The notes under the pieces: model-generated | The model's database searches: none | Told to the model about the DNA's origin: nothing | The model's input: the letters and a program-made list of their open reading frames with translations, nothing else | Sequence record: MT129654.1 | Length of the DNA stretch: 64,000 bases | Source of the DNA: Escherichia phage MN04 | Strand: one strand, 5' to 3' | Made by a program: the position numbers and the translations under genes | Shown here: positions 1 through 64,000 of the stretch, one piece after another | Numbering within the stretch: position 1 is the first letter of the stretch | How the letters are laid out: every line of letters starts with the position of its first letter

Positions 1-1
1 G

Positions 2-181
2 ACTCTTGCCGGACAAGACTGGAAAACTGATGACCCAGATAGCCCGTATTATTTGCACCGATATACACTTCAAAAAATGATTACCGATTATCCGGAGGTT
101 GATGTACAAGAATCTCGTAATGGTCGAATTATTCATCGCACCGCTTTAGAAGCTGGTATTATATACGATTACGTTTATTAA
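2..181 (+). CDS. 3' fragment of a gene truncated by the window edge (hypothetical)
   Basis: Open frame from window start to TAA at 179-181; followed by a GC hairpin. Confidence 0.3.
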   Translation, partial: TLAGQDWKTDDPDSPYYLHRYTLQKMITDYPEVDVQESRNGRIIHRTALEAGIIYDYVY

Positions 182-185
182 TTAA

Positions 186-206
186 GGGCCGCAAGGCCCA
201 TTTTGC
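186..206 (+). terminator. Rho-independent terminator hairpin (GGGCC-GCAA-GGCCC then T-rich)
   Basis: Perfect 5-bp GC stem with GCAA loop followed by ATTTTG. Confidence 0.5.
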
Positions 207-225
207 ATTAAAGTACAAAATTCCT

Positions 226-255
226 GTTTACAAGTTAAAAATTCTATGTTAAGAT
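226..255 (+). promoter_or_regulatory. T4-type early promoter candidate (GTTTAC -35, TAAGAT -10)
   Basis: GTTTAC at 226, 17-bp spacer, -10-like hexamer, about 30 nt before ATG 286. Confidence 0.4.
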
Positions 256-285
256 GAGTTTTACCGACTCAACGAGAGAATTGTT

Positions 286-495
286 ATGGATAAGGTTAAA
301 GTACATTTTTTACACGAATCTGGGTTGAATTTTATAGAAATTGCTAAAAAAATGGGCGGGACCGCTAAGGACATGGCCAAAGCATGGGTTGATGTAGAAC
401 AAGCCAAGGCCAAATTTAAAGCGAAAGAAAAGGTTGTTTATCGTAAAAGATTGAACAACAAGGTTCGGCGCAAAGCGCGTTCTGGTTCAAAGTAA
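286..495 (+). CDS. Small basic protein with helix-turn-helix-like segment (hypothetical)
   Basis: 69 aa ORF; HTH-like 'LNFIEIAKKMGGTAKDMAKAW'; Lys/Arg-rich tail. Confidence 0.45.
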   Translation: MDKVKVHFLHESGLNFIEIAKKMGGTAKDMAKAWVDVEQAKAKFKAKEKVVYRKRLNNKVRRKARSGSK

Positions 496-498
496 TAT

Positions 499-523
499 GC
501 TTTAAATTTAGGTGTGTTATAAT
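499..523 (+). promoter_or_regulatory. MotA-dependent middle promoter candidate for rnlB
   Basis: MotA box GCTTTA 499-504, 13-bp spacer, TATAAT 518-523; conserved GGGTCTAGGTCCTT downstream. Confidence 0.5.
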
Positions 524-609
524 GGGTCTAGGTCCTTCCGTTAAACCATTTGGCTTGGTGACAGAAGACTACTAGCTCTTCTATTTAATTATATTTATTA
601 TGGTGATTT

Positions 610-1614
610 ATGTTCAAGAAATATAGCAGTCTCGAAAACCACTACAACAGTAAGTTTATCGAAAAACTCCGTACTAACGGTTTGACTGGTGGTGAATGGG
701 TAGCACGTGAGAAGATTCATGGAACCAACTTTAGTTTAATCATAGAACGTGACGCAGTCACATGCGCCAAGCGCACTGGCCCTATCCTCCCTGCTGAAGA
801 TTTCTATGGTTATGAAATTGTACTCAAGAACTATGCTGATTCTATTAAATCCGTTCAACATCTAATTGAATCGATTAATTACCAGTCATACCAGATTTAT
901 GGCGAATTCGCTGGGCCAGGTATCCAGAAGAATGTGGACTACGGTGATAAAGACTTTTATGTGTTCGATATCCGAGTTACTAAGGAAGATGGCACTGAAT
1001 CTGTTCTAACCGATACATTGATGGAAGCCTTCTGTATTATCCATAAGTTTAAGGTAGCCCCATGTCTGGCCACTGGTAGCTTTGAAGACCTTATTAAATT
1101 ACCTAATGACTTTGATTCGGTTGTTCCTGATTATAATTTTGCAGTGGATAACGCAGGCTTAACTATTGCTAACTCAACCGATTTTATTCCTAAGGTTGAA
1201 GGTAAAGTATTCACGGCTGAAGGCTTTGTACTTAAACCTGATATTCCTACCTGGCTTCCTAATGGAAATCGTGTAGCGATTAAATGTAAGAACTCTAAAT
1301 TCAGCGAGAAGAAAAAGTCTGATAAGCCTATTAAAGCTGCAGTGGTTTTATCCCAAGATGATATGGATTTGATGTGGCAATTCACTGATTATGTGACTGT
1401 TAACCGCATTAATAATGTCATCAGTAAGATTGGTGAAGTATCTAAAAAGGATTTTGGAAAGGTAATGGGCTTGACAGTTCAAGATATCCTTGAAGAAGCT
1501 GCCCGTGAAGAATTAGAATTAACTGATGCCGAAAATCCTGTTGAAGTTAAAAAGCAGCTCGTTGAGTGCGTAAAAGATACCTTACGAGCCGTATGGATTG
1601 AATTAGTGTCATAA
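610..1614 (+). CDS. rnlB: RNA ligase 2 (Rnl2)
   Basis: 334 aa; N-terminus [20 protein letters not shown] and KIHGTNF lysine-adenylylation motif as in T4 Rnl2; convergent with gene 24 as in T4. Confidence 0.9.
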
Positions 1615-1620
1615 GACGAC

Positions 1621-1646
1621 AAAGGGACCTTACGGTCCCTTTTTAG
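1621..1646. terminator. Bidirectional terminator between convergent rnlB and gp24 paralog
   Basis: AAAGGGACC-TTAC-GGTCCCTTT hairpin with flanking T/A runs. Confidence 0.6.
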
Positions 1647-2926
1647 TTTTTATCCAATGGAGGAAGTTTTACACCAAGATAAGAACTCAATTGACTTTGA
1701 TTAGCCATTTTGTCCATATCCGCACCATCAATAATACGAGCTTCTTTGTCGTCTTTAGCGACGGTATAAGGATTCGCAGTCAATGCATACCGAGCCAATA
1801 AAGATATGGTAGGTTGCAATGAATCCGGGTCTACAATAACCTTGAATTCACCTACTGAAGTATCACCTTCATCATCAACCTCTTCGAGCCCTTCCGTATA
1901 AGGCGCATAATACAAAGATGCGACCGTCTGCCCTTCACCCATCTGAGCATTTACACCGACAATAACATAATCACACGGGCTATTCATATCAGCATAAAGT
2001 GGTAGACCGTTCTTTAATACGCCATAAGCTAATTCGTCTTGGTCTTCTTTTTTCTCAACCCAACCGGATGCAGCTAAAATAGCAGCGCAGCGAGAAGAAG
2101 CTACTGCATAAGTACCTGCAAACGAAGTCTGGCGTTGAACAGCAGAATTCATTTCACACATATAGTAATACAAGGTACGTGCTCGGTCTTGGGCGTTATC
2201 GTATTGTGGGTCTGTTAAGTTCAAGACACCTTTCTCAGAAACTCCTTGGACTTTAAAACGAGAACTTACCGTAATTAAGGACTGTAATACGTCTTTATTA
2301 ATTTCTTCAGCCATTTGAATAGCCAAAATATTGTCTATAAAGTCCGGTGCATTAAACCCGTTGGATTCTAAATCCTGGGCCAGTTCCACAGTCAAAGAAG
2401 TTTTAAGTTTACGCGATTTAACTTCAGTCTGCCACTTATCAATACGGAACCCTGCTTCAGCAATCTCAGGATGACCTTTTTCAAATTTATTGGTAAAGGC
2501 TGCATCAGACATCATACGAATATGGCCCGCGGCAATAGCTTCTGAAATAACTTCACTCAAATCGGTTTCAGTTGTTCCTGCAAACGGAGAAGCTTCTAAT
2601 ACCTTGAAAACCACACTTTCGAATTGGAACATATCGCCAACAGCATATGCTTCGTCTTTATCGGTGAACTCAGGAATGTTTTTACGTTCGAACATACCAA
2701 TTTCGCCTGCAAAAGTGGCTCCGCCGAGATAAGTCATTTTATCGTCTGGGTTTAAAACACGGACACCATATAATGCTGCAACAGGTTGAGTAGTTTTTTG
2801 TTCAGCAACAAGGGCTTTAAAAATTCTTTTATTAGTTGCCTGGGTATATGAAAGAAGATTAGGACGGGCGACCTGGTTGGCCGCCGTCAAAGTTGATTCT
2901 TGTATTAATGCATTAATCTTTTTCAT
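1643..2926 (-). CDS. gp24: Head vertex protein gp24, divergent second paralog
   Basis: 427 aa; clearly paralogous to adjacent gp24 (shared KSRKLKT, ELAQD, NKDVLQSLITVS, NPYTVAKDDKEAR); start ATG abuts upstream stop (TAAATG). Confidence 0.8.
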   Translation of the reverse strand: MKKINALIQESTLTAANQVARPNLLSYTQATNKRIFKALVAEQKTTQPVAALYGVRVLNPDDKMTYLGGATFAGEIGMFERKNIPEFTDKDEAYAVGDMFQFESVVFKVLEASPFAGTTETDLSEVISEAIAAGHIRMMSDAAFTNKFEKGHPEIAEAGFRIDKWQTEVKSRKLKTSLTVELAQDLESNGFNAPDFIDNILAIQMAEEINKDVLQSLITVSSRFKVQGVSEKGVLNLTDPQYDNAQDRARTLYYYMCEMNSAVQRQTSFAGTYAVASSRCAAILAASGWVEKKEDQDELAYGVLKNGLPLYADMNSPCDYVIVGVNAQMGEGQTVASLYYAPYTEGLEEVDDEGDTSVGEFKVIVDPDSLQPTISLLARYALTANPYTVAKDDKEARIIDGADMDKMANQSQLSSYLGVKLPPLDKN

Positions 2927-4207
2927 TTATGCCTCGTAAATAATCGGAGGAAGTTTAACACCAAGCAGATAAGACATGTTACTCTGACCTGCCATTAAAT
3001 CCATATTAGTTGCGTCTATAACACGAGCTTCTTTATCATCTTTAGCAACGGTATATGGGTTTGCTGAAAGTGCATAACGAACCATCAGAGAAATAGCCGG
3101 TTGTAAACTATCAGGGTCTACAATAACTTTATACGCACCAACATGTTCTTGGTCGTCTAAATCCAGACCTTCGGTATACGGAGCATAGAAAATAGAACCA
3201 ACTACTTCATTACCGCCGTAATCTTCTTTAACGCCTACGATAACATAATCTAAAGGACTATTAACATCACAGAATACAGGCAATCCATTAATCAAATAAC
3301 CGTAAGCAGTTTCTGGGAGCCAAGCTTCATCTTCTGGTTTATGTTTCAACCAACCTGAACCAGCGAGCATAGCAGCAGCACGACTAGATGCGACAACAAA
3401 CGTACCTGAATAAGAAGTGGTTTTCTGAATTTCAGAATTCATCTCACAAACCATTTCATATAATTTACGTGCACTTTCTGGGGCGGAATTATAGGACAAA
3501 TCAATAATACCATTATCAGATACACCAGTTACTTTGTAACGTTTAGATACGGTAATCAAGGATTGTAGTACGTCTTTATTGATTTCATCAGCCATTACAG
3601 TGGCTAAAAGGTCTTCTAAGAACGCAGGGGCGTCGAAGCCATTGGATTCCATGTCTTGGGCTAGTTCTACAGTCAAAGCGGTTTTAAGTTTACGAGACTT
3701 AACAGGTGCGTTCCATTTATTAACCTGGAATACTGCATTACTAATTTCAACATCACCTGCTTCGAATTTCTCTGTGTGAGCCGCATCAGGAACCAGACGA
3801 CATGTTAATGACACCAAACCTTCTTGAAGGGCCTCAGCCAATTCTGTAGCGCTAGTGGATGCGAGTGGGCTTGCTTGAAGAGCCTTATAAACTATGTTCT
3901 GATACTTGAAATATTCACCCTTGGCAATAGCCTGGGCCTTATCTGTGAGTTCTGGGATAGTTTCACGGTCTTTAGAACCAACTTCACCGCCATAAACGGC
4001 ACCAGTTTGGAAGCTAAATTCATTATCAGGAGTAAGATATTTGACACCATACAATGCAGCAATAGGCTGGCTAGTACGTTGTTCAGCAATAATATCACGG
4101 TAAATCAATTTGGTTGTAGCACGGGTCAAAGCAACAAGATTAGGGCGACCCAATGAGTTGCTAGAAGTAGTTGTTGACTCGCGCAGTAATTCGTTAATCT
4201 TTGCCAT
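2927..4207 (-). CDS. gp24: Head vertex protein gp24
   Basis: 426 aa; MAKINELLRESTTT N-terminus and overall match to T4 gp24; adjacent to gp23. Confidence 0.85.
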   Translation of the reverse strand: MAKINELLRESTTTSSNSLGRPNLVALTRATTKLIYRDIIAEQRTSQPIAALYGVKYLTPDNEFSFQTGAVYGGEVGSKDRETIPELTDKAQAIAKGEYFKYQNIVYKALQASPLASTSATELAEALQEGLVSLTCRLVPDAAHTEKFEAGDVEISNAVFQVNKWNAPVKSRKLKTALTVELAQDMESNGFDAPAFLEDLLATVMADEINKDVLQSLITVSKRYKVTGVSDNGIIDLSYNSAPESARKLYEMVCEMNSEIQKTTSYSGTFVVASSRAAAMLAGSGWLKHKPEDEAWLPETAYGYLINGLPVFCDVNSPLDYVIVGVKEDYGGNEVVGSIFYAPYTEGLDLDDQEHVGAYKVIVDPDSLQPAISLMVRYALSANPYTVAKDDKEARVIDATNMDLMAGQSNMSYLLGVKLPPIIYEA

Positions 4208-4235
4208 TGCGCTTTCCTTATTGAGGGTATATGTT

Positions 4236-4243
4236 TATTTATA
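4236..4243 (-). promoter_or_regulatory. Late promoter TATAAATA for gp24
   Basis: TATAAATA on minus strand about 30 nt upstream of gp24 ATG (4207). Confidence 0.6.
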
Positions 4244-4249
4244 AAAGTT

Positions 4250-4290
4250 GTTTACAGCAAGGTTATCACATGTTACTATAGACCTATCAA
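4250..4290 (+). promoter_or_regulatory. Early promoter module (GTTTACA ... TACTATAGACCTATCAA)
   Basis: GTTTACA at 4250; conserved TATAGACCTATCAAAACA box shared with more than 8 other copies in window. Confidence 0.6.
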
Positions 4291-4308
4291 AACATGAGGA
4301 GATTAAAA

Positions 4309-4575
4309 ATGAACAAGTTAAACTTTATTCGTACTACTCTTTCCGCTCTTGATAAAGACATCAAAGCCCTGGTAGAAAAATATGGTTCCAATCCTAACGG
4401 TAATGCAGTGAATGCACTAGTTAAGAAATACGAAGCCATGGCTTATGCTACCGACTTCTGGTGGAACGGTGAATACTCTACCCATACCAAAGACAAATCT
4501 GGTAACTGGCTGAAAATCCAAGAAAATCGTATTGACTTCCGTGATATCATCAACCGTCGTGTTAAGATTGCATAG
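4309..4575 (+). CDS. Hypothetical 88 aa protein, early-promoter driven, inside the late capsid module
   Basis: ATG 4309 with GAGGAG RBS; track ORF 4294 is a 5-codon extension; flanked by promoter and terminator hairpin. Confidence 0.5.
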   Translation: MNKLNFIRTTLSALDKDIKALVEKYGSNPNGNAVNALVKKYEAMAYATDFWWNGEYSTHTKDKSGNWLKIQENRIDFRDIINRRVKIA

Positions 4576-4588
4576 TATAGAAACAAGA

Positions 4589-4610
4589 ATGGGAGACCGA
4601 AGTCTCCCAT
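4589..4610. terminator. Bidirectional terminator hairpin (ATGGGAGAC-CGAA-GTCTCCCAT)
   Basis: 9-bp stem between stop of ORF 4309-4575 and stop of gp23. Confidence 0.55.
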
Positions 4611-4623
4611 AATAAGGTTTATA

Positions 4624-6183
4624 TTAGATACCTTTAACATATACGCGACGGAAGTAACCATTCAGACCGAGGCTGTTAACGATGTCAGGCATACCATTCT
4701 GAATACGTTTGGTAGGTGCCTGAGCAGCTGGGTCAGCGAACGGGTTAATACCGATACCGTAACGAGTTTTGAAGCCCATTACCGGTTGGAAGTTCTTCGG
4801 ATCGGAACCACGCAGCGGAGTCAGCGCAACGTACGGAGCATAGTAGATACCTGCGTCCATTTCGTTGGAACCTTTATAACCGATGGTGAAGTAATCGGAA
4901 CGAGCATACTGGTCGATGTAAACACGATATTTACCACCAAGAACACCGGCAAATACTGCTTTGGTTGTGTCAACGTTGAAACCCTGACCCAGACCTTGAG
5001 CTGCATAACTTACAGAAGTATCAACTGCAGCCAGTACGTTAACTACGTTACGGGAAGCGATGATGAAGTTACCAGCACCACGACCGGTCTGACGAGCGAT
5101 TTCGGCTGCTTCTTTATCAATCTGGAACAGAAGGGCTTTAAAGCTCTCACCGGCCCAACGAGCACCACGGATATCAATCGGGTCCTGGAAGTCAAACACA
5201 CCAGCTTTAGCGCCAACGGTGTTGGTCATACCAGATTTACCAACCTGTGCAGAGTAGTTAATCCAATCGATAACTTCACGGTTGATTTCGAGCATAATTT
5301 CGGTAGCAAGGATACCGGACAGTTCAGCATCTGCATCCATACCGTGTACTGCACGAAGGTCCTGTGCCAGTTCGATAGAGTAGCTTGCTTTCAGCTGACG
5401 AGATTTAGCTTCGATAACTTGTTTGTCGATGCGGAAGCCCATTTCGTTCCACGGGTTATCGGTAGAACCGTTGAAACCTTCCTGAAGTTCGGCGATAGAA
5501 GTAGCCATACCTTCAGCGATTTCAGCCAGCTGACCAGCTTCAACCAGAGCGGTAACAGCAGCATCCAGTTTAGCGGCATCAGTAGCGCCTGCATCAACGG
5601 TTACAGCTTCAACAGCCTGGAAGTGTGCAGAACCGGTAGCTTCGAAGAAGTGAGAATAAATTTTACCAACTTCCAGAACTTTGCTTGCAGCCAGTGCTTC
5701 GAAAGTTTCAGCAGCACCCTGACCAGAGAACATAGCGTTCGGAGCATACATCGGATGGAAAGCTTCTTTAGCGCCTGCAGCGATAGGGTCTTTACCATAT
5801 ACTGCACGCAGTGCAAATACCTGACCGGTAGGGTTATTCAGAGGCTGAACACCACAAATATCAAAAGCAATCAGATGAGGAATAGCACGACGAACCATAC
5901 CCATTACTGCCGGCCCAATCTGAGTTACAGCACCAGAAGTCTGGCCAGCTGCGATATTGGTAGCATCATAACCGTGGTCACCACCAATTTCAGCTTCGGT
6001 CAGGAAAGAACCAAATGCTTCAGAGATTTTTTCATCACGGTATTCCGGGGCAGTCAGGATGTCTTGTTCCTGGTTTTCGAAAATTTTAGCGATGATAGCT
6101 TGTTTAGAAGCACCAACGATTTCAGGAAGAGCTTCGTTTTCCAGCAGAGCGGACCATTTTTGAACTAATGCATTCTTTTTCAT
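4624..6183 (-). CDS. gp23: Major capsid protein gp23
   Basis: 519 aa; N-terminal propeptide and body closely match T4 gp23. Confidence 0.95.
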   Translation of the reverse strand: MKKNALVQKWSALLENEALPEIVGASKQAIIAKIFENQEQDILTAPEYRDEKISEAFGSFLTEAEIGGDHGYDATNIAAGQTSGAVTQIGPAVMGMVRRAIPHLIAFDICGVQPLNNPTGQVFALRAVYGKDPIAAGAKEAFHPMYAPNAMFSGQGAAETFEALAASKVLEVGKIYSHFFEATGSAHFQAVEAVTVDAGATDAAKLDAAVTALVEAGQLAEIAEGMATSIAELQEGFNGSTDNPWNEMGFRIDKQVIEAKSRQLKASYSIELAQDLRAVHGMDADAELSGILATEIMLEINREVIDWINYSAQVGKSGMTNTVGAKAGVFDFQDPIDIRGARWAGESFKALLFQIDKEAAEIARQTGRGAGNFIIASRNVVNVLAAVDTSVSYAAQGLGQGFNVDTTKAVFAGVLGGKYRVYIDQYARSDYFTIGYKGSNEMDAGIYYAPYVALTPLRGSDPKNFQPVMGFKTRYGIGINPFADPAAQAPTKRIQNGMPDIVNSLGLNGYFRRVYVKGI

Positions 6184-6204
6184 GTGTTGTATAACCTTAT
6201 TAAA

Positions 6205-7020
6205 TTAAGAAATTCGAGATGCTGCGATTGCAGACAGGTCCGCGAAGGACAGGGTAGGCTTAGTGCCTTTTTCTTCAACTGCTTCCGAAATATAATTCAG
6301 TGCTGCAGCATCGTCTTCAGTTTTATTTATAGCGGCTTCGGTGATTGGTTTTTCAACGTCAGTCTGGCCTTTAACCATTTCAACGATAGCGCCAATTTTT
6401 TTACCAAATGCATCGGAATAATCCATGCCTTCTACCAGAGAACTAACTTTTTCTTTCTGAGATTCAGTCAGGTCTTTAGTTGCTTCAGTCAACGCAACTT
6501 CACGCTGTACGTAATTAATATATGCATCACGCTTACCAACTTCTTCGAACAGACGAGCGGTTTCATCTTTCTGCTCTTGGAGTTCTTCTTCCATTTCAGC
6601 AACAACATCCACTGCTTCTTCTGGAACAACCACATTGTGTTCAACAAACAGTTCTTTCATACCCATCAACATGGATTCGAACAGTTCGGCTTTAATACCT
6701 TTATCAACAGCCAGCTGGTTTTCAGCCATCCATTCTTTAGCAACGTGGTCAAGGAAACGACCAGCAGCTTCTTGGATTTTCTTATCAGCTTTTTCTTCAG
6801 CTTCTTCTTTATTTTTCTCAACTTCTTCTTCCGCTTTTTCAGCGATTTTAGCGATGTGAGATTCAGCCAGTTTAACGGCGTGTTGCTTGACGGTAGCTTC
6901 GAATACAGTGCCGAAAGTTTCTTTTGCTTCCGGAGAAATATTAACTGATTCGAAAATACTGTCAAGAGCAACGGAAGCATCAATATTCTGTGCTTCGGCG
7001 ATCAGTTGTTCTTTAAGCAT
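6205..7020 (-). CDS. gp22: Prohead core scaffold protein gp22
   Basis: 271 aa acidic, helical, Glu/Lys-rich; T4 position between 21 and 23. Confidence 0.8.
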   Translation of the reverse strand: MLKEQLIAEAQNIDASVALDSIFESVNISPEAKETFGTVFEATVKQHAVKLAESHIAKIAEKAEEEVEKNKEEAEEKADKKIQEAAGRFLDHVAKEWMAENQLAVDKGIKAELFESMLMGMKELFVEHNVVVPEEAVDVVAEMEEELQEQKDETARLFEEVGKRDAYINYVQREVALTEATKDLTESQKEKVSSLVEGMDYSDAFGKKIGAIVEMVKGQTDVEKPITEAAINKTEDDAAALNYISEAVEEKGTKPTLSFADLSAIAASRIS

Positions 7021-7047
7021 TTTGTAGTCCTGTTGTTTAGATAATAA

Positions 7048-7055
7048 TATTTATA
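7048..7055 (-). promoter_or_regulatory. Late promoter TATAAATA for gp22
   Basis: TATAAATA on minus strand overlapping gp21 stop, about 28 nt upstream of gp22 ATG. Confidence 0.55.
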
Positions 7056-7686
7056 ACGCTTTTTTCATGGCCTCTGCGAGAGCCATAAAGGCGTCATCGG
7101 CACTGGTATCGGTATCTACCGTTTGTGATTCTGTAATTTGTTTAGGAGTTACATAAGCATCAGGAGCAGATGGACCCCATACTGCATCAACACCGACGGT
7201 TAATTTATAACCTTCGTTTACACGCTTATATCCTTTATTGGTTTCGGTTAAAGAACCTAGACCACGAGAACTAACACCAGGCACCCAACCGGCTCTAATA
7301 TTAGCAGCTAGTTTATCACCAGGACCATGGTCGCCTTCAATAATACGAGCACGTCCATAAACGTCATTACCTTTCCACCACATATCTTCAATAATAATAG
7401 CGGCTTGCATAGGGTCGACGTTAGCACGAGGCGGATGATTTAATTCTCCTAAAGCTTGTTTAGTAGCAACCTGTTCTGCCATATAATCGGCAACAGCTTT
7501 TTCCAAAATAGGTTTTGGATAAAGGCGTTTATTACGGTTAACCACTTCGGCTTGCATGAATATGCCTTCTATATAAAGGCCCGGGGCAAGTCCAGAATCT
7601 TTTCCATCATGAGATTCCAACATCGGAACCCCATCGATAATTTCACCTGGTTGTCCCCAATGTTCGATGAGCAATTCAGGTTTCAT
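7051..7686 (-). CDS. gp21: Prohead protease gp21
   Basis: 211 aa; size and position match T4 gp21. Confidence 0.85.
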   Translation of the reverse strand: MKPELLIEHWGQPGEIIDGVPMLESHDGKDSGLAPGLYIEGIFMQAEVVNRNKRLYPKPILEKAVADYMAEQVATKQALGELNHPPRANVDPMQAAIIIEDMWWKGNDVYGRARIIEGDHGPGDKLAANIRAGWVPGVSSRGLGSLTETNKGYKRVNEGYKLTVGVDAVWGPSAPDAYVTPKQITESQTVDTDTSADDAFMALAEAMKKAL

Positions 7687-8114
7687 TAGTTAAGTCCAAA
7701 GGCTTTACGTTTAGAACGAGCTTTCTTACGCTTACGTTCAGCACGTACTTGAGTAGACGGGTTAGCACGTTTGGTTTTAGATGCTTTGCGAGCAATCTGA
7801 CGGCGTTTTGCTTTAGACAACCCAGTCGTTTGATAAGCGTTGCGTTGACGGGTTTTAATATCTTTAGTACGAGTAAGCTCACCTTTAGAAGAGACGTGCT
7901 TAACGATAAATTCGTTAAGAGCCATATTTTCATTCAAAGAGGCGATGGCAATAGCTGTATCGATATCACCATCAGCAATCATGTTCTCTACAAGATTATT
8001 TATATCGCTTTTCTCGAGGGCTTCAGAAAGAGTAGCAAAACGTCCCTGTGCTTCTGGAATTTTGGCCTCTACGCTTTCTAGAGTTAATTCGTAATCATCA
8101 GGGATAAGGAACAT
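7686..8114 (-). CDS. gp68: Prohead core protein gp68
   Basis: 142 aa; T4 order 20-67-68-21; basic C-terminus. Confidence 0.65.
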
Positions 8115-8389
8115 TATTCGTCGTCCTCGTCGTCTTCATCATCGTCATCACCTTCATCCGCATCGTCAGATTCTTTTTTGTCTTTCTTATCTGCTTTATC
8201 GGATTTTTCGTCTTTATCTTCGTCTTCGTCATCTTCGTCGGCTTCTTCGCCTTCAATCATAACGGAGCGAGCAATTTCTGCTTTACGGGCTTCAATCAAA
8301 GCGGCTACTCGAGATTCGATAAGCGGGCCTGCTGCTTTACGAACTGCTACGAGGTCGTTTGATTTAATAGCTTCGATTAAATCTTCCAT
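8114..8389 (-). CDS. gp67: Prohead core protein gp67
   Basis: 91 aa with poly-acidic Asp/Glu tail; T4 synteny. Confidence 0.65.
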
Positions 8390-9963
8390 TAGAAATCCTC
8401 TTCTTCTTCATCTGGGTTTTGGAAACGAGCCTCTTTAGACTCTTCTTCAATTTGCTTAGCTTCTTGATTAATTTCTTCGTCAGTCATCTGAAGGAAATCT
8501 TTCATAGCCGTTTGATGTGAAATATACTTACCAATAAATGGTTCAGCCATCGTTAGCATATTGATTCTGCGTTCCATGATTTCCGCATCTTTCATTTCAC
8601 TGAAATAGCTATCACGGTTGAACGTAACTTTAATATTATTTATTTCTCTTTCCCACTCATCTTCTGTAATAATCTTTTTAAGAATGAGGTTTGTTTTTAA
8701 TGGGTCTAAGAAAATTTCTTCAAATTTATTTTGGAGCTGTCGAATCCATTTAGCAAATTTCAACTCATCGCGGGTGATTGCTGTACCAGCATCAAACATA
8801 ACACCGGAATTAGATTCACTAGGGATACGTGACTCTGGGATACGCAGCGCACGATAAAGTGCTGTGCGGAAATAAAGAACGTCATCCATATCACTCATAC
8901 CTGTGGCACCAGGCATGGTATCAACTTCTGTTACCGCTTTACCGTCTCGACGTTGCAACCAATAGTCTTCGGTCATTGACATATTATGTTGCTGGTTTTT
9001 AATTTTACCGGTCGAAGCATCATATACCACACGGTTTTTCATCGTGTTCATGATATGTTGCATTTGTGCTGCAGCCTTACGTGAAGGCATATTACCTGTA
9101 TCGATATAAAACACACGACGGTCGGGAGCACGTGTAATACGGTAGATGACCATTGCGTCTTCCATCAATTTAAGCTGGTTTGCAGGCTTAATAGCACGTT
9201 GCAAATAGCCAATGATGTTTTTACCACAACAATCTAATAATCCAGAATGTGCATAAACTACAGCAGCACGAGGAATTTTAACTTTAGTCCCAGCTGAATA
9301 AATGCGTCCGTCAGCACAATAACTTTCATGACCAGTATCGTAAACGAAAAACTCGCGGTACCCATCTACAATTTTAACACCATCTTCCATACGTGTAACA
9401 ATTTCACGAATATATTGGACTTGGCGCGGGTCTAAGCGTCGAAGCTCTTGTACGCCATCTTTCATTTTTTTAGGGTTTATAATTTTATGAAAGAATATTC
9501 TTGAGTCTACATACCAACGTTGGAAATGGTCGGTGCCTTTACGTTGGAAATTTAAAAGATTCAAAACTTCACTAAATTCAGCCAAAATTTTATCTTTAAT
9601 TGATTGACTGAAATCTGTCCCGTCTAAATTTAATGCAACTACTTCTTTATCATCCTCGTAGACAATAGCGTCAGACACAATTTCTTGAACTGCGTTATCG
9701 ACTTCATAGTTGTTCATCAAATTACGGTAGGTATCAATGAGTTCCCTGGTGTTTTTAACTTCAGGCTCATTACTACCAAACATTTGTTGCATAAGAGCGT
9801 TATAAGGAATATTTTGCTCTTGGGTTTCAATTTCGCGAGCGCCATCATCAAGCTTAGGTGCAGTGACAGACTCTAAATTGTTATTAATTTGTTGTTTATA
9901 TTCTTTTTCGTCTTCATTAGCCCATGGCTTAAGAAAACTTAATATTGTATTAAAGTTTGCCAT
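8389..9963 (-). CDS. gp20: Portal vertex protein gp20
   Basis: 524 aa, same length as T4 gp20; synteny. Confidence 0.9.
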
Positions 9964-10011
9964 TAGAGTCTCCGATGAATGGGATAAGGAGCCGAAGCTC
10001 CTTTATAATTC

Positions 10012-10019
10012 TATTTATA
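10012..10019 (-). promoter_or_regulatory. Late promoter TATAAATA for gp20
   Basis: TATAAATA on minus strand just after gp19 stop; GGAGC-CGAA-GCTCC hairpin in 5' leader. Confidence 0.55.
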
Positions 10020-10020
10020 C

Positions 10021-10524
10021 TCATTCCCACCAATCGATAGCGAACGTAGATTCGAAAGTTTCTACCTCGTTGTTTGAATCCCAATCCATCTGGACTTCAC
10101 CAACGTTAGTAGGCCATAAGCCATAAATTGTAACTTCTTTAGTCACAGTCTTACCGTCACGATGGAACTGACGAACAACTGCTTGTTTCTTATATTCTGC
10201 AGGTGCAGCACCTGTAATTTCATTGGTCATACCATGGCAGAGGTTTTGCCAATCAACAATTGCCTGACGGGTGTCATGGGCGTCATCGTTATAAATGGTA
10301 ATGGTCCAATCATCAAATGTACGGTCACCAGCTACGTTAATTTTACGGTTCATGTAGCCAACCGGTACTTTTTCTACAATGCCTGCCGGCATAGGTGCTG
10401 CTTTACATTTAAAGCTAAAGTTTTTACCAAGAAATGGAATTTCCACTTCGAAAAGGTTAGGGCGTGCAAAGTCACCTGACTCAAACGCACGAGTGATATC
10501 TGTCAACTCCATGGGATGCCTCAT
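10021..10524 (-). CDS. gp19: Tail tube protein gp19
   Basis: 167 aa; T4 synteny between 18 and 20. Confidence 0.85.
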   Translation of the reverse strand: MRHPMELTDITRAFESGDFARPNLFEVEIPFLGKNFSFKCKAAPMPAGIVEKVPVGYMNRKINVAGDRTFDDWTITIYNDDAHDTRQAIVDWQNLCHGMTNEITGAAPAEYKKQAVVRQFHRDGKTVTKEVTIYGLWPTNVGEVQMDWDSNNEVETFESTFAIDWWE

Positions 10525-10564
10525 AAGTCAGTTCCTGGCCACACCAGGAACGTTCTGATTAATT

Positions 10565-10572
10565 TATTTATA
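10565..10572 (-). promoter_or_regulatory. Late promoter TATAAATA for gp19
   Basis: TATAAATA on minus strand about 40 nt upstream of gp19 ATG; leader hairpin 10531-10551 overlaps RBS. Confidence 0.55.
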
Positions 10573-10634
10573 ACAGTTGATAAATCATATTCCTGATAGT
10601 TAATCAATCCCAGGCGCAATTCTACGTGATGTAC

Positions 10635-10673
10635 GCTGTAACCAAACACATGGTATAATGGTTTTAGGTTCTT
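10635..10673 (+). promoter_or_regulatory. MotA-box middle-promoter-like element oriented antisense to gene 18
   Basis: GCTGTA box, 13-bp spacer, TATAAT 10654-10659, then GGTTTTAGGTTCTT matching the 14-mer after two other middle promoters. Confidence 0.4.
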
Positions 10674-10697
10674 TATATTACAGCCTGGGATAATAGA

Positions 10698-12680
10698 TTA
10701 TACTAAAGGTCCAATCAATTCATCAAAATCAGCACCAGTGCTCGTTGCAACGAAGTTCAACGTGATGTAATTTATCGATCTCGCAGGTTTGATGTATATA
10801 TTAGCAATAAACTCATTACGGTCGATAACCGCAGGGGTGTTCACTGTAGTATCACAAACCACACGTCCTTCATAAATCCCACCAAGTGCCTTAATACCGT
10901 CTAAGTACTGAGAAACTTCCATACGGAAGCTTGAACGAGTGAAGTTATCGTTCAATTCAAACAGTTTATATTTAGAGGCATCACCGATATTTTTCTTAAG
11001 CATGTTGAACAGACGGCGAACGTTAATGTGGTCCATCGGAGATGGAACTTTAGTTGCAGTCTTATCACCAAACAATACGAAACCATCACCGCCAGCAAAA
11101 CCAACAACCGGGTTAATAGCTTCCTGGTACATGCGGTCACGTTGTGCTTGACGTGGTTCAATTGCCAATTTCAGAACGTTAAGAATCTGACCACGGTTAT
11201 AACCGGCAGGAGACATCCAAGGCTGAGACACATCATCAGTACGTGCACACAAACCAGCCAAATCAGCAGCCAGTGGTACCCAACGGTTTACGTCGTTATA
11301 TTTGTCGTATTGATATTTATAGTTACCATCAATAGCGGCATAAGTGGTACTGATGTTCATGTTGTTGGCATCGAAAGTACCGGCACCGGTACGCCAGTCG
11401 ATAAGGTTATCTACTGCACGAGTCAGTGGAACGTTAACCAACAGACCTTTAGGAGGAGAAATAAATGCTAAGCAATCCTGACGTTCATCAGCAATACTCA
11501 CAACGTGTTTCTGAACAGTAGAAGCCACTTCATCGCCTTCACCAGCAACAGCACCAGCAATAAGCAGGTTAATATGGAGTGCTTCACGGTCGGCAAACAA
11601 ATCCCAACCCTGCATCAAATCGCCTGCAGTAACTTTATCGTTGGCGGAAATACCACCAGACAGATTAATGATACCACTAAATCCTTTCGGCCAGTTTAAC
11701 GAGGTAGCATAGATGTAATTAGAAGTACCTTTAGCGAAATAATCGTCAAGATAAATGTTATTACCGTAAACGTCTTTTTCACCTTCTTTGGTGGAAAGTA
11801 CGACTGATTCTACTATAGCGCCATCGCGACGAACGATAATTGCGTATTGGTCATCTGTTTGTGGGCCGTAATTAAATACTGCCTTGGCAATAGAAGCACG
11901 GGTACCGCCACCAGGATAAACATCCAACATTTTAGAAGAACCGGCTTCGTAAGCTGCTTTAGAAACGATTTCTACTTCCAGAGTAGAACCAATTTCACCA
12001 GGATAAAGGGCCACTACGCCTGGCATAGCAAATTTCTTAAGGGCCGCTTGGAATTCAAGAGAAGTAATAGCTTCTTCACTATTCTCGGCTTCTGTCAAAA
12101 GAATACCGGAATCCGTAACAATTTTACCTACGGTAATAGTACCAGAAACACCCGAAGAGGCGGAAGTAACTTCAGCAGTCCAAGCCGGGCCTAGGGTAGG
12201 ATACTGGTTTAAAGAACGTGCGTAAGCAATAATTTTTGCTGACGGAATAAACACAGAAAGAATTTTACCGTCTGTATCTACAGAAGTCACACGACCTTCA
12301 GATTCGACTACAGTTTGGTTATATTTAATATTAATTTTATCGCCTACAGCATAGTTGGAACCAGCCGTAGTAATAGTGGTTTCAATATTACCAGCGATAG
12401 GAGATGCGTTTTTAGCAAATTCGCGACTAACAACACGAACTGTACGAAGGTCATTACCATACTGGAGGAAGTTCATACCAGACATAAAGTAATCTGCTAC
12501 TTCGTTATTAGGACCTCCAAACAAATCAACCAGTTCAACTTCATTGGTAATCTGAGTTACCTGGAAAGCAGGGCCCCACTGGAATTTACCAACCAGCGCT
12601 GCACGACCCGTTGCGTTACGAACGACAGTACTCTGTACGGACGTTTCTTTGAGCTCAATGCCCGGTGATAATAAAGCCAT
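10698..12680 (-). CDS. gp18: Tail sheath protein gp18
   Basis: 660 aa (T4 gp18 is 659); synteny. Confidence 0.9.
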   Translation of the reverse strand: MALLSPGIELKETSVQSTVVRNATGRAALVGKFQWGPAFQVTQITNEVELVDLFGGPNNEVADYFMSGMNFLQYGNDLRTVRVVSREFAKNASPIAGNIETTITTAGSNYAVGDKINIKYNQTVVESEGRVTSVDTDGKILSVFIPSAKIIAYARSLNQYPTLGPAWTAEVTSASSGVSGTITVGKIVTDSGILLTEAENSEEAITSLEFQAALKKFAMPGVVALYPGEIGSTLEVEIVSKAAYEAGSSKMLDVYPGGGTRASIAKAVFNYGPQTDDQYAIIVRRDGAIVESVVLSTKEGEKDVYGNNIYLDDYFAKGTSNYIYATSLNWPKGFSGIINLSGGISANDKVTAGDLMQGWDLFADREALHINLLIAGAVAGEGDEVASTVQKHVVSIADERQDCLAFISPPKGLLVNVPLTRAVDNLIDWRTGAGTFDANNMNISTTYAAIDGNYKYQYDKYNDVNRWVPLAADLAGLCARTDDVSQPWMSPAGYNRGQILNVLKLAIEPRQAQRDRMYQEAINPVVGFAGGDGFVLFGDKTATKVPSPMDHINVRRLFNMLKKNIGDASKYKLFELNDNFTRSSFRMEVSQYLDGIKALGGIYEGRVVCDTTVNTPAVIDRNEFIANIYIKPARSINYITLNFVATSTGADFDELIGPLV

Positions 12681-12709
12681 TTTGAATCCTCTTGGTTATG
12701 CTTTATTGT

Positions 12710-15107
<2,398 letters not shown>

Positions 15108-15925
15108 TCTGCTTGTTCTACATCTCTTGGAACCACTTCGCTATCAACAGATTCAAAATTACCTTCAGGAGCGAGTTCCTTTGAGTTAGCAAAGAAATCA
15201 AGATAAATGGTTTTAATTTCGCCTTCCATTTCTTTAACTGGAGGATATAACCATCCGTTAACCTCAAACATCATAGACCATTCTAAACGTCGACGAGAAG
15301 TGGTATCACCTTCTAATTGTTCGTCCATTGCAATAGACTGGAATACAATACGAATATCACGGTCAAATTTAATTTCGTTTGTATAGAGTTCCGTAATGGT
15401 GGTATTGAAATGAGGTTGGAAATAAGGCATAATCTGTTCCACAATTTGGAACATATCATCTTGGGTTCTAGTGTAAATGCCCAGTTCGAAAATCATTTTT
15501 ACTGGAGTAGGAGAATATTGGCTAACCCGTTTACGAGGGTCGCCATTCTCAAATTGAATTTGTGTTCTGTTCTGAAGAGCTGTTTTGTATTGTGAGTTAT
15601 AAAGCATATCAACCATTTGAAGGTTCATACGTGGAAGAACTGTTTCCACCTTAGCCTTTTGTTCAGCTCGTTCTTTAGGAGACATATTAGGGTTTGGAAT
15701 ATTTTGAACGGCTGTCCATTTACCCAAATTTGCCATAAATCTTTCTTTAGAAGCATACGTAATAGGAACCTTAATAAATTTAAGTCCTGTATCTTCTCTT
15801 TGACGTGCTACTTGAACATGGGAAAATAAATCACCCATCAAAACAATATAGCGACGTAGCGAACTATTATACCAATGTCCAAACATCAAACCTCCTAAAA
15901 TGGCGCACCATGCGCCATGTATTAT

Positions 15926-16699
15926 TTAATCATCTAAAAAAGCATCATCAAATGCTGTAGGAGGAGCATCTTCTCCTCGTCCATTAATCACAACATAAGG
16001 ATGCACGAATTCCGCCGCTTCAGCATTAATCTCATTGACCTCTTCATATTGAATGTCGGAGACGTCAGCCAATCCGTCGATATTCTTAATAGGCATTAAA
16101 TCAAGCTCACTAAACTCAGGAATATTAATACCTTCATTTCTCTGTAATTCAGGACGAAGTTCTTCACCATTGTAAATGAACTTGGTAGCGGTGATTCTAC
16201 GCTGGACGTTAGCACCCACTTGATAGAACGGGTCGTAAGGCTGTACCCAGTTAATTTCGAATAGGCTGTTGTCCATTGGGAAATAAATCAAATCGCCTGA
16301 AACAGGTTCAGTGCCATTGCATTGATGTTTAAAAAGGTTAGGGTTAATTGTGATTGTTACTTCATCATTAACCATCATACCGAACTTACTGAAATAAGTA
16401 TTGTCACCGGAATAACCTTCAAAGGAATCTAAATACCCTGCAAATTTCCAGGCTTTAGTAAATTTGTTCTGAAGGTCTTCGCCAAATAGCTGGTCCGGTT
16501 TAACGTATTCACGCGGTATATAATAAAGCTCAATACCCCGCATTTGAATAGACTCAGCAACTAAAGCATCAGCCAATGTTTGGGTATTCTCATGCTTGTA
16601 GAAGTTGACGAACGGATTCATTATTTCAGTTTCGTTCGTGTTAGCATAGCCAGTGTTATTTTCTAGCTTGGCAAATAAACTCGAATCGAAAGTAGCCAT
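15926..16699 (-). CDS. gp14: Neck protein gp14
   Basis: 257 aa (T4 256); synteny. Confidence 0.7.
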
Positions 16700-16701
16700 A
16701 A

Positions 16702-17637
16702 TTATCCAATTAAAATAGGTGTTGGTGGGTCGAGTAAATCTAATTCTTCGCGAAGACGTTCTTTTTCTAAACGAGCTTCTTCAATCAATCGAATACCATC
16801 TACAGTGGTTCCACCTGCAAGTTGCATGCCTTGGTGTTTGGCCAAAATATTACCATTGACTTCTTTAACCAATGCCGTGGCATAATCTTTGACCCAACGG
16901 TTATTATATGAACCATCTTGCAAACCAAGGTCTTCACCTGCTCTCATACCTGAAATACGACGAGCCGGGTTATCCCAAATAGCTCCAGGGCTCCATTCAT
17001 TTTCGTCACACCCGCCAGAGGCATATCCATATCCTGCGGTATTTCCTACCATAGAATCAACCCCATTAAAAGAGCGAGTATAAACTTCAATTACAATAAA
17101 ATCACCTTTAACAAAGTTACCCATTACCTTCAACTGTTCAGTGGCATCGTTATACCAATAATCAGGCAACGGAACCAAAAGGTCTTGCATCATAGAACGA
17201 TATTGCATTAATTGTGTAAAATAACCAAGGTCAGCACCAAAGGCATTAGGTCCAAAGCTGTTACAAGAAGTTCCAAGACCGCCATTAATACCTGCTAAGC
17301 CTAATACAAAATCAGTAAACCATGGATAAGTCGCTTGGCCATCCATAGATGTTAAAGAACCTACATTAGTTCTTAAAATTTGTGTCACTGCAAATATATT
17401 ACGGCCTTTAAGGTCAAATACGCCGTTACGGAATTTTTCTTCGTCATCATGGCCTATATAAAAAGCCTGATAACCTTTGTTATAACCGTTATAATGATAC
17501 TCACCGTAGAGCTCCAGGGCGCGCTGGATGCAATCGTATACTTGGTCTGTAGTTACTTCAATATTTGTAATTGGTGCACCCAGGCGGCGCAGGATTGCGT
17601 CCTTGAGTTGCTTAGGGTTATATGATTCACTTGCCAT
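16702..17637 (-). CDS. gp13: Neck protein gp13
   Basis: 311 aa (T4 309); synteny; late promoter upstream. Confidence 0.7.
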
Positions 17638-17658
17638 GGTTTATTCCTCTAATAACCG

Positions 17659-17666
17659 TATTTATA
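17659..17666 (-). promoter_or_regulatory. Late promoter TATAAATA for gp13
   Basis: TATAAATA on minus strand about 22 nt upstream of gp13 ATG. Confidence 0.55.
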
Positions 17667-17670
17667 GCAA

Positions 17671-17690
17671 AAAAGGGCCGAAGCCCTTTT
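17671..17690. terminator. Terminator hairpin downstream of wac (GGGC-CGAA-GCCC flanked by A/T runs)
   Basis: AAAAGGGCCGAAGCCCTTTT palindrome. Confidence 0.55.
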
Positions 17691-17691
17691 A

Positions 17692-19281
17692 TTATGGTGC
17701 TGAGTTTAAAGTCACAAAATCTGACAATAACACCCACGCATTATCAACAAGAACATACGGAAGTCCATCAGCCACAGGAGCAACAGGAGGGCGTTTAGCC
17801 AACTCAGTTTCTAGTGCAGCGATTTTATCTTCTGCTGTAGTAACTCTAGAAGTTAAAGCTGCCACTTTACCATCGGTAACAACTAAATCATCCTTAACAG
17901 ATTCTATTTCAGTAGAAACGTTAGGAACTTCTGTCCATGTAGCATTACGACGAGCATAAAGTTTACCATCGGAAGGGGCATCATTCAACTTACCTAACAT
18001 CTGGGTTTCTAAAGAAGTAACCGCATTAATAAGACCACGTTCTTCTACAGTAGTACCGTTAGGGTTTGTCCCGTCAACCTTATTGGTGAGTTTAAGTAAA
18101 GTACCCTTAATACCAGATTGGTTATTTCCAATTTCTACTTGAATATCCTGGATAGATGAAGTAGATTGGTTTGCTTGGATAATAACGTCATTTAAACGCT
18201 TATTAATGGTCCCAGCTGCCGGAGATACTTCACTACCTAAACGGCGGTTGATATCAGTAACTTGGAAACGTAAGCCATCACTTGAACTAACACCCACTAT
18301 GGTTTTAAGGTCATTTACATCAGTACGAAGACCGCTTAAACGTCCATTAATAGAAGTAGGAGTTGATTCAGAACCTATTTGGGTTTCAATTGATGTTACA
18401 CGAGGTTTTAAATCAACGTTGACTGAATTTTCTAGGGTAAGAGTTTTGCTTTCTAAAGTAGTTACTCGGTCCTTTATAGGCATACCAGAGAAATCAATAT
18501 CAGCCTTAATTTCGTCGATAGATGTATTAAAATTAATTGCGGCCGTTTCTAATACAGAAATTCGGGTATAAGCCGGTTGTTTACCTACAGTATCAGAATG
18601 AGGGCCAAGTTCAGCACGAATTTCATTTAATTTAATACCCAATTGCCCGACGTCAGAATCTTCATAATTCCTTTCAAGGGTATCAATGCGAAGACGATGG
18701 TCGACCAATTGAGTGGTATTATCAATGATGCGACGTTTCATACCGGTGGCTTCACTGGTTTCACCAGGAGGCAATGGATTGCCATTTATATCCTGGTTTT
18801 CATAATGACCTATTTCGGTTTTAAGAAGAACAATATTTTCACGTATAGTTAAATATGGGCCGTCTTGTAAAGGGTCATGGTAACCAACGTCTTCTTTTAG
18901 GTGGTCGAAATTTATGGTTAAATTGTTTAGCCCGGCAGTGGTTTCGCCTTCTACTCTCTTAAGCTCTACGATATCAACACGGTTTTTCTCAATTTGCTGA
19001 ATGGCGGAAATATCCGTAGCCATTTCTAAGGCATCATTGATATTATTAACGTTTTCTACCAGTTCGTTAACTTTATCTGCGGTTTTCAAATCATTCGCAT
19101 CAAGAGCTTCAACGTTTTTCTGAACTCCTAAAGCAGCAGCGTTCAAATTACCTTCATTGCCGTATTTTGTTTTTGCTGCAGACATACAATCACCCTCGCG
19201 TATCCATTGGATACGCTTTTGAGGAGCATCAGGTACGCCGTCAACAAATGGTAACTCACTAAGTTCCAATTTGTTAATCAT
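17692..19281 (-). CDS. wac: Fibritin (whisker antigen control, neck whiskers)
   Basis: 529 aa coiled-coil-rich; C-terminal foldon-like 'DGLPYVLVDNAWVLLSDFV' resembling T4 foldon. Confidence 0.85.
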   Translation of the reverse strand: MINKLELSELPFVDGVPDAPQKRIQWIREGDCMSAAKTKYGNEGNLNAAALGVQKNVEALDANDLKTADKVNELVENVNNINDALEMATDISAIQQIEKNRVDIVELKRVEGETTAGLNNLTINFDHLKEDVGYHDPLQDGPYLTIRENIVLLKTEIGHYENQDINGNPLPPGETSEATGMKRRIIDNTTQLVDHRLRIDTLERNYEDSDVGQLGIKLNEIRAELGPHSDTVGKQPAYTRISVLETAAINFNTSIDEIKADIDFSGMPIKDRVTTLESKTLTLENSVNVDLKPRVTSIETQIGSESTPTSINGRLSGLRTDVNDLKTIVGVSSSDGLRFQVTDINRRLGSEVSPAAGTINKRLNDVIIQANQSTSSIQDIQVEIGNNQSGIKGTLLKLTNKVDGTNPNGTTVEERGLINAVTSLETQMLGKLNDAPSDGKLYARRNATWTEVPNVSTEIESVKDDLVVTDGKVAALTSRVTTAEDKIAALETELAKRPPVAPVADGLPYVLVDNAWVLLSDFVTLNSAP

Positions 19282-19290
19282 TTTTTACCC

Positions 19291-20817
19291 TTATTCTACT
19301 TTAATAATAAAAAGAACGGACATTGTCCAAGGACGAGTTTCATTTGCAATAAGTCCTTCACTATTCAATGTGGTATGTCCATCGCGGTTCCAAGGATCGG
19401 TGGTCTCAAAACCTTCGTTGGTATAATAACTACGGTTATCCCAGTCAAGTCCTTTACGAGTACCAACATATCCAGAGTTAGCGGTGTTACCAAAAGCACC
19501 ATAGTTATCATGTTCACCAAAACCACCAGCATGTTTATGATAACGTAATGCTTGGGCTTGAACGGAAGATTGCGGGAACGAACCGACACCATTACCTAAA
19601 CGGGCCTTACCTTTACCGTCTTGTCCTCGGTTACCGGCAATATGTGGGTTAACTTCGCCTTCAGAATATCCGCCAACCATGTTAGCACCGCGAGGATATA
19701 ATCCACGGAAATCTGGAATAGCACCCCACCATCCCCAACGTCCGCCAACAGCATTTAAATATGCACCACCAGTATAAGTCCCACCTACACAAGCTCGCCA
19801 TTTGCCTGGGATATTACCTTCATGTCCACCCCACATACAAATAGTACCTACCGGAACGCTATCTGATAATTGGTCGTGGGTAACAACATCAACACCATTA
19901 CGACGTAATGCGCCATTAACGTTTAAAGTACCCCATATTTCACCACCGGAAGTAGAAATAACGTTAGCATTATAAGCCAGTGCTGTATTACCATCACCTT
20001 GACCTACGGTAGTAGATAAACGAACTAACCCAATACGTCCGGTATTGCCTGTACGAGCTAACAAAGAAGCCGGTGTAACTGCGGCGGTATGGTCGGTACC
20101 ATTAGATACCATATCCCAACCAGCGAGTTTAATAATACCACTTCTGGCTTCGGTGGAAGTTAATGTGGCTAATCCTGCTGGAGAAATAGCAATACCTACC
20201 GAAAGACTTCCATTACCAACCTCGGCATTGGTCGCTAAACGAACTAAACCTTCATTTGTAGTCGTTGCCGTAGAATAAACCGGTAACGCTGCTGTGGCCG
20301 CACCAATTGCTTGAGATACTTTAAGTGGGGTCATTGCTGTGGTATCATCGGTACCAGCTAATGCAGCAGGCGTAGTTGAAATCTTGATAACGCCTGTAGT
20401 GTTCTCTGTTGATAAACGGTTCTCAAATGTATAATCCATTACCGCTTTCAAAGAGGTTGCTACGATTGCAGCCTGGGGCTCTGTACCTGCTATAGCTTCA
20501 GCGTTAGTAGCATAACGGGTAATACCTACATAAGTTTCTGTTGCCTGAGTAGGAATATCTAAACGTGCTTTTAAAGTTGCCGGGGTCACTGCACTATAGG
20601 CATCCAACCCATCCATTACTTCTTGTGTTGTGGCAAGACGAATAATACCTTGGGATGTTTCTGTGGCTGAAGGAACATTACCTGTGACACCGATTAATGA
20701 AATAGCCGCCAATGCTTCTTGAACATTAGTAATATCAGGCGGGAAATTCGACCCAGTAGGGTCGAATGATTTGAATTCCGATTTATCACTAATGTGTTTT
20801 AGTGTGTTTGTTGACAT
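19291..20817 (-). CDS. gp12: Short tail fiber gp12
   Basis: 508 aa Gly/Thr/Ala-rich fibrous protein; T4 synteny. Confidence 0.75.
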   Translation of the reverse strand: MSTNTLKHISDKSEFKSFDPTGSNFPPDITNVQEALAAISLIGVTGNVPSATETSQGIIRLATTQEVMDGLDAYSAVTPATLKARLDIPTQATETYVGITRYATNAEAIAGTEPQAAIVATSLKAVMDYTFENRLSTENTTGVIKISTTPAALAGTDDTTAMTPLKVSQAIGAATAALPVYSTATTTNEGLVRLATNAEVGNGSLSVGIAISPAGLATLTSTEARSGIIKLAGWDMVSNGTDHTAAVTPASLLARTGNTGRIGLVRLSTTVGQGDGNTALAYNANVISTSGGEIWGTLNVNGALRRNGVDVVTHDQLSDSVPVGTICMWGGHEGNIPGKWRACVGGTYTGGAYLNAVGGRWGWWGAIPDFRGLYPRGANMVGGYSEGEVNPHIAGNRGQDGKGKARLGNGVGSFPQSSVQAQALRYHKHAGGFGEHDNYGAFGNTANSGYVGTRKGLDWDNRSYYTNEGFETTDPWNRDGHTTLNSEGLIANETRPWTMSVLFIIKVE

Positions 20818-21482
20818 TAATATAATCTCTTATAGTAATATAAAGGAATCGTGCCGTTAACTGTACCACCTGCTAACGATTGGGTAGAGTTACCTAAGTA
20901 TTCCCACTTACCGTATCCAGCCCTTGGCTGTTGGACTATAGTATGGGAAATTGTACAACCCGATTGTTTATATGGTGAAAAAATATGATTCTGATAGTCA
21001 TTGTATTTAATATTCAAGGTAGATTGGTCTAAGACATCAATAGCAGTTTCGGCCAAAATATAGCTATTAGCAATAGCGTCTAAAAACACATCATTTACTT
21101 TAGATGCAACCAATACAGATGAATCGCCAACTAAGACCTCTACAGGAAGTCCGAACACTTTAATAATAACCGGGTCGCCAAGTTCACCGCCTGAAGAAAT
21201 AGAACCGGTAAATGTAATTTTATCAGATTGCTGGATAAATCCAGGTGCTCTGTTTTCTGTGGTAATAATAACAGAGTTCACAGGAAGCTCTGTTCTAAAT
21301 GCAATATCATCTATTGCACTTTGGACCGTAGGAAAATAAACACCCTTCTGGGTTTGGTTTGCAGAAGGGCCACCGATAGGTCGTTGGTCAGCAACAGCAG
21401 TAGGCTTGTCACTGGTGTAAGATAATTCCAAATAGTCAGCTAAGCGGGATTTTAACCCGCTTTTCATTTCAGTTAAAGTCAT
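20817..21482 (-). CDS. gp11: Baseplate wedge protein gp11
   Basis: 221 aa (T4 219); synteny. Confidence 0.7.
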   Translation of the reverse strand: MTLTEMKSGLKSRLADYLELSYTSDKPTAVADQRPIGGPSANQTQKGVYFPTVQSAIDDIAFRTELPVNSVIITTENRAPGFIQQSDKITFTGSISSGGELGDPVIIKVFGLPVEVLVGDSSVLVASKVNDVFLDAIANSYILAETAIDVLDQSTLNIKYNDYQNHIFSPYKQSGCTISHTIVQQPRAGYGKWEYLGNSTQSLAGGTVNGTIPLYYYKRLY

Positions 21483-23293
21483 TATGCAATCCTCATCCAG
21501 CGATGAACAGTTAAGTATGGTGGTAGAGTATTAACCGGGATAGGAGTGGTCCCTTGAGCCTTATTAATACTGGCTTTATCTTCACGATATTTTGTATAAG
21601 CCGGTCCTTGTGAATCAGGGTCAACTAAACATCCACCTACAAAAATAGGGCCATCGTTATCAGAAATAAGAACTTTATCATCAGTATTAAGTTCAGGGAT
21701 ATTCTCATATTTCAAATTAGCCACATGAGCACCACCAGTACCACCAGCAGTTGACTGTGGAATACCAGCAGAATCCAGATCGTTATTATTTGCATTAAAC
21801 AAAGAACTAGCGTCAGGAGACCAACCTACCAAGAACACATCAGATAAACGCTTCCATGAACCAAAGCCCATATAAGTTTTAGGGTTATTAGGGTTCACTG
21901 TATTCTCATAGATGGTTCCTATAGGGTAGATTAAATCAAAAAATGTTGATGCCGTATCTATTGTAATATTAGATGGGGCTACTGATTCAACGTTAGGTGC
22001 AAAAGGATTATCTACATCAGTAATACGAACCTGGCCTGTTATATCAATCGACAGGCCTTTAGAAATATAGATGTTATTGGTATAATCCAAAATCTCATCA
22101 ATTTCCATGGTAGTACCGATATCATTATTGTACCAAATTACCGTAAGAATATCGCCGTGTTCAAAGTTACGTCCAAATTCGATGGATTCAATCTTGTCTT
22201 CAGGAGTCAAATTAAAAATATAGTCTGATTTAGATTGTGTCCATTGGCCACCTGCATTAAAACACTCGGTAGCAGTACGACCATCAGCACCTTCACAATA
22301 AAATGAAGGAAGGCCCGCAGTACCAGCTTGATGAAGTAATGTGCTATTAAGCATGACTTGGCAAGCATTTGGGTTGATAGGACTGTTAACAGAAATATTC
22401 AAATCAGCTGCTGATATAACATGCGAAGTATTCAAATCGGCCACGAAAGAAGAACCGGGAACAGAAACGTTTTTAGTCAATTCTGAACTTTGGATTGTTA
22501 TATCACGGCGGTTATAAGAACTACGCCATTGAGCAAGCCCGTCATTATATGATTTGATAATAACAGTATCACCTGCTTCACAAGGATATTTTAAACGGAT
22601 GTCTTTACCATTCAAAGCTACCAATTCGCCAGGTTGAGCACCCGGAGAACCGAACTCTGCGGTAGCCGCATCAAAAATATCATCAACACCGTAGAACAAA
22701 TTGTTACCACGTTGCGAAACGCTTAAACTTGCTACGTTATAAGAAAGACCCGGGAAAATGTCTAGAAAATCTGTTTGACCTTCGGTTGCAATAAACTGCT
22801 TAGTTGCTACAGTAGCGAGGTCGTTATTTGGAATACGGTTTACTTGCTTATTTTCAACATATTCCCAACGACCAGGTGCACAATAAACCAATTCAAGGTC
22901 AGAGAAGTTGCGAGCAATTTCAACTTGAGTAGCTGAACCCTTAATGGTATCACCTGTGGCAGGGATTAAGGTTACTGGGTTAGCTTGCCATGAAGAATAC
23001 ACGTCACGTACACGGATAACAAAGTTATATTCTTCAGGAGAGCCTTTAGGAAGCTGGACGTTAATACGCCCACCCTGGGTATTAAGGGTATAGCTATGGC
23101 CCATTACGGCATTCAACAAAGCACCATCTGCAGTAGAATGCTGTTTCCAAGCGCCTGCTGCATGTGGGTTGTTGCCATCACCTAATTGGTAATAAAGCTC
23201 ATTGAAGTTGTTATTAATTTTAAGACCACCTGCACGCAGGTAATCACCGGACCCGTCATCAACAGCGGAACCTACTTTTAAGTCTTGTTTCAT
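21482..23293 (-). CDS. gp10: Baseplate wedge protein gp10
   Basis: 603 aa (T4 602); synteny. Confidence 0.7.
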   Translation of the reverse strand: MKQDLKVGSAVDDGSGDYLRAGGLKINNNFNELYYQLGDGNNPHAAGAWKQHSTADGALLNAVMGHSYTLNTQGGRINVQLPKGSPEEYNFVIRVRDVYSSWQANPVTLIPATGDTIKGSATQVEIARNFSDLELVYCAPGRWEYVENKQVNRIPNNDLATVATKQFIATEGQTDFLDIFPGLSYNVASLSVSQRGNNLFYGVDDIFDAATAEFGSPGAQPGELVALNGKDIRLKYPCEAGDTVIIKSYNDGLAQWRSSYNRRDITIQSSELTKNVSVPGSSFVADLNTSHVISAADLNISVNSPINPNACQVMLNSTLLHQAGTAGLPSFYCEGADGRTATECFNAGGQWTQSKSDYIFNLTPEDKIESIEFGRNFEHGDILTVIWYNNDIGTTMEIDEILDYTNNIYISKGLSIDITGQVRITDVDNPFAPNVESVAPSNITIDTASTFFDLIYPIGTIYENTVNPNNPKTYMGFGSWKRLSDVFLVGWSPDASSLFNANNNDLDSAGIPQSTAGGTGGAHVANLKYENIPELNTDDKVLISDNDGPIFVGGCLVDPDSQGPAYTKYREDKASINKAQGTTPIPVNTLPPYLTVHRWMRIA

Positions 23294-24153
23294 TATACTG
23301 GAACTCCAATAGTTTGGGTTTCTACGACCTTAATTGCAAGCCTCATAGGATTGACGGAAGAAGCGGTCGCGATAATATAGTTTGATGTATCGAATTTAAA
23401 ATCTAGAGAATAAATTTCGTCATCATCTGAAGTTTGTCCACGTTTAATAACTGCGTATTCAGTGGAATAAATCTTTTTAGCTTGGTTGTCAATAAACACA
23501 AGATATTCTGAAGCTTTGTAAATGGTTTCGTTGGCATTCACCGCCGTAACTAAAAGTTTGACCAATGAATACTGACCTGAATAAACCACTGGGATATCAC
23601 GAGCGACAGAAGATATATTATATGTCTTATTTAATGGAACCCGTTTATCACCAAACATGCTTTCAATTGAATAATCCCATACCGCAACACCATTTGTATC
23701 TGATACACACCATAAAAGAACTCGTGTATAAGGTGTTACAATACGCAAAGTCGAAGTTGAATGGCTTGCAAAAGTATCTAATATACGGATTTCAAGATAG
23801 TTGGTAGGTGAAATACTTCCATTAGAGTTGATAATCTCAATTCCTTCACCAACTGCGCCTTTTACAGTGGTTAACACGATAGAACCGGTAGAAGCATCGA
23901 TATCCACCAAAGAGCCTAAATCAACCGAGCTTGCTTGGTCTGTATCACCAAATTTTTGATAATAACCTGTAGCGTGTAATTTCTGGCCGGTCAATTCGCC
24001 GGTTAAAGCAGTTTTACGTTGGTCGCCGAAAGTATTATAGATGTTGTTTAAGTCAGTGTTCAGTTTAACACCGCCGTCATAAAGAATGTCGCCGGTGCTG
24101 GCATTACCAATTTCACCGACGTCAATTAGTTCTTTACCAGTTTGCTTAATCAT
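23293..24153 (-). CDS. gp9: Baseplate wedge / long-tail-fiber socket gp9
   Basis: 286 aa (T4 288); synteny. Confidence 0.7.
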   Translation of the reverse strand: MIKQTGKELIDVGEIGNASTGDILYDGGVKLNTDLNNIYNTFGDQRKTALTGELTGQKLHATGYYQKFGDTDQASSVDLGSLVDIDASTGSIVLTTVKGAVGEGIEIINSNGSISPTNYLEIRILDTFASHSTSTLRIVTPYTRVLLWCVSDTNGVAVWDYSIESMFGDKRVPLNKTYNISSVARDIPVVYSGQYSLVKLLVTAVNANETIYKASEYLVFIDNQAKKIYSTEYAVIKRGQTSDDDEIYSLDFKFDTSNYIIATASSVNPMRLAIKVVETQTIGVPV

Positions 24154-24195
24154 AGGTATGCCTCATTATTGATATACTGTATTTATTAAACCCGA

Positions 24196-24213
24196 AAGGG
24201 CCTTGCGGCCCTT
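24196..24213. terminator. Hairpin AAGGGCC-TTGC-GGCCCTT between gp8 and gp9
   Basis: 7-bp GC stem immediately after gp8 stop. Confidence 0.45.
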
Positions 24214-24214
24214 A

Positions 24215-25219
24215 TTAGAATTCGAAGACAATGTTAATTTCTTCTGTTTGGTCCATGGAACGAATAACCGGAGGACGGTTTTCCATATAAATCATTTCAC
24301 CGGAGTGGCGGGAGAGGTCTATAACATCATAGTACTCTTTTTCGGCTTTAATGATCGGATCGGATGGGTGAGCTTTAGCTTCTAACGGGTTAGAAATTAT
24401 CGAAAGCTGTCTAAAACCTTTGTTGCCAGGCAAACTAAATTCAGGGAAATAAACTGAATCTAAGAATGCTTTAAAGCGAATAGTATTGGCTTTAATACGG
24501 TAAATTAATCCATAATCGTCTTGTTGCCAAGTGAGGTTATTCTCATATCCCCAACGTTCTGGGTCCTCAGCAATTTCTTCTGGCCATGGAACTACAATAT
24601 ATTCATTAGTGCATCGGTTAATACTTACATCAGGTGGAATCTCATACAAATATTCCCAGAGATATCCATCACCAGTATCCACCATACCTTCCGTATCGCC
24701 TTGTCCTGCCGGGGCTTTAACTGATTGCACATTTGAAGTCCATTTGCCACCAAGTTTAATACACTCGGTTTTATTATCAAGGGACAAAATAGAACATGTA
24801 CCTGATTCAGGAATATCTACACAACGATAAACCATCCACCCAGCACCTACATCAGTACGGTTTTGCGGCTGGCTATTCGCTACTACAATTTCACCGATCT
24901 GGAAAGTAAATGGGTTAGGATAAGTTGTGTCACCCCAGTCTTTGCGTGGGACAACACAATCCAGCATACTCTTATAAACCTTAACACAACCCATCATGTT
25001 GGTCCAGACGTCTTCTACGCCTTCAGAATCATCTACAGGATAGGGTGGTGCAAAACCAGGGTCATTTTCGTTATCGGCCCACGGTCGGGCCCTTCCGAAA
25101 GATACATACATAGTGTTCTGGTCTTCACCGTCACCTATTGTTCTGTAAAAGTTGTACATTTTTTCCGTTCTAAATTTTGAAGTAACAATAGAACGATAAA
25201 CTACTGTAGAATTAATCAT
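24215..25219 (-). CDS. gp8: Baseplate wedge protein gp8
   Basis: 334 aa (T4 334); synteny. Confidence 0.7.
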   Translation of the reverse strand: MINSTVVYRSIVTSKFRTEKMYNFYRTIGDGEDQNTMYVSFGRARPWADNENDPGFAPPYPVDDSEGVEDVWTNMMGCVKVYKSMLDCVVPRKDWGDTTYPNPFTFQIGEIVVANSQPQNRTDVGAGWMVYRCVDIPESGTCSILSLDNKTECIKLGGKWTSNVQSVKAPAGQGDTEGMVDTGDGYLWEYLYEIPPDVSINRCTNEYIVVPWPEEIAEDPERWGYENNLTWQQDDYGLIYRIKANTIRFKAFLDSVYFPEFSLPGNKGFRQLSIISNPLEAKAHPSDPIIKAEKEYYDVIDLSRHSGEMIYMENRPPVIRSMDQTEEINIVFEF

Positions 25220-28200
25220 TAATTTTTACCTGAGTTGGAACTTTAGGGTCTCTAGGATTTCCAATATCGTCTTTAAGACGCTTATCAACCAGTGCACGCC
25301 AATTGGCAAAAGTCACAGCACTTTGGTCAAACAATGGACTATGCTTTTTAATACGTTCGTGTGGTAATTGACCTTGGAATACAGAGAAATCATTTTCTGC
25401 ATCATAATCGGCAGGAATATCAAACGGTTCACCTGCTTTAGGTCCAACGTTGTACATCGGAGCACCTGTACGAGGGTCTCGTTCTATATTACCATCAAAA
25501 CCTATTACAGCAACTCTATCATACCATTCAGATGGCAAACCTGAGTCCCATTTATAGTTCTTAAGGATATTAATAATGGTTTCTGTATGTTTTAGTGTTA
25601 AACCAACGTTAACAAACATAGAAAGCAAAGTTATACCTATAAAGCCGAAACCTACCGGGTGAACAAATCTCAAAACGTCGTTGCGATAACGAGAGGTTGG
25701 GAGATTAGACTTAATAGTCATCACATAGTAAGAACGGTTACGGTTGATATAATCGATATTGTTACTCAAAAGCTCTTTGCCGCGAACACCTTGAACAATC
25801 ATACCCTTAAATGAAGTACGTTCAGATTTGATTTCCTGACCGACTATAAAACGACCTAAAAGATTATGAATGGTTAAACGCCATTGCAATTTACCGTCTT
25901 TGTAATTTCGTTCTATATAAGTAACATTACTTCTTCCTGTAGGAGTATAAATCGTTTGGCCTACGATATCTTCACTGATATTGTCGGATTCTACGATGAT
26001 ATCATATTCGATAGAGTTCTTGGACTCGATATCAATTTCGACATCTTCATTATAAAGCAATTTAAACAGGAATTTATATGAAGCTTCAGTACCTTTAGTT
26101 GACCAAAAATCAGACTGACGAGCTTGGAAAAATCTAACAACTTCGTCGCGTTTTTCTTTTGACAAATAGATATTACGTTTATAAATTTCAGACCACAGGT
26201 ATTCCCATGAGTCTTCTTCACGAGGATACTGATTTCGAATAAGGTTTAACAAATTATTATAATGAGTGCCGGAACCATCACTAATAAACTGTAGATAATA
26301 TTCGCAGAATTTTTCAAAATTGGAATCTTGGAGTAAATAACTATCCGGAACCATTTTGACCAATAACGGTTTCAAATCAGGGTCTTGTTCGCCAGTCTCT
26401 TCTTTAGGGGCCCATGGAATTTCATGCTCTTGGTTTTGGAGCTCTGCCGTAAACATAATTTCTTTAGGCTTCCAAATAACACGAACTTCATCACGCACAC
26501 GATAGTCGAATTCAAAATAACCAACTAATTCACCCGTAGATTTGTGAATCATCATACCAGAAGAATATTTTTTAAAGCCATTAAATTCGATATTAGGGGA
26601 TGTAACTTTGCAAAATCCTTTATTCCAAATCTCGTGAACAATACGTTCCGGCGATGAACCACTATTAAGGTCGATTATTTTCTGATACAAAGCATCATTA
26701 TAAACGACCATAGCATGGTCACCCGTAGTAATCCAAGAACGGGTTCCATCACGACGTGACCAACTGAAGAACGGTTCAGCATAATAAGCCATACGACCCG
26801 GTTTAAATTCTTTAAAATCTGATTTAGAGTTAGACCTAAAGCTCATCATCAAATAATGCTTATTATGAATCCACTGTTCGTCTTTAACGTATTTAACGGC
26901 CGAAGTAACAATTTCAGGATATTTCCAAGGAAGTTCAGAATCAACCTCTACTTCATATCTAAAGTTGCTTGAACTGAAAAATAATTCTTCACCATCTGTA
27001 GACATGCTAGTATATCCATGCTCTATACGACGACGTTCTTCTTCAGTATTTCCGAATACGCGAGTCCAAGTATCTGTTTCTACATCTAACCAATAGACAC
27101 CTTTAGATTCAGAATCAATTACGTTAGCCTCTACTGTAGGGTCCATTTTTTCTTCTTTAACTTCACCTGTAATTAAAGCAAACGTATGCCCTTGAATAGA
27201 ATCTAATTTATAACAAACAGCTTTAGGGTTCCCTGTGATAGTTGAATATCCGCTTTCAAATATCTTCTCGCCGTAAGTTGGTGAGCTAGGGTCAGTGTCT
27301 ATAGGGGCCTCGGATGTTTTTGCTTTATAAACTCTGTCTCTACCCGCAACATAAATGAAATCGTCAGAAGCACACATAGCTTCGGCGATAGTGGAAATAG
27401 GCAATGGGAGTTTTGCGTATGACCCAAATATTTCTATTTCAAACGGAAGGTCTATATCACTACCTATTTTAGCAAAAGTTACATCTTGGGAACTAAATCT
27501 AACATCATCAGCAGACCAACGAATATCACTTGATTTACGTCCGTAAAATATTTGGTCATAACCTAGAACATAAGTAGTCGTTTCAGTTTGGTAATGTACC
27601 GTACGTGAAACAGGGTTACCTACCCGGTCATTAAACAAACGGATATAATGCCAGTTCTGCCCTTTATCATTAGAAACCTTAGCGGTACTTTGGAATCTTT
27701 CTAAAAGGTAAAGTACACCGCCAAGTTCCATTAAAATAGAACGTTTAGGGTCTTTACAAACTGCTTGAATGCTTCCTTGGATTTCATGGAATCGGTCGGC
27801 TTTTAAAACATAATTTGATATAGATGACAAATGCGAATACGCTGGCGTAAAGTTGAAATCTTCCGTCATTAAGGAAGCCATAATGGCATCAGTATTAAAG
27901 TTCACATAATTCTGATTATTTTTTGTGAATTTTTCTTCAATAAATTTATTAGACAAAGCGAATTCGCGCATATGCTCAAATGTATATGCGTTGGTAGAGA
28001 AAGTTTCAAATTCTTCAGTGTAAACCCATTCAGACTGCTCAAACCCCTGAGCAGCTACCGCAACTCGCATTTTATAAAATGAATTAGGAGAAATGAATGC
28101 CTCTTCAAACCATTCGTTATTAGGGGTGTAACCTAAATTTCTCCAAAATAATCTATCGTCGGGAATTTCTACACCCGCATCCTTCGTTTGGGCCAGTTCT

Positions 28201-28307
28201 ACGAAATAATAGAAGTTGGCGCCTACGTCATCCCAAAGAATGCTCACATGGTTAGCCGAGAGCTTATCAATTCTCAGACTAGTAACATAAGGCGCTTGTA
28301 CAGACAT
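25212..28307 (-). CDS. gp7: Baseplate wedge protein gp7
   Basis: 1031 aa (T4 1032); synteny. Confidence 0.75.
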   Translation of the reverse strand: MSVQAPYVTSLRIDKLSANHVSILWDDVGANFYYFVELAQTKDAGVEIPDDRLFWRNLGYTPNNEWFEEAFISPNSFYKMRVAVAAQGFEQSEWVYTEEFETFSTNAYTFEHMREFALSNKFIEEKFTKNNQNYVNFNTDAIMASLMTEDFNFTPAYSHLSSISNYVLKADRFHEIQGSIQAVCKDPKRSILMELGGVLYLLERFQSTAKVSNDKGQNWHYIRLFNDRVGNPVSRTVHYQTETTTYVLGYDQIFYGRKSSDIRWSADDVRFSSQDVTFAKIGSDIDLPFEIEIFGSYAKLPLPISTIAEAMCASDDFIYVAGRDRVYKAKTSEAPIDTDPSSPTYGEKIFESGYSTITGNPKAVCYKLDSIQGHTFALITGEVKEEKMDPTVEANVIDSESKGVYWLDVETDTWTRVFGNTEEERRRIEHGYTSMSTDGEELFFSSSNFRYEVEVDSELPWKYPEIVTSAVKYVKDEQWIHNKHYLMMSFRSNSKSDFKEFKPGRMAYYAEPFFSWSRRDGTRSWITTGDHAMVVYNDALYQKIIDLNSGSSPERIVHEIWNKGFCKVTSPNIEFNGFKKYSSGMMIHKSTGELVGYFEFDYRVRDEVRVIWKPKEIMFTAELQNQEHEIPWAPKEETGEQDPDLKPLLVKMVPDSYLLQDSNFEKFCEYYLQFISDGSGTHYNNLLNLIRNQYPREEDSWEYLWSEIYKRNIYLSKEKRDEVVRFFQARQSDFWSTKGTEASYKFLFKLLYNEDVEIDIESKNSIEYDIIVESDNISEDIVGQTIYTPTGRSNVTYIERNYKDGKLQWRLTIHNLLGRFIVGQEIKSERTSFKGMIVQGVRGKELLSNNIDYINRNRSYYVMTIKSNLPTSRYRNDVLRFVHPVGFGFIGITLLSMFVNVGLTLKHTETIINILKNYKWDSGLPSEWYDRVAVIGFDGNIERDPRTGAPMYNVGPKAGEPFDIPADYDAENDFSVFQGQLPHERIKKHSPLFDQSAVTFANWRALVDKRLKDDIGNPRDPKVPTQVKIND

Positions 28308-28334
28308 TAAATCTCCTTAAACCTCCGAAGAGGC

Positions 28335-30293
28335 TTATATTGTAATTGGTTCCAACTCTATAGTTGTGTACTGAGGACGAAGGTCATCTTCAAATACGAT
28401 TAAAGAACCGTCTTTGGTAAAGATGTTGTCTTGGTCTGGTCCTGCATAAAGTTCAATAGACTGGACTTCAAAACGGTCGGAAGTAAGGCCTATTGCGGCG
28501 ATATCCCAGAAAATAAAGTCTGAGTAATAATCAATTTCGCCAATAACATAGTAGACCGATTGGTCTGCAGGAGCTGCCATTTTATCGAAGTCATCTCCGG
28601 TATAAGGTTGGATGTATTGGTTTTCAATTACATCACCTGGACGGAAAGGACCTATAACCATTTTACCATCGCCTCGTTCGTCTTTATCTGTGGCAACAAT
28701 ACGTACGTTATAAGATTTAATATCATCCGATACGTTTGTTGGGACGAACTCAAATTCACTAGAAGTTACAGAACGGTTGGTGTATTGATTATAGTATTTA
28801 ATACCCGCTTCAGGTGTTTTGAAGAAGTTTAATACCTCGCGAACCATTGTTACCGTAGCCGAAGAGCCAAGGATACTGTGGTCTGCGTTATCAATATAAG
28901 TCAGCATTTTAGACTTGGCAAATCCATGGTTGAATATTTCAACTTCGTTAATATAATAACGGTCTATTTGGGAAAGGATTTGGGCCGTTAGCCATTGTTC
29001 GGATTCCTGTAATTTGTTCAGTGCATATGAAACCTTAATTTTATGCTTTAAGAACAAATAGTCTGGAGAAATAACCGAAGGAGTAATAGGCGCCAAGTTA
29101 AATTCTGAAAGATAATTTTGGATATCTTCGCGTTGAACCGCTGTCAAATACAATCCTGATTTAGGTTTAATAGTAACAAAGGCGTAACCTGGTTTATTTG
29201 GGTCTGTAAATGTTTGTACTGCTTGTACAATAGAACCAAATCGTTCTGAAACGAATGTATCATAATCTGTACCGGTTACGGCACGCATCTGGGCTTCGCG
29301 TTTAACTACAGCCAGTTCACGAATACGTTCGATATCTTCAGGGTCACCGCCGCCATCAGCACCTACATAATCCGGGTTCCCATCATAGTTTTCTGTAATT
29401 TTTTCAACTGTAATATATGCCAAAGAATCCGCATAACTAAAGTCCACTGCGCCGTTAGCAACTTCACCATCGGTACGAAGATATTCTATAACAATGGTAG
29501 CATCTTTAACAGGTTTTAAACCACCAATATAGTTAGCTTCTAATACACCGCCCGCAACTGATTTTTCGGCAACGCCTTCACCAAAGAAGAATTCAGTATT
29601 ACCATCTACGGTTTCACGCATATAGTAAATGGTTGATGTACTACCAGCATGAACCATGGATTTATTAGTCCAGTTAGTCCATTCTGCACCATCGACATAA
29701 AGTTTAACTTCTTGTCTATCAATATCCGGGTCACGAATAAGAATAGGGGTTTTAGGGTCATACTTAAGTTCAGTACGAATAATACGACCTTGTGCTAAAG
29801 ATACAATAGGGAGATATTGGTTATTAACATCACGTACGGCAATAACGTTTTCCGTGGTAACAAAAGCATACGGGTCTGCCGAAGTATCACGAGCATAGGC
29901 CAAGAATTTAGTACCACGTGGGATACGAATATTCTTTTCATTCAGGGCCTGAGTACAGGTCAACATAATACTTGTTTTTGCCGCGGATTTGGAACTAGGA
30001 AGGTATCCGTTATCTTGTGCAGCCTGGACAACCGAAGAACGAAGGTTTGCCGTTCCTATAAAAGACTCGTATAAAGCTGTGTTAGCAAATTGCTGTATAT
30101 AAAGAGTATTATAAGCAAGCATATCAATAAGGATATTCATTCGAGAACCAACGAAATCATAATCCTTAAATTCTTCCTGGCTGGAAAGCCAATCGATAAT
30201 ATTCTTTTTAATTTCTTCAAACGTAGCTCCCACAAATACTTTTGGGATAGCGTTAACGGTTCTTGTTAATTGGTAATTCGTAGGAGTAGCCAT
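28335..30293 (-). CDS. gp6: Baseplate wedge protein gp6
   Basis: 652 aa (T4 660); synteny. Confidence 0.75.
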   Translation of the reverse strand: MATPTNYQLTRTVNAIPKVFVGATFEEIKKNIIDWLSSQEEFKDYDFVGSRMNILIDMLAYNTLYIQQFANTALYESFIGTANLRSSVVQAAQDNGYLPSSKSAAKTSIMLTCTQALNEKNIRIPRGTKFLAYARDTSADPYAFVTTENVIAVRDVNNQYLPIVSLAQGRIIRTELKYDPKTPILIRDPDIDRQEVKLYVDGAEWTNWTNKSMVHAGSTSTIYYMRETVDGNTEFFFGEGVAEKSVAGGVLEANYIGGLKPVKDATIVIEYLRTDGEVANGAVDFSYADSLAYITVEKITENYDGNPDYVGADGGGDPEDIERIRELAVVKREAQMRAVTGTDYDTFVSERFGSIVQAVQTFTDPNKPGYAFVTIKPKSGLYLTAVQREDIQNYLSEFNLAPITPSVISPDYLFLKHKIKVSYALNKLQESEQWLTAQILSQIDRYYINEVEIFNHGFAKSKMLTYIDNADHSILGSSATVTMVREVLNFFKTPEAGIKYYNQYTNRSVTSSEFEFVPTNVSDDIKSYNVRIVATDKDERGDGKMVIGPFRPGDVIENQYIQPYTGDDFDKMAAPADQSVYYVIGEIDYYSDFIFWDIAAIGLTSDRFEVQSIELYAGPDQDNIFTKDGSLIVFEDDLRPQYTTIELEPITI

Positions 30294-30301
30294 TTTAATT
30301 C

Positions 30302-30595
30302 CTATTTTATGAATACTTTAGATGAGGCTTGTGCGACTGTATCTCCGCACGAAATAGGGTCTGCCATTTGGACAGCCTTTTTGCCTGTAACATATACCTT
30401 TGATGTTCTAGGTTGGGTTACCCCACCGTGGGTTTCATATGGTTTTTTAATTTCTGTATGAGGAGTTATTGGGTCCCCATCGACTAATACAGGAATGCCG
30501 CCTGTAAATACTTTACCCTGGGTGGCATTTATTACTGTAGGAGGCCATGCTTCATGACCTGCTGTTACGCATTGGTTATAACTTAAGCCCGACAT
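30302..30595 (-). CDS. gp5.4: PAAR-repeat baseplate spike tip protein gp5.4
   Basis: 97 aa, same size and position as T4 gp5.4. Confidence 0.75.
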
Positions 30596-31092
30596 TATGG
30601 CCTCGCATATACATATTCTCTAAGTTGATTAGCCCATTTGCTCCAATTACCCACTATAACCTTGGTATAAACCTTAGTAAGAGTTTTTCTTACCGGTGCT
30701 GGAGGAGGGTCTGTTTCGTTACCGGCTCTAGAATTACTTCCTCCTGAGCTCCCTGTATCACCTCCTGATGACTCTTCCTGAAAGTCATAGATTAATGTGA
30801 CGGTATAGGAAAAAGTCTTCTGAAGATTACCAGGGGCTTTCCAGAGGTATAATTGGGTGCTCTTGTCCTCTGGTAAATCTTTCCATGACCCTGCTGTTTT
30901 AAATTCATCACCTAATCGATATTTTAACGCATCTTCAGAAAATCCGAATACCGATTCATAGGTTCCGTATAAACGAGCCCCATCGACAATAATGCCTTCT
31001 GTTGGCTCATATTCTGTTATATTTATTTCAACTAATGTTTCGTTTGTTTCTAATTGAGCGGTAAACGTAACATCGATTGAGGCTCCTTCCAT
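30595..31092 (-). CDS. gp5.1-like hypothetical protein
   Basis: Start set to ATG 31092 with AGGAG RBS, 34 nt after gp5 stop; track ORF 30595-31176 overlaps gp5. Confidence 0.5.
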
Positions 31093-31126
31093 GGAGTCTC
31101 CTAAATCTGTGCTCATAGGTAAAATA

Positions 31127-32869
31127 TTAGCCAATGTCAATCCTCGAACCATCAATAGTATATTGACCGGACGCAATAGAACTCATAGTCGACATAGTTT
31201 CAGACCAATTACCGGCAACAGTCATATCGACGTTTCCGTTTACCGACCACTTAACATTTCCATTTACTGTATAATCATGATTGCCTTCGACTAAGGTTTT
31301 TGCATCACCTTTAACAGTTATATCGGCATTGCCTTCAACAATAACTGTAACATTTCCTTTAACAATAAGGGTCCCGTCGCCTTCTACCGTTTTGGTTTCA
31401 TTACCACGAATATGGATGCTTTCAGAACCGTCAGTTTGACGTCGAACGTTTGCCATATTATAATAGGTTTCATCACCGCCTATATTGACTTTATTATTAC
31501 CACCAACATAAGTATTAGAATCGCCTTGGGTCATATAATACCCGTCGGCTACTGTCTTAGAAGTTTTACGTCCGTCAGGAGCGACTTCTTCGTAACTACC
31601 TGTAGGGTGGATTAATCGGTAACGTTCTTGCCCTGGGGTGTTATCGAATTCTTGGATATGCCCACCTTCAGTTTGCATGGTTTGGACATACGGGTATTCG
31701 CCTTTATAACTAGAATCTGGCTCTTTAAAAAGAATCCTTGTATCTTCCGGAGTCCATGGGTCGGCAGGGTCAGAATTTGTAGGGGCTGCAAAGGTTTGAA
31801 TCATCCTATAAGAACGTCCTTTAAATTCTCTTTCTTTAGGGGCCATAATACCGTATGATTCCATATTACCTGTAAGGATAATCATTGATACCCTTGATGC
31901 TCGGCCTTTAGTTTGGTTGAACCATACTGAATCACGAGCGGCATCAAATGCTTTCTTATAATCTCCGACTAGCATTGCGCCAAGCATCGTTTTAAATTTG
32001 GCAAGTCCACCTAAACCCATTTGGAAAGCCATGTTTTCAAGAGCCATTTGTCTTGAACGGTTTTCTTTATTGTAAACCGGACCTACAACACTATGCCTGC
32101 CTATATCGTTTTGAACTTTTTTAAGGTCTTCTTGGAATAACTTGGAAGCCTCGTCCATTGATATTGCACCCGGGTTTCCTTTAACTTCACGACCTATTTG
32201 ATTAGATAATATTTTGTTTATCTGATTCATATCTCTAATAGGTTGTGGTGTAATAAGGTGACCTATACCAATAGTAGGGTATCCTTCGGTATCCCAATAT
32301 ACCTTCAGTCTAAGCCCTTCATCACGATGAAGCATGTTTTCTATTGTGAAATTAGGATTATCATCAGGCTTAACTTGGCTTAAATCTAATCCATCCGGAT
32401 TAATACCTACATCAGTGTTTGCATCTTGTATTACGTTAGAAGTGGCATCATATCCAACTTCACCACCTCGGTTTAGTGCAGCGGCATCATTACCTAAATA
32501 AAGCGGATACTGTCCTGTCGGGTCACTAAAACCTTCGTTTGGATTTGCCTTTTGTTTTGAAGCCGAACCGTATGTACCGAGGACAAGCCCGTTTAATTTC
32601 CACTTATCAAGAAAGTGTCCGTAAACTTGTGTACCTGGGACCATACCAGTCATAGCGGTTTGGATACCTGAAACAGAGGCAGAAGATGTAGGCATTAATA
32701 CCGACATCCATGGTAAATCTTCTGTACGAAGGCCTTTTACAGGACCTTGTACTTTTTCATATGGATGCATACCCCAGACGCGTACGCGTACTCGGCCTTG
32801 TTTGAGTGGGTCCATTCGGTCTTCAACTACACCGACGAACCAACTTAAATTATCAGACATGTTAATCAT
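31127..32869 (-). CDS. gp5: Baseplate hub and tail lysozyme gp5
   Basis: 580 aa; internal lysozyme domain 'YWDTEGYPTIGIGHLI' and C-terminal VxGxxxV beta-helix repeats. Confidence 0.9.
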   Translation of the reverse strand: MINMSDNLSWFVGVVEDRMDPLKQGRVRVRVWGMHPYEKVQGPVKGLRTEDLPWMSVLMPTSSASVSGIQTAMTGMVPGTQVYGHFLDKWKLNGLVLGTYGSASKQKANPNEGFSDPTGQYPLYLGNDAAALNRGGEVGYDATSNVIQDANTDVGINPDGLDLSQVKPDDNPNFTIENMLHRDEGLRLKVYWDTEGYPTIGIGHLITPQPIRDMNQINKILSNQIGREVKGNPGAISMDEASKLFQEDLKKVQNDIGRHSVVGPVYNKENRSRQMALENMAFQMGLGGLAKFKTMLGAMLVGDYKKAFDAARDSVWFNQTKGRASRVSMIILTGNMESYGIMAPKEREFKGRSYRMIQTFAAPTNSDPADPWTPEDTRILFKEPDSSYKGEYPYVQTMQTEGGHIQEFDNTPGQERYRLIHPTGSYEEVAPDGRKTSKTVADGYYMTQGDSNTYVGGNNKVNIGGDETYYNMANVRRQTDGSESIHIRGNETKTVEGDGTLIVKGNVTVIVEGNADITVKGDAKTLVEGNHDYTVNGNVKWSVNGNVDMTVAGNWSETMSTMSSIASGQYTIDGSRIDIG

Positions 32870-33471
32870 TAGAGGGCTTTCTCCATTTCGCGAATAAGAG
32901 CAGAAATAAAAGACTCAATATCATTAGGGTCTATAATTTTTATTTCGCGCTTATATTCATTTTTGCGAATAGCATCCTCGTAAATATCTACTGCGGCCAA
33001 TGGGCCTTCGTATTGAGGATAACGTTTTTCTGTATCGCCTTTATCATACCAAGTATATGGATTTTCTGGTGTGTTGACAAGATTCCAGAATTTCTCGCCT
33101 TTTTCGTTTACATGGTAAAGGACCTGGTTTCCACCAGCGGTAGAATATCTTTGGATGGCTGCTTGGTAGGCGGCTTCTTGGCCGGTAATCCATCCATAAT
33201 ACGGGTCGTATATATTATTACACATCAGTAGAACCCAATATAATTGGACATTGCCATAAAGAAGATGGGCTAATTCTTCCGGACGCGGGGCTCCATTGAT
33301 ATAATAAGTTTTTAGTGTATAATTTTTAGCCACTCTATCAAAGTATTCTTTATAATTTCTAAATATATCAGTCATCGGCACGCTCAATACATCGGCATTT
33401 GTTAATGAGCCGGAATCTGGCTTGACTGTTTTTGATTCGTAATCGATAGGATCGAAAAATGAGAAGAGCAT
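32869..33471 (-). CDS. gp53: Baseplate wedge protein gp53
   Basis: 200 aa (T4 196); synteny; late promoter upstream. Confidence 0.7.
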   Translation of the reverse strand: MLFSFFDPIDYESKTVKPDSGSLTNADVLSVPMTDIFRNYKEYFDRVAKNYTLKTYYINGAPRPEELAHLLYGNVQLYWVLLMCNNIYDPYYGWITGQEAAYQAAIQRYSTAGGNQVLYHVNEKGEKFWNLVNTPENPYTWYDKGDTEKRYPQYEGPLAAVDIYEDAIRKNEYKREIKIIDPNDIESFISALIREMEKAL

Positions 33472-33483
33472 AGGGCCTCCGAG

Positions 33484-33491
33484 TATAAATA
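33484..33491 (+). promoter_or_regulatory. Late promoter TATAAATA for gp4-gp2-gp3
   Basis: TATAAATA about 27 nt upstream of gp4 ATG. Confidence 0.55.
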
Positions 33492-33498
33492 ATATTAA

Positions 33499-33506
33499 TA
33501 TTTATA
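33499..33506 (-). promoter_or_regulatory. Late promoter TATAAATA for gp53 (divergent)
   Basis: TATAAATA on minus strand about 28 nt upstream of gp53 ATG. Confidence 0.55.
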
Positions 33507-33517
33507 AGGAGGCAACT

Positions 33518-33967
33518 ATGGCTTACTCAGGGAAATTTAAACCTACCAACTTACAAAAATATAAAGGTGACTGGAAGAAAATCCAATATCGTTCCTCATG
33601 GGAAGCATGGCTCATGCGTTGGCTTGACAATCATCCTAACGTAGTCCAATGGAACTCTGAAGAGGTAGTTATTCCGTATTTTAGTAATGCTGATGGAAAG
33701 AAACGTCGATATTTTATGGACTTCTGGGTTAAGTTTGATAACGGCCAACAATTCTTTTTTGAAGTCAAACCTTTTAAAGAAACCCATCCTCCAGCGGCTC
33801 CTGCTAAAATGACTACAGCCGCTAAAAAGAGATATATCAACGAACATTATACATGGAGTGTAAATAAAGATAAATGGAAAGCTGCTAAAGCTACAGCAGA
33901 TAAAATGGGAATCAATTTTAGATTGATAACTGAAAACTCACTGAAAAAATTAGGATGGAAAGGATGA
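33518..33967 (+). CDS. gp4: Head completion protein gp4
   Basis: 149 aa (T4 150); synteny 53/4/2/3/1. Confidence 0.75.
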
Positions 33968-34791
33968 GTATATTTTCCTACATCAATGAGGCTACTGAAA
34001 CCACAAAAGGTTCTAAGCCTACTCGTTCAGAACAACAATGGATAACTTTAGGCGTTGAATATGCCAAAGCTAAGGCCAAAGGTGTCTCGGCTAAGAAATT
34101 CGCTGAAGATAAAGGCATCAAGTATTCTAGCTTTACATCTGCGATGTCTCGATACTCGAGTCGAATTAAAACTGCTGTACAGGTTGAAAAGCTTCAGAAT
34201 AAACCTGGCAATAAATTGACCAAAGCCGAACGTCAATTAATTTTGGTGAATAGTTTTAGAAAGAGTATTCGTGATAAGATTGCTAACGAAGGCGCTGCTG
34301 TAAACAATAAATCAGCTAAATGGTTTACAGAAACATTAAAGAAAGGAATTCGTGGACACCAGGTATCTAAACCATCTCCTGGTAAGCTTTATGCTTATAT
34401 CTATGATGCTAAACACAAGGACACATTACCCTACTGGGACAAATATCCTTTAATCATTTATCTTGGGCTTGGTAAGCATAATCTGATGTACGGGTTGAAC
34501 TTACACTATATTCCGCCTAAAGCACGCCAGCAATTTCTAGAAGAATTGCTGAAGCAATACGCGAGTACGCCTACCATTACGAACTCGACTAAATTAAAAA
34601 TCGATTGGAGTAAGGTAAAAGGATTCGCTGGCGCTGACGTGATGATTAAGGCTTATATCCCTGGAAATATCAAGGGTCCTTTAGTAGAGATAAAACCTTC
34701 TGATTGGGCTAATGTAGTCATGCTTCCGCTTCAGCAATTTGTATCTAAAGGTAAGCGTTACTCAGCTCAGAAAGTATGGAAGAACGCATAA
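33955..34791 (+). CDS. gp2: DNA end protector protein gp2
   Basis: 278 aa (T4 274); synteny. Confidence 0.7.
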
Positions 34792-34876
34792 TAATCTATT
34801 ATCCCAGCCAGTTATTGAATGGAACAGACCTAGGACCATTATACACTGGCTAGGACTTAAGCAATATAGGAATCCT

Positions 34877-35467
34877 ATGAACGGTTTATTTAACCAAACT
34901 AACACTACCAACTTTATCTTAGAGGTTAGTGACTCAGGAATGACGCAGTCATTCAAATTGAACGTACAAGATGTAACACTACCAGGTATCCATATTCCGG
35001 TCTCAGACGTCCCAGGATCGACCCAAGGTATAAACCGTGCTAAACTGCCAGGTTCTACTGTAGAATTCGACCCTTTGATTGTGAACTTTCTTGTAGACCG
35101 CGAATTGAAATCATGGCTGGACGTTTATAAATGGATGCTATCATTAAACAACTATGTAACACATGAATCCGAAGCCTGGCATCCTAAAGGTCAGCCTGAG
35201 GCTATCACCCTCCACATCCTTGATAACAACAAACAGAAAATCGTAATGAGCATTCATTACTACGGTGGTTGGCCATCAGACCTTTCCGAGATTCAGTACT
35301 CTTATAAAGAAGATTCCGACCCTGCGATAATCGCTACAGCAACATTCAACTTCAAATCGTTTGCTGTAGAAATAGATGGTACAATAGTTACAGGTCGTCC
35401 ACAAATTGATTCGTATGCCGAACAACGTGTGGCTCGTATGTCTATGCATCCATCTATGAGAAAATAA
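34877..35467 (+). CDS. gp3: Tail tube terminator / tail completion gp3
   Basis: ATG 34877 with AGGA RBS; track ORF 34739 is a run-on through the gp2 overlap. Confidence 0.65.
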   Translation: MNGLFNQTNTTNFILEVSDSGMTQSFKLNVQDVTLPGIHIPVSDVPGSTQGINRAKLPGSTVEFDPLIVNFLVDRELKSWLDVYKWMLSLNNYVTHESEAWHPKGQPEAITLHILDNNKQKIVMSIHYYGGWPSDLSEIQYSYKEDSDPAIIATATFNFKSFAVEIDGTIVTGRPQIDSYAEQRVARMSMHPSMRK

Positions 35468-36220
35468 TGAAACTAATATCAATTGTAGGAATCAAACGTA
35501 GCGGTAAGGATACCGTTGCTAACTATGTAATTGAGAATATGGATTCCGTAAAATTCCAACTCGCTGGTCCTATTAAAAAGTATCTGGCTGAAGCTTATGA
35601 ATACATATCTGATGACCCTGTATTCGACCGTAGCTATATGCCTAAACTTGATTTTAACTGTTTTGAAGGTATCGGTTACGACCGTGAAGAAATCCTTCCT
35701 TTAAAACCATATGATGTGGTTGATATTTTTGAACATGCTATTGTTAAACTGAATAATATCCTTCCTATTCCAGGAATTGATGTTCTTACCGCATATCATT
35801 ATGGTCTTACCCCGGTCCAGTATCTGTCTGAAGAAACAAAAGACCAGCTATTTGAAGTAATAAATAAAAATAACAATTGGTCAGTACGTCGTCTCATGCA
35901 GACCCTTGGGACTGATATTATTGTTAACCAATTTGATAAGATGTATTGGGTTAAGTTGTTCGCTTTAGACTATTTTGATAAAATATACTCTGATGCGAAA
36001 TACTATGTCGTACCTGATGTTCGTCAAACACATGAAATTGATTCGCTCAGAGCGATGGGTGCTACGATTATTCATGTAGTTCGCGCTGAAACCGGTCAAG
36101 TACAAGACTCGCACATCACTGAAGCGGGTCTACCAATTTTACCTGGTGACGTTGTTGTTGAAAATAACGGCACTCTTTCTGAACTATACACCACTATTGA
36201 TAAATTATTAGGAAATAAAA

Positions 36221-36228
<8 letters not shown>
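35467..36228 (+). CDS. gp1: Deoxynucleoside monophosphate kinase gp1
   Basis: 253 aa; P-loop 'GIKRSGKDT'; 'SVRRLMQTLGTDIIVNQFDKMYWVKLFALDY' matches T4 gp1. Confidence 0.85.
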
Positions 36229-37127
<899 letters not shown>

Positions 37128-37139
37128 TTTAAAAAAGAT

Positions 37140-37185
37140 GTTTACAAGGTCTATAGACATGATACTATAGACCTATCAAAACAAA
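37140..37185 (+). promoter_or_regulatory. Early promoter module
   Basis: GTTTACA, 17-bp spacer, TACTAT, conserved AGACCTATCAAAACA. Confidence 0.6.
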
Positions 37186-37208
37186 CCCAACCTAACGGAA
37201 ACAAAAAA

Positions 37209-37502
37209 ATGAAAACTTATCAAGAATTTATCAAAGAATCGACAGATTTGTATTCCATTAACAAAGCGGCTATGGCCGATATTAGTAGCGATATTAAAAG
37301 AGCCTTTGGCTCAGGTGATGTTGATAAGGCTCAGCAAATTACTATTACAGTAAATGGTAAACCTGTTAGTATAGCATTCAATACGGTTAAAAAGAAATAT
37401 TATATTAATCTTGGTGATGATATCCACTTTACAAAATATAAGACTTTTTCCGGTCTTACCAAAGATAAAGTAGTTTCTAAAATCAAAGAAATTACAAAAT
37501 AA
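37209..37502 (+). CDS. Internal-protein-like protein (ipI-locus) with capsid targeting sequence
   Basis: N-terminus MKTYQEFIKES; 97 aa; early promoter upstream. Confidence 0.65.
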   Translation: MKTYQEFIKESTDLYSINKAAMADISSDIKRAFGSGDVDKAQQITITVNGKPVSIAFNTVKKKYYINLGDDIHFTKYKTFSGLTKDKVVSKIKEITK

Positions 37503-37504
37503 TT

Positions 37505-37550
37505 GTTTACAACGGGCTTTAGTTGATGATACTATAGCCCTATCAAAACA
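37505..37550 (+). promoter_or_regulatory. Early promoter module
   Basis: GTTTACA ... GATACTATAGCCCTATCAAAACA. Confidence 0.6.
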
Positions 37551-37571
37551 AATGAGTGATTGGAGAATAAA

Positions 37572-37757
37572 ATGAAACGTTGTGAATTAATTAGAAATGT
37601 TACTGCACTGACCGCCGTTACTGCTTTTGGCTTTAGTATGTTTGCAGGATTCATGTTGGATTTGCTTACAACTTCCGAGAATACAATCTCTTTAGTAGTG
37701 GCATTCTTAATTGGTTCAATCTCTTTCGTTATGGATAAAATCTCTAAAGGTGAATAA
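37572..37757 (+). CDS. Small membrane protein (hypothetical)
   Basis: 61 aa from ATG 37572 (GGAG RBS); two hydrophobic helices. Confidence 0.45.
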   Translation: MKRCELIRNVTALTAVTAFGFSMFAGFMLDLLTTSENTISLVVAFLIGSISFVMDKISKGE

Positions 37758-38158
37758 TGAACGTTGAATATTATGTATATGCGGATTACGAAAATAATCC
37801 GTCTAAAGATGAAGATAATCGTTTAGGTGTTGATGCTTTTGAATCCCCTGCAGCAGCATGGCAATGGGTTGAAAGTACTGATATTCCTTACCGTTATATT
37901 GAAGTGGTAGACCATGCAGGAAACAAGTATCCTAAGGAAGCATATGTTCCTTCCGGAAAGGTAAATTTCCTTTTGTTTGCGGGTGATAATTATTATCCAC
38001 GCGGTGGGTATACTGATTTAATCGCTAAAGCCTTCTCTGAAGATGAACTGCACGATATCATTAAAGAAAACGAGAATAAGCCTCTTTACGGTTCTAATCG
38101 TTTTGGTTGGTGGCAGATTGTTAATGCCAATACCCACACTATTGTAGACGAGGGTTAA
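37757..38158 (+). CDS. Hypothetical protein
   Basis: 133 aa; ATG overlaps upstream stop (TAATG). Confidence 0.5.
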   Translation: MNVEYYVYADYENNPSKDEDNRLGVDAFESPAAAWQWVESTDIPYRYIEVVDHAGNKYPKEAYVPSGKVNFLLFAGDNYYPRGGYTDLIAKAFSEDELHDIIKENENKPLYGSNRFGWWQIVNANTHTIVDEG

Positions 38159-38449
38159 ATGTTATACGTTAAGGTTACTAATCCAGAGAATGGCTATAAA
38201 TCCGATCAGGTTGCAGCTGAGTTGTTGATTCGAAATTACGGCAAAGATGCTGTGCTTGATGTTCAACAGGTTAATATTGGCCGTAGTTCAAGCGATGTTA
38301 AACTCAAAGTTAACGGCCATCGCTATAATTCTGTTAACTTTACTTTTTATACTGCAACTGAAAATGGATTGGTCGAATACGACATCTTTAAAAATCCTTT
38401 GAAGATTGCTTCTATTAAACTTGATTATATTAATATGTGGCCACAATGA
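38159..38449 (+). CDS. Hypothetical protein
   Basis: 96 aa; tight spacing to upstream stop. Confidence 0.5.
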   Translation: MLYVKVTNPENGYKSDQVAAELLIRNYGKDAVLDVQQVNIGRSSSDVKLKVNGHRYNSVNFTFYTATENGLVEYDIFKNPLKIASIKLDYINMWPQ

Positions 38450-38922
38450 ATATTAAATTCGGACAAGTTATTCCTAAAGGTTATGCGATTGAAATTGAAA
38501 CCTGGGAAAATGATGGCGATAACTATAAAACCCAGACTATATTTGGCGTAGAAGAACAAGAAATCCAACAGTACAAATATATCCTAGAACTTTTCCATGG
38601 TTCGCATTGCAACAACCCGGATAAATGCGGTAATTCGGAATGGGACGTAGTTAAGCATTTGGTTATTGCTCACATTGAATCCGGTGTAAAATCAGGCCAA
38701 TTGACTCCTGAATTTTTAGATAAAGTCCTCGGTATCCAAGACTTAGAAGCCTTGCTGAACGATGACGAAGAAGAATACTACTTGAATGAAGCCCTTACTG
38801 AGCTCCTTGGTATGGCTTGTGAATATGGTGGCGATTTTATCCGTGCAATTTCTTATGTCAAGCTGTATATCATTGAAGAAGAAATTAAAATCCCTGATGT
38901 GAAAGCACTTGATATGCTTTAA
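38446..38922 (+). CDS. Hypothetical acidic protein
   Basis: ATG 38446 overlapping upstream stop (ATGA); 158 aa. Confidence 0.5.
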   Translation: MNIKFGQVIPKGYAIEIETWENDGDNYKTQTIFGVEEQEIQQYKYILELFHGSHCNNPDKCGNSEWDVVKHLVIAHIESGVKSGQLTPEFLDKVLGIQDLEALLNDDEEEYYLNEALTELLGMACEYGGDFIRAISYVKLYIIEEEIKIPDVKALDML

Positions 38923-39051
38923 GAATTATGTGATATTATTACTCTATCATTAATACCCTCTATTACCAAAGGTTCTTCCCTCAAAGAGCCTTTCATAATA
39001 GACAAGGTCTATTAATCAAACTTACTTTACTTAATTTTATTTGAGGTGTTT

Positions 39052-39318
39052 ATGTTAGTATTAAAATTAGCTTTTTATGACCCAGAAACCAAGACAACAA
39101 CTACTAAACGTTGTTCTATTTCATATGAATGCCAATTTGGCGAAGTTGAGACCGACGGCGAGCCCTTTATGGCAATTGCCGATAGCACATTCGCTAAACC
39201 AAAAATAATTCCACTAGTTAACGCTGCGGCTTATCTGGTTGCTCCTGAAGAAATGACTTATCATACAATTCAGCACATGGCTAAAGACGATAATGCTCCT
39301 GCTGGATTTGTAATTTAA
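39052..39318 (+). CDS. Hypothetical protein
   Basis: ATG 39052 with GAGGTG RBS (track start 39046 is GTG); ends 5 nt before first tRNA. Confidence 0.45.
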   Translation: MLVLKLAFYDPETKTTTTKRCSISYECQFGEVETDGEPFMAIADSTFAKPKIIPLVNAAAYLVAPEEMTYHTIQHMAKDDNAPAGFVI

Positions 39319-39323
39319 ATTAA

Positions 39324-39397
39324 GGCCCTGTAGCTGGACGGTCAAGCGAGCGACTCATAATCGCTGGATGGTGGTTCGATTCCACCCAGGGCCACCA
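39324..39397 (+). tRNA. tRNA-Met (anticodon CAU; could be Ile2 if lysidine-modified)
   Basis: Perfect 7-bp acceptor stem, anticodon stem AGCGA/TCGCT with loop CTCATAA, T-arm GGTGG-TTCGATT-CCACC, encoded CCA. Confidence 0.8.
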
Positions 39398-39401
39398 ATT
39401 T

Positions 39402-39476
39402 GGATGTGTAGCTCAGTGGTAGAGCAGTTGACTGTTAATCAATTGGTCCATGGTTCGAATCCATGCATGTCCGCCA
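39402..39476 (+). tRNA. tRNA-Asn (anticodon GUU)
   Basis: Cloverleaf: D-arm GCTC/GAGC, anticodon loop CTGTTAA, T-arm CATGG-TTCGAAT-CCATG, acceptor with two G-U pairs, CCA. Confidence 0.75.
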
Positions 39477-39480
39477 AATA

Positions 39481-39556
39481 CGAGGCATAGCTCAGAAGGA
39501 AGAGCAACGGTCTTCTAAACCGTAGGTCGTAGGTTCGATCCCTACTGTCTCGACCA
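39481..39556 (+). tRNA. tRNA-Arg (anticodon UCU)
   Basis: Cloverleaf: D-arm GCTC/GAGC, anticodon stem ACGGT/ACCGT loop CTTCTAA, T-arm GTAGG-TTCGATC-CCTAC, CCA. Confidence 0.85.
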
Positions 39557-39840
39557 AACAAGAAACCGGGTCGCTACCGGTAAGCCGTCGGACTGATGTT
39601 CCCTGAGTAAGGACTGACATTAACAAATCTTTACGATCTGTTAACGTCCCCTTACATCACAGCAGAAACGGCGCACCGAATTATCGATTCGAGGAAATAT
39701 CTTTGCCGTAAGCCGAGTAGCGTTTTTGACGGAACGTTCGGATATGGTCGAGATATGGCCTTTTAAAAATATTGAGTAGCGTCAACTACTTAATAACCGG
39801 GTTCGAATCCTGGCGTTTCGTACAAACACTTGCCTAGCAG
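39557..39840 (+). ncRNA. Candidate small stable RNA(s) or degenerate tRNA-like element after the tRNA cluster
   Basis: No ORF; tRNA-like T-arm (CCGGG-TTCGAAT-CCTGG) and 7-bp acceptor pairing 39730-36 with 39814-20; internal repeats CGGTAAGCCG and GAGTAGCG. Confidence 0.3.
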
Positions 39841-39872
39841 GTGGAACCCCGACAAGGTTACCCTAGGTTAAA

Positions 39873-39909
39873 GGCCCTTCCGAAAGGTTGGGCCTTTTTT
39901 GTATAAATA
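39873..39909 (+). repeat. Terminator hairpin plus late promoter cassette, copy 1
   Basis: GGCCCTTCCGAAAGGTTGGGCC, T-run, then GTATAAATA; near-identical copy at 40496. Confidence 0.7.
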
Positions 39910-39935
39910 TACAGTAAACTAACTTAGGAAATAAT

Positions 39936-40490
39936 ATGAAACTTTTAAAATATTTGAGTTGGATTCTGTTGGTCCCACTAGATTTTATCTCTATGGTTCT
40001 AGCCGTTATCCTTGCGCCTTTTGTGGTTCCTTTCCACAATAAAAAGACTGGTAAATTGCCGTACGGTTTTGATTGGATGATGACATACGATAATCCAATT
40101 GACGGTGACAAAGGTCATATTAAACGTTGGGCTAAAATCAGGAAAATGCCTGGCGGTGTTTATCTCCAGAGGGTAGCTTGGCTATGGCGAAATAAAGCTT
40201 ATAACTTTGCTTACCATAAACTCGGTCGCGATTGTAGCTCAGAATTCCATTATCGTGGTAATCCTGATGTGGAATCAGGTTCTCCTGATAAAGCTCACCA
40301 TGGTTGGTTGTGGATGTGGAATGATGACGCCTGGGGTGTATTTGCTTCAGTTCCTTATCTTAAGGTCGGTGGAATCACATTTTACCTTCGCGTGTACTGT
40401 GGCTGGAAGCTTAAGAGTCTTTTGTCTCGTAAAATCCCTAAAGCTATGTTAGCCTTCCACGTGAACCCGTTCCGGTTCTACAAGAACTGA
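39936..40490 (+). CDS. Membrane-anchored hypothetical protein (late-promoter driven)
   Basis: 184 aa; N-terminal TM helix (LSWILLVPLDFISMVLAVILAPFVVPF); Trp-rich; AGGAA RBS. Confidence 0.55.
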   Translation: MKLLKYLSWILLVPLDFISMVLAVILAPFVVPFHNKKTGKLPYGFDWMMTYDNPIDGDKGHIKRWAKIRKMPGGVYLQRVAWLWRNKAYNFAYHKLGRDCSSEFHYRGNPDVESGSPDKAHHGWLWMWNDDAWGVFASVPYLKVGGITFYLRVYCGWKLKSLLSRKIPKAMLAFHVNPFRFYKN

Positions 40491-40495
40491 TTTAC

Positions 40496-40531
40496 GGCCC
40501 TTCCGAAAGGTTGGGCCTTTTTGTATAAATA
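40496..40531 (+). repeat. Terminator hairpin plus late promoter cassette, copy 2
   Basis: Same 36-bp sequence as 39873-39909 with one fewer T. Confidence 0.7.
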
Positions 40532-40559
40532 GATAAGTTAATTAACACAGGAAACAATA

Positions 40560-41177
40560 ATGAAAACTTACAATGAATTTTTGAACGAAAGCGTTCTGAC
40601 TGAAGCCAGCGTGCGCATGACTAAAGATATGTGGCAAGCTGCTTATGATAAAATTTCCGGGACTAAAACCACTACCGAGTTCTTTAAAAACGTTTATGAT
40701 ATGTATGGTTTTGATACTAGTAGCCAGAAAGAATATTACAAAGCTTCCAAAGCTTTTAAAGATATCGTAGCCGGTGGCGCTACTAAGCCTGCTAAACCAG
40801 CTAAAGCTCCTGTTTCTAAACCCGTGGCTCAGACCAAAGTTGCAGCACCGAAACCGACACCTAAAGCAGAGCCTGTAAAAGAAGCTCCTAAACCTAAAAT
40901 CAAGTTCGACACCAGCACTATTGTTAAAAAATATAACCAGCTGGCTTCTTTGGTTTCTGAAATCGAATCCGAAACTAAACAACTCGTTCGAGAATTCAAC
41001 GCCCTTCGTAATGGGCAGCACATTAACAACCTGGATACCCCAGACCTCTATCGTCTTTACCTGACGGTTGAAGGCCTTAAGTATACCCAGCCTATGCACG
41101 AAGAAATTGATAACAAACTTCGTCAAGCCCGCCGCCTTGCAGGTGACGCAGCACAGTTCGAAAAGACCCGTAAATAA
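40560..41177 (+). CDS. Internal-protein-like protein with capsid targeting sequence and Pro/Ala/Lys-rich linker
   Basis: N-terminus MKTYNEFLNES; 'KPAKPAKAPVSKPVAQTKVAAPKPTPKAEPVKEAPKPK' linker; late promoter upstream. Confidence 0.65.
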   Translation: MKTYNEFLNESVLTEASVRMTKDMWQAAYDKISGTKTTTEFFKNVYDMYGFDTSSQKEYYKASKAFKDIVAGGATKPAKPAKAPVSKPVAQTKVAAPKPTPKAEPVKEAPKPKIKFDTSTIVKKYNQLASLVSEIESETKQLVREFNALRNGQHINNLDTPDLYRLYLTVEGLKYTQPMHEEIDNKLRQARRLAGDAAQFEKTRK

Positions 41178-41180
41178 TGA

Positions 41181-41203
41181 AAGGAGACTTTGGTCTCCTT
41201 TTA
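41181..41203 (+). terminator. Rho-independent terminator (AAGGAGAC-TTTG-GTCTCCTT then T-run)
   Basis: 8-bp stem plus T-run right after stop at 41177. Confidence 0.6.
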
Positions 41204-41236
41204 GGGGGTTTAAACTAAAAATAATTTCACAAAGTT

Positions 41237-41280
41237 GTTTACACCTCCTTTAAATATGATACTATAGACCTATCAAAACA
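41237..41280 (+). promoter_or_regulatory. Early promoter module
   Basis: GTTTACA ... ATGATACTATAGACCTATCAAAACA. Confidence 0.6.
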
Positions 41281-41300
41281 ACAGTGTGAAGGAGAGTAAA

Positions 41301-41564
41301 ATGGATAATTATGGTGAATTGTTTAATTTCTTTATGAAATGCGTTCCTGAAGAATTTGGTGCTACTGTTAACGATATTAAGGTTATCGGTCCTGAACACC
41401 CAGTGTATGAAACCTATGCAGTAATGGGTAACGAAGATGGACAGTGGTATACAATTAAAGTTGTGATTAATATGTTCTCAGCTGAAGGCTACGCCAAAAC
41501 GTCTACCAAAGTTTACCATGATAACGATTTTGATGCAGAAGATTATTTCAATAATATGAAATAA
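41301..41564 (+). CDS. Hypothetical protein
   Basis: ATG 41301 with GGAG RBS (track 41286 is GTG extension); 87 aa. Confidence 0.5.
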   Translation: MDNYGELFNFFMKCVPEEFGATVNDIKVIGPEHPVYETYAVMGNEDGQWYTIKVVINMFSAEGYAKTSTKVYHDNDFDAEDYFNNMK

Positions 41565-41566
41565 TT

Positions 41567-41596
41567 GTTTACATGGGCCCATGATTGAGATATTAT
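41567..41596 (+). promoter_or_regulatory. Early promoter candidate (GTTTACA ... TATTAT)
   Basis: GTTTACA, 18-bp spacer, TATTAT; GGGCCC-containing inverted repeat spans -10. Confidence 0.45.
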
Positions 41597-41621
41597 GAGC
41601 CCATAATTTGAGGAGAGCATA

Positions 41622-42020
41622 ATGAATATCGAAGATAAAGAAATGCAAGAGTTATATAATTCATTAACACCTGAACAACAAAAAGCTGCCAAAGAATTAG
41701 AGAAAGCTCTTGCTTTCAACTTGGCAAAAACCGATTGGGCCGCCATGTATGAAGAAAAAAGGAGATCGGAAATTGAAGCTGCCGAGAGAAATGAATGGAT
41801 TGTAGAAACCAAGATTTCTGATGGTGGTTGCTCTGTTGAGGTGTCAGCTGTGGTTAAAGGTAGTCATGGCGAAAAATCACTAGGTTGGCATAATGAGGCA
41901 AACAAATATATTGTTCTCTCAACGTCAAAAACTTATGGTCAAAAGGTTCCTGTATCCAAAGCTATTATTAAGCAAGCTCAATGGGAAGCCAATGAAATCT
42001 GCCTCACCAAAATGAAATAA
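41622..42020 (+). CDS. Hypothetical protein
   Basis: 132 aa; GAGGAG RBS. Confidence 0.5.
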
Positions 42021-42023
42021 AAT

Positions 42024-42053
42024 GTTTACAACCCTCAGAGGACGGGGTATAAT
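42024..42053 (+). promoter_or_regulatory. Early promoter (GTTTACA, 18 bp, TATAAT)
   Basis: Consensus hexamers; lies inside the N-terminal extension of track ORF 42022. Confidence 0.6.
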
Positions 42054-42096
42054 GTCCTCATGGATTACAAAATACCAACCGACTGAAGGAAATACT

Positions 42097-42690
42097 ATGA
42101 ATACTTTAAAGAAAATTGTTGAGTTCATCCGTTCTAAACTGGGTACCGCAATGACTCAGAACCTGTCAATCGAAGACCAGTATACTAAAGCTGCTTCTAC
42201 CCTGATTGATAAAATTACTGAACTCCAGACTGCTCATGTTAAGTCTGTGAATGAAGAAAAACGCATTCGTGCATTGGCAAATGAAAAAGACCAACTGGCT
42301 GCTTCTAAAGAACGTGAAATTCGTAAACTGATTGCCGAAGGCGCCGATGTTCAGGTACATGCTAAACTCGGCCTCCTTTATCGTCGTACAGCCACTCAAC
42401 TTCGTAAGAAAGCTGACGATTATATCGAAATGCGTAATGAAATTAAACTGAAGGTCAAGGAACTTGATGACTCTCGCCAGGAACTGGCTGTTAAGCTCGA
42501 GTACATCCGTGAAACTCGTAATATGGCTGCCCTTGGTATTGCTACTGCCGATGATGTGGTTGAAATCGCTGCACTGACTAAGATTGATATTGAAGACACT
42601 CTGATGCGTGTAGAAACGTTTAAAGGCCCACAAGTTGGAATGGATACGACTTCAGCTGATATCGAAGACTACATTAATTCACTTAAGTAA
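42097..42690 (+). CDS. Coiled-coil protein (possible PspA/IM30-like), hypothetical
   Basis: ATG 42097 with GAAGGA RBS, downstream of promoter; 197 aa, heptad-rich, charged. Confidence 0.5.
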
Positions 42691-42697
42691 TGTTACC

Positions 42698-42720
42698 CGG
42701 AGACTTCGGTCTCCCTATTT
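42698..42720 (+). terminator. Rho-independent terminator (GGAGAC-TTCG-GTCTCC)
   Basis: Stem-loop then TATTT, immediately after stop at 42690. Confidence 0.5.
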
Positions 42721-42738
42721 GGAGGAGAGGAGAATATT

Positions 42739-43284
42739 ATGAGTTTATATGATGACCTGATATCAAATGTTGGCTGGTTTAAAAATAGTGGTCTTTCCCA
42801 TGAAACTAATTCGGTTCTTTATAGAATTCGCCAAGACCTAGGTTATTCTAATGATTTCTTAAGTCGAACAAGTAGCAGCCGTGGATATACTACCAAATTA
42901 CCCTTTATCTTTGCTTTAGCTGAAGACCTTTCTTTTGCAGAAGCTTTAGAAATTATTGACGTAAATCTGGGTATTCAACGGGTGGAATTCGCTGGACTAC
43001 GTTATTCAGTATACTCTTTAAATGAACCAAGCGATTATAAACAGCTTGTTGATGCTGATGATGATTATCACTTGGTATGCTATTTGATGTTAGAAAACGG
43101 TGACCACTTTGGTATGGTCGACCGCCGTCCGAGTTATTCGGATATAAAAAACTATGATAAAGATGAGCTTATTATTTTAGCCAACGAATACACATCAGAG
43201 AGTCGTAAACAGCAACGTAAACTTAATCGTTTTATTAAAGAATGCCGTGAATACGCTAAAGAGGTTCAAAATGGAGCGGCCTAG
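42739..43284 (+). CDS. Hypothetical protein
   Basis: 181 aa; GGAGGAGAGG RBS. Confidence 0.5.
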   Translation: MSLYDDLISNVGWFKNSGLSHETNSVLYRIRQDLGYSNDFLSRTSSSRGYTTKLPFIFALAEDLSFAEALEIIDVNLGIQRVEFAGLRYSVYSLNEPSDYKQLVDADDDYHLVCYLMLENGDHFGMVDRRPSYSDIKNYDKDELIILANEYTSESRKQQRKLNRFIKECREYAKEVQNGAA

Positions 43285-43624
43285 TCTTGCATCACATGTT
43301 TATCAATTGGCTGAATATAATATTGGTGACAATTTATTATTAGGGATTGCCACCGGTATGCTTGGTGGTTTGGTTGGTCTGGTAATGACCACGGTTATGG
43401 CTGCAATCGAAGGAGTCATGCCCGTTGAGATGGGTTTCTATATGATAATCGCTCCGGCTGTCGTGGCTTATTTTATCCCTCTCGTGTATGATATTTGCCA
43501 TACAAATGCTTTGAATGCTCCCATCCGTAAGAGATATGCTTTAGAGATGGCTAATTATAATGAGTATGTAAAACAAACCAAACGTAATGACCTTGAAACC
43601 TTTATTAAGGAATGTAAATCATGA
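43271..43624 (+). CDS. Small membrane protein (hypothetical)
   Basis: ATG 43271; two or three TM helices (LLLGIATGMLGGLVGLVMTTVMAAI...). Confidence 0.45.
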   Translation: MERPSLASHVYQLAEYNIGDNLLLGIATGMLGGLVGLVMTTVMAAIEGVMPVEMGFYMIIAPAVVAYFIPLVYDICHTNALNAPIRKRYALEMANYNEYVKQTKRNDLETFIKECKS

Positions 43625-43911
43625 ATAAAATTGAAATTGAAATCCCTGAATACAACGACGAGAAATCTGCAGAAAAAGCTATCTATGCTCTTCTGAATAA
43701 AGTAGATACCATCGAACATGAATGTGAAGCTATTGCCGATAAGTACGGTATTCAATTCGGAACAGGTGATTATGGCTCAGGACGTACATACTACCCCGTT
43801 GGTTATGAATGCTCACAGTGGTTTAAAGATGAAATTGAAAACAATGGTGGTGAAGTTGAAAATGGCGTCGTTACAGTTGGTGCCTGGGTCTCCTCTTCAG
43901 CATTATGCTAA
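43621..43911 (+). CDS. Member 1 of tandem small-protein family with W-V-S-S-S-x-x-C C-terminus
   Basis: 96 aa ending ...GAWVSSSALC; ATGA overlap with upstream gene. Confidence 0.55.
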   Translation: MNKIEIEIPEYNDEKSAEKAIYALLNKVDTIEHECEAIADKYGIQFGTGDYGSGRTYYPVGYECSQWFKDEIENNGGEVENGVVTVGAWVSSSALC

Positions 43912-43920
43912 GGAAACGCT

Positions 43921-44202
43921 ATGATGAATGATAATCATAACCACCCAGAGCTTCTGGCCGCAGTAAAAGAAATTCATGAAGCTATTCGTCGTGCCGAGGA
44001 AATTGCAGACAAATATGAGTCCCATTTTAATATATACCCTGCTCGCGGTATGGGCGGCGACTATTATTCTCCTGGTGCCTTGAAAGCTGACCTTGCCCAT
44101 TGGGAAGAAGATGGTCATCCTGAATGGGCTATTGTTAATACTCATGACTATACAACTGACCTGGAAAATGGTGGTTGGGTGTCCTCTTCTTCTGAATGTT
44201 AA
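43921..44202 (+). CDS. Member 2 of tandem small-protein family
   Basis: 93 aa ending ...ENGGWVSSSSEC; shares EAIADKY/EEIADKY with member 1. Confidence 0.55.
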   Translation: MMNDNHNHPELLAAVKEIHEAIRRAEEIADKYESHFNIYPARGMGGDYYSPGALKADLAHWEEDGHPEWAIVNTHDYTTDLENGGWVSSSSEC

Positions 44203-44211
44203 GGAAATATT

Positions 44212-44409
44212 ATGTCTCGTGAATTAGATTGTGCAATCCGAACTGCCGCCGCAGCTATTGAAAACGTTATCCAGATTTGTAAAGAAGAACGCGAAGAAGC
44301 TGATATCTATATCGATGGTGTTCGTGACTTAGAACGACATATCACGCTTTATAATGGTTGTATTACTATTAGTGGTACCTCTTGGGTATCATCCTCTTAC
44401 GAATGCTAA
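44212..44409 (+). CDS. Member 3 of tandem small-protein family
   Basis: 65 aa ending ...SGTSWVSSSYEC. Confidence 0.55.
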   Translation: MSRELDCAIRTAAAAIENVIQICKEEREEADIYIDGVRDLERHITLYNGCITISGTSWVSSSYEC

Positions 44410-44418
44410 GGTAATAAA

Positions 44419-44631
44419 ATGACTATTGATGAAATCGAAAAACAAATCCGTGAATTAGTACGTAAAGGCCAGTCCGTGGCTGACGAAACAGGTGAAGAGT
44501 TCCATGTTTCCGGACGTGGACAATACATTTCTCCAAAGAATCCGGAATATGATGATTACGAATGGGTCCGTGACGATTACGGTATCCCAGATGGTGAAGG
44601 TTTCTGGTTTACATCCTCTATGTCTTGCTAA
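44419..44631 (+). CDS. Member 4 of tandem small-protein family
   Basis: 70 aa ending ...GEGFWFTSSMSC. Confidence 0.55.
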   Translation: MTIDEIEKQIRELVRKGQSVADETGEEFHVSGRGQYISPKNPEYDDYEWVRDDYGIPDGEGFWFTSSMSC

Positions 44632-44642
44632 GGAATAAAAAA

Positions 44643-44867
44643 ATGACCGATATTGATGAATTAGAAAAAGCTGCCCTTGAACTGGCTGCCCTGTATAAGA
44701 AAGTAAAAGATATGGCTTCTGCTCAGGATTTTGGTGTTGAGCTAGATGATTATGACGGTGAAGTTCGTCTTGAAGATTGGCTGAATAGTTCTTGTTATGG
44801 TGAAGAAGCTGGTCGTACCTTCGTTGCTCGTCCCGATGGTAAAATCTGGTACCCGAGCTCATGCTAA
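44643..44867 (+). CDS. Member 5 of tandem small-protein family
   Basis: 74 aa from ATG 44643, ending ...GKIWYPSSC; TAAGGA stop-RBS junction as in other members. Confidence 0.5.
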   Translation: MTDIDELEKAALELAALYKKVKDMASAQDFGVELDDYDGEVRLEDWLNSSCYGEEAGRTFVARPDGKIWYPSSC

Positions 44868-45088
44868 AATTAAAGAAAAGATATATTCGTAAAATAAACG
44901 GTCTTCGTGATTATGCCAAAGGTTGGCCGTTAAGTATTATTATGGCCGATAGACACCCACGTTATAATACTGAGATGACTTATTACAAAAAGTATGATTC
45001 ATATTGTCGGTCTAAAGCTGGTCGTTTAGATGGTTCTTATGAAGAATATTTTGGCAAAAAACCTACTCGTATTTCGTTAGGAAAATAA
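44861..45088 (+). CDS. Hypothetical basic protein
   Basis: 75 aa; ATG overlaps upstream stop. Confidence 0.4.
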   Translation: MLKLKKRYIRKINGLRDYAKGWPLSIIMADRHPRYNTEMTYYKKYDSYCRSKAGRLDGSYEEYFGKKPTRISLGK

Positions 45089-45118
45089 TTTAACCACAAG
45101 GATGTGGTAGGAGGACTT

Positions 45119-45448
45119 ATGCACAAAGATTCAGTATTCAAATACCTTTTGAAAACAGATAAAGAATTCTATATGAATGGACAAGCTTTCTTGTTCATTC
45201 GTGGTAAACGTGAGATGTTTTATAAATGCGACCTCTCAATGCATCATCATATGTATCATACTCATGGTGAGCCTATACTAGGGTTTTCTGGTGACGAGAC
45301 TAGACGCATAGCTATGTACTACGACCATTTTAAGCTCAATGATTGTGGTGACAACGCTTTGGTCTGGAACCCGTCTTGGCGTCGTTGGGATACAGTAGAC
45401 AACGATAAATTATTTTTAGAATATTGCAGAAGTGATGTACAACTCTAA
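45119..45448 (+). CDS. Hypothetical protein
   Basis: ATG 45119 with AGGAGG RBS; 109 aa; His/Cys-rich. Confidence 0.5.
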   Translation: MHKDSVFKYLLKTDKEFYMNGQAFLFIRGKREMFYKCDLSMHHHMYHTHGEPILGFSGDETRRIAMYYDHFKLNDCGDNALVWNPSWRRWDTVDNDKLFLEYCRSDVQL

Positions 45449-45492
45449 AAATACGTGTTACTATTACCGTACACCAACATGAGGAGAACATT

Positions 45493-45732
45493 ATGTGGTA
45501 TTACTCTCCACTGTCTGATAAGTCTGATGAGCCGGTACGAATTAGTCGTGCTAAGTTTAAAAAGATTTATGGCTTTGCCTATAAGAAGTCTGATTACGGC
45601 GTTCGTTTTGAAGATGCCCACTGTATCAATGACCCTTATGCAGAAGAAATCTCTAATGAGATAATTCCTATCATTAAGAATAATTCTGATGATATGTGGG
45701 AGTTGCATAACGATTATGTTGCTGAAATTTAA
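45493..45732 (+). CDS. Hypothetical protein
   Basis: 79 aa; GAGGAG RBS. Confidence 0.5.
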   Translation: MWYYSPLSDKSDEPVRISRAKFKKIYGFAYKKSDYGVRFEDAHCINDPYAEEISNEIIPIIKNNSDDMWELHNDYVAEI

Positions 45733-45753
45733 GTTTACTCTGAGGAAAATATT

Positions 45754-45921
45754 ATGTATAATGTTCTTATTGTTTTTGTTACTCACCCACAAGGTGGCGT
45801 AAGGCAGAATACTTCCCAAGTGGTCCAATTTTCTTCGGTAGAGGCTGCTAATCTAGCCGCAACGCGTATTGAAGCAAAAAAATCTGAACTGGGTAAATAT
45901 GAAGTAACTCGTCTTTATTAA
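45754..45921 (+). CDS. Hypothetical 55 aa protein (below ORF-track cutoff)
   Basis: GAGGAAAATATT-ATG RBS arrangement identical to the next gene; open to TAA 45919-21. Confidence 0.35.
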   Translation: MYNVLIVFVTHPQGGVRQNTSQVVQFSSVEAANLAATRIEAKKSELGKYEVTRLY

Positions 45922-45934
45922 TGAGGAAAATATT

Positions 45935-46894
45935 ATGATGTTAGTTATTGGTTCTCGTGCACTGCACCAAGCTGGTCTGATTGAAAGTAAGTATATCGAA
46001 AATTCTGATTGGGATTTCATTGCCGACCAAGGCTCATGGAATCACTTTAAAGCCCGGATGTTCGGCGCTCATGTTCCTGTGGATAATCCTGATGTCCAGG
46101 CCTTTAAATGTATGTACAATGGTAAAGAAACCTATTTTGAAGCTTATATCGTCCGTGCCCTGACTAACGTACGAGAAATCACCGGCGAGCTTCAGGACGA
46201 AGATTTCACCTCAAGTTATCGTCTCCTGAAATATGCCGAAAATCATATTAAAAAGGACCGTCTTACGGGTTTCTATTGGGCCACACCTGATATCTGTCTG
46301 GCCATCAAAATGAGCCATCGTTATCTGAAGAATAACCCTTTCTTTTTGAAGACGATGTCCCACATCAAATACCTTCGTAATAAAGGTGTAACCCTGAATG
46401 AAGAGCTCCAAGAAATCATGCTGCAACGTCAGAAAGAAACGTTGAGCTATTCTCATCCTAAATTGGATGTAAACAAATCATCATTCTTTAATGACACCAT
46501 TTATACGCTAGACCATGACTCTATCCACGAAGCTGTGGCATTGGCTGGACGCCCTGCATATACCTTTTATATGAAAGATGGTTCTGAAGTCATGACCTCA
46601 CGTGAGAAGTTTGAAGCTTTGCCTGAAGCTATTAAACTGGCTGGCGTATATGAAGAAACTTGTGTGTTGGCCCTAGAACGTTCACAGGTTCCTAATGACT
46701 TCAATATTTCACCATCATTAAGTTTCTATATGGCTCTTGAGAAAGTGTGTACCTCAATCACTTCAGGCTGGTTCCGCGAGTATGCCTGGGAAAACTACCA
46801 AGCTGTAGTGAATATGTATAAGACGCTAGGTGAAAATGACTACATCAAGCGATTCCAAGATAACCAACATTTAATTCGTCCTTTCACAAAATAA
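45935..46894 (+). CDS. Hypothetical protein with possible nucleotidyltransferase-fold motif
   Basis: 319 aa; 'VIGSRALHQAG...SDWDFI' resembles GS-x(n)-DxD NTase signature. Confidence 0.5.
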   Translation: MMLVIGSRALHQAGLIESKYIENSDWDFIADQGSWNHFKARMFGAHVPVDNPDVQAFKCMYNGKETYFEAYIVRALTNVREITGELQDEDFTSSYRLLKYAENHIKKDRLTGFYWATPDICLAIKMSHRYLKNNPFFLKTMSHIKYLRNKGVTLNEELQEIMLQRQKETLSYSHPKLDVNKSSFFNDTIYTLDHDSIHEAVALAGRPAYTFYMKDGSEVMTSREKFEALPEAIKLAGVYEETCVLALERSQVPNDFNISPSLSFYMALEKVCTSITSGWFREYAWENYQAVVNMYKTLGENDYIKRFQDNQHLIRPFTK

Positions 46895-46906
46895 TTGCAT
46901 AAAACA

Positions 46907-46950
46907 GTATACAAGGTCTATAGGTGTGATACTATAGACCTATCAAAACA
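46907..46950 (+). promoter_or_regulatory. Early promoter module (GTATAC variant of -35)
   Basis: GTATACAAGGTCTATAGGTGTGATACTATAGACCTATCAAAACA. Confidence 0.5.
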
Positions 46951-46972
46951 ACAGAGTGAAATGGAGAATAAA

Positions 46973-47185
46973 ATGAAACTTTCTAACCAAGCAATCAACA
47001 TGTTAAACGAAGTTCGTGCAGCTGGTGCTAAATGTCTGATGGTTAACACTCGTGACGGTGACCTTCGTCAAGCATTTGGTGAATTGAAATCTGCTGACCT
47101 GGTTAAATGTTCAGTTGGTATTGGTAACGCACTTCGTGTATCCTTATCCCCTAAAGGTAAAATGTACTTTTTCAACAAAAAGTAA
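46973..47185 (+). CDS. Hypothetical protein
   Basis: ATG 46973 with GGAG RBS (alternative ATG 46961); 70 aa. Confidence 0.45.
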   Translation: MKLSNQAINMLNEVRAAGAKCLMVNTRDGDLRQAFGELKSADLVKCSVGIGNALRVSLSPKGKMYFFNKK

Positions 47186-47199
47186 TTGAGGAAAATATT

Positions 47200-47886
47200 A
47201 TGAACAGCCCGAAAACTTTTAATTCTCAAGCTCGTGCAGTAGGCGGTTTCGCCGGTAAAATTTCTAACGATAAAATCAAAAATGAAACTATGTTCTTCAA
47301 CAGCTCATTGGCTTTCGCTTTTGATAATGGTGGTCCTATTACTCGCAGCTTCATCATGAACCTGCCAGATGGGTGGAACACCGACCAGGTTGTATTTGAT
47401 TCTCGGGTTCATATGCTGATGCCTGGTTGGTATCCTGCTATCCCAGGTTATCACCATGATGATGTACCACGTCCGGATATTCCGGTTGGTCAACACTTTA
47501 TTACTGCAGGGCAACCTGATTATGATAATCCTCGATACCATTCTGAACATATTCTTGGTCTTGTTAACGCTGATGTGTGTCCTACTTATTTTGCAACCGG
47601 AACTGCGCAATTTAGCCAGATTCCTGAAGGCGAACTTATCTATCGCCAGTGGCATAAAGAAGTTCTGGAAAAAATCGAGTCCAATGAATTAACCAAGTGG
47701 GATGCTCCTGACCGCACATTGCTCCAGTTTGATTGGCAGACATGGCATACAGGTTCTCGTGCAGTAAGTAACGGTTGGCGCTGGTTTGGTCGTGTGTCTC
47801 GTAATACTGACCGTGTTAAAAAGATTACAAATGAAATCCGCGTTAATGCTCAAGTATATCTGGAATTCCCTATGGAGGGCTGGTAA
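47200..47886 (+). CDS. Hypothetical protein (His/Asp-rich, possible metal-binding)
   Basis: 228 aa; 'PGYHHDDVPRP' and 'YHSEHILG'; GAGGAAAATATT RBS. Confidence 0.5.
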   Translation: MNSPKTFNSQARAVGGFAGKISNDKIKNETMFFNSSLAFAFDNGGPITRSFIMNLPDGWNTDQVVFDSRVHMLMPGWYPAIPGYHHDDVPRPDIPVGQHFITAGQPDYDNPRYHSEHILGLVNADVCPTYFATGTAQFSQIPEGELIYRQWHKEVLEKIESNELTKWDAPDRTLLQFDWQTWHTGSRAVSNGWRWFGRVSRNTDRVKKITNEIRVNAQVYLEFPMEGW

Positions 47887-48473
47887 TGGCCCTTTATGAA
47901 CCAGGTTGTATGGGTGTTGATGTAAACTTCATCCGTCGGTCTGAAAATGCCGGAATCATTATCCCAAGTGGTGAGAATATGATTATTAAAAAGTCCTGGC
48001 GAAATATTGATGATGGTGATGAAGGAATTTCAGCCAGTACAATAGATTGGTCAGGTTGTACTGCTGAAATGAAACAACTTTTAATTGAGGAATATAAAAT
48101 GGGTTATATCGTAAATGGTTGGCAACCAGAACCTCATAAAGAACAGACTCCAGACCCATTGATTTGTTATAGCAAAAAATATGGCTTTCGTGCATGGAGT
48201 GATGAATACGACAAATTGGTGAGTTCTAGGTTCTATGTTTGGATGGGTATATTATTTTTCCCACTCCTAGGGTTTTTCCTGACAACAGATAATGACCTGC
48301 CTATTACTGTATTCGCTTCGGCCATGTCTGCAGCTATCTTAGGTCTTATTGCATCATTTTTATGGACCTCTGTTATCGAAGTACCTTTTCGTATTTCTAA
48401 AGTTAAAAAGGTGTATGACGATATAACCAAGAAAAATACATTAAACTCTTTTATTGAGGAATGCCGTAAATGA
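47886..48473 (+). CDS. Membrane protein (hypothetical)
   Basis: 195 aa; two TM helices in C-terminal half; ATG overlaps upstream stop. Confidence 0.5.
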   Translation: MALYEPGCMGVDVNFIRRSENAGIIIPSGENMIIKKSWRNIDDGDEGISASTIDWSGCTAEMKQLLIEEYKMGYIVNGWQPEPHKEQTPDPLICYSKKYGFRAWSDEYDKLVSSRFYVWMGILFFPLLGFFLTTDNDLPITVFASAMSAAILGLIASFLWTSVIEVPFRISKVKKVYDDITKKNTLNSFIEECRK

Positions 48474-48706
48474 GTATTGCAATTTATATTAAATCTGAGT
48501 CGTGTGATTCTTATCTGTATTCCTATGATACGGGTACATCAGAAGAGAAAATCAAAGAAGATTTAGAAAGCGACTTGGATATGTTCCGCCCTATTTCTGA
48601 CTATATGGTCCAAATATCTGATAGTGAAAGTCCGTCAACAGAAACGTGTGTTGAAATTATTATACGAGATATTTTTGAACAATCATGGAAACGAGACGAT
48701 GAGTAA
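48470..48706 (+). CDS. Hypothetical acidic protein
   Basis: 78 aa; ATGA overlap. Confidence 0.4.
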   Translation: MSIAIYIKSESCDSYLYSYDTGTSEEKIKEDLESDLDMFRPISDYMVQISDSESPSTETCVEIIIRDIFEQSWKRDDE

Positions 48707-49145
48707 AGTTAAAGAATTATCCGCAGGTATTTTGTTCATGACCGCCGATAAAGAATTGGTTATGGGTCGTGTAACAGGCTCTCGTAATCCAGAGAACATG
48801 CGTCATAAATGGGACATTCCTAAAGGTCATGTCGAACCAGGCGAAGAGCCTATTCAAGCAGCAATGCGTGAAACCGAAGAAGAGATTGGATTCACGGCAT
48901 ACGACCCTGCGTTCCTGAAAGACCTAGGTGAGTTCAAATATTCAAGCAATAAGAATCTACACCTGTTCTTATATACTGTGCCTGTCGAACACGAGCAGTT
49001 CAAGAATTGCAAATGTACAGCTTACCATACGTTCCCTGATGGTCGTACGATTCCGGAATTCGACGCTTTCGCTTTGATTAAACGTCCGCAATGGGAATAT
49101 GTCATGGGCCCGTCGATGTTTAAGGTTTTAGATTCGCTCTTTTGA
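48699..49145 (+). CDS. nudE: Nudix hydrolase
   Basis: Nudix box 'GHVEPGEEPIQAAMRETEEEIG'; ATG 48699 (track start is upstream extension); directly upstream of e as in T4. Confidence 0.8.
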   Translation: MSKVKELSAGILFMTADKELVMGRVTGSRNPENMRHKWDIPKGHVEPGEEPIQAAMRETEEEIGFTAYDPAFLKDLGEFKYSSNKNLHLFLYTVPVEHEQFKNCKCTAYHTFPDGRTIPEFDAFALIKRPQWEYVMGPSMFKVLDSLF

Positions 49146-49175
49146 TATAAATACCTCCTATAATCAGGAGGTATT

Positions 49176-49664
49176 ATGGATATTTTTGATATGTTACGTC
49201 AAGACGAAGGTCTTGATTTAAATCTTTATAAAGACACTGAAGGTTATTGGACTATTGGTATTGGCCAGTTAGTTACCAAGAACCCATCTAAAGATGTTGC
49301 TCGCGCTGAACTTGATAAGCTTATGGGCCGAGTTTGTAATGGTCGTATTACTATGGCTGAAGCTGAACAACTCTTTAATCGTTCAGTGGAAAATGCTCGT
49401 AGAGCTATAATGCGTAATCCTAAATTGAAACCGGTTTATGATGTGCTGGACGAAGTTCGTCGTTGCGCATTGATTAATATGGTCTTCCAAATGGGCGAAG
49501 CTGGTGTAGCAGGATTTACCAACTCTCTGCGTATGCTCCAACAGAAACGTTGGGATGATGCCGCAGTTAACCTGGCGCAGTCTCGTTGGTACAAGCAAAC
49601 CCCGAATCGTGCCAAGCGTGTTATCGCCACTTTTAAAACAGGTACTTGGGCTGCTTATAGATAA
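49176..49664 (+). CDS. e: Lysozyme (endolysin)
   Basis: 162 aa; '[30 protein letters not shown]...' near-collinear with T4 lysozyme. Confidence 0.95.
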
Positions 49665-49669
49665 AAGCA

Positions 49670-49698
49670 GTTTACATCTCCTAGAATTGTGATAGTAT
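49670..49698 (+). promoter_or_regulatory. Early promoter (GTTTACA ... TAGTAT)
   Basis: GTTTACATCTCCT shared with promoter at 52196. Confidence 0.55.
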
Positions 49699-49748
49699 AT
49701 CTACAGTTACTTGAACAGACTAATTAAATTTACATTTGAAGGACCCGT

Positions 49749-50345
49749 ATGAAAACGTATAAAGAATTTATCACCGAAGCTACTGCAGGAAAGGTCAAAG
49801 GCATTAATAAAGATGAGTGGACCTACCGAGGAAACGGCGTTGACAACCCAGGAAACGGCTTTGACGCTAAAACAGCTCCTATTGAACGGTATTTAGCTAC
49901 AAAAGCTTCCGACTTTAAAGCTTTCGCCTGGGAAGGACTTCGCTGGCGTAACGACCTAAATATTGAAGCTGATGGACTTAAATTTGCTCATATTCAGGAT
50001 GTTGTTGCTAGTAACTTAGACGCAGCTTTTGTTAAAGCTGACAGCGACCTTCGTCGCTGGAATTTAAAACTGTTCTCTAAACAGAAAGGTCCGGTATTTG
50101 TACCTAAAGCAGGTAAATGGACTATTGATAATAAATTGGCTAAAGCAGTCAACTTCGCTGGTCTTGAATTTGCCAAGCATAAATCAGCATGGAAAGGTCT
50201 TGATACAATGGCTTTCCGTAAAGAATTTGCCGATGTTATGACTAAAGCCGGCTTTAAGGCAGAGCTAGATACCTCTAAAGGTACGTTTAAAGACGCTAAT
50301 ATTCAGTACGCTTACGCCGTTGCTAATGCCGCTCGTGGTAATTAA
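49749..50345 (+). CDS. ipIII: Internal protein III-like (capsid targeting sequence)
   Basis: 198 aa; N-terminus MKTYKEFITEA; position after e as T4 ipIII. Confidence 0.7.
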   Translation: MKTYKEFITEATAGKVKGINKDEWTYRGNGVDNPGNGFDAKTAPIERYLATKASDFKAFAWEGLRWRNDLNIEADGLKFAHIQDVVASNLDAAFVKADSDLRRWNLKLFSKQKGPVFVPKAGKWTIDNKLAKAVNFAGLEFAKHKSAWKGLDTMAFRKEFADVMTKAGFKAELDTSKGTFKDANIQYAYAVANAARGN

Positions 50346-50405
50346 TAAAGCCTATACTGACCCTTAAATCCGTGATAGAATACTTCTATCAACTTAAGGA
50401 ATAAT

Positions 50406-50705
50406 ATGAAAACTTATCAAGAATTTATTACAGAAGCCAAAGCTCCTAAAGCATTCCAAATAGGTGTCCAAGGCACCTTAGACCAAGAATATGTTGATGC
50501 TATTGTAGCAAGCCTCGGTAAACAGGGTGTACAAGTGGATTTGGTTGATTTTACTAAAGGTAATACTTTTAATATTGTTACATCTAAAGGCTCTTTAGCT
50601 AAAGTTAAAAAGGCCTTTGGTGTAGCCCAAGCATACGAAATCGACCACTCCGAATTGGAAAATAAAGGTCGCCAGAACACAATTAAAGGTTCTGGTTCTT
50701 TCTAA
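50406..50705 (+). CDS. ipII: Internal protein II-like (capsid targeting sequence)
   Basis: 99 aa (T4 IPII about 100); N-terminus MKTYQEFITEA. Confidence 0.7.
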   Translation: MKTYQEFITEAKAPKAFQIGVQGTLDQEYVDAIVASLGKQGVQVDLVDFTKGNTFNIVTSKGSLAKVKKAFGVAQAYEIDHSELENKGRQNTIKGSGSF

Positions 50706-50801
50706 TAAAGGCAAGCCGGCCCTCTCCTCATGAACGTCGCGTCCTCTGAGTGATGGACCTTTCCCTACCTGTAATAAGGTCGAGCCCAAGTGCGGTAAAG
50801 G

Positions 50802-50830
50802 GTTTACATACGGATACATGGATGAATTAT
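50802..50830 (+). promoter_or_regulatory. Early promoter (GTTTACA, 17 bp, AATTAT)
   Basis: Hexamers with 17-bp spacer, 35 nt upstream of ATG 50866. Confidence 0.5.
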
Positions 50831-50865
50831 GTGCCAAGGAATGGCCCCACAACTAAGAGACAATT

Positions 50866-51411
50866 ATGAAAACGTTTTTAACCGGTAGTTATCTATCCCT
50901 GATGAATGCTTTTGCAAACCATTCTGATGCTAGAGTAGAACACATTTGTAATAGTGGGTTTTATGTACCCGATTCACCAACCCTGTTTAAAGAATGCTGC
51001 ACCTTAAAACTTGACGGCGGACGCCAATCTGGCAAAACAAGGGCAGTATCCATTTTTGCTACAGAATGGTTAGCTAATGGTGGCTCTATTGTTATTTTGT
51101 CTAATAACACGGCGTATGCTAATGTTTCGGCTACTGCAATCCGAAAAGAATATTTTAATAACCATACAGAAAGTATTAAGTACCGTTTGTACACTGATTC
51201 TGTTCGTAGTTTTATTGGTAACACTGCATGCAAATTCCGTGGATTATCACTTTCACGGGTTCTGTATATAATTGATGAGCCTGTTAAAACACCTGATATG
51301 GATAAGATTTATGATGCTCATATAAAGGTAGTCCAGAATTGCTGCCGAGCTCAATGCGTAGAAAGAAATCAAACCGCAAGACCTTTGTTTTTTGTGATAG
51401 GAATGCAATGA
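50866..51411 (+). CDS. P-loop NTPase (hypothetical)
   Basis: 181 aa; Walker A 'GGRQSGKT', Walker B 'LYIIDEP'. Confidence 0.55.
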   Translation: MKTFLTGSYLSLMNAFANHSDARVEHICNSGFYVPDSPTLFKECCTLKLDGGRQSGKTRAVSIFATEWLANGGSIVILSNNTAYANVSATAIRKEYFNNHTESIKYRLYTDSVRSFIGNTACKFRGLSLSRVLYIIDEPVKTPDMDKIYDAHIKVVQNCCRAQCVERNQTARPLFFVIGMQ

Positions 51412-51704
51412 TGACTGATGAAGAGCTTTTTGAGTTCTGTTATTTCTCACGTAAGGTTCGAAGAGAGGACCTTACTGCAAATTTCGAATATGCTTATTTC
51501 TATCCATTAGAATATGTATTCATGTCAGGGCCCTTTAAGGGCTCTCGTTTTAGATGCCATGCCCCAAGCATCCGATTAATGAAACAGGTTCCTTACTTCA
51601 CTCTCGAGTTCATCTCTGGGCCGTGTAAGGGTATTATTACTCGCAGTCTCTTGACGTATGACCAAGAGATTCATATGATTTCTGACTGGAAAAAATATGT
51701 CTAA
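51408..51704 (+). CDS. Hypothetical protein, translationally coupled to P-loop gene
   Basis: ATG 51408 overlapping upstream TGA; 98 aa with internal duplication (YVFMSGPFKGSRF / LEFISGPCKGII). Confidence 0.45.
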   Translation: MMTDEELFEFCYFSRKVRREDLTANFEYAYFYPLEYVFMSGPFKGSRFRCHAPSIRLMKQVPYFTLEFISGPCKGIITRSLLTYDQEIHMISDWKKYV

Positions 51705-51915
51705 ATTGACAATTGAAGGCTCTGATGAAGCCCTGAAGATGTTTGTTGACTGGTTCCACGAACAGGGCGAACAAGGCTTTATGGAATGTTGGGACGGTGG
51801 CCAATGGAATGGTAAAGAAATTGTTTACCCGACTACGTATATCTCTGTTAGTGGTGGATACGATGGCCTTCGTTTTGTAGAATATGATATTGCATCTGAT
51901 GAGGAAGTGAAATGA
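51697..51915 (+). CDS. Hypothetical protein
   Basis: 72 aa; ATG overlaps upstream stop. Confidence 0.45.
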   Translation: MSKLTIEGSDEALKMFVDWFHEQGEQGFMECWDGGQWNGKEIVYPTTYISVSGGYDGLRFVEYDIASDEEVK

Positions 51916-52190
51916 TTGAAGATATCAAGGGTTACAAGCCACATACCGACGATAAAATCAGTAAAGTGAATGCCATTAAAGATGCTGAAGTTCGATTAGG
52001 CTTAATCTTTAAAGCATTAGAAGAAGAATACGTTGAAGCCTTTACATGCTCAGGTGTTGATAAAATGAGTGATGAAGAATTCGACCTCACTCATGAACGT
52101 CTCGCCCAGATTCGTACGGCAATCGAACGCTTGAAAGAAGCCTCCATGTGGGCCTGTCGTTCTGTTTTCCAACCCGAAGAAAAATACTAA
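51912..52190 (+). CDS. Hypothetical protein
   Basis: 92 aa; ATGA overlap. Confidence 0.45.
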   Translation: MIEDIKGYKPHTDDKISKVNAIKDAEVRLGLIFKALEEEYVEAFTCSGVDKMSDEEFDLTHERLAQIRTAIERLKEASMWACRSVFQPEEKY

Positions 52191-52195
52191 AAGCA

Positions 52196-52240
52196 GTTTA
52201 CATCTCCTGTAGACGTGGTACTATAGACCTATCAACTACA
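52196..52240 (+). promoter_or_regulatory. Early promoter module with flanking inverted repeat
   Basis: GTTTACA; CTCCTGTAG ... TACTATAGACCTATCAA ... CTACAGGAG. Confidence 0.6.
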
Positions 52241-52252
52241 GGAGATTACAAA

Positions 52253-52711
52253 ATGTCAGAAATTAATTCAGAAGTATTCATCCGCCGCAACAAATTACGT
52301 CGTCAGTTCGAAACCGAATTTCGTGAACTTAACGCGTCCATCAAAAAAGCCGCCATCAAGAGCGGTGTCCCAGCTTTCTTTATTAAGTACTCTAATCACT
52401 TGTTGGACCGTGCTATCCAACGTGAAATTGACGAAAAATATGTTTTCTCTTTGTTCAAGAAGCTCCATAATCATGTTAAAGAAATCCATGAATTTTTAAT
52501 CCAGGAGCCTCTTCCTGACATAGAATCTGAAATTGTCCCAGGTAAAGTGTATCGTCCACTGCGTCTCGAGATTACCGATAAAACCTTATGGTTGGGTATG
52601 ACCGTAGATCGTAAACATCCTGATAAAGGATATTCATTAAAATGTCGTATGGCATTTGTTAACTCTAAACGTTTAGAAGGTAAAACCAGCACGAAAGTAA
52701 TCTATCTTTAA
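52253..52711 (+). CDS. regB: RegB-like endoribonuclease (tentative)
   Basis: 152 aa (T4 RegB 153); early promoter; position between ip genes and tk; assignment by size and synteny, not confirmed alignment. Confidence 0.45.
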   Translation: MSEINSEVFIRRNKLRRQFETEFRELNASIKKAAIKSGVPAFFIKYSNHLLDRAIQREIDEKYVFSLFKKLHNHVKEIHEFLIQEPLPDIESEIVPGKVYRPLRLEITDKTLWLGMTVDRKHPDKGYSLKCRMAFVNSKRLEGKTSTKVIYL

Positions 52712-52723
52712 TAATGAGGTCTC

Positions 52724-53263
52724 ATGAAAAAAGTATTAGCCACTTTACTATTGACAGTTAGTATGTCTGCCTATAGCGTAGAGCCTACTTTCAGTAATGA
52801 ACAACTCGATAATTTACATTATGCGTATGCTTTCGGTGAACAATACCAAAAGTCGGGAAAGTTCAAAGAAAACCCTAATCAAAAAGGATTAGGATATATA
52901 ATGGCCGGATTATTATGGCAGGAATCATCTGCTGGAATTAATCAAGGTTTAAATAAAGATAAGCACCATGCTTATGGCATGTTCCAAAATTACTTGCCTA
53001 CGTTAAGAAGTCGTGTTCAACAGGTAGGTTGGAAGATGTCAGACAAAGAAATAATTCGTATGGTCCAAAAACGACAGAACAGTGCCTCTTGGGCCTACAT
53101 TGAGCTGTCTTATTGGATTAATGTTCACAAAGGTGACCTGAGAAAAGCGATTGCTTCTTATAATGCGGGCTGGAATGTCAAAGCAGGCAGTAAATATGCT
53201 TCCGAAGTTCTAGAAAAGGCCAATTACCTAAAATCTAAAAAGATGTTTGAGGCGGTATATTAA
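52724..53263 (+). CDS. Secreted lytic transglycosylase-like protein (SLT family motifs)
   Basis: Signal peptide MKKVLATLLLTVSMSAYS; motifs 'WQESS', 'AYGMFQ', 'ASYNAGWN' resembling SLT E-S / GLMQ / AYNAG. Confidence 0.6.
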   Translation: MKKVLATLLLTVSMSAYSVEPTFSNEQLDNLHYAYAFGEQYQKSGKFKENPNQKGLGYIMAGLLWQESSAGINQGLNKDKHHAYGMFQNYLPTLRSRVQQVGWKMSDKEIIRMVQKRQNSASWAYIELSYWINVHKGDLRKAIASYNAGWNVKAGSKYASEVLEKANYLKSKKMFEAVY

Positions 53264-53620
53264 ATGATTAAACAGATGACTATAGCGCTTATGTTGATTG
53301 CTCCGGGAGTATTAGCATCACAGGTTGATGATACAAATAATTCAATTGTCGAGTATGCCACCCGTACAGCAAAAGATTATTGTCATCCAAGTAATACTGA
53401 ATGTGTTATTGAATTCAGTTCAAAAATAACAGCTGCTTTTAAAGATGGGCAGAACGACGTCGAGCATCGCCGAATGAAAGAGAAAACTCTTTCTAAAAGA
53501 TACGAGCAACGTCTAAACGTTACTGAATGTGTTCCGTCTGATAAAAAGTACAAAGAAATGTGCGCGTCTATGGTAGACAGACTCGTTGACTCTTACAACC
53601 GAGGGCTAAACTCTAAATGA
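53264..53620 (+). CDS. Secreted Cys-containing small protein (hypothetical)
   Basis: Signal peptide MIKQMTIALMLIAPGVLAS; four Cys; 118 aa. Confidence 0.5.
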   Translation: MIKQMTIALMLIAPGVLASQVDDTNNSIVEYATRTAKDYCHPSNTECVIEFSSKITAAFKDGQNDVEHRRMKEKTLSKRYEQRLNVTECVPSDKKYKEMCASMVDRLVDSYNRGLNSK

Positions 53621-54096
53621 TTATTGATTATATTAAGGGCGATATCGTCGCCCTGTTTCTCCAAGGTAATATTATTGCACATGGGTGTAACTGCTTTCAC
53701 ACAATGGGTTCAGGTGTAGCGGGTCAATTAGCAAGAGCTTATCCTAAAATTTTAGAAATTGATAAGACTACTACCGAATACGGCTCTCGTGATAAATTAG
53801 GTGATATGTCTATTGTTTTTAAACATAAGCCTAATGGATTTGCAATGTGCTATAATTTATACACCCAATACGAACCAGGCCCTAATCTTGATTACGGTGC
53901 TTTAGTAAACTGTATGATAGAATTAAATCTACAAGCAAATGACCTTTTGTTTAAACCAAGAATTTATATTCCTCGTATAGGTTGTGGTATTGCTGGTGGC
54001 GATTGGGACAAGGTTTCTCAATTAATTGATATGTTTACCCCTGATATTGATTTAATAGTGGTGGATTATGAAAGCACATTACCCACATCCGTTTGA
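53617..54096 (+). CDS. Macro-domain-like protein (putative ADP-ribose binding/processing)
   Basis: 159 aa; 'GDIVAL...NIIAHGCNCFHTMGSGVAGQLARAY' and 'IPRIGCGIAGGDWDKV' resemble macro-domain Gly-rich motifs. Confidence 0.55.
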   Translation: MIIDYIKGDIVALFLQGNIIAHGCNCFHTMGSGVAGQLARAYPKILEIDKTTTEYGSRDKLGDMSIVFKHKPNGFAMCYNLYTQYEPGPNLDYGALVNCMIELNLQANDLLFKPRIYIPRIGCGIAGGDWDKVSQLIDMFTPDIDLIVVDYESTLPTSV

Positions 54097-54280
54097 CCCT
54101 AAAAACAAAGCGGAAATTATTCGGAGTTGGACCGAAACCCGAGTAACTAAATGCCCTATAAAAAGTCAGCATAACACCGATAAATGGTATATTGGTGAAT
54201 ACGTTGAATATACTTTTATAGATAAAAATAAACGTAAACAGCATGTAGAAGAATATTGCTTAAAGGTGCAATGGTTATGA
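54068..54280 (+). CDS. Hypothetical protein
   Basis: 70 aa; overlaps upstream gene by 29 nt. Confidence 0.4.
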   Translation: MKAHYPHPFDPKNKAEIIRSWTETRVTKCPIKSQHNTDKWYIGEYVEYTFIDKNKRKQHVEEYCLKVQWL

Positions 54281-54483
54281 GCCAAGCCCGAATTCTTAAA
54301 ACGGCTAAATGTGAAAAATGTGAATGGCCGGTAATCGCAGCTTTATGCAACGATGAAATGGAATGTGAATTTGATTACTGGTGGTACTGTTCTAATAAAG
54401 GATGTTCTAATCATAAGGGTGAAGGTTTTCATTCTGGTTATTGCGAACATCCTAAATTTGTGCGATATGGTGAACCTAAATGA
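54271..54483 (+). CDS. Cys-rich small protein (putative zinc-binding)
   Basis: ATG 54271; 9 Cys including CEKCEW and CSNKGC. Confidence 0.4.
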   Translation: MVMSQARILKTAKCEKCEWPVIAALCNDEMECEFDYWWYCSNKGCSNHKGEGFHSGYCEHPKFVRYGEPK

Positions 54484-54665
54484 GTTTAAGTATTAGTCAG
54501 AAAAGTAGATTGTTTGAGCTTATTCATGAGCTTTTGGATGAACATACCGAAGCAAACGCTTTTTACGATGAATATGGCCCGCTATCCCCCGAACAGCAAG
54601 AAGAATTTGCTGATCGGTTTGATGAGAAAGAAAACGAATTAATTGCTTATGTGAATACGCTTTAA
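54480..54665 (+). CDS. Hypothetical acidic protein
   Basis: 61 aa; ATGA overlap. Confidence 0.4.
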   Translation: MSLSISQKSRLFELIHELLDEHTEANAFYDEYGPLSPEQQEEFADRFDEKENELIAYVNTL

Positions 54666-54674
54666 GAAGGTAAT

Positions 54675-55247
54675 ATGGCTCAACTTTATTTTCATTATGC
54701 GGCAATGAACTCAGGTAAGACCGCTTCATTGCTAACGGCCGCTCATAACTACAAAGAACGCGGTATGGGCGTGCTCCTTTTAAAGCCTGCGATAGACAAT
54801 AGAGAATCAAGCCATACCATTTCGTCTCGTATAGGGATTAGTCAAGAGGCCAATGCGGTGACTCCGGATATGGACCTATACGAGTTCTATCGTTGGGCTG
54901 AATCTCAAAAAGATATCCACTGTGTGTTTGTGGATGAAGCACAGTTCTTAGAACCTGCACAGATAAAACAACTGGCAAAGATAGTAGACAATTATAATGT
55001 TCCGGTTATGTGTTACGGGCTAAGAACTGATTTTCAGGGTAAACTGTTTCCTGGTTCTGCTGAATTACTCGCTACGGCAGATAAACTCGTTGAGTACAAA
55101 GGTGTGTGCCATTGCGGCCGTAAAGCTACTATGACTGCTAGGGTCCAAGATGGTGTCGCAATTAAGGACGGAGCCCAAGTTTCTATAGGTGGCAACGATT
55201 CTTACGTGTCATTGTGCAGGAAGCACTGGATAGAAATAACGAGTTGA
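54675..55247 (+). CDS. tk: Thymidine kinase
   Basis: 190 aa; 'YAAMNSGKTASLLTAAHNYKERGM' P-loop; 'VFVDEAQF'; C-terminal Cys zinc ribbon. Confidence 0.9.
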   Translation: MAQLYFHYAAMNSGKTASLLTAAHNYKERGMGVLLLKPAIDNRESSHTISSRIGISQEANAVTPDMDLYEFYRWAESQKDIHCVFVDEAQFLEPAQIKQLAKIVDNYNVPVMCYGLRTDFQGKLFPGSAELLATADKLVEYKGVCHCGRKATMTARVQDGVAIKDGAQVSIGGNDSYVSLCRKHWIEITS

Positions 55248-55254
55248 GGGTACT

Positions 55255-55533
55255 ATGGACCTAAATTCAAAGATTTTAATTCTAGCGTTCGCTGTGGCCA
55301 TCTCTTATATTGTTCTTTTGCCCATCATGGATGATGCGGCTTACAAAAGAGAGATAGAAGTTGTAGCAGCGACGTATAATGCTAATAATAAAGAATGTCC
55401 TAATAAAAATGGAATGGATTTAATTAAAGCGCATTATATGCTTTCCATTACCTCGCCTATACAGAGGAATTGGGTTGAATATAATTTTAACGACGTGTTC
55501 TATTCTTATTGTCGTAAGCTTAAAAAGCTATAA
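55255..55533 (+). CDS. Small membrane protein (hypothetical)
   Basis: 92 aa; N-terminal TM helix. Confidence 0.45.
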   Translation: MDLNSKILILAFAVAISYIVLLPIMDDAAYKREIEVVAATYNANNKECPNKNGMDLIKAHYMLSITSPIQRNWVEYNFNDVFYSYCRKLKKL

Positions 55534-55626
55534 ATAGTAATACTAACCGTAGAGCTTTAGCTTTTGGTAATCGCTATCGGTTAAGGCCGAAAGGCAAATT
55601 CGTATAAAATAACAAAGGACTTTTGT

Positions 55627-55920
55627 ATGGGTATTTTCCGTACAGTGGCTTGTATCCTTATGATTGGATGTTTAAGCCCAACATCTTCACTAGCAAACAA
55701 ATCCGACCCTAAATTGATGGACGCCTTTGCTAGTAGTGCGATGCCAGTTTATGCGCAAATGAGTAAACCTAGTGTAAAGGCCTCCGAAGACTACTGGGCT
55801 TATGTAACTGCTTCTTGGAAAATTTCAAATTGCAATACAATAGAGTCTTGCTCGATTGAAGGTCGGGCTATCGGAGAACGATACGCTAAACTAATGAAGG
55901 TAGATGATGAAATTCAATGA
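55627..55920 (+). CDS. Secreted protein or lipoprotein (hypothetical)
   Basis: Signal peptide MGIFRTVACILMIGCLSPTSSLA with lipobox-like LMIGC. Confidence 0.5.
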   Translation: MGIFRTVACILMIGCLSPTSSLANKSDPKLMDAFASSAMPVYAQMSKPSVKASEDYWAYVTASWKISNCNTIESCSIEGRAIGERYAKLMKVDDEIQ

Positions 55921-56290
55921 TTTCGTACTTAGTCGAGGGACTGAAGTAGATTCTTATATTGGTTGGCTGTTGGTTTCTTTAGCCTATTTTAAGTCAGCCC
56001 ATTTGGAAACCAAAAGCTATGCAAGACACAAAGCATATGACTTCTATTATACAGAAGTTCAAGGACCACTAGACCAGTTCAGTGAACAGTATTTAGGATT
56101 TAGTGGCAAAGAATATAAAGCATCACTACCATCTGCTTCAGAACTGCCTAAAGACCCCATAGATTTTCTTGATGAACTTATTAAAGCGTCTGATAAAATC
56201 TACAAAAATCTTCCTAAGGCCATCCAATCGACTTTGGACGACATCACTGGTGTCTTTTACCAGACTAAGTATTTGTTAACGTTAGAATAA
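55904..56290 (+). CDS. Hypothetical protein
   Basis: 128 aa; followed by strong terminator. Confidence 0.45.
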   Translation: MMKFNDFVLSRGTEVDSYIGWLLVSLAYFKSAHLETKSYARHKAYDFYYTEVQGPLDQFSEQYLGFSGKEYKASLPSASELPKDPIDFLDELIKASDKIYKNLPKAIQSTLDDITGVFYQTKYLLTLE

Positions 56291-56295
56291 TCAAA

Positions 56296-56322
56296 GGTCT
56301 CACTTCGGTGGGACCTTTTTTC
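56296..56322 (+). terminator. Rho-independent terminator (GGTCTCAC-TTCG-GTGGGACC then TTTTTT)
   Basis: 8-bp stem plus T6 right after stop 56290. Confidence 0.65.
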
Positions 56323-56330
56323 GTTTTAGT

Positions 56331-56371
56331 GTTTACATCCTCTAGGAACGTGATACTATAGACCTATCAAC
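56331..56371 (+). promoter_or_regulatory. Early promoter module
   Basis: GTTTACA ... GTGATACTATAGACCTATCAACTA. Confidence 0.6.
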
Positions 56372-56387
56372 TAATGAGGAGAACAGT

Positions 56388-56624
56388 ATGAAACTTACAA
56401 GTACTACGGTTTCATTGGAATATGAAATCAATAACCGCCTCCTTGAGATTAAGATATTCGACGACCGAAGTATCTTTGCTGACTACCGAGGGTACAGAAT
56501 TCGTCTAGAAAAGGACGAGCTCAAGGAACCATGGCTCCTTAAAGACACATTAAAGGGTTGTGGGTGTAAGCTGAAGACCACTCAAGCCCAAGAATTAATT
56601 TCTACTATCAACAAATACTGGTGA
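56388..56624 (+). CDS. Hypothetical protein
   Basis: 78 aa; GAGGAG RBS. Confidence 0.45.
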   Translation: MKLTSTTVSLEYEINNRLLEIKIFDDRSIFADYRGYRIRLEKDELKEPWLLKDTLKGCGCKLKTTQAQELISTINKYW

Positions 56625-56628
56625 TATT

Positions 56629-56811
56629 ATGTTAACTACCGAACAGATTGAGAAAATTATCAAACTCGCCCAGCATATTGAAAACGCATCCAATGACCTA
56701 GCTGTTGAATATTGCGAAGGTTATTCATATTCCGGAATAGAGCAGTGTAAACGAGATTTGGCTAACTCTAAAGCAGCCTTGGCTGAGTATCTTAATGAGT
56801 TGAAAGCATAA
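56629..56811 (+). CDS. Hypothetical protein
   Basis: 60 aa. Confidence 0.4.
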   Translation: MLTTEQIEKIIKLAQHIENASNDLAVEYCEGYSYSGIEQCKRDLANSKAALAEYLNELKA

Positions 56812-57068
56812 TGGCCGTTGGATTTGCTAAGGACGGAGCCGAACAGCTCGAAATGGAAGCGGTCGTTCAGGCCGCTATAGTACACGCCCGTAAGCAAGTA
56901 GCAGTTGAACGTGAATCGGCTAAATATTGTTTTGATTGCGATGAAGAGATTCCTGAAGCACGACGTCAAGCTATCAAAGGTGTGATATATTGTATAGGTT
57001 GTCAGTCAATGCATGATGAAATTTTTAAACGTGAGCCACGTAACTGTTGGCACAGGAGCATGAGATGA
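56811..57068 (+). CDS. TraR/DksA-type C4 zinc-finger protein
   Basis: CFDC-x17-CIGC (CxxC-x17-CxxC) spacing typical of the DksA/TraR family. Confidence 0.55.
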   Translation: MAVGFAKDGAEQLEMEAVVQAAIVHARKQVAVERESAKYCFDCDEEIPEARRQAIKGVIYCIGCQSMHDEIFKREPRNCWHRSMR

Positions 57069-57160
57069 TTTACTATCTTGAACCTTGGGCTTGGCTTACA
57101 ATGCTTATTGGTCCAGTTTTAATAGGTTTATTCTTTTCATGGCTAGCGAGGAAACTGTAA
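57065..57160 (+). CDS. Hydrophobic micro-peptide (31 aa), tentative
   Basis: MIYYLEPWAWLTMLIGPVLIGLFFSWLARKL; overlap-coupled on both sides (ATGA / TAATG). Confidence 0.3.
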   Translation: MIYYLEPWAWLTMLIGPVLIGLFFSWLARKL

Positions 57161-57357
57161 TGTTATACGACCCAAGTGGTAATTCTGAAGACGGTATTAT
57201 TGTCCTTTTGGCAGATGTTGAAGAGTCTGACGATGACATTTTTGTTAAAGATTGGGAAGAAAAAGGCGGAATCACAATCCAGCAAGAAAATGATATGATT
57301 TGTCTGAATGCAAGCCAAGTCGAAGAACTTTATAGTATTTTAAAACATAACCGTTGA
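57160..57357 (+). CDS. Hypothetical acidic protein
   Basis: ATG 57160 (track start 57085 is a TTG-initiated extension); 65 aa. Confidence 0.4.
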   Translation: MLYDPSGNSEDGIIVLLADVEESDDDIFVKDWEEKGGITIQQENDMICLNASQVEELYSILKHNR

Positions 57358-57367
57358 GGAACAGAAA

Positions 57368-57928
57368 ATGATTATTGAAACAACTGAATTGTTTGGTGAA
57401 CTGACCGCTGAAGTAGTTGATAATGCAATTGTGCTTTCACAAGAAGACGATAAAATCGTACTAACTATCCAAGATATTAAACCACTTTATGATTTAAAGG
57501 TTTTGGATAAAGATGGGTATCTTGATGGACGCCATAGAGCATCGTTTGATATTAACGACGATGTATGGGCCCAGATTTATAAAAATGAAGACGGGTTTAA
57601 TATCGAAACTGATACGGAATGTCTAAGCATTAGGAATTCTAGTAATTTCTTTAAATGTATTTTTAAACTGTTCCAGGAAGAATGCAAGCCTGAAGTTGAA
57701 TGGAAAGTTCCAGGTCAAGATGCGGTGATTCGTTCTAGTGAAACATTCGAAGGTGATGAAGAAGAACTGGATTATGATACCGAATTATCCGTGTATCAAC
57801 ACCAGGGTCGTGATTTGCTATCCTTGACCCAAAGACACGACGGTGAAAATGAAGTGGTATTTACTAAAGACGAGCTAAAAGTTTTAGTCTCTTATCTGAA
57901 CTCTGTTATCCCAACTATGAACCCTTAA
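57368..57928 (+). CDS. Hypothetical acidic protein
   Basis: 186 aa. Confidence 0.5.
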   Translation: MIIETTELFGELTAEVVDNAIVLSQEDDKIVLTIQDIKPLYDLKVLDKDGYLDGRHRASFDINDDVWAQIYKNEDGFNIETDTECLSIRNSSNFFKCIFKLFQEECKPEVEWKVPGQDAVIRSSETFEGDEEELDYDTELSVYQHQGRDLLSLTQRHDGENEVVFTKDELKVLVSYLNSVIPTMNP

Positions 57929-57938
57929 GGAAAATATT

Positions 57939-58391
57939 ATGATTATCAATTCAAACTCTTGGCACGTTAAATTACACGACCGTTTTTATGACCGTCATTC
58001 TCGACCGCACTCTTTGTGTGCTTATTTCTGGAAAATGGTTTGGGCTTGTTTTGCTTGTGCCATTGTTGCAGGTAGTACGCTTTTTGGATTAACTGTTGCA
58101 GGCGCTGGTGTATTAGAGCATTTCTTTGTATTAAGTACTCCCGTTCTGTTGAGTCTAGGGTTTGTTTTAGGGTTGATTGCAATAGCTCTTATTATTGCTC
58201 TATCCATTGGTTTGGCATTAGGTGCGATGAATTTACACGCGTGGTATGATGCACGTAGAGAAGAAAAGGAATGGCAACGTATTCAAGCTGAGCGTGAAGG
58301 CCGAGAAACTAAAGAAAATATCGTCGTCCAATACATTAAAGCTCGTAAATCTAAGATGTGTCCTGTAATCCACTTCGAGAACAAAGAATGA
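57939..58391 (+). CDS. Membrane protein (hypothetical)
   Basis: 150 aa; two long TM segments. Confidence 0.5.
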   Translation: MIINSNSWHVKLHDRFYDRHSRPHSLCAYFWKMVWACFACAIVAGSTLFGLTVAGAGVLEHFFVLSTPVLLSLGFVLGLIAIALIIALSIGLALGAMNLHAWYDARREEKEWQRIQAEREGRETKENIVVQYIKARKSKMCPVIHFENKE

Positions 58392-59398
58392 GAACTGTTA
58401 TGAAAGGCTACTTCGGTAGCCACCTTTATGGAACAAGTACTCCGGAATCTGATGTCGATTTTAAAGAAATCTTTGTTCCACATCCGCGTGATATTCTGTT
58501 AGGTACGGCTATGAACCATACCAACCTGAACACGAATAACACTGCTTCCAAAAACACTAAAGATGATGTTGACCATGAGCTTTATAGTCTGAAATATTTC
58601 TTTAAACTGGCTGCTGAAGGCGAAACCGTTGCTCTGGATATGCTCCACACTCCGCCTGAAATGGTGGTTAAATCTGATTTACCTGATGTATGGAAATTTA
58701 TCCAAGACAACCGTTCTCGGTTCTATACAACCAACATGAAAGCCTATTTAGGGTACGTCCGTAAGCAAGCTTCTAAATATGGTGTTAAGGGTTCTCGACT
58801 GGCTGCTCTGCGTGGTGTACTGGCTATTGTTAACCAGATTCCTGAACAATGGGTCGATTATCAAGAAGACGGTTCGACTAAGCAACGTCGCACTAAGGTA
58901 GAAGATATCAAACATCGACTCCCTGAAAATGAGTTCTGTGAATGGGTATTCCATAACCATGAGAAAACAGGACCTCAAACGTTCTATACTGTTCTCGGAC
59001 GTAAGTACCAAACCACTTTGTCATTAATCGAGCTCAAGCAATCTCTGAATAAGCTCGATGCGGAATATGGTGAACGCGCTCGTAAAGCTGAAGCTAACGA
59101 AGGTATTGACTGGAAAGCTCTGAGCCATGCTTATCGTGCTGGTTATCAGTTGAAGGAAATCTATCAAACTGGTGACCTCCAATATCCTTTACGTACAGCA
59201 CCGTTTATCCTTGAAATCAAACAAGGGCTTCATGCTTTTAAAGATGTACAGGCCGAACTTGAAGCTATCGTTGATGAAGTCGAAACCAATGCTATCTGGG
59301 CCGCTAAGAACGGCATGCCTGAGAAGGTAGACATGAAGTTCTGGGACAAGTTCGTTGAAGAGGTGTACCTTGACAACCACAACGCTTATTACCGCTAA
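58388..59398 (+). CDS. Nucleotidyltransferase-fold protein (hypothetical)
   Basis: ATG 58388 (ATGA overlap; alt 58400); 'GYFGSHLYGTSTPESDVDF' = GS-x11-DxD NTase signature, downstream third Asp (ALDMLH). Confidence 0.55.
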   Translation: MRTVMKGYFGSHLYGTSTPESDVDFKEIFVPHPRDILLGTAMNHTNLNTNNTASKNTKDDVDHELYSLKYFFKLAAEGETVALDMLHTPPEMVVKSDLPDVWKFIQDNRSRFYTTNMKAYLGYVRKQASKYGVKGSRLAALRGVLAIVNQIPEQWVDYQEDGSTKQRRTKVEDIKHRLPENEFCEWVFHNHEKTGPQTFYTVLGRKYQTTLSLIELKQSLNKLDAEYGERARKAEANEGIDWKALSHAYRAGYQLKEIYQTGDLQYPLRTAPFILEIKQGLHAFKDVQAELEAIVDEVETNAIWAAKNGMPEKVDMKFWDKFVEEVYLDNHNAYYR

Positions 59399-59594
59399 AG
59401 AAGAAATTAACGTCTTTCTATCGTATGGAAGACCTCATAAAACTCGACGTTGGTATCTTGAAGCTGTCTGTAAAGAAACCGGACGTCGAGTCAATGTCAA
59501 ATACGTATGTAAACCGTCTCCCAAACAAACTCGCAGGTTTGTTAACTGGGCTATCAATACTATAAGATTCCATAATTTTTGGAGTGCAATATAA
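59355..59594 (+). CDS. Small basic ORF, questionable
   Basis: TTG-initiated, overlaps 3' end of upstream gene; terminator follows directly. Confidence 0.25.
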   Translation: MKRCTLTTTTLITAKEEINVFLSYGRPHKTRRWYLEAVCKETGRRVNVKYVCKPSPKQTRRFVNWAINTIRFHNFWSAI

Positions 59595-59616
59595 GGGCCG
59601 TATGGCCCTTTTTTTG
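59595..59616. terminator. Bidirectional terminator (GGGCC-GTAT-GGCCC then T7)
   Basis: Separates plus-strand early unit from convergent minus-strand collagen-like gene. Confidence 0.65.
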
Positions 59617-59617
59617 T

Positions 59618-60373
59618 TTACGAAGTCACTGTTTGTTCGGCTACTAACAATGCAGAGGTTATTGTAAAGTTGCCGCCATTTGGCGTAACAGTTATAGCTG
59701 TACCATTGGTTGCCATTGGCCCATCTTTATCAATGCTAAAGAACGTCGTAAAAGACAAAATATCTGTAGCATTTTCTGGACGGTTCTGTATATAGGAGTT
59801 TCCGTTGGTTCCAACGAAATTTAATGTTATACTTCGAGCTTGCGAGACTCCTGTAAAATTACCAATAAGGTTGAGTTTAAACATTAGGCTTCTGTCTTGC
59901 TTATATGGCCACATCTTATCATCAGCGGTTCTAAAAAACGGAGATAGAGTCCCTGCTGTCGGCGGAATCCCCTTTAAAATACTAATTATGTTTGAAGCCG
60001 CACCATTAGTTAATAGAACGTTTATACCACTCCAAAACACTTCTGATTTTCTTCTCTTTCCTGCTGTTGCAGTCAAAAAATCATCTACTGTTCCACTATT
60101 ACCCTCATCAATCCATAATTGGTATGAAGACTTTCCTGGTTCACCTTGAACTCCCGGGTCGCCAGGATTTCCCGGGTCACCTTTATCACCTTTTTGTCCA
60201 GGAGGTCCTGGAATCTGGGTAACTGATTTTGACATCGTTTGAAAGAACCGTTCGCTGTTATCAGTTACGGTATTAGGAAGGACTACCGTTGAACCAAAAA
60301 GATGCCAGTTATCGTCTAATGCTAACTGGACCTTCTCGTTCAATTCATCGATGGTTTTTGCTGATAAAATCAT
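59618..60373 (-). CDS. Collagen-like repeat protein (putative virion fiber or decoration protein), late gene
   Basis: 251 aa; G-X-Y run 'GPPGQKGDKGDPGNPGDPGVQGEPG'; late promoter TATAAATA plus AAGGAG RBS upstream. Confidence 0.65.
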   Translation of the reverse strand: MILSAKTIDELNEKVQLALDDNWHLFGSTVVLPNTVTDNSERFFQTMSKSVTQIPGPPGQKGDKGDPGNPGDPGVQGEPGKSSYQLWIDEGNSGTVDDFLTATAGKRRKSEVFWSGINVLLTNGAASNIISILKGIPPTAGTLSPFFRTADDKMWPYKQDRSLMFKLNLIGNFTGVSQARSITLNFVGTNGNSYIQNRPENATDILSFTTFFSIDKDGPMATNGTAITVTPNGGNFTITSALLVAEQTVTS

Positions 60374-60395
60374 AAACCTTCTCCTTTAAATAAAA

Positions 60396-60403
60396 TATTT
60401 ATA
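60396..60403 (-). promoter_or_regulatory. Late promoter TATAAATA for collagen-like gene
   Basis: TATAAATA on minus strand about 23 nt upstream of ATG 60373. Confidence 0.55.
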
Positions 60404-60409
60404 AAAGTA

Positions 60410-60450
60410 GTTTACACTTTCGTAGAGCATGTTATTATGGACCTATCAAA
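60410..60450 (+). promoter_or_regulatory. Early promoter module
   Basis: GTTTACA ... TGTTATTATGGACCTATCAAATC. Confidence 0.55.
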
Positions 60451-60475
60451 TCTACTGAGTGAAACGGAGAATATA

Positions 60476-61456
60476 ATGTTAACTATCAAAATCAACAAAG
60501 GTATCTATCGCGGTAATGAAATCTCTGGTACGTTCATGAGTTCAGGTAAAACCTGGTTCCCTAATAAAATTCATGAATCCGAAGCTCATCTCGGTGATGG
60601 CAAGGTATTTGTACAGATTGATGGTGTTGAACGTGGTGTATGGGTGTTCAAATGTGACGTTGAAATGGAAGGTGTTGAAGCTCCTGCAATGGTTACTGAA
60701 TCCGCTGAAGAAATGAAACATCGCATCAACAAACGTTTTAAAGTAATGAACATGATGACTAACGGAATCATTGATGGTAAAATTCGTTCCCTTATCATCT
60801 CTGGTGCCGCAGGTATCGGTAAAACGTATTCTTTGGATAAAGCATTACAAAATGCCCACGAAAATGAAACTATCGAATATAAATCAATCAACGGAAAGAT
60901 TAGTGGAATCGGTCTTTACGAGCAGCTTTGGAATAACCGCGGCCCTAATAGTGTTCTTCTTATTGATGATGTTGATGTATTCTCTGACATGGATATCCTG
61001 AACCTTCTTAAAGCTGCATTGGATACCGGTGAGAAACGTAAGGTGTGCTGGAGCACTTCAAGTTCTTATCTCGATGATAAAAATATCGATAAAGAATTCG
61101 AATACGAAGGCACCATCGTGTTCATCACCAACGTTGATATTGATCGTGAATTAGAGCGTGGAACTAAACTTGCTCCACACCTCCAAGCTTTAGTATCTCG
61201 TTCAGTTTACTTAGACCTCGGAGTTCACTCGAATGAAGAGATTATGGTTCGTGTTGAAGACGTTATCCTGTCCACCGATATGATGCAAAACCGAGGTCTG
61301 ACTGATGCTGAGACTTATCAAGCTCTAGCATGGATGAAGGCCAATGTATCTCGTCTTCGTAACGTATCATTACGTACAGCTCTTTATCTGGCGGACTTCA
61401 TTGCCACCGATAAAAATGACTGGAGCGAAATCGCCGAAGTTACACTTCTGAAATAA
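60476..61456 (+). CDS. P-loop ATPase, AAA+-like (hypothetical)
   Basis: ATG 60476 with GGAG RBS; Walker A 'GAAGIGKT', Walker B 'VLLIDDVD'. Confidence 0.6.
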   Translation: MLTIKINKGIYRGNEISGTFMSSGKTWFPNKIHESEAHLGDGKVFVQIDGVERGVWVFKCDVEMEGVEAPAMVTESAEEMKHRINKRFKVMNMMTNGIIDGKIRSLIISGAAGIGKTYSLDKALQNAHENETIEYKSINGKISGIGLYEQLWNNRGPNSVLLIDDVDVFSDMDILNLLKAALDTGEKRKVCWSTSSSYLDDKNIDKEFEYEGTIVFITNVDIDRELERGTKLAPHLQALVSRSVYLDLGVHSNEEIMVRVEDVILSTDMMQNRGLTDAETYQALAWMKANVSRLRNVSLRTALYLADFIATDKNDWSEIAEVTLLK

Positions 61457-61466
61457 AGGTGAAATT

Positions 61467-61808
61467 ATGTTCGAACAATTTATTTACAATCTTTTTAATG
61501 CAGGCCAAACTTTTTCCAAAGCCATGAAACAGTCCGTCGAGGACTATGATAAAGAAGTTATCGACGGATATACCAATAGAGTTTATAAAACGGATTGTGA
61601 AGAAGGAGACTACAGGAGACTGCTCTTGGCAGCGAAGACCCAAGCCTTAATAAATCTAGACCGTAAGCAGGTTAAGTTGGCAGGCGACTTCAGAGATGAA
61701 CTCTGTGCCATCAGGAACGAATACCTTATTCGTATTAAACACCAACGGAAAGAGAACACACAATCCGCCTGGTTTAGTGGGCAAGCCGGTGAAAAAAGTT
61801 TTTATTAG
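61467..61808 (+). CDS. Hypothetical protein
   Basis: 113 aa. Confidence 0.45.
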   Translation: MFEQFIYNLFNAGQTFSKAMKQSVEDYDKEVIDGYTNRVYKTDCEEGDYRRLLLAAKTQALINLDRKQVKLAGDFRDELCAIRNEYLIRIKHQRKENTQSAWFSGQAGEKSFY

Positions 61809-61810
61809 TT

Positions 61811-61851
61811 GTTTACATCTCCAGTAGAAATGATACTATAGACCTATCAAC
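61811..61851 (+). promoter_or_regulatory. Early promoter module with flanking inverted repeat
   Basis: GTTTACA; CTCCAGTAG ... TACTATAGACCTATCAA ... CTACTGGAG. Confidence 0.6.
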
Positions 61852-61865
61852 TACTGGAGGTTATC

Positions 61866-62390
61866 ATGAACGCTAAAGATATTTTTTCATTGATTAATTT
61901 TAACAATGGTAATTTCAAATCTGAAAAACAAAGCAAGTTCTTTAACGACGTTGCTTGTGGTAATGAGATTACCGTATCTGGAGGAGAGATTTACAAAAGC
62001 CGTTGGAACTGGATTGCTATCATCGATTCAGTTGGTATTGTAGAGCTCTATAAAAACACCAACAAAAAACGTACTCTTCACTGGAGTCGTGAAACCAACC
62101 AAGCTTATCAAGCTGAGCGTAATAAACGTTTAATGCCTACTGAATCTGACCTGGCAAACGTTAAATCAGATATCGCTTATTTTGATAACTTGATTGCCGA
62201 ACAACAAGCGGTTATTGATAAGTTTGACGAAATCAAAGCTTGTAAAGAGATTCCTGAATTCATGCGGGAATCAGTAAACGAACAGTACGCCCTCACTTCA
62301 GGTCGTATTGAGCAGTACAAATCACAACGAGCTGAACGCCAAGCTCTGCTTCAGAAATTTGAAGAGCGTTTAAAGACGGTTCTCGCATAA
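61866..62390 (+). CDS. Hypothetical protein
   Basis: 174 aa; helical C-terminal region. Confidence 0.5.
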   Translation: MNAKDIFSLINFNNGNFKSEKQSKFFNDVACGNEITVSGGEIYKSRWNWIAIIDSVGIVELYKNTNKKRTLHWSRETNQAYQAERNKRLMPTESDLANVKSDIAYFDNLIAEQQAVIDKFDEIKACKEIPEFMRESVNEQYALTSGRIEQYKSQRAERQALLQKFEERLKTVLA

Positions 62391-62392
62391 AC

Positions 62393-62430
62393 GCTTTATA
62401 CCAAGGATGGTATAATGGTTCTAGGTTCTT
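62393..62430 (+). promoter_or_regulatory. MotA-dependent middle promoter candidate
   Basis: GCTTTA box, 12-bp spacer, TATAAT 62411-16, conserved GGTTCTAGGTTCTT downstream. Confidence 0.5.
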
Positions 62431-62453
62431 AATTACTTACTGAGGAAATTATT

Positions 62454-63299
62454 ATGTCACAAGCAATTAATCAAATTCGTTCTGAAGTTAAAAAAGTTGT
62501 TAAATTTGGTCGTATTCCGAGTTCTAAAGAAGTGGTTGAAAAGGTCCTATATATGATGTGGGACAAGTTCAACGTTTGTACTGTTAAAGATGACTTCACT
62601 AAAATCTTTGACAAGACTAAAGGTTCGTTTACGTTAGAAGACCGAGTCATGAAAACTCTTCGTAAAACAGGTATGTTGTCTCGTGCTAATGCCAAAATTA
62701 TTCTTAAAAATTATAACAAAGGCTACGACCTCTATGGTCGTTTAATCCCGGCGATGACATTTGATGAAGTTGTTAAAGACCTTAATACTAATCAACGTCG
62801 TCTACTGGCCCTTGGTGCTCGCCTTGCAAAAGGTCAAGATAAACAAATGACCTTTAAAACCAATGGTTCAGGCGATTGGATTATCTTTAATATTGTTAAC
62901 CATCCAAGAAATGAAAACGAGTATACTATTTCCCATTACAGTGGGTGTCAATATGACAACTGGAAGTTCCATCTCCGATTAGCCCTGTCTGAATTAGAAC
63001 AGCACGGTGTTCTTAGTTTTGGTGATGCTGAAACTGGAATGGGTCAGCGTATTAAACTTTATAAAATTAAAGACCTGGCTGAAGAGCATTCAGAACAAGC
63101 TCCTAAAATGGAACCTGTACCAGTGCGCAGCAATGAGAAACATCAAGCCCAGATTGAGTATTTTAGCAATTTGCTTACTTGCTTGAATGTTACAATCCAA
63201 CAACAAGATGATGAGATTTTCCGACTCTCTGGTCTGAATGCCAAAGCTAAGGCTGAACGCCAGAAATATATCGATATCCTAAATCTTCTTAAGGATTAA
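62454..63299 (+). CDS. Hypothetical protein
   Basis: 281 aa; GAGGAAATTATT RBS. Confidence 0.5.
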   Translation: MSQAINQIRSEVKKVVKFGRIPSSKEVVEKVLYMMWDKFNVCTVKDDFTKIFDKTKGSFTLEDRVMKTLRKTGMLSRANAKIILKNYNKGYDLYGRLIPAMTFDEVVKDLNTNQRRLLALGARLAKGQDKQMTFKTNGSGDWIIFNIVNHPRNENEYTISHYSGCQYDNWKFHLRLALSELEQHGVLSFGDAETGMGQRIKLYKIKDLAEEHSEQAPKMEPVPVRSNEKHQAQIEYFSNLLTCLNVTIQQQDDEIFRLSGLNAKAKAERQKYIDILNLLKD

Positions 63300-63301
63300 T
63301 T

Positions 63302-63382
63302 ATGGAATGGCTCACTGTTCTTGGTTATGTAATCGTAGCCACGGGTGTTCTGTGGCTAATTTTCTCAAACATTATAGGTTAA
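63302..63382 (+). CDS. Hydrophobic micro-peptide (26 aa), tentative
   Basis: MEWLTVLGYVIVATGVLWLIFSNIIG; tightly packed between genes. Confidence 0.3.
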   Translation: MEWLTVLGYVIVATGVLWLIFSNIIG

Positions 63383-63383
63383 T

Positions 63384-63599
63384 ATGGAAATCTTAGGTTT
63401 TATTCTCCTTTACTTTGTGCTAGGATTTATGACGACCTTTATCATTCATAAATCGGGTGATTGGAATCCAATCGAAATTGAATCAAGCTATGATGCAGTA
63501 TTCATTACACTAGTATGGCCTATGTTTTGGATAGTGGGCATTATAATGTGTATCGCATGGCCTTTCGCTAAATTCTATGAAAAATTATTTGGACTTTAA
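63384..63599 (+). CDS. Small membrane protein (hypothetical)
   Basis: 71 aa; two TM helices. Confidence 0.4.
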   Translation: MEILGFILLYFVLGFMTTFIIHKSGDWNPIEIESSYDAVFITLVWPMFWIVGIIMCIAWPFAKFYEKLFGL

Positions 63600-63600
63600 T

Positions 63601-64000
63601 ATGAACATTAAAACACGTAAAGAATATTCTATATATGACCATGACACGACTCGTCGTATCGCTATTGACCGGCTGGCCGACTTTGGTTATATTTGTAATG
63701 GTAATTATACTTATGGTGTAGGCCATAAAGGAACTTATATCGGTTCTTTGAACGATTATTGCCGTTGCCCAGCCCACCTGTTTGGTGCAACATTGCGAGC
63801 TAATATCAAAGACCTCTTGGCTACTGCAGGACGTATTTCTACGGTTCCTGTTAATATCAAAAGTATTAATTTTACGGCTCGTAACCTGGTCATTAATATT
63901 CTGGCTGAGGGTATTCAAGTTCGTTTCCGTCCTACCTCAAAAGGTAATAAGGCCCTTCGTGAAGCATTCGAAACCTTATTCAGAGAAGCAATGACTCGTA
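63601..64000 (+). CDS. 5' part of a gene truncated by the window edge (hypothetical)
   Basis: ATG 63601; open frame to end of window. Confidence 0.4.
   Translation, partial: MNIKTRKEYSIYDHDTTRRIAIDRLADFGYICNGNYTYGVGHKGTYIGSLNDYCRCPAHLFGATLRANIKDLLATAGRISTVPVNIKSINFTARNLVINILAEGIQVRFRPTSKGNKALREAFETLFREAMTR

Follow-up and report, generated by a model that had tools for sequence, protein, structure and literature searches.

Early cassettes and their promoters in the window

The window, by which we mean the whole 64,000-nt stretch of Escherichia phage MN04 that was analysed (MT129654.1), has 92–96% identity to Dhakavirus genomes and, judged by its sequence, belongs to this JS98-like (JS98-group) line of T4-type coliphages. 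Copies of a promoter module head early cassettes in its 57B–ip–tRNA–e–regB–tk–nrdC region, and the genes behind them are orthologues of the T4 early genes ip, trna.4, e.8, e.6, ipIII, regB, nrdC.10 and nrdC.8. The first-pass annotation had called these copies early-promoter modules of a T4-type phage, and the same architecture is indeed found at the orthologous T4 genes.

A search with the block AGACCTATCAA, allowing at most one mismatch, gave 11 matches against 1.31 expected, a number reached in none of 100 shuffles. Nine of them are plus-strand modules with GTTTACA starting at 4250, 37140, 37505, 41237, 46907 (where it reads GTATACA), 52196, 56331, 60410 and 61811, which bears out, position for position, the nine near-identical strong copies first annotated. 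The other two matches (61311, plus strand, and 22374, minus strand) were rejected as modules; both lie inside coding sequence and have no promoter context. A generic sigma-70 scan showed no enrichment over shuffles (61 vs 59.9), and it is the specific extended module that repeats.

The common geometry is TTTACA-N16-TACTAT with TG at −15/−14; the spacing had been annotated as about 17 bp, and measured between these two hexamers it is 16 bp, or 18 bp in module 37505. The block follows TACTAT at once and is itself followed by an A/C-rich leader of 20–35 nt, a GGAG-type Shine-Dalgarno (SD) sequence and ATG. Upstream, an A/T-rich UP-like region extends back into the 3' end of the ORF before it, with the stop codon 3–13 nt before the −35 element in 8 of 11 cases.

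The first module (4250–4311) precedes an antisense 88-aa ORF (4309–4575) that has a long minus-strand ORF on either side. The others head the internal-protein (ip) cassette (37140–37211), a trna.4-like gene (37505–37574), an e.8-like gene (41237–41303), regB (52196–52255), a 78-aa ORF (56331–56390), an nrdC.10-like gene (60410–60478; block GGACCTATCAA, −10 TATTAT) and an nrdC.8-like gene (61811–61868); the GTATACA module spans 46907–46975. The regB gene (52253–52711, plus strand; RegB Pfam match 2.2e-69) codes for an endoribonuclease whose T4 counterpart cuts GGAG SD sites in early mRNAs (PMC3014915). Three of the weaker variants annotated earlier are good plus-strand T4-type early promoters without the block: 41567–41624, 42024–42099 (TTTACA-17-TATAAT, heading an e.6-like gene) and 49670–49751, which heads an ipIII-like gene and is orthologous to the T4 ipIII promoter. 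The fourth, at 50802, is doubtful as a module, with AATTAT as −10 and a G+C-rich upstream region.

The conserved block and the predicted start site

By position the block is the discriminator (−6 to −1) plus the bases +1 to +5, counted from a predicted start site. Orthology and consensus point to early timing and place the putative start at the A of ATCAA, after the discriminator AGACCT. T4 early promoters belong to a UP/−35/TGn/−10 class with further consensus regions (PMC2988021), and the CTATCAA core of the block is common to T4's own early promoters; C residues at −3 to −1 are known from RB69, RB49 and 44RR (PMC1524935). The seemingly extra block is the T4-type discriminator and start-site consensus (nnnCTATCAAC), homogenised in this lineage. 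The first-pass annotation had taken it to extend beyond what sigma-70 recognition needs, perhaps as a protein-binding site. This did not hold up: its positions are discriminator and first transcribed bases, within reach of RNA polymerase, and nothing that we found requires a separate binding site.

Among orthologous modules the pairwise differences per site are 0.19 for the UP region, 0.10 for the −35 element, 0.13 for the spacer, 0.013 for TGn/−10 and 0.010 for the block. The module set from public contigs was gathered with the block as search pattern, so that the block looks more conserved in it than it is. Conservation as strong as that of the −10 element might mark AGACCTATCAA as an operator to which a protein of phage or host binds, e.g., an early-promoter shut-off factor, instead of a promoter part. 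The T4 shut-off mechanism is not completely understood (PMC3014915), and the palindrome GTCTATAGAC in some spacers repeats the CTATAGAC of the block. We nevertheless regard an operator as very improbable. The AGNCC part varies between lineages (TACCC, ACAAC or TACCT in T4, AGCCC in putative Karamvirus contigs, TATCCC in Gaprivervirus), and its covariation with the spacer at loops of ~4 to 12 nt fits intrastrand pairing and not a fixed dimer site, while the constant CTATCAA straddles the predicted start site, a place of polymerase contacts.

The near-identity of the block could also stem mostly from recent copying or gene conversion (concerted evolution) and not from selection on each base. The AGACC positions are more uniform among Dhakavirus modules than in T4, identical spacer types such as TCTGCTTTAAACATG recur before unrelated genes, and hybrid modules exist. 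Copying of this kind should, however, have homogenised the spacer too, yet the spacer differs at 0.13 per site against 0.01 for the −10 element and block. Spacers differ between copies as well as between orthologues, and the third base of the block belongs to a stem with the spacer and covaries with it: replacement of its A by C or G is accompanied by a change in the spacer. We therefore judge concerted evolution distinctly unlikely as the main cause.

Pairing between the spacer and downstream sequence

The −35/−10 spacer forms the 5' arm of a hairpin in many modules. Its 3' arm is the end of the −10 element plus the discriminator block for an inner stem, or the leader and SD for an outer stem. 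Significant stems in the window are those of 37140 (folding z −5.7), 52196 (−4.1), 61811 (−3.6), 41567 (−3.3) and 46907 (−3.3); those of 37505 (−1.9), 42024 (−1.4) and 41237 (−1.2) are moderate. Since 4 of 12 window modules have no significant stem (4250, z 0.07; 49670, 0.7; 56331, 0.0; 60410, 1.4), the hairpin is not obligatory. Over 64 module families the mean z is −2.6, with z < −2 in 59%.

The inverted repeats first noticed at 52196 and 61811 proved to be real 10-bp stems. In module 52196 the outer stem TCTCCTGTAG/CTACAGGAGA buries the SD; module 61811 has the inverted repeat TCTCCAGTAG/CTACTGGAG, and its outer stem TCTCCAGTAG/CTACTGGAGG differs from that of 52196 by compensatory changes. 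Modules 37140 and 46907 share the inner stem AGGTCTATAG/CTATAGACCT, which at 37140 encloses the 5' part of the −10 element; in orthologues of this module the covarying pair has changed from T-A to C-G and, elsewhere, to a T.G wobble. The variant block AGCCC of module 37505 pairs with spacer GGGCT. At 41567 the 5' half of the −10 element lies within the stem TGGGC.CATGAT/ATTATG.GCCCA, and at 42024 a local inverted repeat GAGGAC/GTCCTC brackets the −10. Weak pairing with the SD is available to the spacers of 41237 (CCTCCTT with AAGGAG, an outer stem) and 56331 (TCCTC with GAGGA).

Both pairings show compensatory changes. For the inner stem, 9 families combine block AGACC with spacer GGTCT, 11 combine AGCCC with GGGCT, and there is one cross case; 96.2% of cells are paired against 89.5% after shuffling, covariation is 0.252 against 0.138, with none of 500 shuffles reaching the observed value, and pairing in slid controls is 27–51%. 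For the outer stem the values are 78.4% vs 71.5% paired and 0.214 vs 0.130, again with 0 of 500 shuffles as high, and the exchanges are UA/AU and GC/UA.

As the 5' arm precedes the predicted start, the cassette's own transcript would be unable to form the hairpin, which can arise only in read-through RNA or single-stranded DNA. In one alignment (A1) 15 cells are sense-strand G.U wobbles and none of the nine unpaired cells is A.C; because the sense and antisense strands fold with the same mean energy, the choice between RNA and DNA turns solely on this count, which stems from a few related families.

The outer stem reaches a putative RegB site. The SDs of modules 37505 and 46907 (GGAGAATAAAA) match all 11 nt of the RegB/S1 cleavage consensus GGAGRAYARAA, and others come close, several deviating at 1–3 positions of the 3' A-rich part; among block-bearing modules the SD is GGAG in 8 of 9 and GGAA at 37140. 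RegB itself is encoded behind module 52196, and secondary structure shields sites from this enzyme (PMC3014915). In modelled read-through RNA 21 of the 64 families have a wholly masked SD (8.6 ± 2.2 when the spacer is shuffled), and the spacer holds an anti-SD tetramer in 24 of 64 (background 7.7%). Mean SD accessibility in the same model does not differ from shuffled-spacer controls (0.37 vs 0.39); only the fully masked fraction does. The inner stem leaves the SD untouched, and the two stem types need not have the same function.

A stem at each cassette boundary that forms only in read-through RNA could be a terminator or attenuator of upstream transcription, insulating each cassette as proposed for the promoter-early stem-loops (PeSLs), and the RB49/phi1 PeSL211/210 stem cut lacZ expression about as well as rrnB T1 (PMC2839356). 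We consider this unlikely here: no module stem is followed by a T-run and none was called terminator-like, the sequence after the 3' arm being A/C-rich (ATCAAAACAA or ATTACAAAATG), and outer-stem loops of 23 nt are atypical of intrinsic terminators. Such a role would also make redundant the separate terminators just upstream of two modules. One is a canonical plus-strand terminator (56293–56318; 11-bp stem, then TTTTCGTTTTA) 13 nt before module 56331, and the other a G+C-rich, terminator-like hairpin with T-runs (41180–41201; flagged on the minus strand, TTTT next on the plus strand) before module 41237.

We think it probable that the copies are phage immediate-early promoters of T4 type whose spacer is reused as a hairpin 5' arm. 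Unmodified host sigma-70 RNA polymerase would use them right after infection, each heading a very compact cassette (UP-like region, GTTTACA, 16-bp spacer, TGn-extended TACTAT, AGACCT). The spacer, read by the polymerase for length only, would gain a second role and mark read-through RNA at every cassette boundary. There the outer stem would mask the SD/RegB site, so that a gene would be translated, and inactivated by RegB, mainly from its own early transcript. The inner stem would give a stable boundary structure, with pausing, attenuation or protection of 3' ends as possible effects. Finally, ~50 bp of near-identity in a dozen copies would offer homology patches to phage recombination, and it is at such places that some of the indels and hybrid promoters arose.

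Recombination at the modules and comparison with known systems

The copies had also been proposed as shuffling signals. In its strong form this idea has them selected for targeting cassette insertion, excision or exchange, possibly through mini-circles, as reported for RB49 and phi1 (PMC2839356), or through a specific protein that recognises the stem-loop and binds or cleaves DNA. Clean crossovers inside modules do occur in relatives. UP19 lacks window positions 41574–42008, with the junction in a shared ATGAAATAAnnTGTTTACA (left crossover at 41567, right at 42024), and a deletion in VR5 joins module 41237 to the 42024 leader (right crossover at 42024). A further hybrid at 41237, in LHE83, combines a 60410-type spacer with the e.8 leader, and in CLB_P2 the gene that directly follows the 56331 SD has been replaced through a crossover within this SD. 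In UP19 and CLB_P2, ip/denV cassettes have been swapped with a breakpoint at promoter 49670. Module 60410 is the right boundary both of a window-specific 1-kb insertion and of an alternative module-plus-ORF cassette in JS98 and UP19, which carry an extra ORF between two modules with identical spacers. Different upstream halves stand before orthologous genes, and the ip cassette (37209–37502) is replaced in four relatives, the breakpoints falling directly behind the conserved targeting peptide MKTYQEFI and at the promoter that follows.

Covering 5.3% of the sequence, modules hold 14 of 74 breakpoints (p = 3e-5). Against a fairer null of gene junctions the excess disappears: modules stand at 11 of 64 junctions and take 14 of the 65 junction-located breakpoints (p = 0.22). 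Of the 37 events, 11 touch a module and most do without one. A 165-bp indel (45757–45921) sits between two copies of TGAGGAAAATATTATG with no module, other indels use SD microhomology or are insertions of homing endonuclease genes, and T4 recombines readily at 6–10 bp microhomologies without a special signal (PMC9391042). The conserved positions also coincide exactly with the contacts of RNA polymerase. Dedicated recombination signals seem unlikely to us, and what stands of the earlier proposal is that some crossovers fall inside modules.

Early promoters with a spacer-derived hairpin arm, the reading that we prefer, have known counterparts. T4 early promoters (Pe) likewise have a GTTTAC(A/T) −35, a TG-extended −10 and an A/T-rich upstream region, and are sited before orthologous early genes. 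The T4 denV promoter (TTTACATCTCCTGTAGgtatgaTACTATAGACCTATCAACTACAGGAGA) equals module 52196, AGACCTATCAA and the CTACAGGAGA leader included, except at four spacer positions. Of the T4 promoters in the region, 8 of 11 have a CTATCAA-like (C/T)ATCA(A/G) or GTCAAC start region. In contrast to T4's varied set (TACCC, ACAAC, TACCT), the window lineage has a nearly fixed AGACC(T) discriminator and (G)ATACTAT −10.

PeSLs are known from RB49/phi1, PST/T4 and nt-1/KVP40 (Arbiol 2010, PMC2839356; Comeau 2014, PMC4122927), and the likeness to them pointed out in the first-pass annotation is sound, as the module anatomy fits the published descriptions: AT-rich region, sigma-70-like early promoter, stem-loop, SD and ATG. 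A subclass with the stem overlapping the −10 element, as in the window, has already been described. Both kinds of element cluster in hyperplastic early regions, and some indels cross over inside the motif. Unlike PeSLs, the window stems are not of GGGG/CCCC type, have no U-tract after them and use the discriminator or SD as 3' arm, and breakpoints at the window modules show no statistical excess over other gene junctions. In the two PeSL papers JS98-type phages appear for the g43 locus only. At T-even IP loci, Repoila et al. (1994), as summarised in PMC2839356, described conserved flanks like those of the window ip cassette; in that summary the observation covers IP loci only.

Hairpins that sequester the ribosome-binding site in long transcripts and contain an internal promoter are known from T4 e, soc, 49 and I-TevI (PMC3014915) and from Aeh1 mobE. 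As in the window, the SD lies in the 3' arm and the 5' arm upstream of the internal promoter's predicted start, so that only longer, upstream-initiated RNAs fold (PMC3014915). At gene e of the window itself, TATAAATA adjoins a CCTCC...GGAGG hairpin, arranged as in the T4 precedent. In the known cases a late promoter delays translation, whereas the window modules have an early promoter whose −35/−10 spacer is the 5' arm, and about one third of module families mask the SD in our models. The likeness of the window SDs to T4 RegB/S1 sites (GGAGRAYARAA) is here one of sequence alone. The element is real but of a known kind, a T4 early promoter or PeSL, one for each of a dozen early cassettes; the new detail is a spacer that doubles as the 5' arm of a hairpin.

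Promoter anatomy and genomic setting of the modules

The near-invariant stretch directly after the -10 hexamer TACTAT (the block) could be found 11 times in the window when AGACCTATCAA was searched with at most one mismatch, against 1.31 expected, and 0 of 100 dinucleotide-preserving shuffles reached 11. Nine of these matches lie on the plus strand behind a -35 heptamer GTTTACA (GTATACA at 46907) and belong to early-promoter modules that start exactly where the first-pass annotation had placed them (4250, 37140, 37505, 41237, 46907, 52196, 56331, 60410 and 61811). The remaining two are within coding sequence and lack promoter context. Of the weaker variants proposed in the same annotation, 41567, 42024 and 49670 lack the block but are otherwise good promoters of this type; 50802 is doubtful.

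The -35 and -10 elements are arranged as TTTACA-N16-TACTAT in eight of the nine block copies (N18 at 37505), and as TTTACA-17-TATAAT or TATTAT in the block-less variants. This is the layout of T4-type early promoters, with -35 GTTTAC(A/T) and -10 TAnnnT at sigma-70 spacing. A TGn extended -10 (TG at -15/-14) precedes the -10 in all block copies listed by the scan, and the 30 nt upstream of the modules form a UP-like region with a mean A+T content of 74% (window background 60 ± 9%). The -10 is followed directly by the block, then by a leader of 20-35 nt, a GGAG-type Shine-Dalgarno sequence (SD) and ATG. A pattern search of the window with an 18-nt gap, longer than the true spacing, gave almost no matches; the modules were recovered by scanning for hexamers. 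Generic sigma-70 and terminator scans of the window showed no enrichment over shuffles and are therefore uninformative on their own.

If TACTAT is placed at -12 to -7, the block consists of the putative discriminator AGACCT (-6 to -1) followed by the predicted start region A(+1)TCAA. It had been suggested that the block extends beyond what sigma-70 polymerase requires, but from this predicted start it would span -6 to +5 and fall within the polymerase-contacted region. As T4-type early promoters, the modules would be used by unmodified host polymerase right after infection. Three other candidates were dropped by eye: an IHF site (WATCAANNNNTTR), as the TTR part is absent; a NAD-capping start consensus, which requires a purine at -1 where the module has T; and a late or MotA-type promoter within the block, which has neither TATAAATA nor TGCTT. 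The invariant part of the block-bearing modules also holds a small inverted repeat (e.g., 37160-37178), TGATA and TATCA 9 nt apart. TGATA consists of TGn and the start of the -10, TATCA lies in the block, and the two pair as a 5-bp stem in many of the predicted folds. The repeat may have arisen by chance from two conserved elements.

The window shares 92-96% identity with Dhakavirus genomes (the JS98-like T4-type coliphages UP19, CLB_P2, LHE83, IME281 and JS98). By the JS98/UP19 annotation, 36-64 kb corresponds to the T4 early region 57B, ip, trna.x, tRNAs, e.x, e, ipIII, vs.x, regB, vs, tk, rI, mobD.x and nrdC.x, and ∼19-36 kb, the portion of 1-36 kb covered by the fetched relatives, holds the structural genes 4, 2, 3, 53, 5-12 and wac. 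Eleven of the 12 modules are in the 28-kb early region (36-64 kb), in the same direction as the genes, and one is in 1-36 kb. Promoter-early stem-loop (PeSL) elements likewise prefer hyperplastic, non-core regions. In 8 of 11 modules, only 3-13 nt separate the preceding stop codon from the -35. In position and orientation the modules precede orthologues of T4 early genes, and regB (Pfam REGB_T4 match 2.2e-69) is one of the genes that a module heads.

Rfam returned only three tRNAs (39324-39553) at gathering scores in 36-64 kb, and no covariance-model match for the modules. In JS98 and UP19 the orthologues of these tandem tRNA genes carry the annotations Met, Asn and Arg; the middle gene is missing in VR5, and in LHE83 the region has received a homing endonuclease gene. 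The module at 4250 drives an 88-aa ORF (4309-4575; no Pfam match). This antisense ORF is flanked on each side by a long minus-strand ORF, 2927-4207 (426 aa) and 4624-6183 (519 aa). Judged by size and position, these are putative gp24 and gp23 head genes, so that the early promoter would be aimed into the 3' end of a late gene.

Two hairpins with one arm in the promoter spacer

Folding and covariation were analyzed with a larger module set, drawn from public viral contigs with TACTATAGNCCTATCAA (108 stretches; at least 9-12 strict copies per 170-kb genome) and six fetched relatives. The set comprises 175 unique sequences with 156 distinct cores in 71 families defined by downstream sequence, which are partly ascertained via the block and related by descent; 64 families with a recognizable SD and ATG were folded. 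For the folding, accessibility and masking tests, the slice taken as spacer (the -35/-10 interval) starts 5 nt inside the -35 heptamer and omits the last 3 spacer bases. It still includes the 5' arm, and the folding and masking conclusions therefore stand.

Folds from -35 to ATG have a mean z of -2.6 against dinucleotide shuffles in the 64 families, with z < -2 in 59%. The modules thus combine an early promoter with a stable stem-loop followed by SD and ATG, as in PeSL elements, and compensatory changes back the stems. Within the window, strong stems (z -3.3 or lower) were seen for five of the 12 modules (37140, 41567, 46907, 52196 and 61811), moderate stems for three (37505, 42024 and 41237) and non-significant stems for four (4250, 49670, 56331 and 60410). 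Both inverted repeats quoted in the first-pass annotation, at 52196 and 61811, are perfect 10-bp stems.

Two pairing registers could be distinguished. In the inner stem, spacer GGNCTAT(AG) pairs with (CT)ATAGN'CC, which comprises the block and the 3' part of the -10 before it. Covariation is seen at the variable base: AGACC occurs with GGTCT (9 families), AGCCC with GGGCT (11 families), and AGGCC with GGCCT or GGTCT, with one cross case. In a gap-free alignment chosen by the 5' arm alone, 96.2% of cells are paired compared to 89.5 ± 1.1% in shuffles (0/500) and 27-51% for slid controls. The covariation score is 0.252 (0.138 shuffled; 0/500), and exchanges are seen at pair 5-26 (GC 12, UA 11, UG 2) and pair 3-28 (GC 21, AU 3). 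In the outer stem, spacer TCTCCTGTAG pairs with leader and SD CTACAGGAGA, with the variants TCTCCAGTAG/CTACTGGAG, TCTCCATTAG/CTAATGGAGA and TTCTCCTCATG/CATGAGGAGAA. Here 78.4% of cells are paired in a single fixed register (71.5 ± 1.5% shuffled) and the covariation score is 0.214 (0.130 shuffled; 0/500), with UA/AU and GC/UA exchanges. These sequence comparisons show selection for pairing in the hairpins that T4-type early promoters contain, with the promoter spacer as one arm.

The block had also been read as a possible protein-binding site. The distance of the 5' arm from the -10 varies by family, giving loops of ∼4 to 12 nt, and therefore suits intrastrand pairing better than a fixed protein site. 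As to the nature of the paired strand, sense and antisense folding energies do not differ in the module families (-11.5 vs. -11.3 kcal/mol), so folding energy does not separate RNA from DNA. The inner-stem alignment contains 15 cells with sense-strand G.U wobbles, contributed by a few related families, and no A.C among the unpaired cells; this pattern mildly favors a sense-strand structure, most simply RNA.

Gene-content changes at the modules and elsewhere

The modules had been proposed to act as shuffling signals. We compared gene content by chained alignments of the window with five Dhakavirus genomes over 36-64 kb, which gave 37 unique events, and several of these are clean crossovers inside modules. 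In UP19 the stretch 41574-42008 is absent and the junction falls in ATGAAATAAnnTGTTTACA, a sequence common to modules 41567 and 42024. In VR5 module 41237 is fused, through the block, to the leader of 42024, with the loss of two genes. LHE83 has a hybrid module made of a 60410-type spacer and the e.8 leader, and in CLB_P2 the gene after 56331 is replaced with the crossover in the SD. JS98 and UP19 carry an additional ORF between a pair of modules that have the same spacer, at a site with one module in the window. In four relatives the ip cassette 37209-37502 has been exchanged, from the targeting peptide up to the next module. A peptide MKTY(Q/K)EFI, which we take to be the capsid-targeting peptide of T4 internal proteins, starts several cassettes (37209-37502, 49749 and 50406), and relatives swap the gene bodies but keep peptide and promoter.

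Breakpoints fall in modules more often than expected from sequence coverage (14/74 vs. 5.3%; p = 3e-5). When only junction-located breakpoints are counted, modules show no excess over other gene junctions (14/65, with a module at 17% of junctions; p = 0.22). Orthologous modules are mosaic upstream, with pairwise differences per site of 0.19 in UP, 0.10 in -35 and 0.13 in the spacer against 0.01 in -10, block and leader, the low downstream value arising in part because families were defined by downstream sequence.

Other events occurred without a module: homing endonuclease insertions, changes at a repeated ribosome-binding context, and some with no visible repeat. The ribosome-binding context TGAGGAAAATATTATG is repeated before several internal genes (45738-45770, 45919-45950, 47185-47215 and 57925-57950), and two copies bound a 165-bp indel (45757-45921) that is missing in UP19, LHE83 and VR5; translation-initiation repeats therefore also serve as recombination microhomologies. 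The genes 39936-40490 and 40560-41177 have 5' regions (39873-39957 and 40496-40584) that are 82% identical, and CLB_P2, VR5 and LHE83 each lack one of the two genes. The endpoints differ, a pattern that recombination between the repeats would be expected to give. In T4, recombination takes place at 6-10 bp microhomologies (PMC9391042). We conclude that the modules are homology patches for general recombination. The 37 events in the five-genome comparison give no evidence of a specialized shuffling-signal role, and preferential shuffling at modules is not demonstrable among them. For phage evolution, the claim of special shuffling signals is thereby tempered, since in this sample modules are used no more than other gene boundaries.

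Two further differences in gene content were seen. A 1-kb segment (59392-60427) is missing from JS98, UP19, LHE83 and VR5, while CLB_P2 lacks only 59617-60402. Its minus-strand ORF (59618-60373, 251 aa) combines an Sf6-type tail-needle-knob domain (Phage_tail_NK, 5e-32) with a collagen-like repeat. The early nrdC region, where the segment immediately precedes module 60410, is an odd place for a fibre- or needle-like gene. Conversely, denV, the small ORF before it and the denV module are missing from the window (50358-50364; JS98 counterpart 29963-30436) but denV is present in JS98, UP19, CLB_P2, LHE83, VR5 and T4. MN04 thus appears to have no UV-repair endonuclease V gene at the denV locus.

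Possible roles of the hairpins and comparison with T4

Termination is one of the roles proposed for PeSL elements. The module stems do not have the G+C-rich stem and U-tract of an intrinsic (Rho-independent) terminator: they are followed by ATCAAAAC..., ATTACAAAATG or GTTATCATG, we found no U-tract or T-run after them, and no module stem was picked up by the terminator scan. Separate terminators were found just upstream of two modules (56293-56318 and 41180-41201) and at 59593-59610 and 63336-63358.

Because the spacer with the 5' arm precedes the predicted start, the RNA made from a cassette's own promoter would lack this arm and only read-through RNA or single-stranded DNA would fold. An SD in the 3' arm, with the 5' arm before the predicted start, is a layout that would sequester the ribosome-binding site, and it is strong at 52196 and 61811 and weak at 41237 and 56331. 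In modelled RNAs, the SD has a mean unpaired probability of 0.37 for read-through and 0.64 for self-initiated transcripts. Mean accessibility did not differ between real (0.37), shuffled (0.39) and foreign (0.38) spacers; as shuffled spacers resemble real ones this mean is uninformative, and so is the foreign-spacer control because CTCC is common to many spacers and GGAG to all SDs. Accessibility is bimodal, however, and the SD is fully masked (<0.1) in 21 of the 64 families compared to 8.6 ± 2.2 (maximum 13) with shuffled spacers. In 24/64 families the spacer holds an anti-SD tetramer (7.7% background). The module SDs also fit the RegB/S1 site GGAGRAYARAA, with exact matches at 37505 and 46907.

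The T4 genes e, soc, 49 and I-TevI have a ribosome-binding site that is hidden in long transcripts and free in transcripts from an internal promoter (PMC3014915). The window modules, as far as their sequence tells, share this architecture of an SD-hiding hairpin with an internal promoter. The window itself conserves the classic arrangement of T4 gene e upstream of its lysozyme gene e (49140-49180), where a late-promoter-like TATAAATA adjoins an SD-burying 10-bp hairpin ATACCTCC...GGAGGTAT (-14.1 kcal/mol; CCTCC...GGAGG at ∼49147-49175). Outer stems might allow only the early transcript from the cassette's own promoter to be translated and inactivated by RegB; for inner stems, pausing, attenuation or shielding of the upstream mRNA's 3' end are candidate roles. 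It is conceivable, if rather doubtful, that the spacer is dual-coded as an anti-discriminator/anti-SD arm across Dhakavirus, Tequatrovirus, Karamvirus and Gaprivervirus, giving each early cassette a built-in switch between self-initiated and read-through transcripts. If so, RNA begun at the cassette's own promoter would alone be open to ribosomes and RegB while upstream-derived RNA would be folded shut, and the dual-coded spacer would be a general regulatory principle, apart from the terminator and recombination roles of PeSL elements. The specific hypothesis raised is that read-through RNA is insulated from translation or RegB. For annotation, the analysis offers a precise early-promoter model for JS98-type phages, with predicted starts, leaders and RegB-type ribosome-binding sites, which covers about a dozen cassettes of mostly unknown genes.

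The first-pass placement of the modules among T4-type early promoter/PeSL elements is correct (PMC2839356, PMC4122927), and they are not a new kind of element because T4 has the same module. What is added is a block that reads as discriminator plus start-site consensus, two covarying hairpin registers with an arm in the spacer, and SDs that fit the RegB/S1 site. T4 early promoters are known as UP/-35/TGn/-10 promoters with extra consensus regions (PMC2988021), and early promoters of RB69, RB49 and 44RR have C residues at -3 to -1 (PMC1524935). A block-independent pattern scan of the homologous 36 kb of T4 found 11 early-type promoters of the same design, and those upstream of denV, regB, nrdC.8, ipI, trna.4, e.8 and ipIII are orthologous to promoters of the window. 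Public contigs ascribed to Karamvirus have AGCCC in place of AGACC; we take them to be Karamvirus like CC31 and PG7. The Gaprivervirus P479 module reads TATAATTATCCCATCAAC. The T4 denV promoter, TTTACATCTCCTGTAGgtatgaTACTATAGACCTATCAACTACAGGAGA, differs from the 52196 module at only four spacer positions and has an identical block, whereas other T4 promoters continue after the -10 with TACCCTATCAAC, ACAACTATCAAC (three times), TACCTCATCAAA, TTTTCTATCAGT or AATCTTGTCAAC. Because T4's own promoters carry like start regions, the CTATCAA core at the predicted start is general to T4-type early promoters, and only the AGACC part is lineage-typical. Both hairpin registers are also present in T4, the inner at the ipI, trna.4 and 57989 promoters and the outer at denV, regB and nrdC.8.

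Follow-up and report, generated by a model that had tools for sequence, protein, structure and literature searches.

By its sequence, the phage represented in the window (the whole stretch of 64,000 nucleotides analysed) is a Dhakavirus, a T-even coliphage like JS98, JS10 and MN04, and the part from 37 to 64 kb is the accessory cluster that in T4 runs tRNA–e–vs–tk–rI–mobD–nrdC. Nucleotide identity to Dhakaviruses is 92-99% across the region and gene synteny is as in T4. T4-type genomes contain hyperplastic regions where many non-essential ORFans serve adaptive roles (PMC2839356), and for the T4 nrdC cluster a recent study demonstrated inhibition of the Septu defence system by nrdC.1 (bioRxiv 10.1101/2025.11.20.689424). 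The + strand bears a series of T4-type early promoters, and late-promoter motifs (TATAAATA) are found upstream of 39936, 40560, 49176 (e) and rI. Ten genes of this strand concern us here:

37572-37757, + strand: Trna.4 orthologue, 61 aa (70% full-length identity to T4 Trna.4; phrog_1692, E 1e-33)
39936-40490, + strand: DUF7338 protein, 184 aa (PF24027, 212.6 bits, cut-off 27; phrog_2143, E 1e-79)
43271-43624, + strand: e.3-like membrane protein, 117 aa (blastp to T4 e.3, E 5e-8; phrog_2330, E 1e-45)
47886-48473, + strand: e.2 orthologue, 195 aa (T4 e.2, E 1e-14; phrog_2203 "membrane protein", E 1e-70)
55255-55533, + strand: 92-aa signal-anchored protein (phrog_6298, E 2e-37)
55627-55920, + strand: rI antiholin (lysis inhibition), 97 aa (PF24205, 88.7 bits, cut-off 27, E 2e-25; phrog_1246, E 2e-29)
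57065-57160, + strand: 31-aa single-TM micropeptide MIYYLEPWAWLTMLIGPVLIGLFFSWLARKL (phrog_12165, E 1e-23)
57939-58391, + strand: 150-aa polytopic membrane protein with ca. 3 predicted TM segments (phrog_944 "membrane protein", E 7e-56)
63302-63382, + strand: 26-aa hydrophobic micropeptide MEWLTVLGYVIVATGVLWLIFSNIIG (comparative evidence; AAGGA Shine-Dalgarno)
63384-63599, + strand: 71-aa two-TM protein (phrog_7899, E 3e-32)

Nine hydrophobic ORFs had been reported in an earlier note, and they do exist, each starting with ATG where it had been placed. All nine contain at least one stretch of 19 residues with a Kyte-Doolittle mean of at least 1.6, and a position-independent Hessa scale separates them cleanly (1.4 or less) from all other genes of the region (4.3 or more); TM segments were called from hydrophobicity scales and AF2 helices. 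All nine lie close to their neighbours or overlap them at start or stop codons, and the translational coupling claimed for several is real for most of them: at 37757, 43271/43621, 47886/48470, 57065/57160, 58388 and 63302/63384/63601 the genes overlap (ATGA or TAATG) or are separated by only 1-2 nt. The same note described such small membrane proteins as numerous; the genes are real, but there is no enrichment, with 10 of 61 + strand genes hydrophobic (16%, RI counted) against 7 of 54 (13%) in the homologous T4 region by the same measure. For short ORFs hydrophobicity by itself means little: the threshold is passed by 36 of the 196 non-gene ORFs of 25-60 aa in the region (18%), and 29% of the spurious + strand ORFs of this length are equally hydrophobic. 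The nine stand above chance because they are conserved, not because they are hydrophobic. Eight of them match PHROG or Pfam families (T4 Trna.4, DUF7338, e.3-like, e.2 and PHROGs 6298, 944, 7899 and 12165; E 1e-23 to 1e-80), and their orthologues reach 26-70% identity in distant T4-like phages.

Genes of the tRNA-e part

Several of the ORFs can be identified, namely those at 37572 (Trna.4), 47886 (e.2), 43271 (e.3-like) and 39936 (DUF7338). Trna.4, e.2, e.3 and e.4 are predicted membrane proteins of the T4 tRNA-e region, and the first of them is equal in length to the product of 37572, which has K/R at either end and is predicted to form a two-TM hairpin, N-in/C-in. This gene, whose stop overlaps the trna.3 start (TAATG), is kept in 10 of 10 Dhakavirus and Gaprivervirus loci, with ca. 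50% identity in more distant T4-likes, and directly 5' of it lies a weaker sigma-70-like match (TTTACA-N16-GATACT, 37506-37535).

The proteins encoded at 47886 and 43271 are homologous to T4 e.2 and e.3, respectively, the latter with an identity of only 21%. A TM hairpin and a C-terminal F[IV]KEC[RK] tail are common to the e-type proteins of the window and of T4, and the gene order is the same. The e.3-like protein, which also has a weak cross-match to the e.2 family (phrog_2203), has two predicted TM segments, followed by a K/R-rich tail with FIKECKS at the C-terminus; its gene overlaps the neighbours on both sides and the protein is conserved in 10 relatives (52-91%). In the e.2 orthologue a soluble N-terminal part of ca. 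115 aa is followed by two predicted TM segments and a C-terminal tail to FIEECRK, and the gene overlaps the preceding stop with its start and the following start with its stop. Unlike T4 e.2 it carries a 31-aa N-terminal extension, which is kept in frame in relatives even across a 3-codon indel, and it keeps the full TM-plus-tail part, whereas the 102-aa copy annotated in T4 looks truncated.

The DUF7338 protein has a predicted N-terminal TM helix (ca. 9-33) and then a globular helix-plus-beta-sheet domain, with the invariant motifs T-x-D-N...G-D-x-G-H, W-L-W-R-N and G-W-K. It has 38 homologue clusters, and 6 of 10 related loci carry the gene. The AF2 model is confident (pLDDT 94.3) and found no fold match in the PDB (best E 0.2, TM 0.12); in BFVD it matched only uncharacterised phage proteins, so that the fold gives no functional clue. 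The gene is preceded by a terminator-like hairpin with a T-run and by a TATAAATA late-promoter motif (39902-39909), the latter kept in 4 of 6 relatives. Because of this motif the gene is probably not early, and the description of the whole interval as an early region was too broad.

From rI to the nrdC genes

It had also been stated that none of the ORFs is recognisably Imm, t or rI. As regards the nine, none is an Imm, Sp or T-holin homologue: no Imm_superinfect or holin Pfam match was obtained at E ≤ 10, and T4 Sp and Imm used as blastp and tblastn queries gave nothing significant. However, rI itself lies within the interval and had been overlooked (PF24205 "T4-like virus antiholin"; phrog_1246 "lysis inhibition"), being, unlike the other candidates, absent from the list of nine. 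Its product is only 25% identical to T4 RI (blastp E 5e-8), but both are 97 aa long and encoded between tk and rI.-1, within the same tk - x - rI - rI.-1 synteny, and both have a weakly hydrophobic N-terminal export segment (signal/SAR-like in the window protein) and a periplasmic domain containing Cys. A TATAAATA motif is located 5' of rI at 55529, and RI homologues were found in nearly all T4-like loci fetched. The periplasmic domain of RI binds that of the T holin, delaying lysis, and the window RI would act by this established route.

In T4 the soluble rI.1 stands between tk and rI; in the window this place is taken by the unrelated gene for the 92-aa protein. A strongly hydrophobic N-terminal signal-anchor is followed in it by a helical domain of ca. 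60 aa with two invariant cysteines (C48 and C86), and we would predict a signal-anchored periplasmic domain with a disulfide bond. Only 4 homologue clusters were found among 5.8 billion proteins; in Gapriverviruses the family retains the domain and both Cys, whereas its hydrophobic N-terminal segment is diverged. The AF2 model, of three helices (pLDDT 84), had no match in the PDB. As a relative of RI the protein was rejected (hhalign probability 1.4%).

The 150-aa protein, with a charged C-terminal helix and 70 homologue clusters, matches a phage MN04 protein with 100% identity and is encoded where T4 has the mobD homing endonuclease. Its stop overlaps the nrdC.11 start, and 30 of 35 T4-like loci have a member of the family immediately 5' of nrdC.11, with identities as low as 26%. 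The 71-aa gene has a 1-nt gap on each side and is not annotated in JS98. Its product is kept 3' of nrdC.6 in Dhaka- and Gapriverviruses, with 27-37% identity in more distant T4-likes.

The 31-aa ORF (predicted N-out/C-in) has a GGAG Shine-Dalgarno, an ATGA overlap with the preceding DksA/TraR zinc-finger gene and a TAATG overlap with the following DUF7189 gene. It is intact in 15 of 16 related genomes from three genera, always with 31 aa, is lost through a deletion in vB_EcoM_005, and has been annotated in phages, as VR7ORF105c and others. In IME281/QL01 it persists although the junctions differ by 1 nt, and in IME08 and Mosigviruses although another gene lies upstream of it. Among the seven distinct peptide sequences the only changes that are not hydrophobic are L11S, T12I and the alternatives A and T at position 14, and pN/pS is 0.19 in frame vs. 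0.54 and 0.72 out of frame. With 18 variable sites among 93 nt, conservation is unusually high at the nucleotide level itself, so part of the constraint could be on RNA or coupling and not on the peptide.

The 26-aa ORF, which starts 2 nt past the nrdC.6 stop and ends 1 nt short of the following start, matched no PHROG or Pfam family. The 12 genomes compared (window included) carry twelve distinct nucleotide versions, with 6/2/12 variable sites by codon position, a pN/pS of 0.12 in frame vs. 1.0 and 5.2 out of frame and a length of 26 aa in 11 of the 12. It is annotated in the GenBank records of vB_EcoM_RZ and DK-13, and not in those of JS98, dhaeg, CUA3 and MN01. VR5, QL01, IME08, IME341 and vB_EcoM_005 cleanly miss it, the VR25 copy is broken by an internal deletion, and 6 of the 11 IMG/VR loci of the clade lack an intact copy. 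Being missing in about half of the close relatives and decayed in one, any function it has would be weak or conditional. Comparison of the genomes nonetheless shows both micro-ORFs to be under purifying selection of the coding type.

Interpretation of the gene set

That the ORFs are chance hydrophobic frames or annotation artefacts is hardly credible. Short hydrophobic ORFs are indeed common in AT-rich sequence, as the 18% of non-gene ORFs illustrates, and the JS98 annotation leaves out 63302 and 63384, but the family matches, the distant orthologues, the coding-type substitutions and the DUF7338 model (pLDDT 94) effectively refute this reading for the nine. It could also be proposed that the micro-ORFs are spacers or coupling elements that place terminating ribosomes by the downstream start, their hydrophobicity being a side effect of T-rich sequence. 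In favour of this, each of them exactly fills the interval between two genes, its start and stop codons overlapping or adjoining those of the neighbours, and each contains the Shine-Dalgarno of the gene that follows; 29% of spurious + strand ORFs of 25-60 aa are as hydrophobic; the 26-aa ORF is dispensable (five clean absences and the VR25 break), and in more distant phages the genes that flank the 31-aa ORF are joined directly in its absence. We consider this quite unlikely, as a pure coupling device has no need of a conserved amino-acid sequence, whereas here substitutions are frame-specific (pN/pS 0.12 and 0.19 in frame vs. 0.5-5.2 out of frame; 6/2/12 sites by codon position in the 26-aa ORF), most replacements preserve hydrophobicity and lengths are fixed in 15 genomes and in 11 of 12, respectively.

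Another alternative is that some ORFs, notably those of the 92-aa protein or the 31-aa peptide, are diverged or analogous equivalents of Imm/Sp or additional lysis-timing factors. The known exclusion and lysis-inhibition proteins of T-even phages are small and membrane or periplasmic; T4 Imm and Sp, which are early, are of the class that the earlier note had in mind. The 92-aa gene is directly 5' of rI and its product has, like RI, an export signal and conserved cysteines, while the 31-aa peptide can be aligned, locally and without gaps, with residues 20-46 of T4 Imm (score 41, reached by only 1.3% of shuffles). However, this similarity is lost on correction for 40 comparisons and pairs an Imm loop with the TM core of the peptide, and neither profile-profile comparison nor fold search relates the 92-aa family to RI. 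Between T4 Imm/Sp and the candidates homology was undetectable in the Pfam, blastp and tblastn searches, topologies differ, and T4 imm and sp map elsewhere in the genome, near genes 42/43 and 61. We therefore regard such equivalence as unlikely.

Much the most probable explanation, in our opinion, is that these are ten unrelated, conserved and dispensable accessory genes for small inner-membrane or exported proteins, gathered in a plastic early/accessory cluster and not forming one system. The comparisons show all ten, the 31-aa and 26-aa ORFs included, to be real genes under purifying selection: one is RI, three have their orthologues or paralogues in T4 (Trna.4, e.2 and e.3), and the rest belong to phage-only families. 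That they are dispensable follows from presence and absence varying in close relatives (DUF7338, 26-aa and 31-aa ORFs). The comparative support for the two micropeptides is only a mild novelty; the rest of the gene set is ordinary and already catalogued.

Functional homology was not found for nine of the ten genes, and beyond RI we infer the mechanism as follows. Most of the genes would be driven by T4-type early promoters, with late promoters acting additionally or instead for DUF7338 and rI, and would be translated by coupling inside polycistronic transcripts. The predicted 31- and 26-aa products resemble bacterial regulators of the AcrZ, MgrB, MgtS and KdpF type in being single-TM, shorter than 50 aa, encoded on polycistronic mRNA and conserved as peptides, an architecture seen in small proteins that work by attaching to a larger protein of the membrane. 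In contrast to these regulators, with which they have no sequence similarity, they are phage-encoded and confined to three genera of E. coli T-even phages. Such single-pass micropeptides would most likely act in the manner of AcrZ or MgrB, by pairing their helix with one of a larger membrane protein. More generally, the products would insert in the host inner membrane via their TM helices and act there by contacting membrane proteins of the host or the phage, and the processes affected may include exclusion, lysis timing, envelope remodelling and anti-defence.

The accessory cluster and its hydrophobic products

With the 37-61 kb part of the window as query, megablast returned over 1000 records of T-even phages, and C6, IME08, Bp7 and MX01 came out on top at ca. 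92-93% identity. Sub-regions reach 97-99% identity with JS98 and JS10, and phage MN04 has a protein identical (100%) to one encoded here. By these matches the phage is a Dhakavirus. To place the region we used the annotated records of IME08 and T4, together with blastp against 54 T4 proteins. The plus strand of 36.5-64 kb is the equivalent of the T4 cluster 57B - ipI-like - trna.4/.3/.2 - tRNAs - e.8...e.2 - nudE - e - ipIII/ipII - vs.8...vs - tk.4...tk - rI - rI.-1 - mobD.x - nrdC.11...nrdC.6. Seven strong T4-type early promoters (GTTTAC-N-TG-TACTAT) are found in the cluster, all oriented along the plus strand.

The earlier note had described numerous small membrane proteins and micro-peptides scattered through this region. 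All nine ORFs that it listed are present, each with at least one 19-residue window of Kyte-Doolittle mean 1.6 or more. On the Hessa scale (position-independent) the nine score at most 1.4 and every other gene at least 4.3, so the list of strongly hydrophobic products was complete. The coupling to neighbours described for several of them also holds, with ATGA or TAATG stop/start overlaps or gaps of 1-2 nt for most of the nine, and recognisable Shine-Dalgarno motifs precede the ORFs. Their number, on the other hand, is not unusual: measured in the same way, hydrophobic genes make up 10 of 61 here (16%, with the antiholin gene rI counted) and 7 of 54 (13%) in the corresponding region of T4. That a short ORF is hydrophobic is in itself weak evidence, since 36 of the 196 non-gene ORFs of 25-60 aa in the region (18%; 29% on the plus strand) pass the same threshold. 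For conservation we compared 49 related loci, retrieved around nrdC.11 and e.6.

Hydrophobic ORFs and tRNA genes of the cluster
37572, plus strand: Trna.4 orthologue, 70% identity to T4 Trna.4 over 61 of 61 aa
39324-39556: three tRNA genes, Met-CAT, Asn-GTT and Arg-TCT, as in IME08
39936-40490, plus strand: DUF7338 (PF24027), 212.6 bits vs. a cut-off of 27, residues 1-183 on profile positions 1-179 of 180
43271-43624, plus strand: e.3-like, E 5e-8 to T4 e.3
47886-48473, plus strand: e.2, E 1e-14 to T4 e.2
55255-55533, plus strand: 92-aa protein, phrog_6298
57065-57160, plus strand: 31-aa micro-ORF, phrog_12165, annotated in VR7, TU01, ST0 and SA79RD
57939-58391, plus strand: 150-aa protein, phrog_944 'membrane protein'
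63302-63382, plus strand: 26-aa micro-ORF, no family found
63384-63599, plus strand: 71-aa protein, phrog_7899

The nine ORFs are real genes, already present in public records and family databases, and they are accessory genes ordinary for T-even phages and typical in number. NCBIfam and PADLOC scans gave only sub-threshold noise, and in the literature we found nothing specific on Trna.4, mobD.2, nrdC.7, DUF7338, the JS98 membrane proteins or ribosome profiling of T4 small proteins. The trna.4 gene keeps its T4 synteny (ipI-like gene - trna.4 - trna.3 - trna.2 - tRNAs), with 37757 corresponding to trna.3 and 38159 to trna.2. The Trna.4, 150-aa and 71-aa proteins reach distant T4-likes at 26-50% identity.

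The products of 47886 and 43271 cross-match the same family, phrog_2203, and fit the T4 e.2/e.3/e.4 group by similarity, a transmembrane hairpin and a C-terminal F[IV]KEC[RK] tail. When the 64-kb window is translated in six frames the motif turns up just three times, each time at the C-terminus or close to it, in the e.5-like (42739-43284), e.3-like and e.2 proteins. The tail is also present in T4 e.3, e.4 and e.5, and has the look of a shared cytoplasmic module that would link soluble members of the e.2-e.5 group to membrane-bound ones. T4 e.2 (23482-23961 in the T4 locus) is annotated with 102 aa, whereas the protein of the window has 195. In tblastn the alignment extends ca. 170 nt beyond the annotated T4 stop, which suggests that the gene is truncated or interrupted in T4.

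Other features of the cluster can be recorded here. Between the tRNA genes and the DUF7338 gene there are ca. 380 nt with no called gene, at a place that in T4 holds the small stable RNAs C and D. A tandem array at 43621-44867 encodes five small soluble paralogues (96, 93, 65, 70 and 80 aa) without a Pfam family, which end in WVSSSALC, WVSSSSEC, WVSSSYEC, WFTSSMSC and WYPSSC, with a terminal cysteine in each. No homologue of denV (endonuclease V), which sits between ipII and vs.8 in IME08 and T4, was found among the plus-strand ORFs of 36.5-64 kb (the site would be 50406-50866). The gene vs.8 looks split into a 39-aa ORF (50750-50869, similar to T4 Vs.8 residues 1-18) and, in a different frame, a 181-aa ORF (50866-51411, residues 41-219). 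The N-terminus of Vs (53264) is signal-peptide-like. The sole minus-strand gene of the cluster, 59618-60373, lies between nrdC.11 and nrdC.10 and encodes a 250-aa protein that combines a collagen-like repeat with a tail-needle-knob domain of the Sf6 type (PF16532, E 5e-32), a structural-type gene that is odd for an early accessory region.

Coding signatures of the two micro-ORFs

The 31-aa ORF overlaps the upstream DksA/TraR zinc-finger gene by ATGA and the downstream DUF7189 gene by TAATG. Of 16 genomes from three genera, 15 have it intact and always 31 codons long, and it has been kept despite 1-nt shifts at the junctions (IME281, QL01) and despite a different upstream gene (IME08 and the Mosigviruses); only vB_EcoM_005 has lost it, by deletion. 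Among ten unique nucleotide versions pN/pS was 0.19 in frame vs. 0.54 and 0.72 in the other two frames, and the majority of replacements exchange one hydrophobic residue for another. An earlier dN/dS run on six unique sequences had not separated the frames, which happened only once Mosigvirus and other records were included. In the Gapriverviruses ca. 90% of the residues are conserved, compared with ca. 55% for the downstream gene, and across Dhaka-, Gapriver- and Mosigviruses the conservation of the peptide exceeds that of its neighbours. The ORF is a clade-specific insertion, since in more distant T4-likes the flanking genes are directly joined. Scanning IMG/VR for YYLEPWAW returned the same nine Dhaka- and Gapriver genomes, with no wider distribution.

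The Mosigviruses have a further annotated micro-ORF of ca. 36-40 aa just 3' of the DUF7189 gene, where the window has mobD.1. In SA79RD the depositor's note to it opens 'Region of a ...'.

Further micro-ORF of the Mosigviruses (positions in the fetched loci)
752-862: SA79RD (locus L065)
740-862: ST0 (locus L060)
752-862: TU01 (locus L061)

The 26-aa ORF is found in 12 genomes including that of the window, and is annotated in two only (RZ and DK-13). Its twelve distinct nucleotide versions vary at 6, 2 and 12 sites by codon position, with pN/pS of 0.12 in frame vs. 1.0 and 5.2 in the other frames, a substitution pattern that is a clear coding signature. The gene is nevertheless dispensable, as five close relatives show a clean absence and in VR25 an internal deletion breaks its reading frame. 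We considered whether it might be a duplicated N-terminus of the 71-aa gene that follows. The start junctions of the two ORFs (63290-63390) both read TTAAT(T)ATGGAA (11 of 12 nt with one indel), and the stretch shared exactly is the 7-nt TATGGAA. Nucleotide and protein local alignment scores fell within the shuffle distribution and a repeat search found no repeat, so that we rejected this origin. The two TATGGAA junctions faintly suggest a route for gain and loss of the micro-ORF, as a deletion between them would give the arrangement seen in VR5 and QL01.

rI, the DUF7338 gene and the search for exclusion and lysis functions

None of the nine had been recognised as Imm, t or rI. This holds for the nine themselves. 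In Pfam, Imm_superinfect matched none of the nine at E <= 0.01 and, for seven of them, not even at E <= 10; T4 Sp gave blastp E values of at least 1.5 against all candidates and no tblastn match anywhere in the window; and no holin family appeared among the Pfam matches of any candidate. The best blastp match to T4 Imm was that of the 31-aa peptide (20 bits, not significant after multiple testing). Its ungapped local alignment had a score of 41, a level reached by 1.3% of shuffles, which is not significant after ca. 40 comparisons; with no Pfam or profile support either, we discarded the idea of an Imm fragment.

However, rI is present within the interval. The ORF at 55627-55920 (97 aa) matches PF24205 'T4-like virus antiholin' with 88.7 bits (cut-off 27, E 2e-25) and phrog_1246 'lysis inhibition' (E 2e-29), with 25% identity to T4 RI. 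The order in T4 is tk - rI.1 - rI - rI.-1 and here tk (54675) - 55255 - rI (55627) - rI.-1 (55904), with rI between tk and rI.-1 in both. From homology and position this ORF is rI. The known RI antiholin starts with a releasable signal anchor, expected to be only weakly hydrophobic, and continues in a periplasmic domain; by binding the T holin at its periplasmic domain it brings about lysis inhibition. The N-terminal segment of the ORF here, FRTVACILMIGCLSP, scores 1.56 (Kyte-Doolittle, 19 residues) and 4.3 (Hessa), between transmembrane and soluble proteins, and the gene was probably left off the list because of this weak hydrophobicity. A late-promoter motif, TATAAATA, lies upstream of it at 55529 and is kept in relatives. 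Among the ten products the antiholin role of RI would be the sole assignable mechanism.

The 92-aa protein encoded next to rI is restricted to Dhaka- and Gapriverviruses and is predicted to be exported, with a diverging N-terminal hydrophobic segment and two invariant cysteines. That it might be a paralogue of RI was ruled out by hhalign (probability 1.4%), and its model (pLDDT 84) found only generic helical matches (E >= 0.7), with no RI among them.

The DUF7338 gene, present in 6 of 10 close relatives, had been counted as part of an early region. It is preceded at 39870-39936 by a terminator-like hairpin, CCTTCCGAAAGG...TTTTTT, and then by the TATAAATA motif at 39902, which is kept in 4 of 6 relatives; other copies of the motif precede 40560, the lysozyme gene e (motif at 49146) and rI. 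These signals indicate that it is probably a late gene, which the early label would not fit. Its model (pLDDT 94.3) has an N-terminal transmembrane helix followed by a helix-plus-sheet domain. A fold search found no PDB match, and in BFVD only uncharacterised phage proteins, so no function could be taken from the fold. One database source calls a homologue 'holin', without evidence.

Possible roles of the accessory membrane proteins

T-even phages have long been known for their many small, dispensable membrane-protein genes in plastic regions. For the nine products besides RI, the best-supported statement is that they would insert in the inner membrane and act through protein-protein contacts. 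Exclusion, lysis timing and anti-defence are candidate adaptive roles that would fit, as the genes are dispensable and sited in a hyperplastic region, a kind of region that in T4-type genomes is described as abounding in non-essential ORFans with adaptive roles (PMC2839356), and the sequence favours none of the three. The T4 nrdC cluster has another gene, nrdC.1, with a recently reported inhibitory effect on the Septu defence system (bioRxiv 10.1101/2025.11.20.689424).

The predicted products of both micro-ORFs are shorter than 50 aa (31 and 26), have one hydrophobic core each and are under selection (pN/pS 0.19 and 0.12), as befits small single-TM peptides; AcrZ/MgrB-like regulators share these three traits (<50 aa, one TM helix, selected sequence). 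A more specific proposal, which we consider rather unlikely, is that the 31-aa peptide, and perhaps the 26-aa one, could attach to one particular protein of the host inner membrane, such as a transporter, sensor kinase or protease, and alter its activity, as a phage counterpart of the bacterial small-protein regulators and that, separately, the F[IV]KEC[RK] tail could dock the e.2, e.3 and e.5-like proteins to a common partner in one membrane complex.

For biology at large this changes little. What has been gained are two corrections, that rI lies inside the interval and that the DUF7338 gene is probably late. Both micro-ORFs, of a kind often skipped by gene callers, behave as protein-coding genes and are for this reason reasonable targets for small-protein studies. 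As targets for work on exclusion, lysis timing or anti-defence, the best candidates would be the 92-aa protein by rI, DUF7338, whose confident model is unlike any solved structure, and the widely conserved 150-aa protein encoded just before nrdC.11.

Follow-up and report, generated by a model that had tools for sequence, protein, structure and literature searches.

Orthologues of T4 rnaD and rnaC, with a tRNA-like rnaC, in the tRNA operon of a JS98-like phage

Two RNA genes between the tRNAs and the terminator

The window, by which we mean the whole 64,000-nt stretch of DNA analysed, derives from a JS98/KIT01-like T-even phage, and its gp1 is 100% identical to that of phage JS98. Downstream of its tRNA genes lies a region that we explain, with a probability of roughly 90%, as a pair of small non-coding RNA genes orthologous to T4 rnaD and rnaC, of which rnaC is tRNA-like (Table 1). 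The species 1 and species 2 stable RNAs of T4 have been known since the 1970s; the element is textbook T4 biology, and its presence in a JS98-like phage is expected. Both genes could be aligned base for base with T4 (NC_000866; 71053-71171 for rnaD and 70908-71046 for rnaC), and they follow tRNA-Arg in the same order and on the same strand in T4 and in the window. This confirms the suggestion of an earlier sequence-only reading that the region is the counterpart of T4's two stable RNAs, although that reading had treated the ~280 nt as one element and we found two separate RNAs. The homology of rnaC to T4 rnaC is full-length, with 137/139 identical positions (98.6%), and rnaC scored 159 bits against a covariance model of its family. 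rnaD, placed between tRNA-Arg and rnaC, is 85.1% identical to T4 and 95% identical to GiZh over 120 nt. In all, 798 phage records matched the region.

Scans with ARAGORN and the Rfam tRNA model found tRNAs only at 39324-39556, where tRNA-Met, tRNA-Asn and tRNA-Arg scored 62-73 bits with the Rfam model, and left 39557-39900 empty even at E<=10. These three tRNAs are the upstream members of the transcription unit that contains rnaD and rnaC; in T4 there are eight. A single T4 transcript of ~1.75 kb is the precursor of the eight tRNAs and of species I and II, and it ends after species I (PMC2330249). T4 rnaC has been detected by Northern blot, with a probe that starts at TCGATTCGAGG, as a stable RNA of ~139-140 nt that accumulates late in infection (PMC9697503). 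Our literature search on the T4 species 1 RNA turned up no study on its processing or structure. The rnaC of the window resembles that of T4 in lying between rnaD and the operon terminator, in sharing the tRNA strand and in its predicted fold, and differs from it by two substitutions, one of which turns a T-stem G-C pair into G-U.

The unit is closed by an intrinsic terminator whose inverted repeat spans 39870-77/39890-97. A simple terminator scan missed it because of internal mismatches in the stem, and GiZh has an annotated terminator at the corresponding site. Between rnaC and the terminator, directly 3' of the gene, is a trailer hairpin that the alignment shows to be kept in T4 and GiZh, and which is likely to be a 3'-processing or stability element. 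On the other side of rnaC, the short leader is kept as an (A/G)AAUUA-like sequence, also where a tRNA instead of rnaD precedes it.

Table 1. Features of the tRNA/rnaD/rnaC unit in the window.
Feature	Position	Strand	Basis
tRNA-Met(CAU)	39324-39397	+	ARAGORN; Rfam tRNA model
tRNA-Asn(GUU)	39402-39476	+	ARAGORN; Rfam tRNA model
tRNA-Arg(UCU)	39481-39556	+	ARAGORN; Rfam tRNA model
rnaD (T4 species 2 RNA orthologue, 120 nt)	39558-39677	+	alignment to T4 NC_000866 and GiZh
rnaD hairpin 1, ACCGG-GUCGCUA-CCGGU	39565-39581	+	
rnaD long irregular hairpin, closing helix	39584-39590 with 39668-39676	+	
Spacer GAAUUA, single-stranded leader before rnaC	39678-39683	+	
rnaC (T4 species 1 RNA orthologue, 139 nt), predicted tRNA-like four-way fold	39684-39822	+	alignment to T4, GiZh
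rnaC acceptor stem, CGAUUCG with CGUUUCG	39685-39691 with 39814-39820	+	pairing and compensatory changes
rnaC long arm, ~26-bp irregular	39692-39761	+	MFE; RNAalifold
Long-arm helix P2	39692-94/39759-61	+	
Long-arm helix P3	39697-703/39750-56	+	
Long-arm helix P4	39705-10/39743-48	+	
Long-arm helix P5	39713-16/39738-41	+	
Long-arm helix P6	39720-25/39732-37	+	
Long-arm apical loop UUGACG, putative loop-loop (kissing) partner	39726-39731	+	exact complement of CGUCAA 39780-85
rnaC hairpin 2, 10-bp stem 39770-79/39786-95, 6-nt loop CGUCAA 39780-85	39770-39795	+	
rnaC T arm CCGGG-UUCGAAU-CCUGG, 5-bp stem	39797-39813	+	
Acceptor 3' strand CGUUUCG (39814-20), then U-ACA-AAC	39814-39827	+	
Trailer hairpin CACUUGC-CUA-GCAGGUG, directly 3' of rnaC	39827-39843	+	fold -8.7 kcal/mol
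Intrinsic terminator of the unit: GC-rich stem, GAAA loop, U6	39870-39901	+	fold -17.8 kcal/mol

rnaD is predicted to begin with a single-stranded leader, followed by hairpin 1 and a long irregular hairpin, the closing helix of which leaves the 3' end base-paired. Its MFE is -36.1 kcal/mol (single-sequence z = -2.95), and RNAalifold on 13 variants from closely related genera gave 34 pairs, 9 of them with compensatory changes. Relative to T4, conservation covers the 5' hairpin and both flanking blocks (5' and 3') of the long hairpin, and the apical third of the long hairpin differs; some phages carry unrelated sequence in the apical part. rnaD would thus far appear to be an RNA in its own right, probably structured, that occurs only in the T4/JS98/VR7 group. 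When we looked for analogues elsewhere, the gap between the Gln and His tRNAs of Karamvirus and Gelderlandvirus and the spacer between tRNA-Met and rnaC of Marfavirus proved structured but without similarity to rnaD.

Repeat blocks had also been reported within the region. One of them, GAGTAGCG(T), is indeed present in exact copies at 39715 and 39774. The other, CGGTAAGCCG, occurs singly, at 39578: its supposed second copy reads CCGTAAGCCG, and the common part is only the 8-mer GTAAGCCG (39580, 39708), a match specific to the window phage because rnaD of T4 and of most relatives has GTAAGTCG. Repeated 8-mers number 4 in the 284 nt as against 0.56 in shuffles (p about 0.02), and we give them little weight since they are neither collinear nor conserved across the family. 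An origin of rnaD and rnaC as duplicates was rejected, given that their common 8-mers, AACCGGGT and GTAAGCCG, are non-collinear and one is phage-specific, and that local alignment adds nothing; these 8-mers are unexplained or due to chance. Also set aside was a perfect 9-nt complementarity between the 3' end of tRNA-Arg (39548-56) and rnaC (39745-53), which is not conserved in T4 and of which ~0.26 would be expected by chance.

Predicted fold of rnaC

We derived a fold for rnaC in the present analysis from its MFE structure and from pair counts on two alignments of homologues (A4 and A8), the full comparative set being 23 distinct sequences from more than 10 T4-like genera. In this model rnaC is a tRNA-like four-way junction, in which the terminal acceptor stem and the T arm are accompanied by a long irregular arm and a 10-bp hairpin. 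The MFE is -48 kcal/mol (z = -4.34; 0/200 shuffles as stable). A4, in which 20 sequences were aligned with MAFFT, had 97.9% of its cells paired (shuffles 88.4%, slid controls 33-46%) and double changes at 16 pairs. In A8, which holds all 23 sequences including JD18 and was fitted to the nested helices by a covariance model with the kissing columns outside that model, double changes occurred at 22 pairs and 0/500 shuffles reached any of the measures. The independently made A4 agrees with this picture.

The acceptor stem is 7 bp long, with 5 Watson-Crick pairs around two U.U mismatches, and 99-100% of cells are paired. Its covariation includes an A-U/G-C swap (9 vs 14 sequences) and a C-G to U-A change in JD18, in which the stem is fully Watson-Crick, the two U.U having become U-A and A-U. 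The sequence-only reading had instead paired the same 3' strand with CGGAACG at 39730-36. Seven pairs can form there, but they are not conserved: 82.9% of cells are paired, there are 0 compensatory changes and one pair is unpaired in 11/20 sequences. We therefore discarded this pairing as a conserved helix, though it may form transiently in T4-type sequences. The 91-nt 3' module that it was thought to close gives way to a tRNA-like part comprising the whole of rnaC, closed by its own ends.

The T arm, whose T-like sequence had been recognised correctly, directly abuts the acceptor 3' strand as in tRNA. Its cells are 99% paired, with 6 standard pair types seen at the middle pair. The 64-kb window has 4 matches to the T-loop core GGTTCGAWYCC (in the three tRNAs and in rnaC), where chance would give 0.12. 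In the long arm, a 3-nt bulge, GUA, precedes P6, and an invariant unpaired GG lies at 39757-58. The arm exists in two sequence types, for which RNAalifold gave compensatory pairs at 10/25 (type B) and 1/26 (type A); double changes were found at 3/3 pairs of P2 and 4/4 pairs of P6. Hairpin 2 showed compensatory changes at 10/10 stem pairs. Its loop bears out the claim that a canonical anticodon arm is lacking, since it has 6 nt rather than 7 and is complementary to the long-arm loop.

That complementarity is perfect. All 6/6 pairs of the putative kissing helix are formed in 23/23 sequences, and the loops covary, reading UUGGCG/CGCCAA in Marfavirus and UUGCAG/CUGCAA in Jiaodavirus (AU, GC or CG at one position and CG or AU at the next). 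This covariation amounts to three pair changes in two independent lineages, and it fits intramolecular and intermolecular pairing alike. The MFE structure of KMB17 fuses both hairpins into one 19-bp long-range helix. We rejected this extended duplex in favour of two hairpins with loop-loop pairing, which fit better because the hairpin-2 stem covaries also where the extension is impossible (e.g. in id4496).

Since the covariation is blind to pairing in cis or in trans, the loops might also join different molecules and build rnaC multimers, such as rings or cages. Perfectly complementary, covarying loops on arms of very different length would suit such assembly, and ROOL, GOLLD and short manA RNAs, which like rnaC are phage-associated structured RNAs with covarying loop-loop complementarity, do assemble through intermolecular kissing loops (PMC12286853; bioRxiv 10.64898/2026.07.01.735769). 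rnaC is smaller than ROOL and GOLLD, the Rfam models of ROOL, GOLLD and manA gave no match in the region, and the likeness is an analogy. By helix counting, closure within one molecule appears geometrically plausible, as the ~20 bp of the long arm up to the bulge match the ~22 bp of P6, kissing helix and hairpin 2 together. We consider multimers quite unlikely.

Set beside a canonical class II tRNA with its long extra arm (RF00005), rnaC shares a 7-bp stem made by its two termini, which stacks on a T stem of 5 bp whose loop, UUCGAAU, is of the GTTCRANNC type, four arms in the same order round one junction, and location in a tRNA operon. It differs in having no D arm of normal size, with a 3-bp stem carrying an insertion of ~64 nt in its place, no 7-nt anticodon loop or conserved anticodon and, in the window, no cloverleaf recognised by ARAGORN or RF00005; most family members also have the tandem U.U in the acceptor stem and ACA for CCA.

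Distribution and annotation of rnaC

rnaC forms an RNA family restricted to phages, with members in the tRNA clusters of numerous T4-like genera; the phage database contains ~950 homologues. We observed homologues in Tequatrovirus, Dhakavirus, Gaprivervirus, Karamvirus, Moonvirus, Kanagawavirus, Gelderlandvirus, Marfavirus and Jiaodavirus, and further ones in EcS1 and Ursula (counted by phage, not by genus). Without exception they share the strand of the tRNAs, and each is either flanked by two of these or placed behind the final one. In Karamvirus and Gelderlandvirus, rnaC sits between tRNA-Trp and tRNA-Gly; in these two genera and in Jiaodavirus, where it was detected by covariance model search, it is mid-cluster, without rnaD and away from the terminator. 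The covariance model found nothing above the tRNA background in the tRNA regions of a Bragavirus, an Acinetobacter Hadassahvirus and an Aeromonas Tulanevirus, and no rnaC turned up when 185,579 bacterial and archaeal genomes were scanned with a pattern. Among the matches listed in a metagenome scan with a loose pattern, there were GC-rich chance matches and a few new, near-identical rnaC variants.

Rfam has no family for rnaC or for rnaD, and as a consequence these genes routinely go without annotation, appear as 'hypothetical protein', or are mistaken for tRNA-Met, tRNA-Phe or a suppressor tRNA. Short 'hypothetical protein' CDSs cover the homologous region in Marfa (gp277) and in several Shigella and Escherichia phages. 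Apart from such automatic annotations, little speaks for one or more very small proteins being encoded here, and we regard this as scarcely conceivable: the region holds, as had been claimed, nothing of substance in the way of ORFs (only mechanical ones of 20-44 aa on both strands), the substitutions within the family track base-pairing and not codons, and in T4 both the curated annotation and the Northern data describe an RNA (PMC9697503).

A 'tRNA-Met' is entered at the rnaC site in the GenBank records of two Enterobacter phages, id4496 and PG7, and ARAGORN called a tRNA of 94-96 nt inside the rnaC homologues of L003, L005, L006 and L016. Such calls would suit a tRNA gene in decay, a pseudogene or a genuine tRNA with an unusual shape. 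Yet the anticodon called is inconsistent among close relatives (Met, Phe or Stop), ARAGORN made no call within rnaC in the window or in several other homologues, the acceptor pairing that the calls need is not conserved, and the Rfam tRNA model gave 0 matches; the 6-nt loop of hairpin 2 is moreover engaged in covarying loop-loop pairing. rnaC is also far better conserved than the real tRNA next to it, tRNA-Arg being only 44.7% identical to its T4 counterpart as against 98.6% for rnaC, and its helices are kept by compensation across more than 10 genera. These observations speak against the degenerate tRNA that the sequence-only reading had offered as one option, and we take any reading of this kind to be highly improbable.

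Possible maturation and roles

What the two abundant T4 RNAs do is a question about fifty years old (PMC3014915, PMC9697503), for which the comparative model of rnaC supplies concrete mutations and assays. The model takes in the true acceptor stem and the four-way architecture as well as the covarying loop-loop pairing and the CCA/ACA tail, and offers a basis for a proper covariance model for annotation. Two features of RNase P substrates, an acceptor/T-arm minihelix and a single-stranded leader, are present in rnaC and would make it a substrate of this enzyme at its 5' end. The T4 work of the Abelson and Apirion laboratories in the 1970s-80s reportedly included an RNase P step at the rnaC 5' end. 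The encoded 3' end mirrors that of a tRNA, with a discriminator, a CCA-like triplet and a trailer, and forms a direct repeat with the 3' end of tRNA-Arg (GTCTCGACCAAACA vs GTTTCGTACAAACA). U-ACA is encoded here and in most genera, and U-CCA-A stands at the same place in the Marfavirus and Jiaodavirus copies; by the T4 annotation, the mature RNA ends in ...GUA at 39822, though the adjoining ACA or CCA may perhaps be kept or restored. This end would be a substrate of tRNA 3'-end enzymes. Maturation by tRNA enzymes would account both for the freedom of position of rnaC within tRNA clusters and for its stability.

To judge from its sequence, rnaC would be a non-decoding RNA, because it is without an anticodon loop and has U-ACA in place of NCCA. 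Mimicry of the acceptor/T-arm end in order to borrow tRNA-processing or tRNA-binding factors is known from the tRNA-like domain of tmRNA, from the Y RNA-like YrlA of bacteria and phages and from the tRNA-like structures of plant viruses. rnaC differs from tmRNA and YrlA in having neither a tag reading frame nor a Ro-binding stem. Neither ARAGORN nor Rfam called a tmRNA at rnaC, a weak 'tmRNA_permuted' match (12 bits) falling over the real tRNAs; the YrlA model (RF02553) had 0 matches in 39557-39840, and its sole weak match, again over the real tRNAs, reached 28.6 bits against a threshold of 69.

It is conceivable, and we put it forward tentatively, that rnaC is a rigid tRNA mimic active in trans, binding or titrating some factor by which the acceptor/T-arm end of tRNAs is recognised. 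Since laboratory strains support the growth of T4 mutants deleted for the entire tRNA region, any function of rnaC or rnaD would have to be conditional.

Alternatively, rnaC and rnaD might work only in cis, as structured spacers that order the processing of the polycistronic tRNA precursor and shield its 3' end from exonucleases, and be functionless once released. Both are indeed part of the tRNA precursor and adjoin the terminator in T4-type phages (PMC2330249), and in rnaD the apical domain is freely exchanged for different sequence. Such a role is difficult to square with the mid-cluster copies of rnaC in Karamvirus, Gelderlandvirus and Jiaodavirus, which lie away from the terminator, or with the late accumulation of stable rnaC (PMC9697503), and the invariant single-stranded nucleotides and covarying loops shared across genera exceed what a spacer should require. 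We find it improbable.

A more specific version of the tRNA-mimic function would make rnaC a tRNA-end decoy against host immunity that shields the real tRNAs, its U-ACA/U-CCA minihelix sequestering a host enzyme that acts on acceptor ends or elbows by sensing, cleaving or modifying them. In keeping with this, rnaC resembles a tRNA in its top half, where the T loop is canonical, mirrors a tRNA at its 3' end, encodes U-CCA in two lineages, is under purifying selection that is strong relative to the adjoining tRNA, and is confined to lytic phages. In a T4-like phage, moreover, a single convergent, host-specific adaptive SNP in the adjoining rnaD raised virulence on host ECOR34 from 0.17 to 0.98 (PMC12685909). 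That SNP is in rnaD and not in rnaC, however, stoichiometric action would need tRNA-like abundance, and a simple acceptor-end decoy does not require an elaborate covarying body with a long arm and kissing loops. Both the shielding role and the sequestering mode seem to us rather unlikely.

Broader still is the thought that rnaC is more than a remnant of the tRNA operon and is a purpose-built tRNA mimic, with a CCA-like minihelix and a body locked or multimerised by the covarying 6-bp kissing helix, that would serve as a sponge or inhibitor for a host factor directed at tRNA ends, or as a self-assembling scaffold, with rnaD sharing a host-specific role; this we hold to be speculative and improbable as well. 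The target of such a sponge could be, for example, an anti-phage tRNA-modifying or tRNA-cleaving system, and a role for rnaD is hinted at by the convergent ECOR34 mutation.

A T-even rnaD/rnaC pair

A blastn search with 39557-39900 against 50,697 phage records returned 798 matching records, nearly all from T-even-type phages of Escherichia, Shigella, Yersinia and Salmonella. Because the best match was phage KIT01 (99.1%; classified in its record as Dhakavirus) and the dNMP kinase is 100% identical to its counterpart in phage JS98, the window derives from a JS98/KIT01-like T-even phage. The record of the related phage GiZh labels the matching DNA 'rnaC, small stable RNA; species 1 RNA' and places a terminator after it, and the T4 gene order is tRNA-Arg, rnaD (species 2 RNA), rnaC (species 1 RNA). 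Boundaries were transferred from annotated records by a three-way alignment. The sequence-only reading had suspected a counterpart of the two stable RNAs of T4, and alignment with annotated T4 and GiZh bears this out: the region agrees with membership of the T4 rnaC and rnaD families in every respect that gave a clear result, and is an ordinary, correctly suspected T-even rnaD/rnaC pair, an element already known. Since identity to T4 changes sharply along the region and peaks in rnaC, rnaC is by far its most constrained piece.

Features of the region and of related loci
Feature	Window	Position in rnaC or contig	Detail	Identity to T4	Basis
dNMP kinase	35467-36228
90-aa ORF	39046-39318		immediately upstream of tRNA genes
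tRNA-Met, -Asn, -Arg	39324-39556				ARAGORN, Rfam
tRNA-Arg				44.7%
rnaD	39558-39677			85.1%	three-way alignment
Spacer, rnaD to rnaC			6 nt		three-way alignment
rnaC	39684-39822			98.6%	three-way alignment
Acceptor stem	39685-39691/39814-39820	2-8 with 131-137	CGAUUCG/CGUUUCG, five Watson-Crick pairs around two U.U		MFE
Long irregular arm		9-78	springs from acceptor/T-stem junction		MFE
Long-arm apical loop	39726-39731		UUGACG
Hairpin 2		87-112	10 bp, same junction as long arm		MFE
Hairpin 2 loop	39780-39785		CGUCAA
T stem			5 bp, continuous with acceptor stem		MFE
T-arm-like motif	39797-39813		CCGGG-TTCGAAT-CCTGG
Trailer				85%
Terminator				73%
tRNA calls inside rnaC homologues	match 39730-39822	L003:646-740, L005:646-741, L006:646-741, L016:980-1073			ARAGORN
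Gln-His gap element		L005:249-344, L006:249-344, L167:~355-451	~95 nt
Marfa tRNA-Met/rnaC spacer		L169:2434-2500	67 nt

ARAGORN and Rfam scans, which the sequence-only reading had proposed, found only the three upstream tRNA genes and no recognisable RNA in the following 340 nt, a stretch that holds nothing beyond trivial ORFs, much as that reading had it. A canonical tRNA was rejected: the rnaC region differs in going unrecognised by tRNA finders, in lacking an anticodon loop (as had been noticed from the missing anticodon arm) and in the inconsistent anticodons called in its relatives. The region likewise failed tests for tmRNA and for YrlA.

The window carries three tRNA genes upstream of rnaD/rnaC, compared with eight in T4 and ten in GiZh; the annotation of the near-identical KIT01 shows just two (Met, Arg). 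tRNA-Arg and rnaD adjoin in the window and in T4, unlike in the Tequatrovirus-like contigs L016 (~1246-1605) and L017, where ~360 nt of extra sequence separates them. The 3' end of tRNA-Arg (39548-39556, UCUCGACCA) is a perfect 9-nt complement to the rnaC long arm (39745-39753, UGGUCGAGA); this match was set aside, being absent from T4 and roughly at chance level (~0.26 expected).

Conserved fold of rnaC

The MFE fold of the window rnaC (-48 kcal/mol, z = -4.3) was also the MFE fold of nearly all homologues. When 20 distinct rnaC sequences were aligned by MAFFT, blind to structure, 97.9% of cells were paired, compared with 88.4% in column shuffles and 33-46% with slid partners, and two-sided changes were observed at 16 pairs. 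With 23 sequences, JD18 (Jiaodavirus) included, 22 pairs showed double changes, and none of 500 shuffles reached the observed value by any measure. Support for the acceptor stem comprises an A-U/G-C exchange (9 versus 14 sequences), a C-G to U-A exchange, and U-A and A-U in place of both U.U mismatches in JD18. These mismatches are invariant in 22/23 sequences from many genera, though neighbouring pairs covary, and Watson-Crick pairs occupy the positions in Jiaodavirus only, which suggests a specific recognition feature.

The T-arm-like motif pointed out from the sequence is present, and its core occurs in the 64 kb only in the three tRNAs and at the rnaC site (0.12 expected). Its proposed acceptor-like partner fared differently: 39730-39736 and 39814-39820 are indeed complementary, but as a conserved helix the pairing fails across the family, with 82.9% of cells paired and 0 compensatory changes; at one pair, 11 of 20 sequences are unpaired. 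Because this pairing of the 3' strand fails a test that the 5'-end acceptor stem passes, the tRNA-like unit is the whole of rnaC, and its reading as a 3' module is rejected. Among the repeat blocks described with it, GAGTAGCG(T) is an exact repeat, whereas CGGTAAGCCG lacks an exact second copy and only GTAAGCCG is common; in T4 and most relatives the rnaD copy of the latter is GTAAGTCG. Repeated 8-mers are somewhat commoner than in shuffles (4 versus 0.56) and are not conserved across the family.

Two versions of the long arm, unrelated in sequence, were seen: a T4/Karamvirus type and a KMB17/PEi20/Melville/Marfa type. Both give a similar extended hairpin, bulged by 3-4 nt directly beneath the apical stem, and 10/25 pairs in the second type are compensatory. 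The apical loop is the exact complement of the hairpin 2 loop. Both loops are invariant in most genera and change jointly in two lineages, to UUGGCG with CGCCAA in Marfavirus and to UUGCAG with CUGCAA in Jiaodavirus, so that all 6 pairs form in 23/23 sequences (A-U, G-C and C-G at one position; C-G and A-U at its neighbour). A single long-range helix is disfavoured by the independent covariation of both loop-bearing stems (4/4 pairs in P6, the apical stem of the long arm; 10/10 in hairpin 2), and the loop pairing is therefore a kissing interaction of two hairpins.

In the window, the acceptor strand is followed by U-ACA-AAC. A direct-repeat search matched the rnaC end with that of tRNA-Arg (GTTTCGT-ACA-AACA and GTCTCGA-CCA-AACA), and Marfavirus and Jiaodavirus carry U-CCA-A at the site of U-ACA; the encoded 3' end thus appears to be of tRNA type, the first C of CCA being A in most genera. 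The annotated T4 end falls two nucleotides into the U-ACA motif.

Distribution, annotation and proposed role of rnaC

We gathered rnaC homologues by blastn, pattern scans of viral and metagenome contigs, and a covariance model built in this analysis. They occur in Tequatrovirus, Dhakavirus, Gaprivervirus (VR7), Karamvirus, Moonvirus, Kanagawavirus (PEi20, Kosakonia 305), Gelderlandvirus (Melville), Marfavirus and Jiaodavirus (JD18; 138 records), and in EcS1 and Citrobacter phage Ursula; a specific pattern scan of 185,579 bacterial and archaeal genomes gave no copy. rnaC always lies on the tRNA strand, within the tRNA cluster or at its end: it occupies the tRNA-Trp/tRNA-Gly gap in Karamvirus and Gelderlandvirus, and starts 5 nt after tRNA-Pro in JD18, with no rnaD nearby in these three.

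Because Rfam 15 has no model for rnaC or rnaD, the homologues attract other labels. Depending on the phage, ARAGORN calls a 94-96 nt 'tRNA-Met', 'tRNA-Phe' or suppressor 'tRNA-Stop(tta)' over their 3' two-thirds; in GenBank, the Enterobacter phages id4496 and PG7 are annotated with 'tRNA-Met' at the site, and other records place 'hypothetical protein' CDSs over it. The tRNA calls look like artefacts of annotation that arise systematically and make phage tRNA counts too high.

Paddock and Abelson reportedly sequenced species 1 RNA in the 1970s. From work in the Apirion laboratory, the precursor of this RNA is said to be an RNase P substrate. A minimal RNase P substrate consists of a 12-bp stack of acceptor stem and T arm with a single-stranded leader in front. 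The rnaC fold supplies both, which would explain the RNase P behaviour and how rnaC can sit between any two tRNAs. Since the fold accounts for these properties, we propose that tRNA maturation enzymes would cut rnaC out, that its closed structure would stabilise it, and that it would have no decoding role. We give roughly one chance in four to rnaC acting in trans, as a tRNA mimic engaging a factor that recognises the tRNA acceptor/T-arm end. Its main rivals include a purely cis-acting role in processing and a specific anti-defence decoy.

A third main rival, a self-assembling RNA, bears on the kissing loops. Helix counting makes closure within one molecule geometrically plausible, because the ~20 bp of the long arm below its bulge match P6, the 6-bp kissing helix and hairpin 2 together (~22 bp). 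The covariation is also compatible with pairing between rnaC molecules, and the phage-associated ROOL, GOLLD and manA RNAs form multimers via intermolecular loop pairing (PMC12286853; bioRxiv 10.64898/2026.07.01.735769).

RNAC and RNAD build up during infection, and a Northern blot confirms RNAC with a probe whose start coincides exactly with the rnaC 5' end mapped here (PMC9697503); their roles are given as unknown (PMC3014915, PMC9697503). In the literature, searched with limited reach into older work, we did not find the comparative structure of rnaC (terminal acceptor stem, covarying kissing loops, two long-arm versions, ACA/CCA tail) described, and we claim no priority. The structural model makes the residual question of rnaC/rnaD function easier to attack.

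rnaD and other elements of the cluster

rnaD bears no likeness to tRNA and was found only in the close genera Tequatrovirus, Dhakavirus and Gaprivervirus. The 13 variants compared share a predicted 5' hairpin (5-bp stem with one A-U/G-C exchange, loop GUCGCUA) and a predicted long hairpin whose conserved flanks (GYCGUCG with CGGCGCAC) would pair the 3' end. Its apical third is variable, with unrelated replacement sequence in some phages. In three Tequatrovirus-type contigs (L101, L010, L150) the apical ~50 nt (~39606-39655 in the window) is exchanged for unrelated sequence, likewise able to form a hairpin, between nearly identical flanks, which looks like a cassette-like swap within a non-coding RNA. 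When a T4-like phage was evolved experimentally, the sole mutation common to all ECOR34-adapted lines lay in rnaD; with it, the virulence index on ECOR34 climbed from 0.17 to 0.98 (PMC12685909).

The tRNA-Gln/tRNA-His gap of Karamvirus and Gelderlandvirus holds a conserved element with a closing helix of 14 bp (AUCAAUAUUUACU.../...AGUAAAUAUUGAU); it shows no similarity to rnaD and could be a further small RNA of the tRNA cluster that annotation has missed. In the Klebsiella phage Marfa, the spacer between tRNA-Met and rnaC has a stable predicted hairpin fold (-21 kcal/mol, z = -2.7). The 3' strand of this hairpin, GGCCCACCCC, sits where T4-type phages have the rnaD 3' end (GGCGCACC), which makes the spacer a candidate positional analogue of rnaD.
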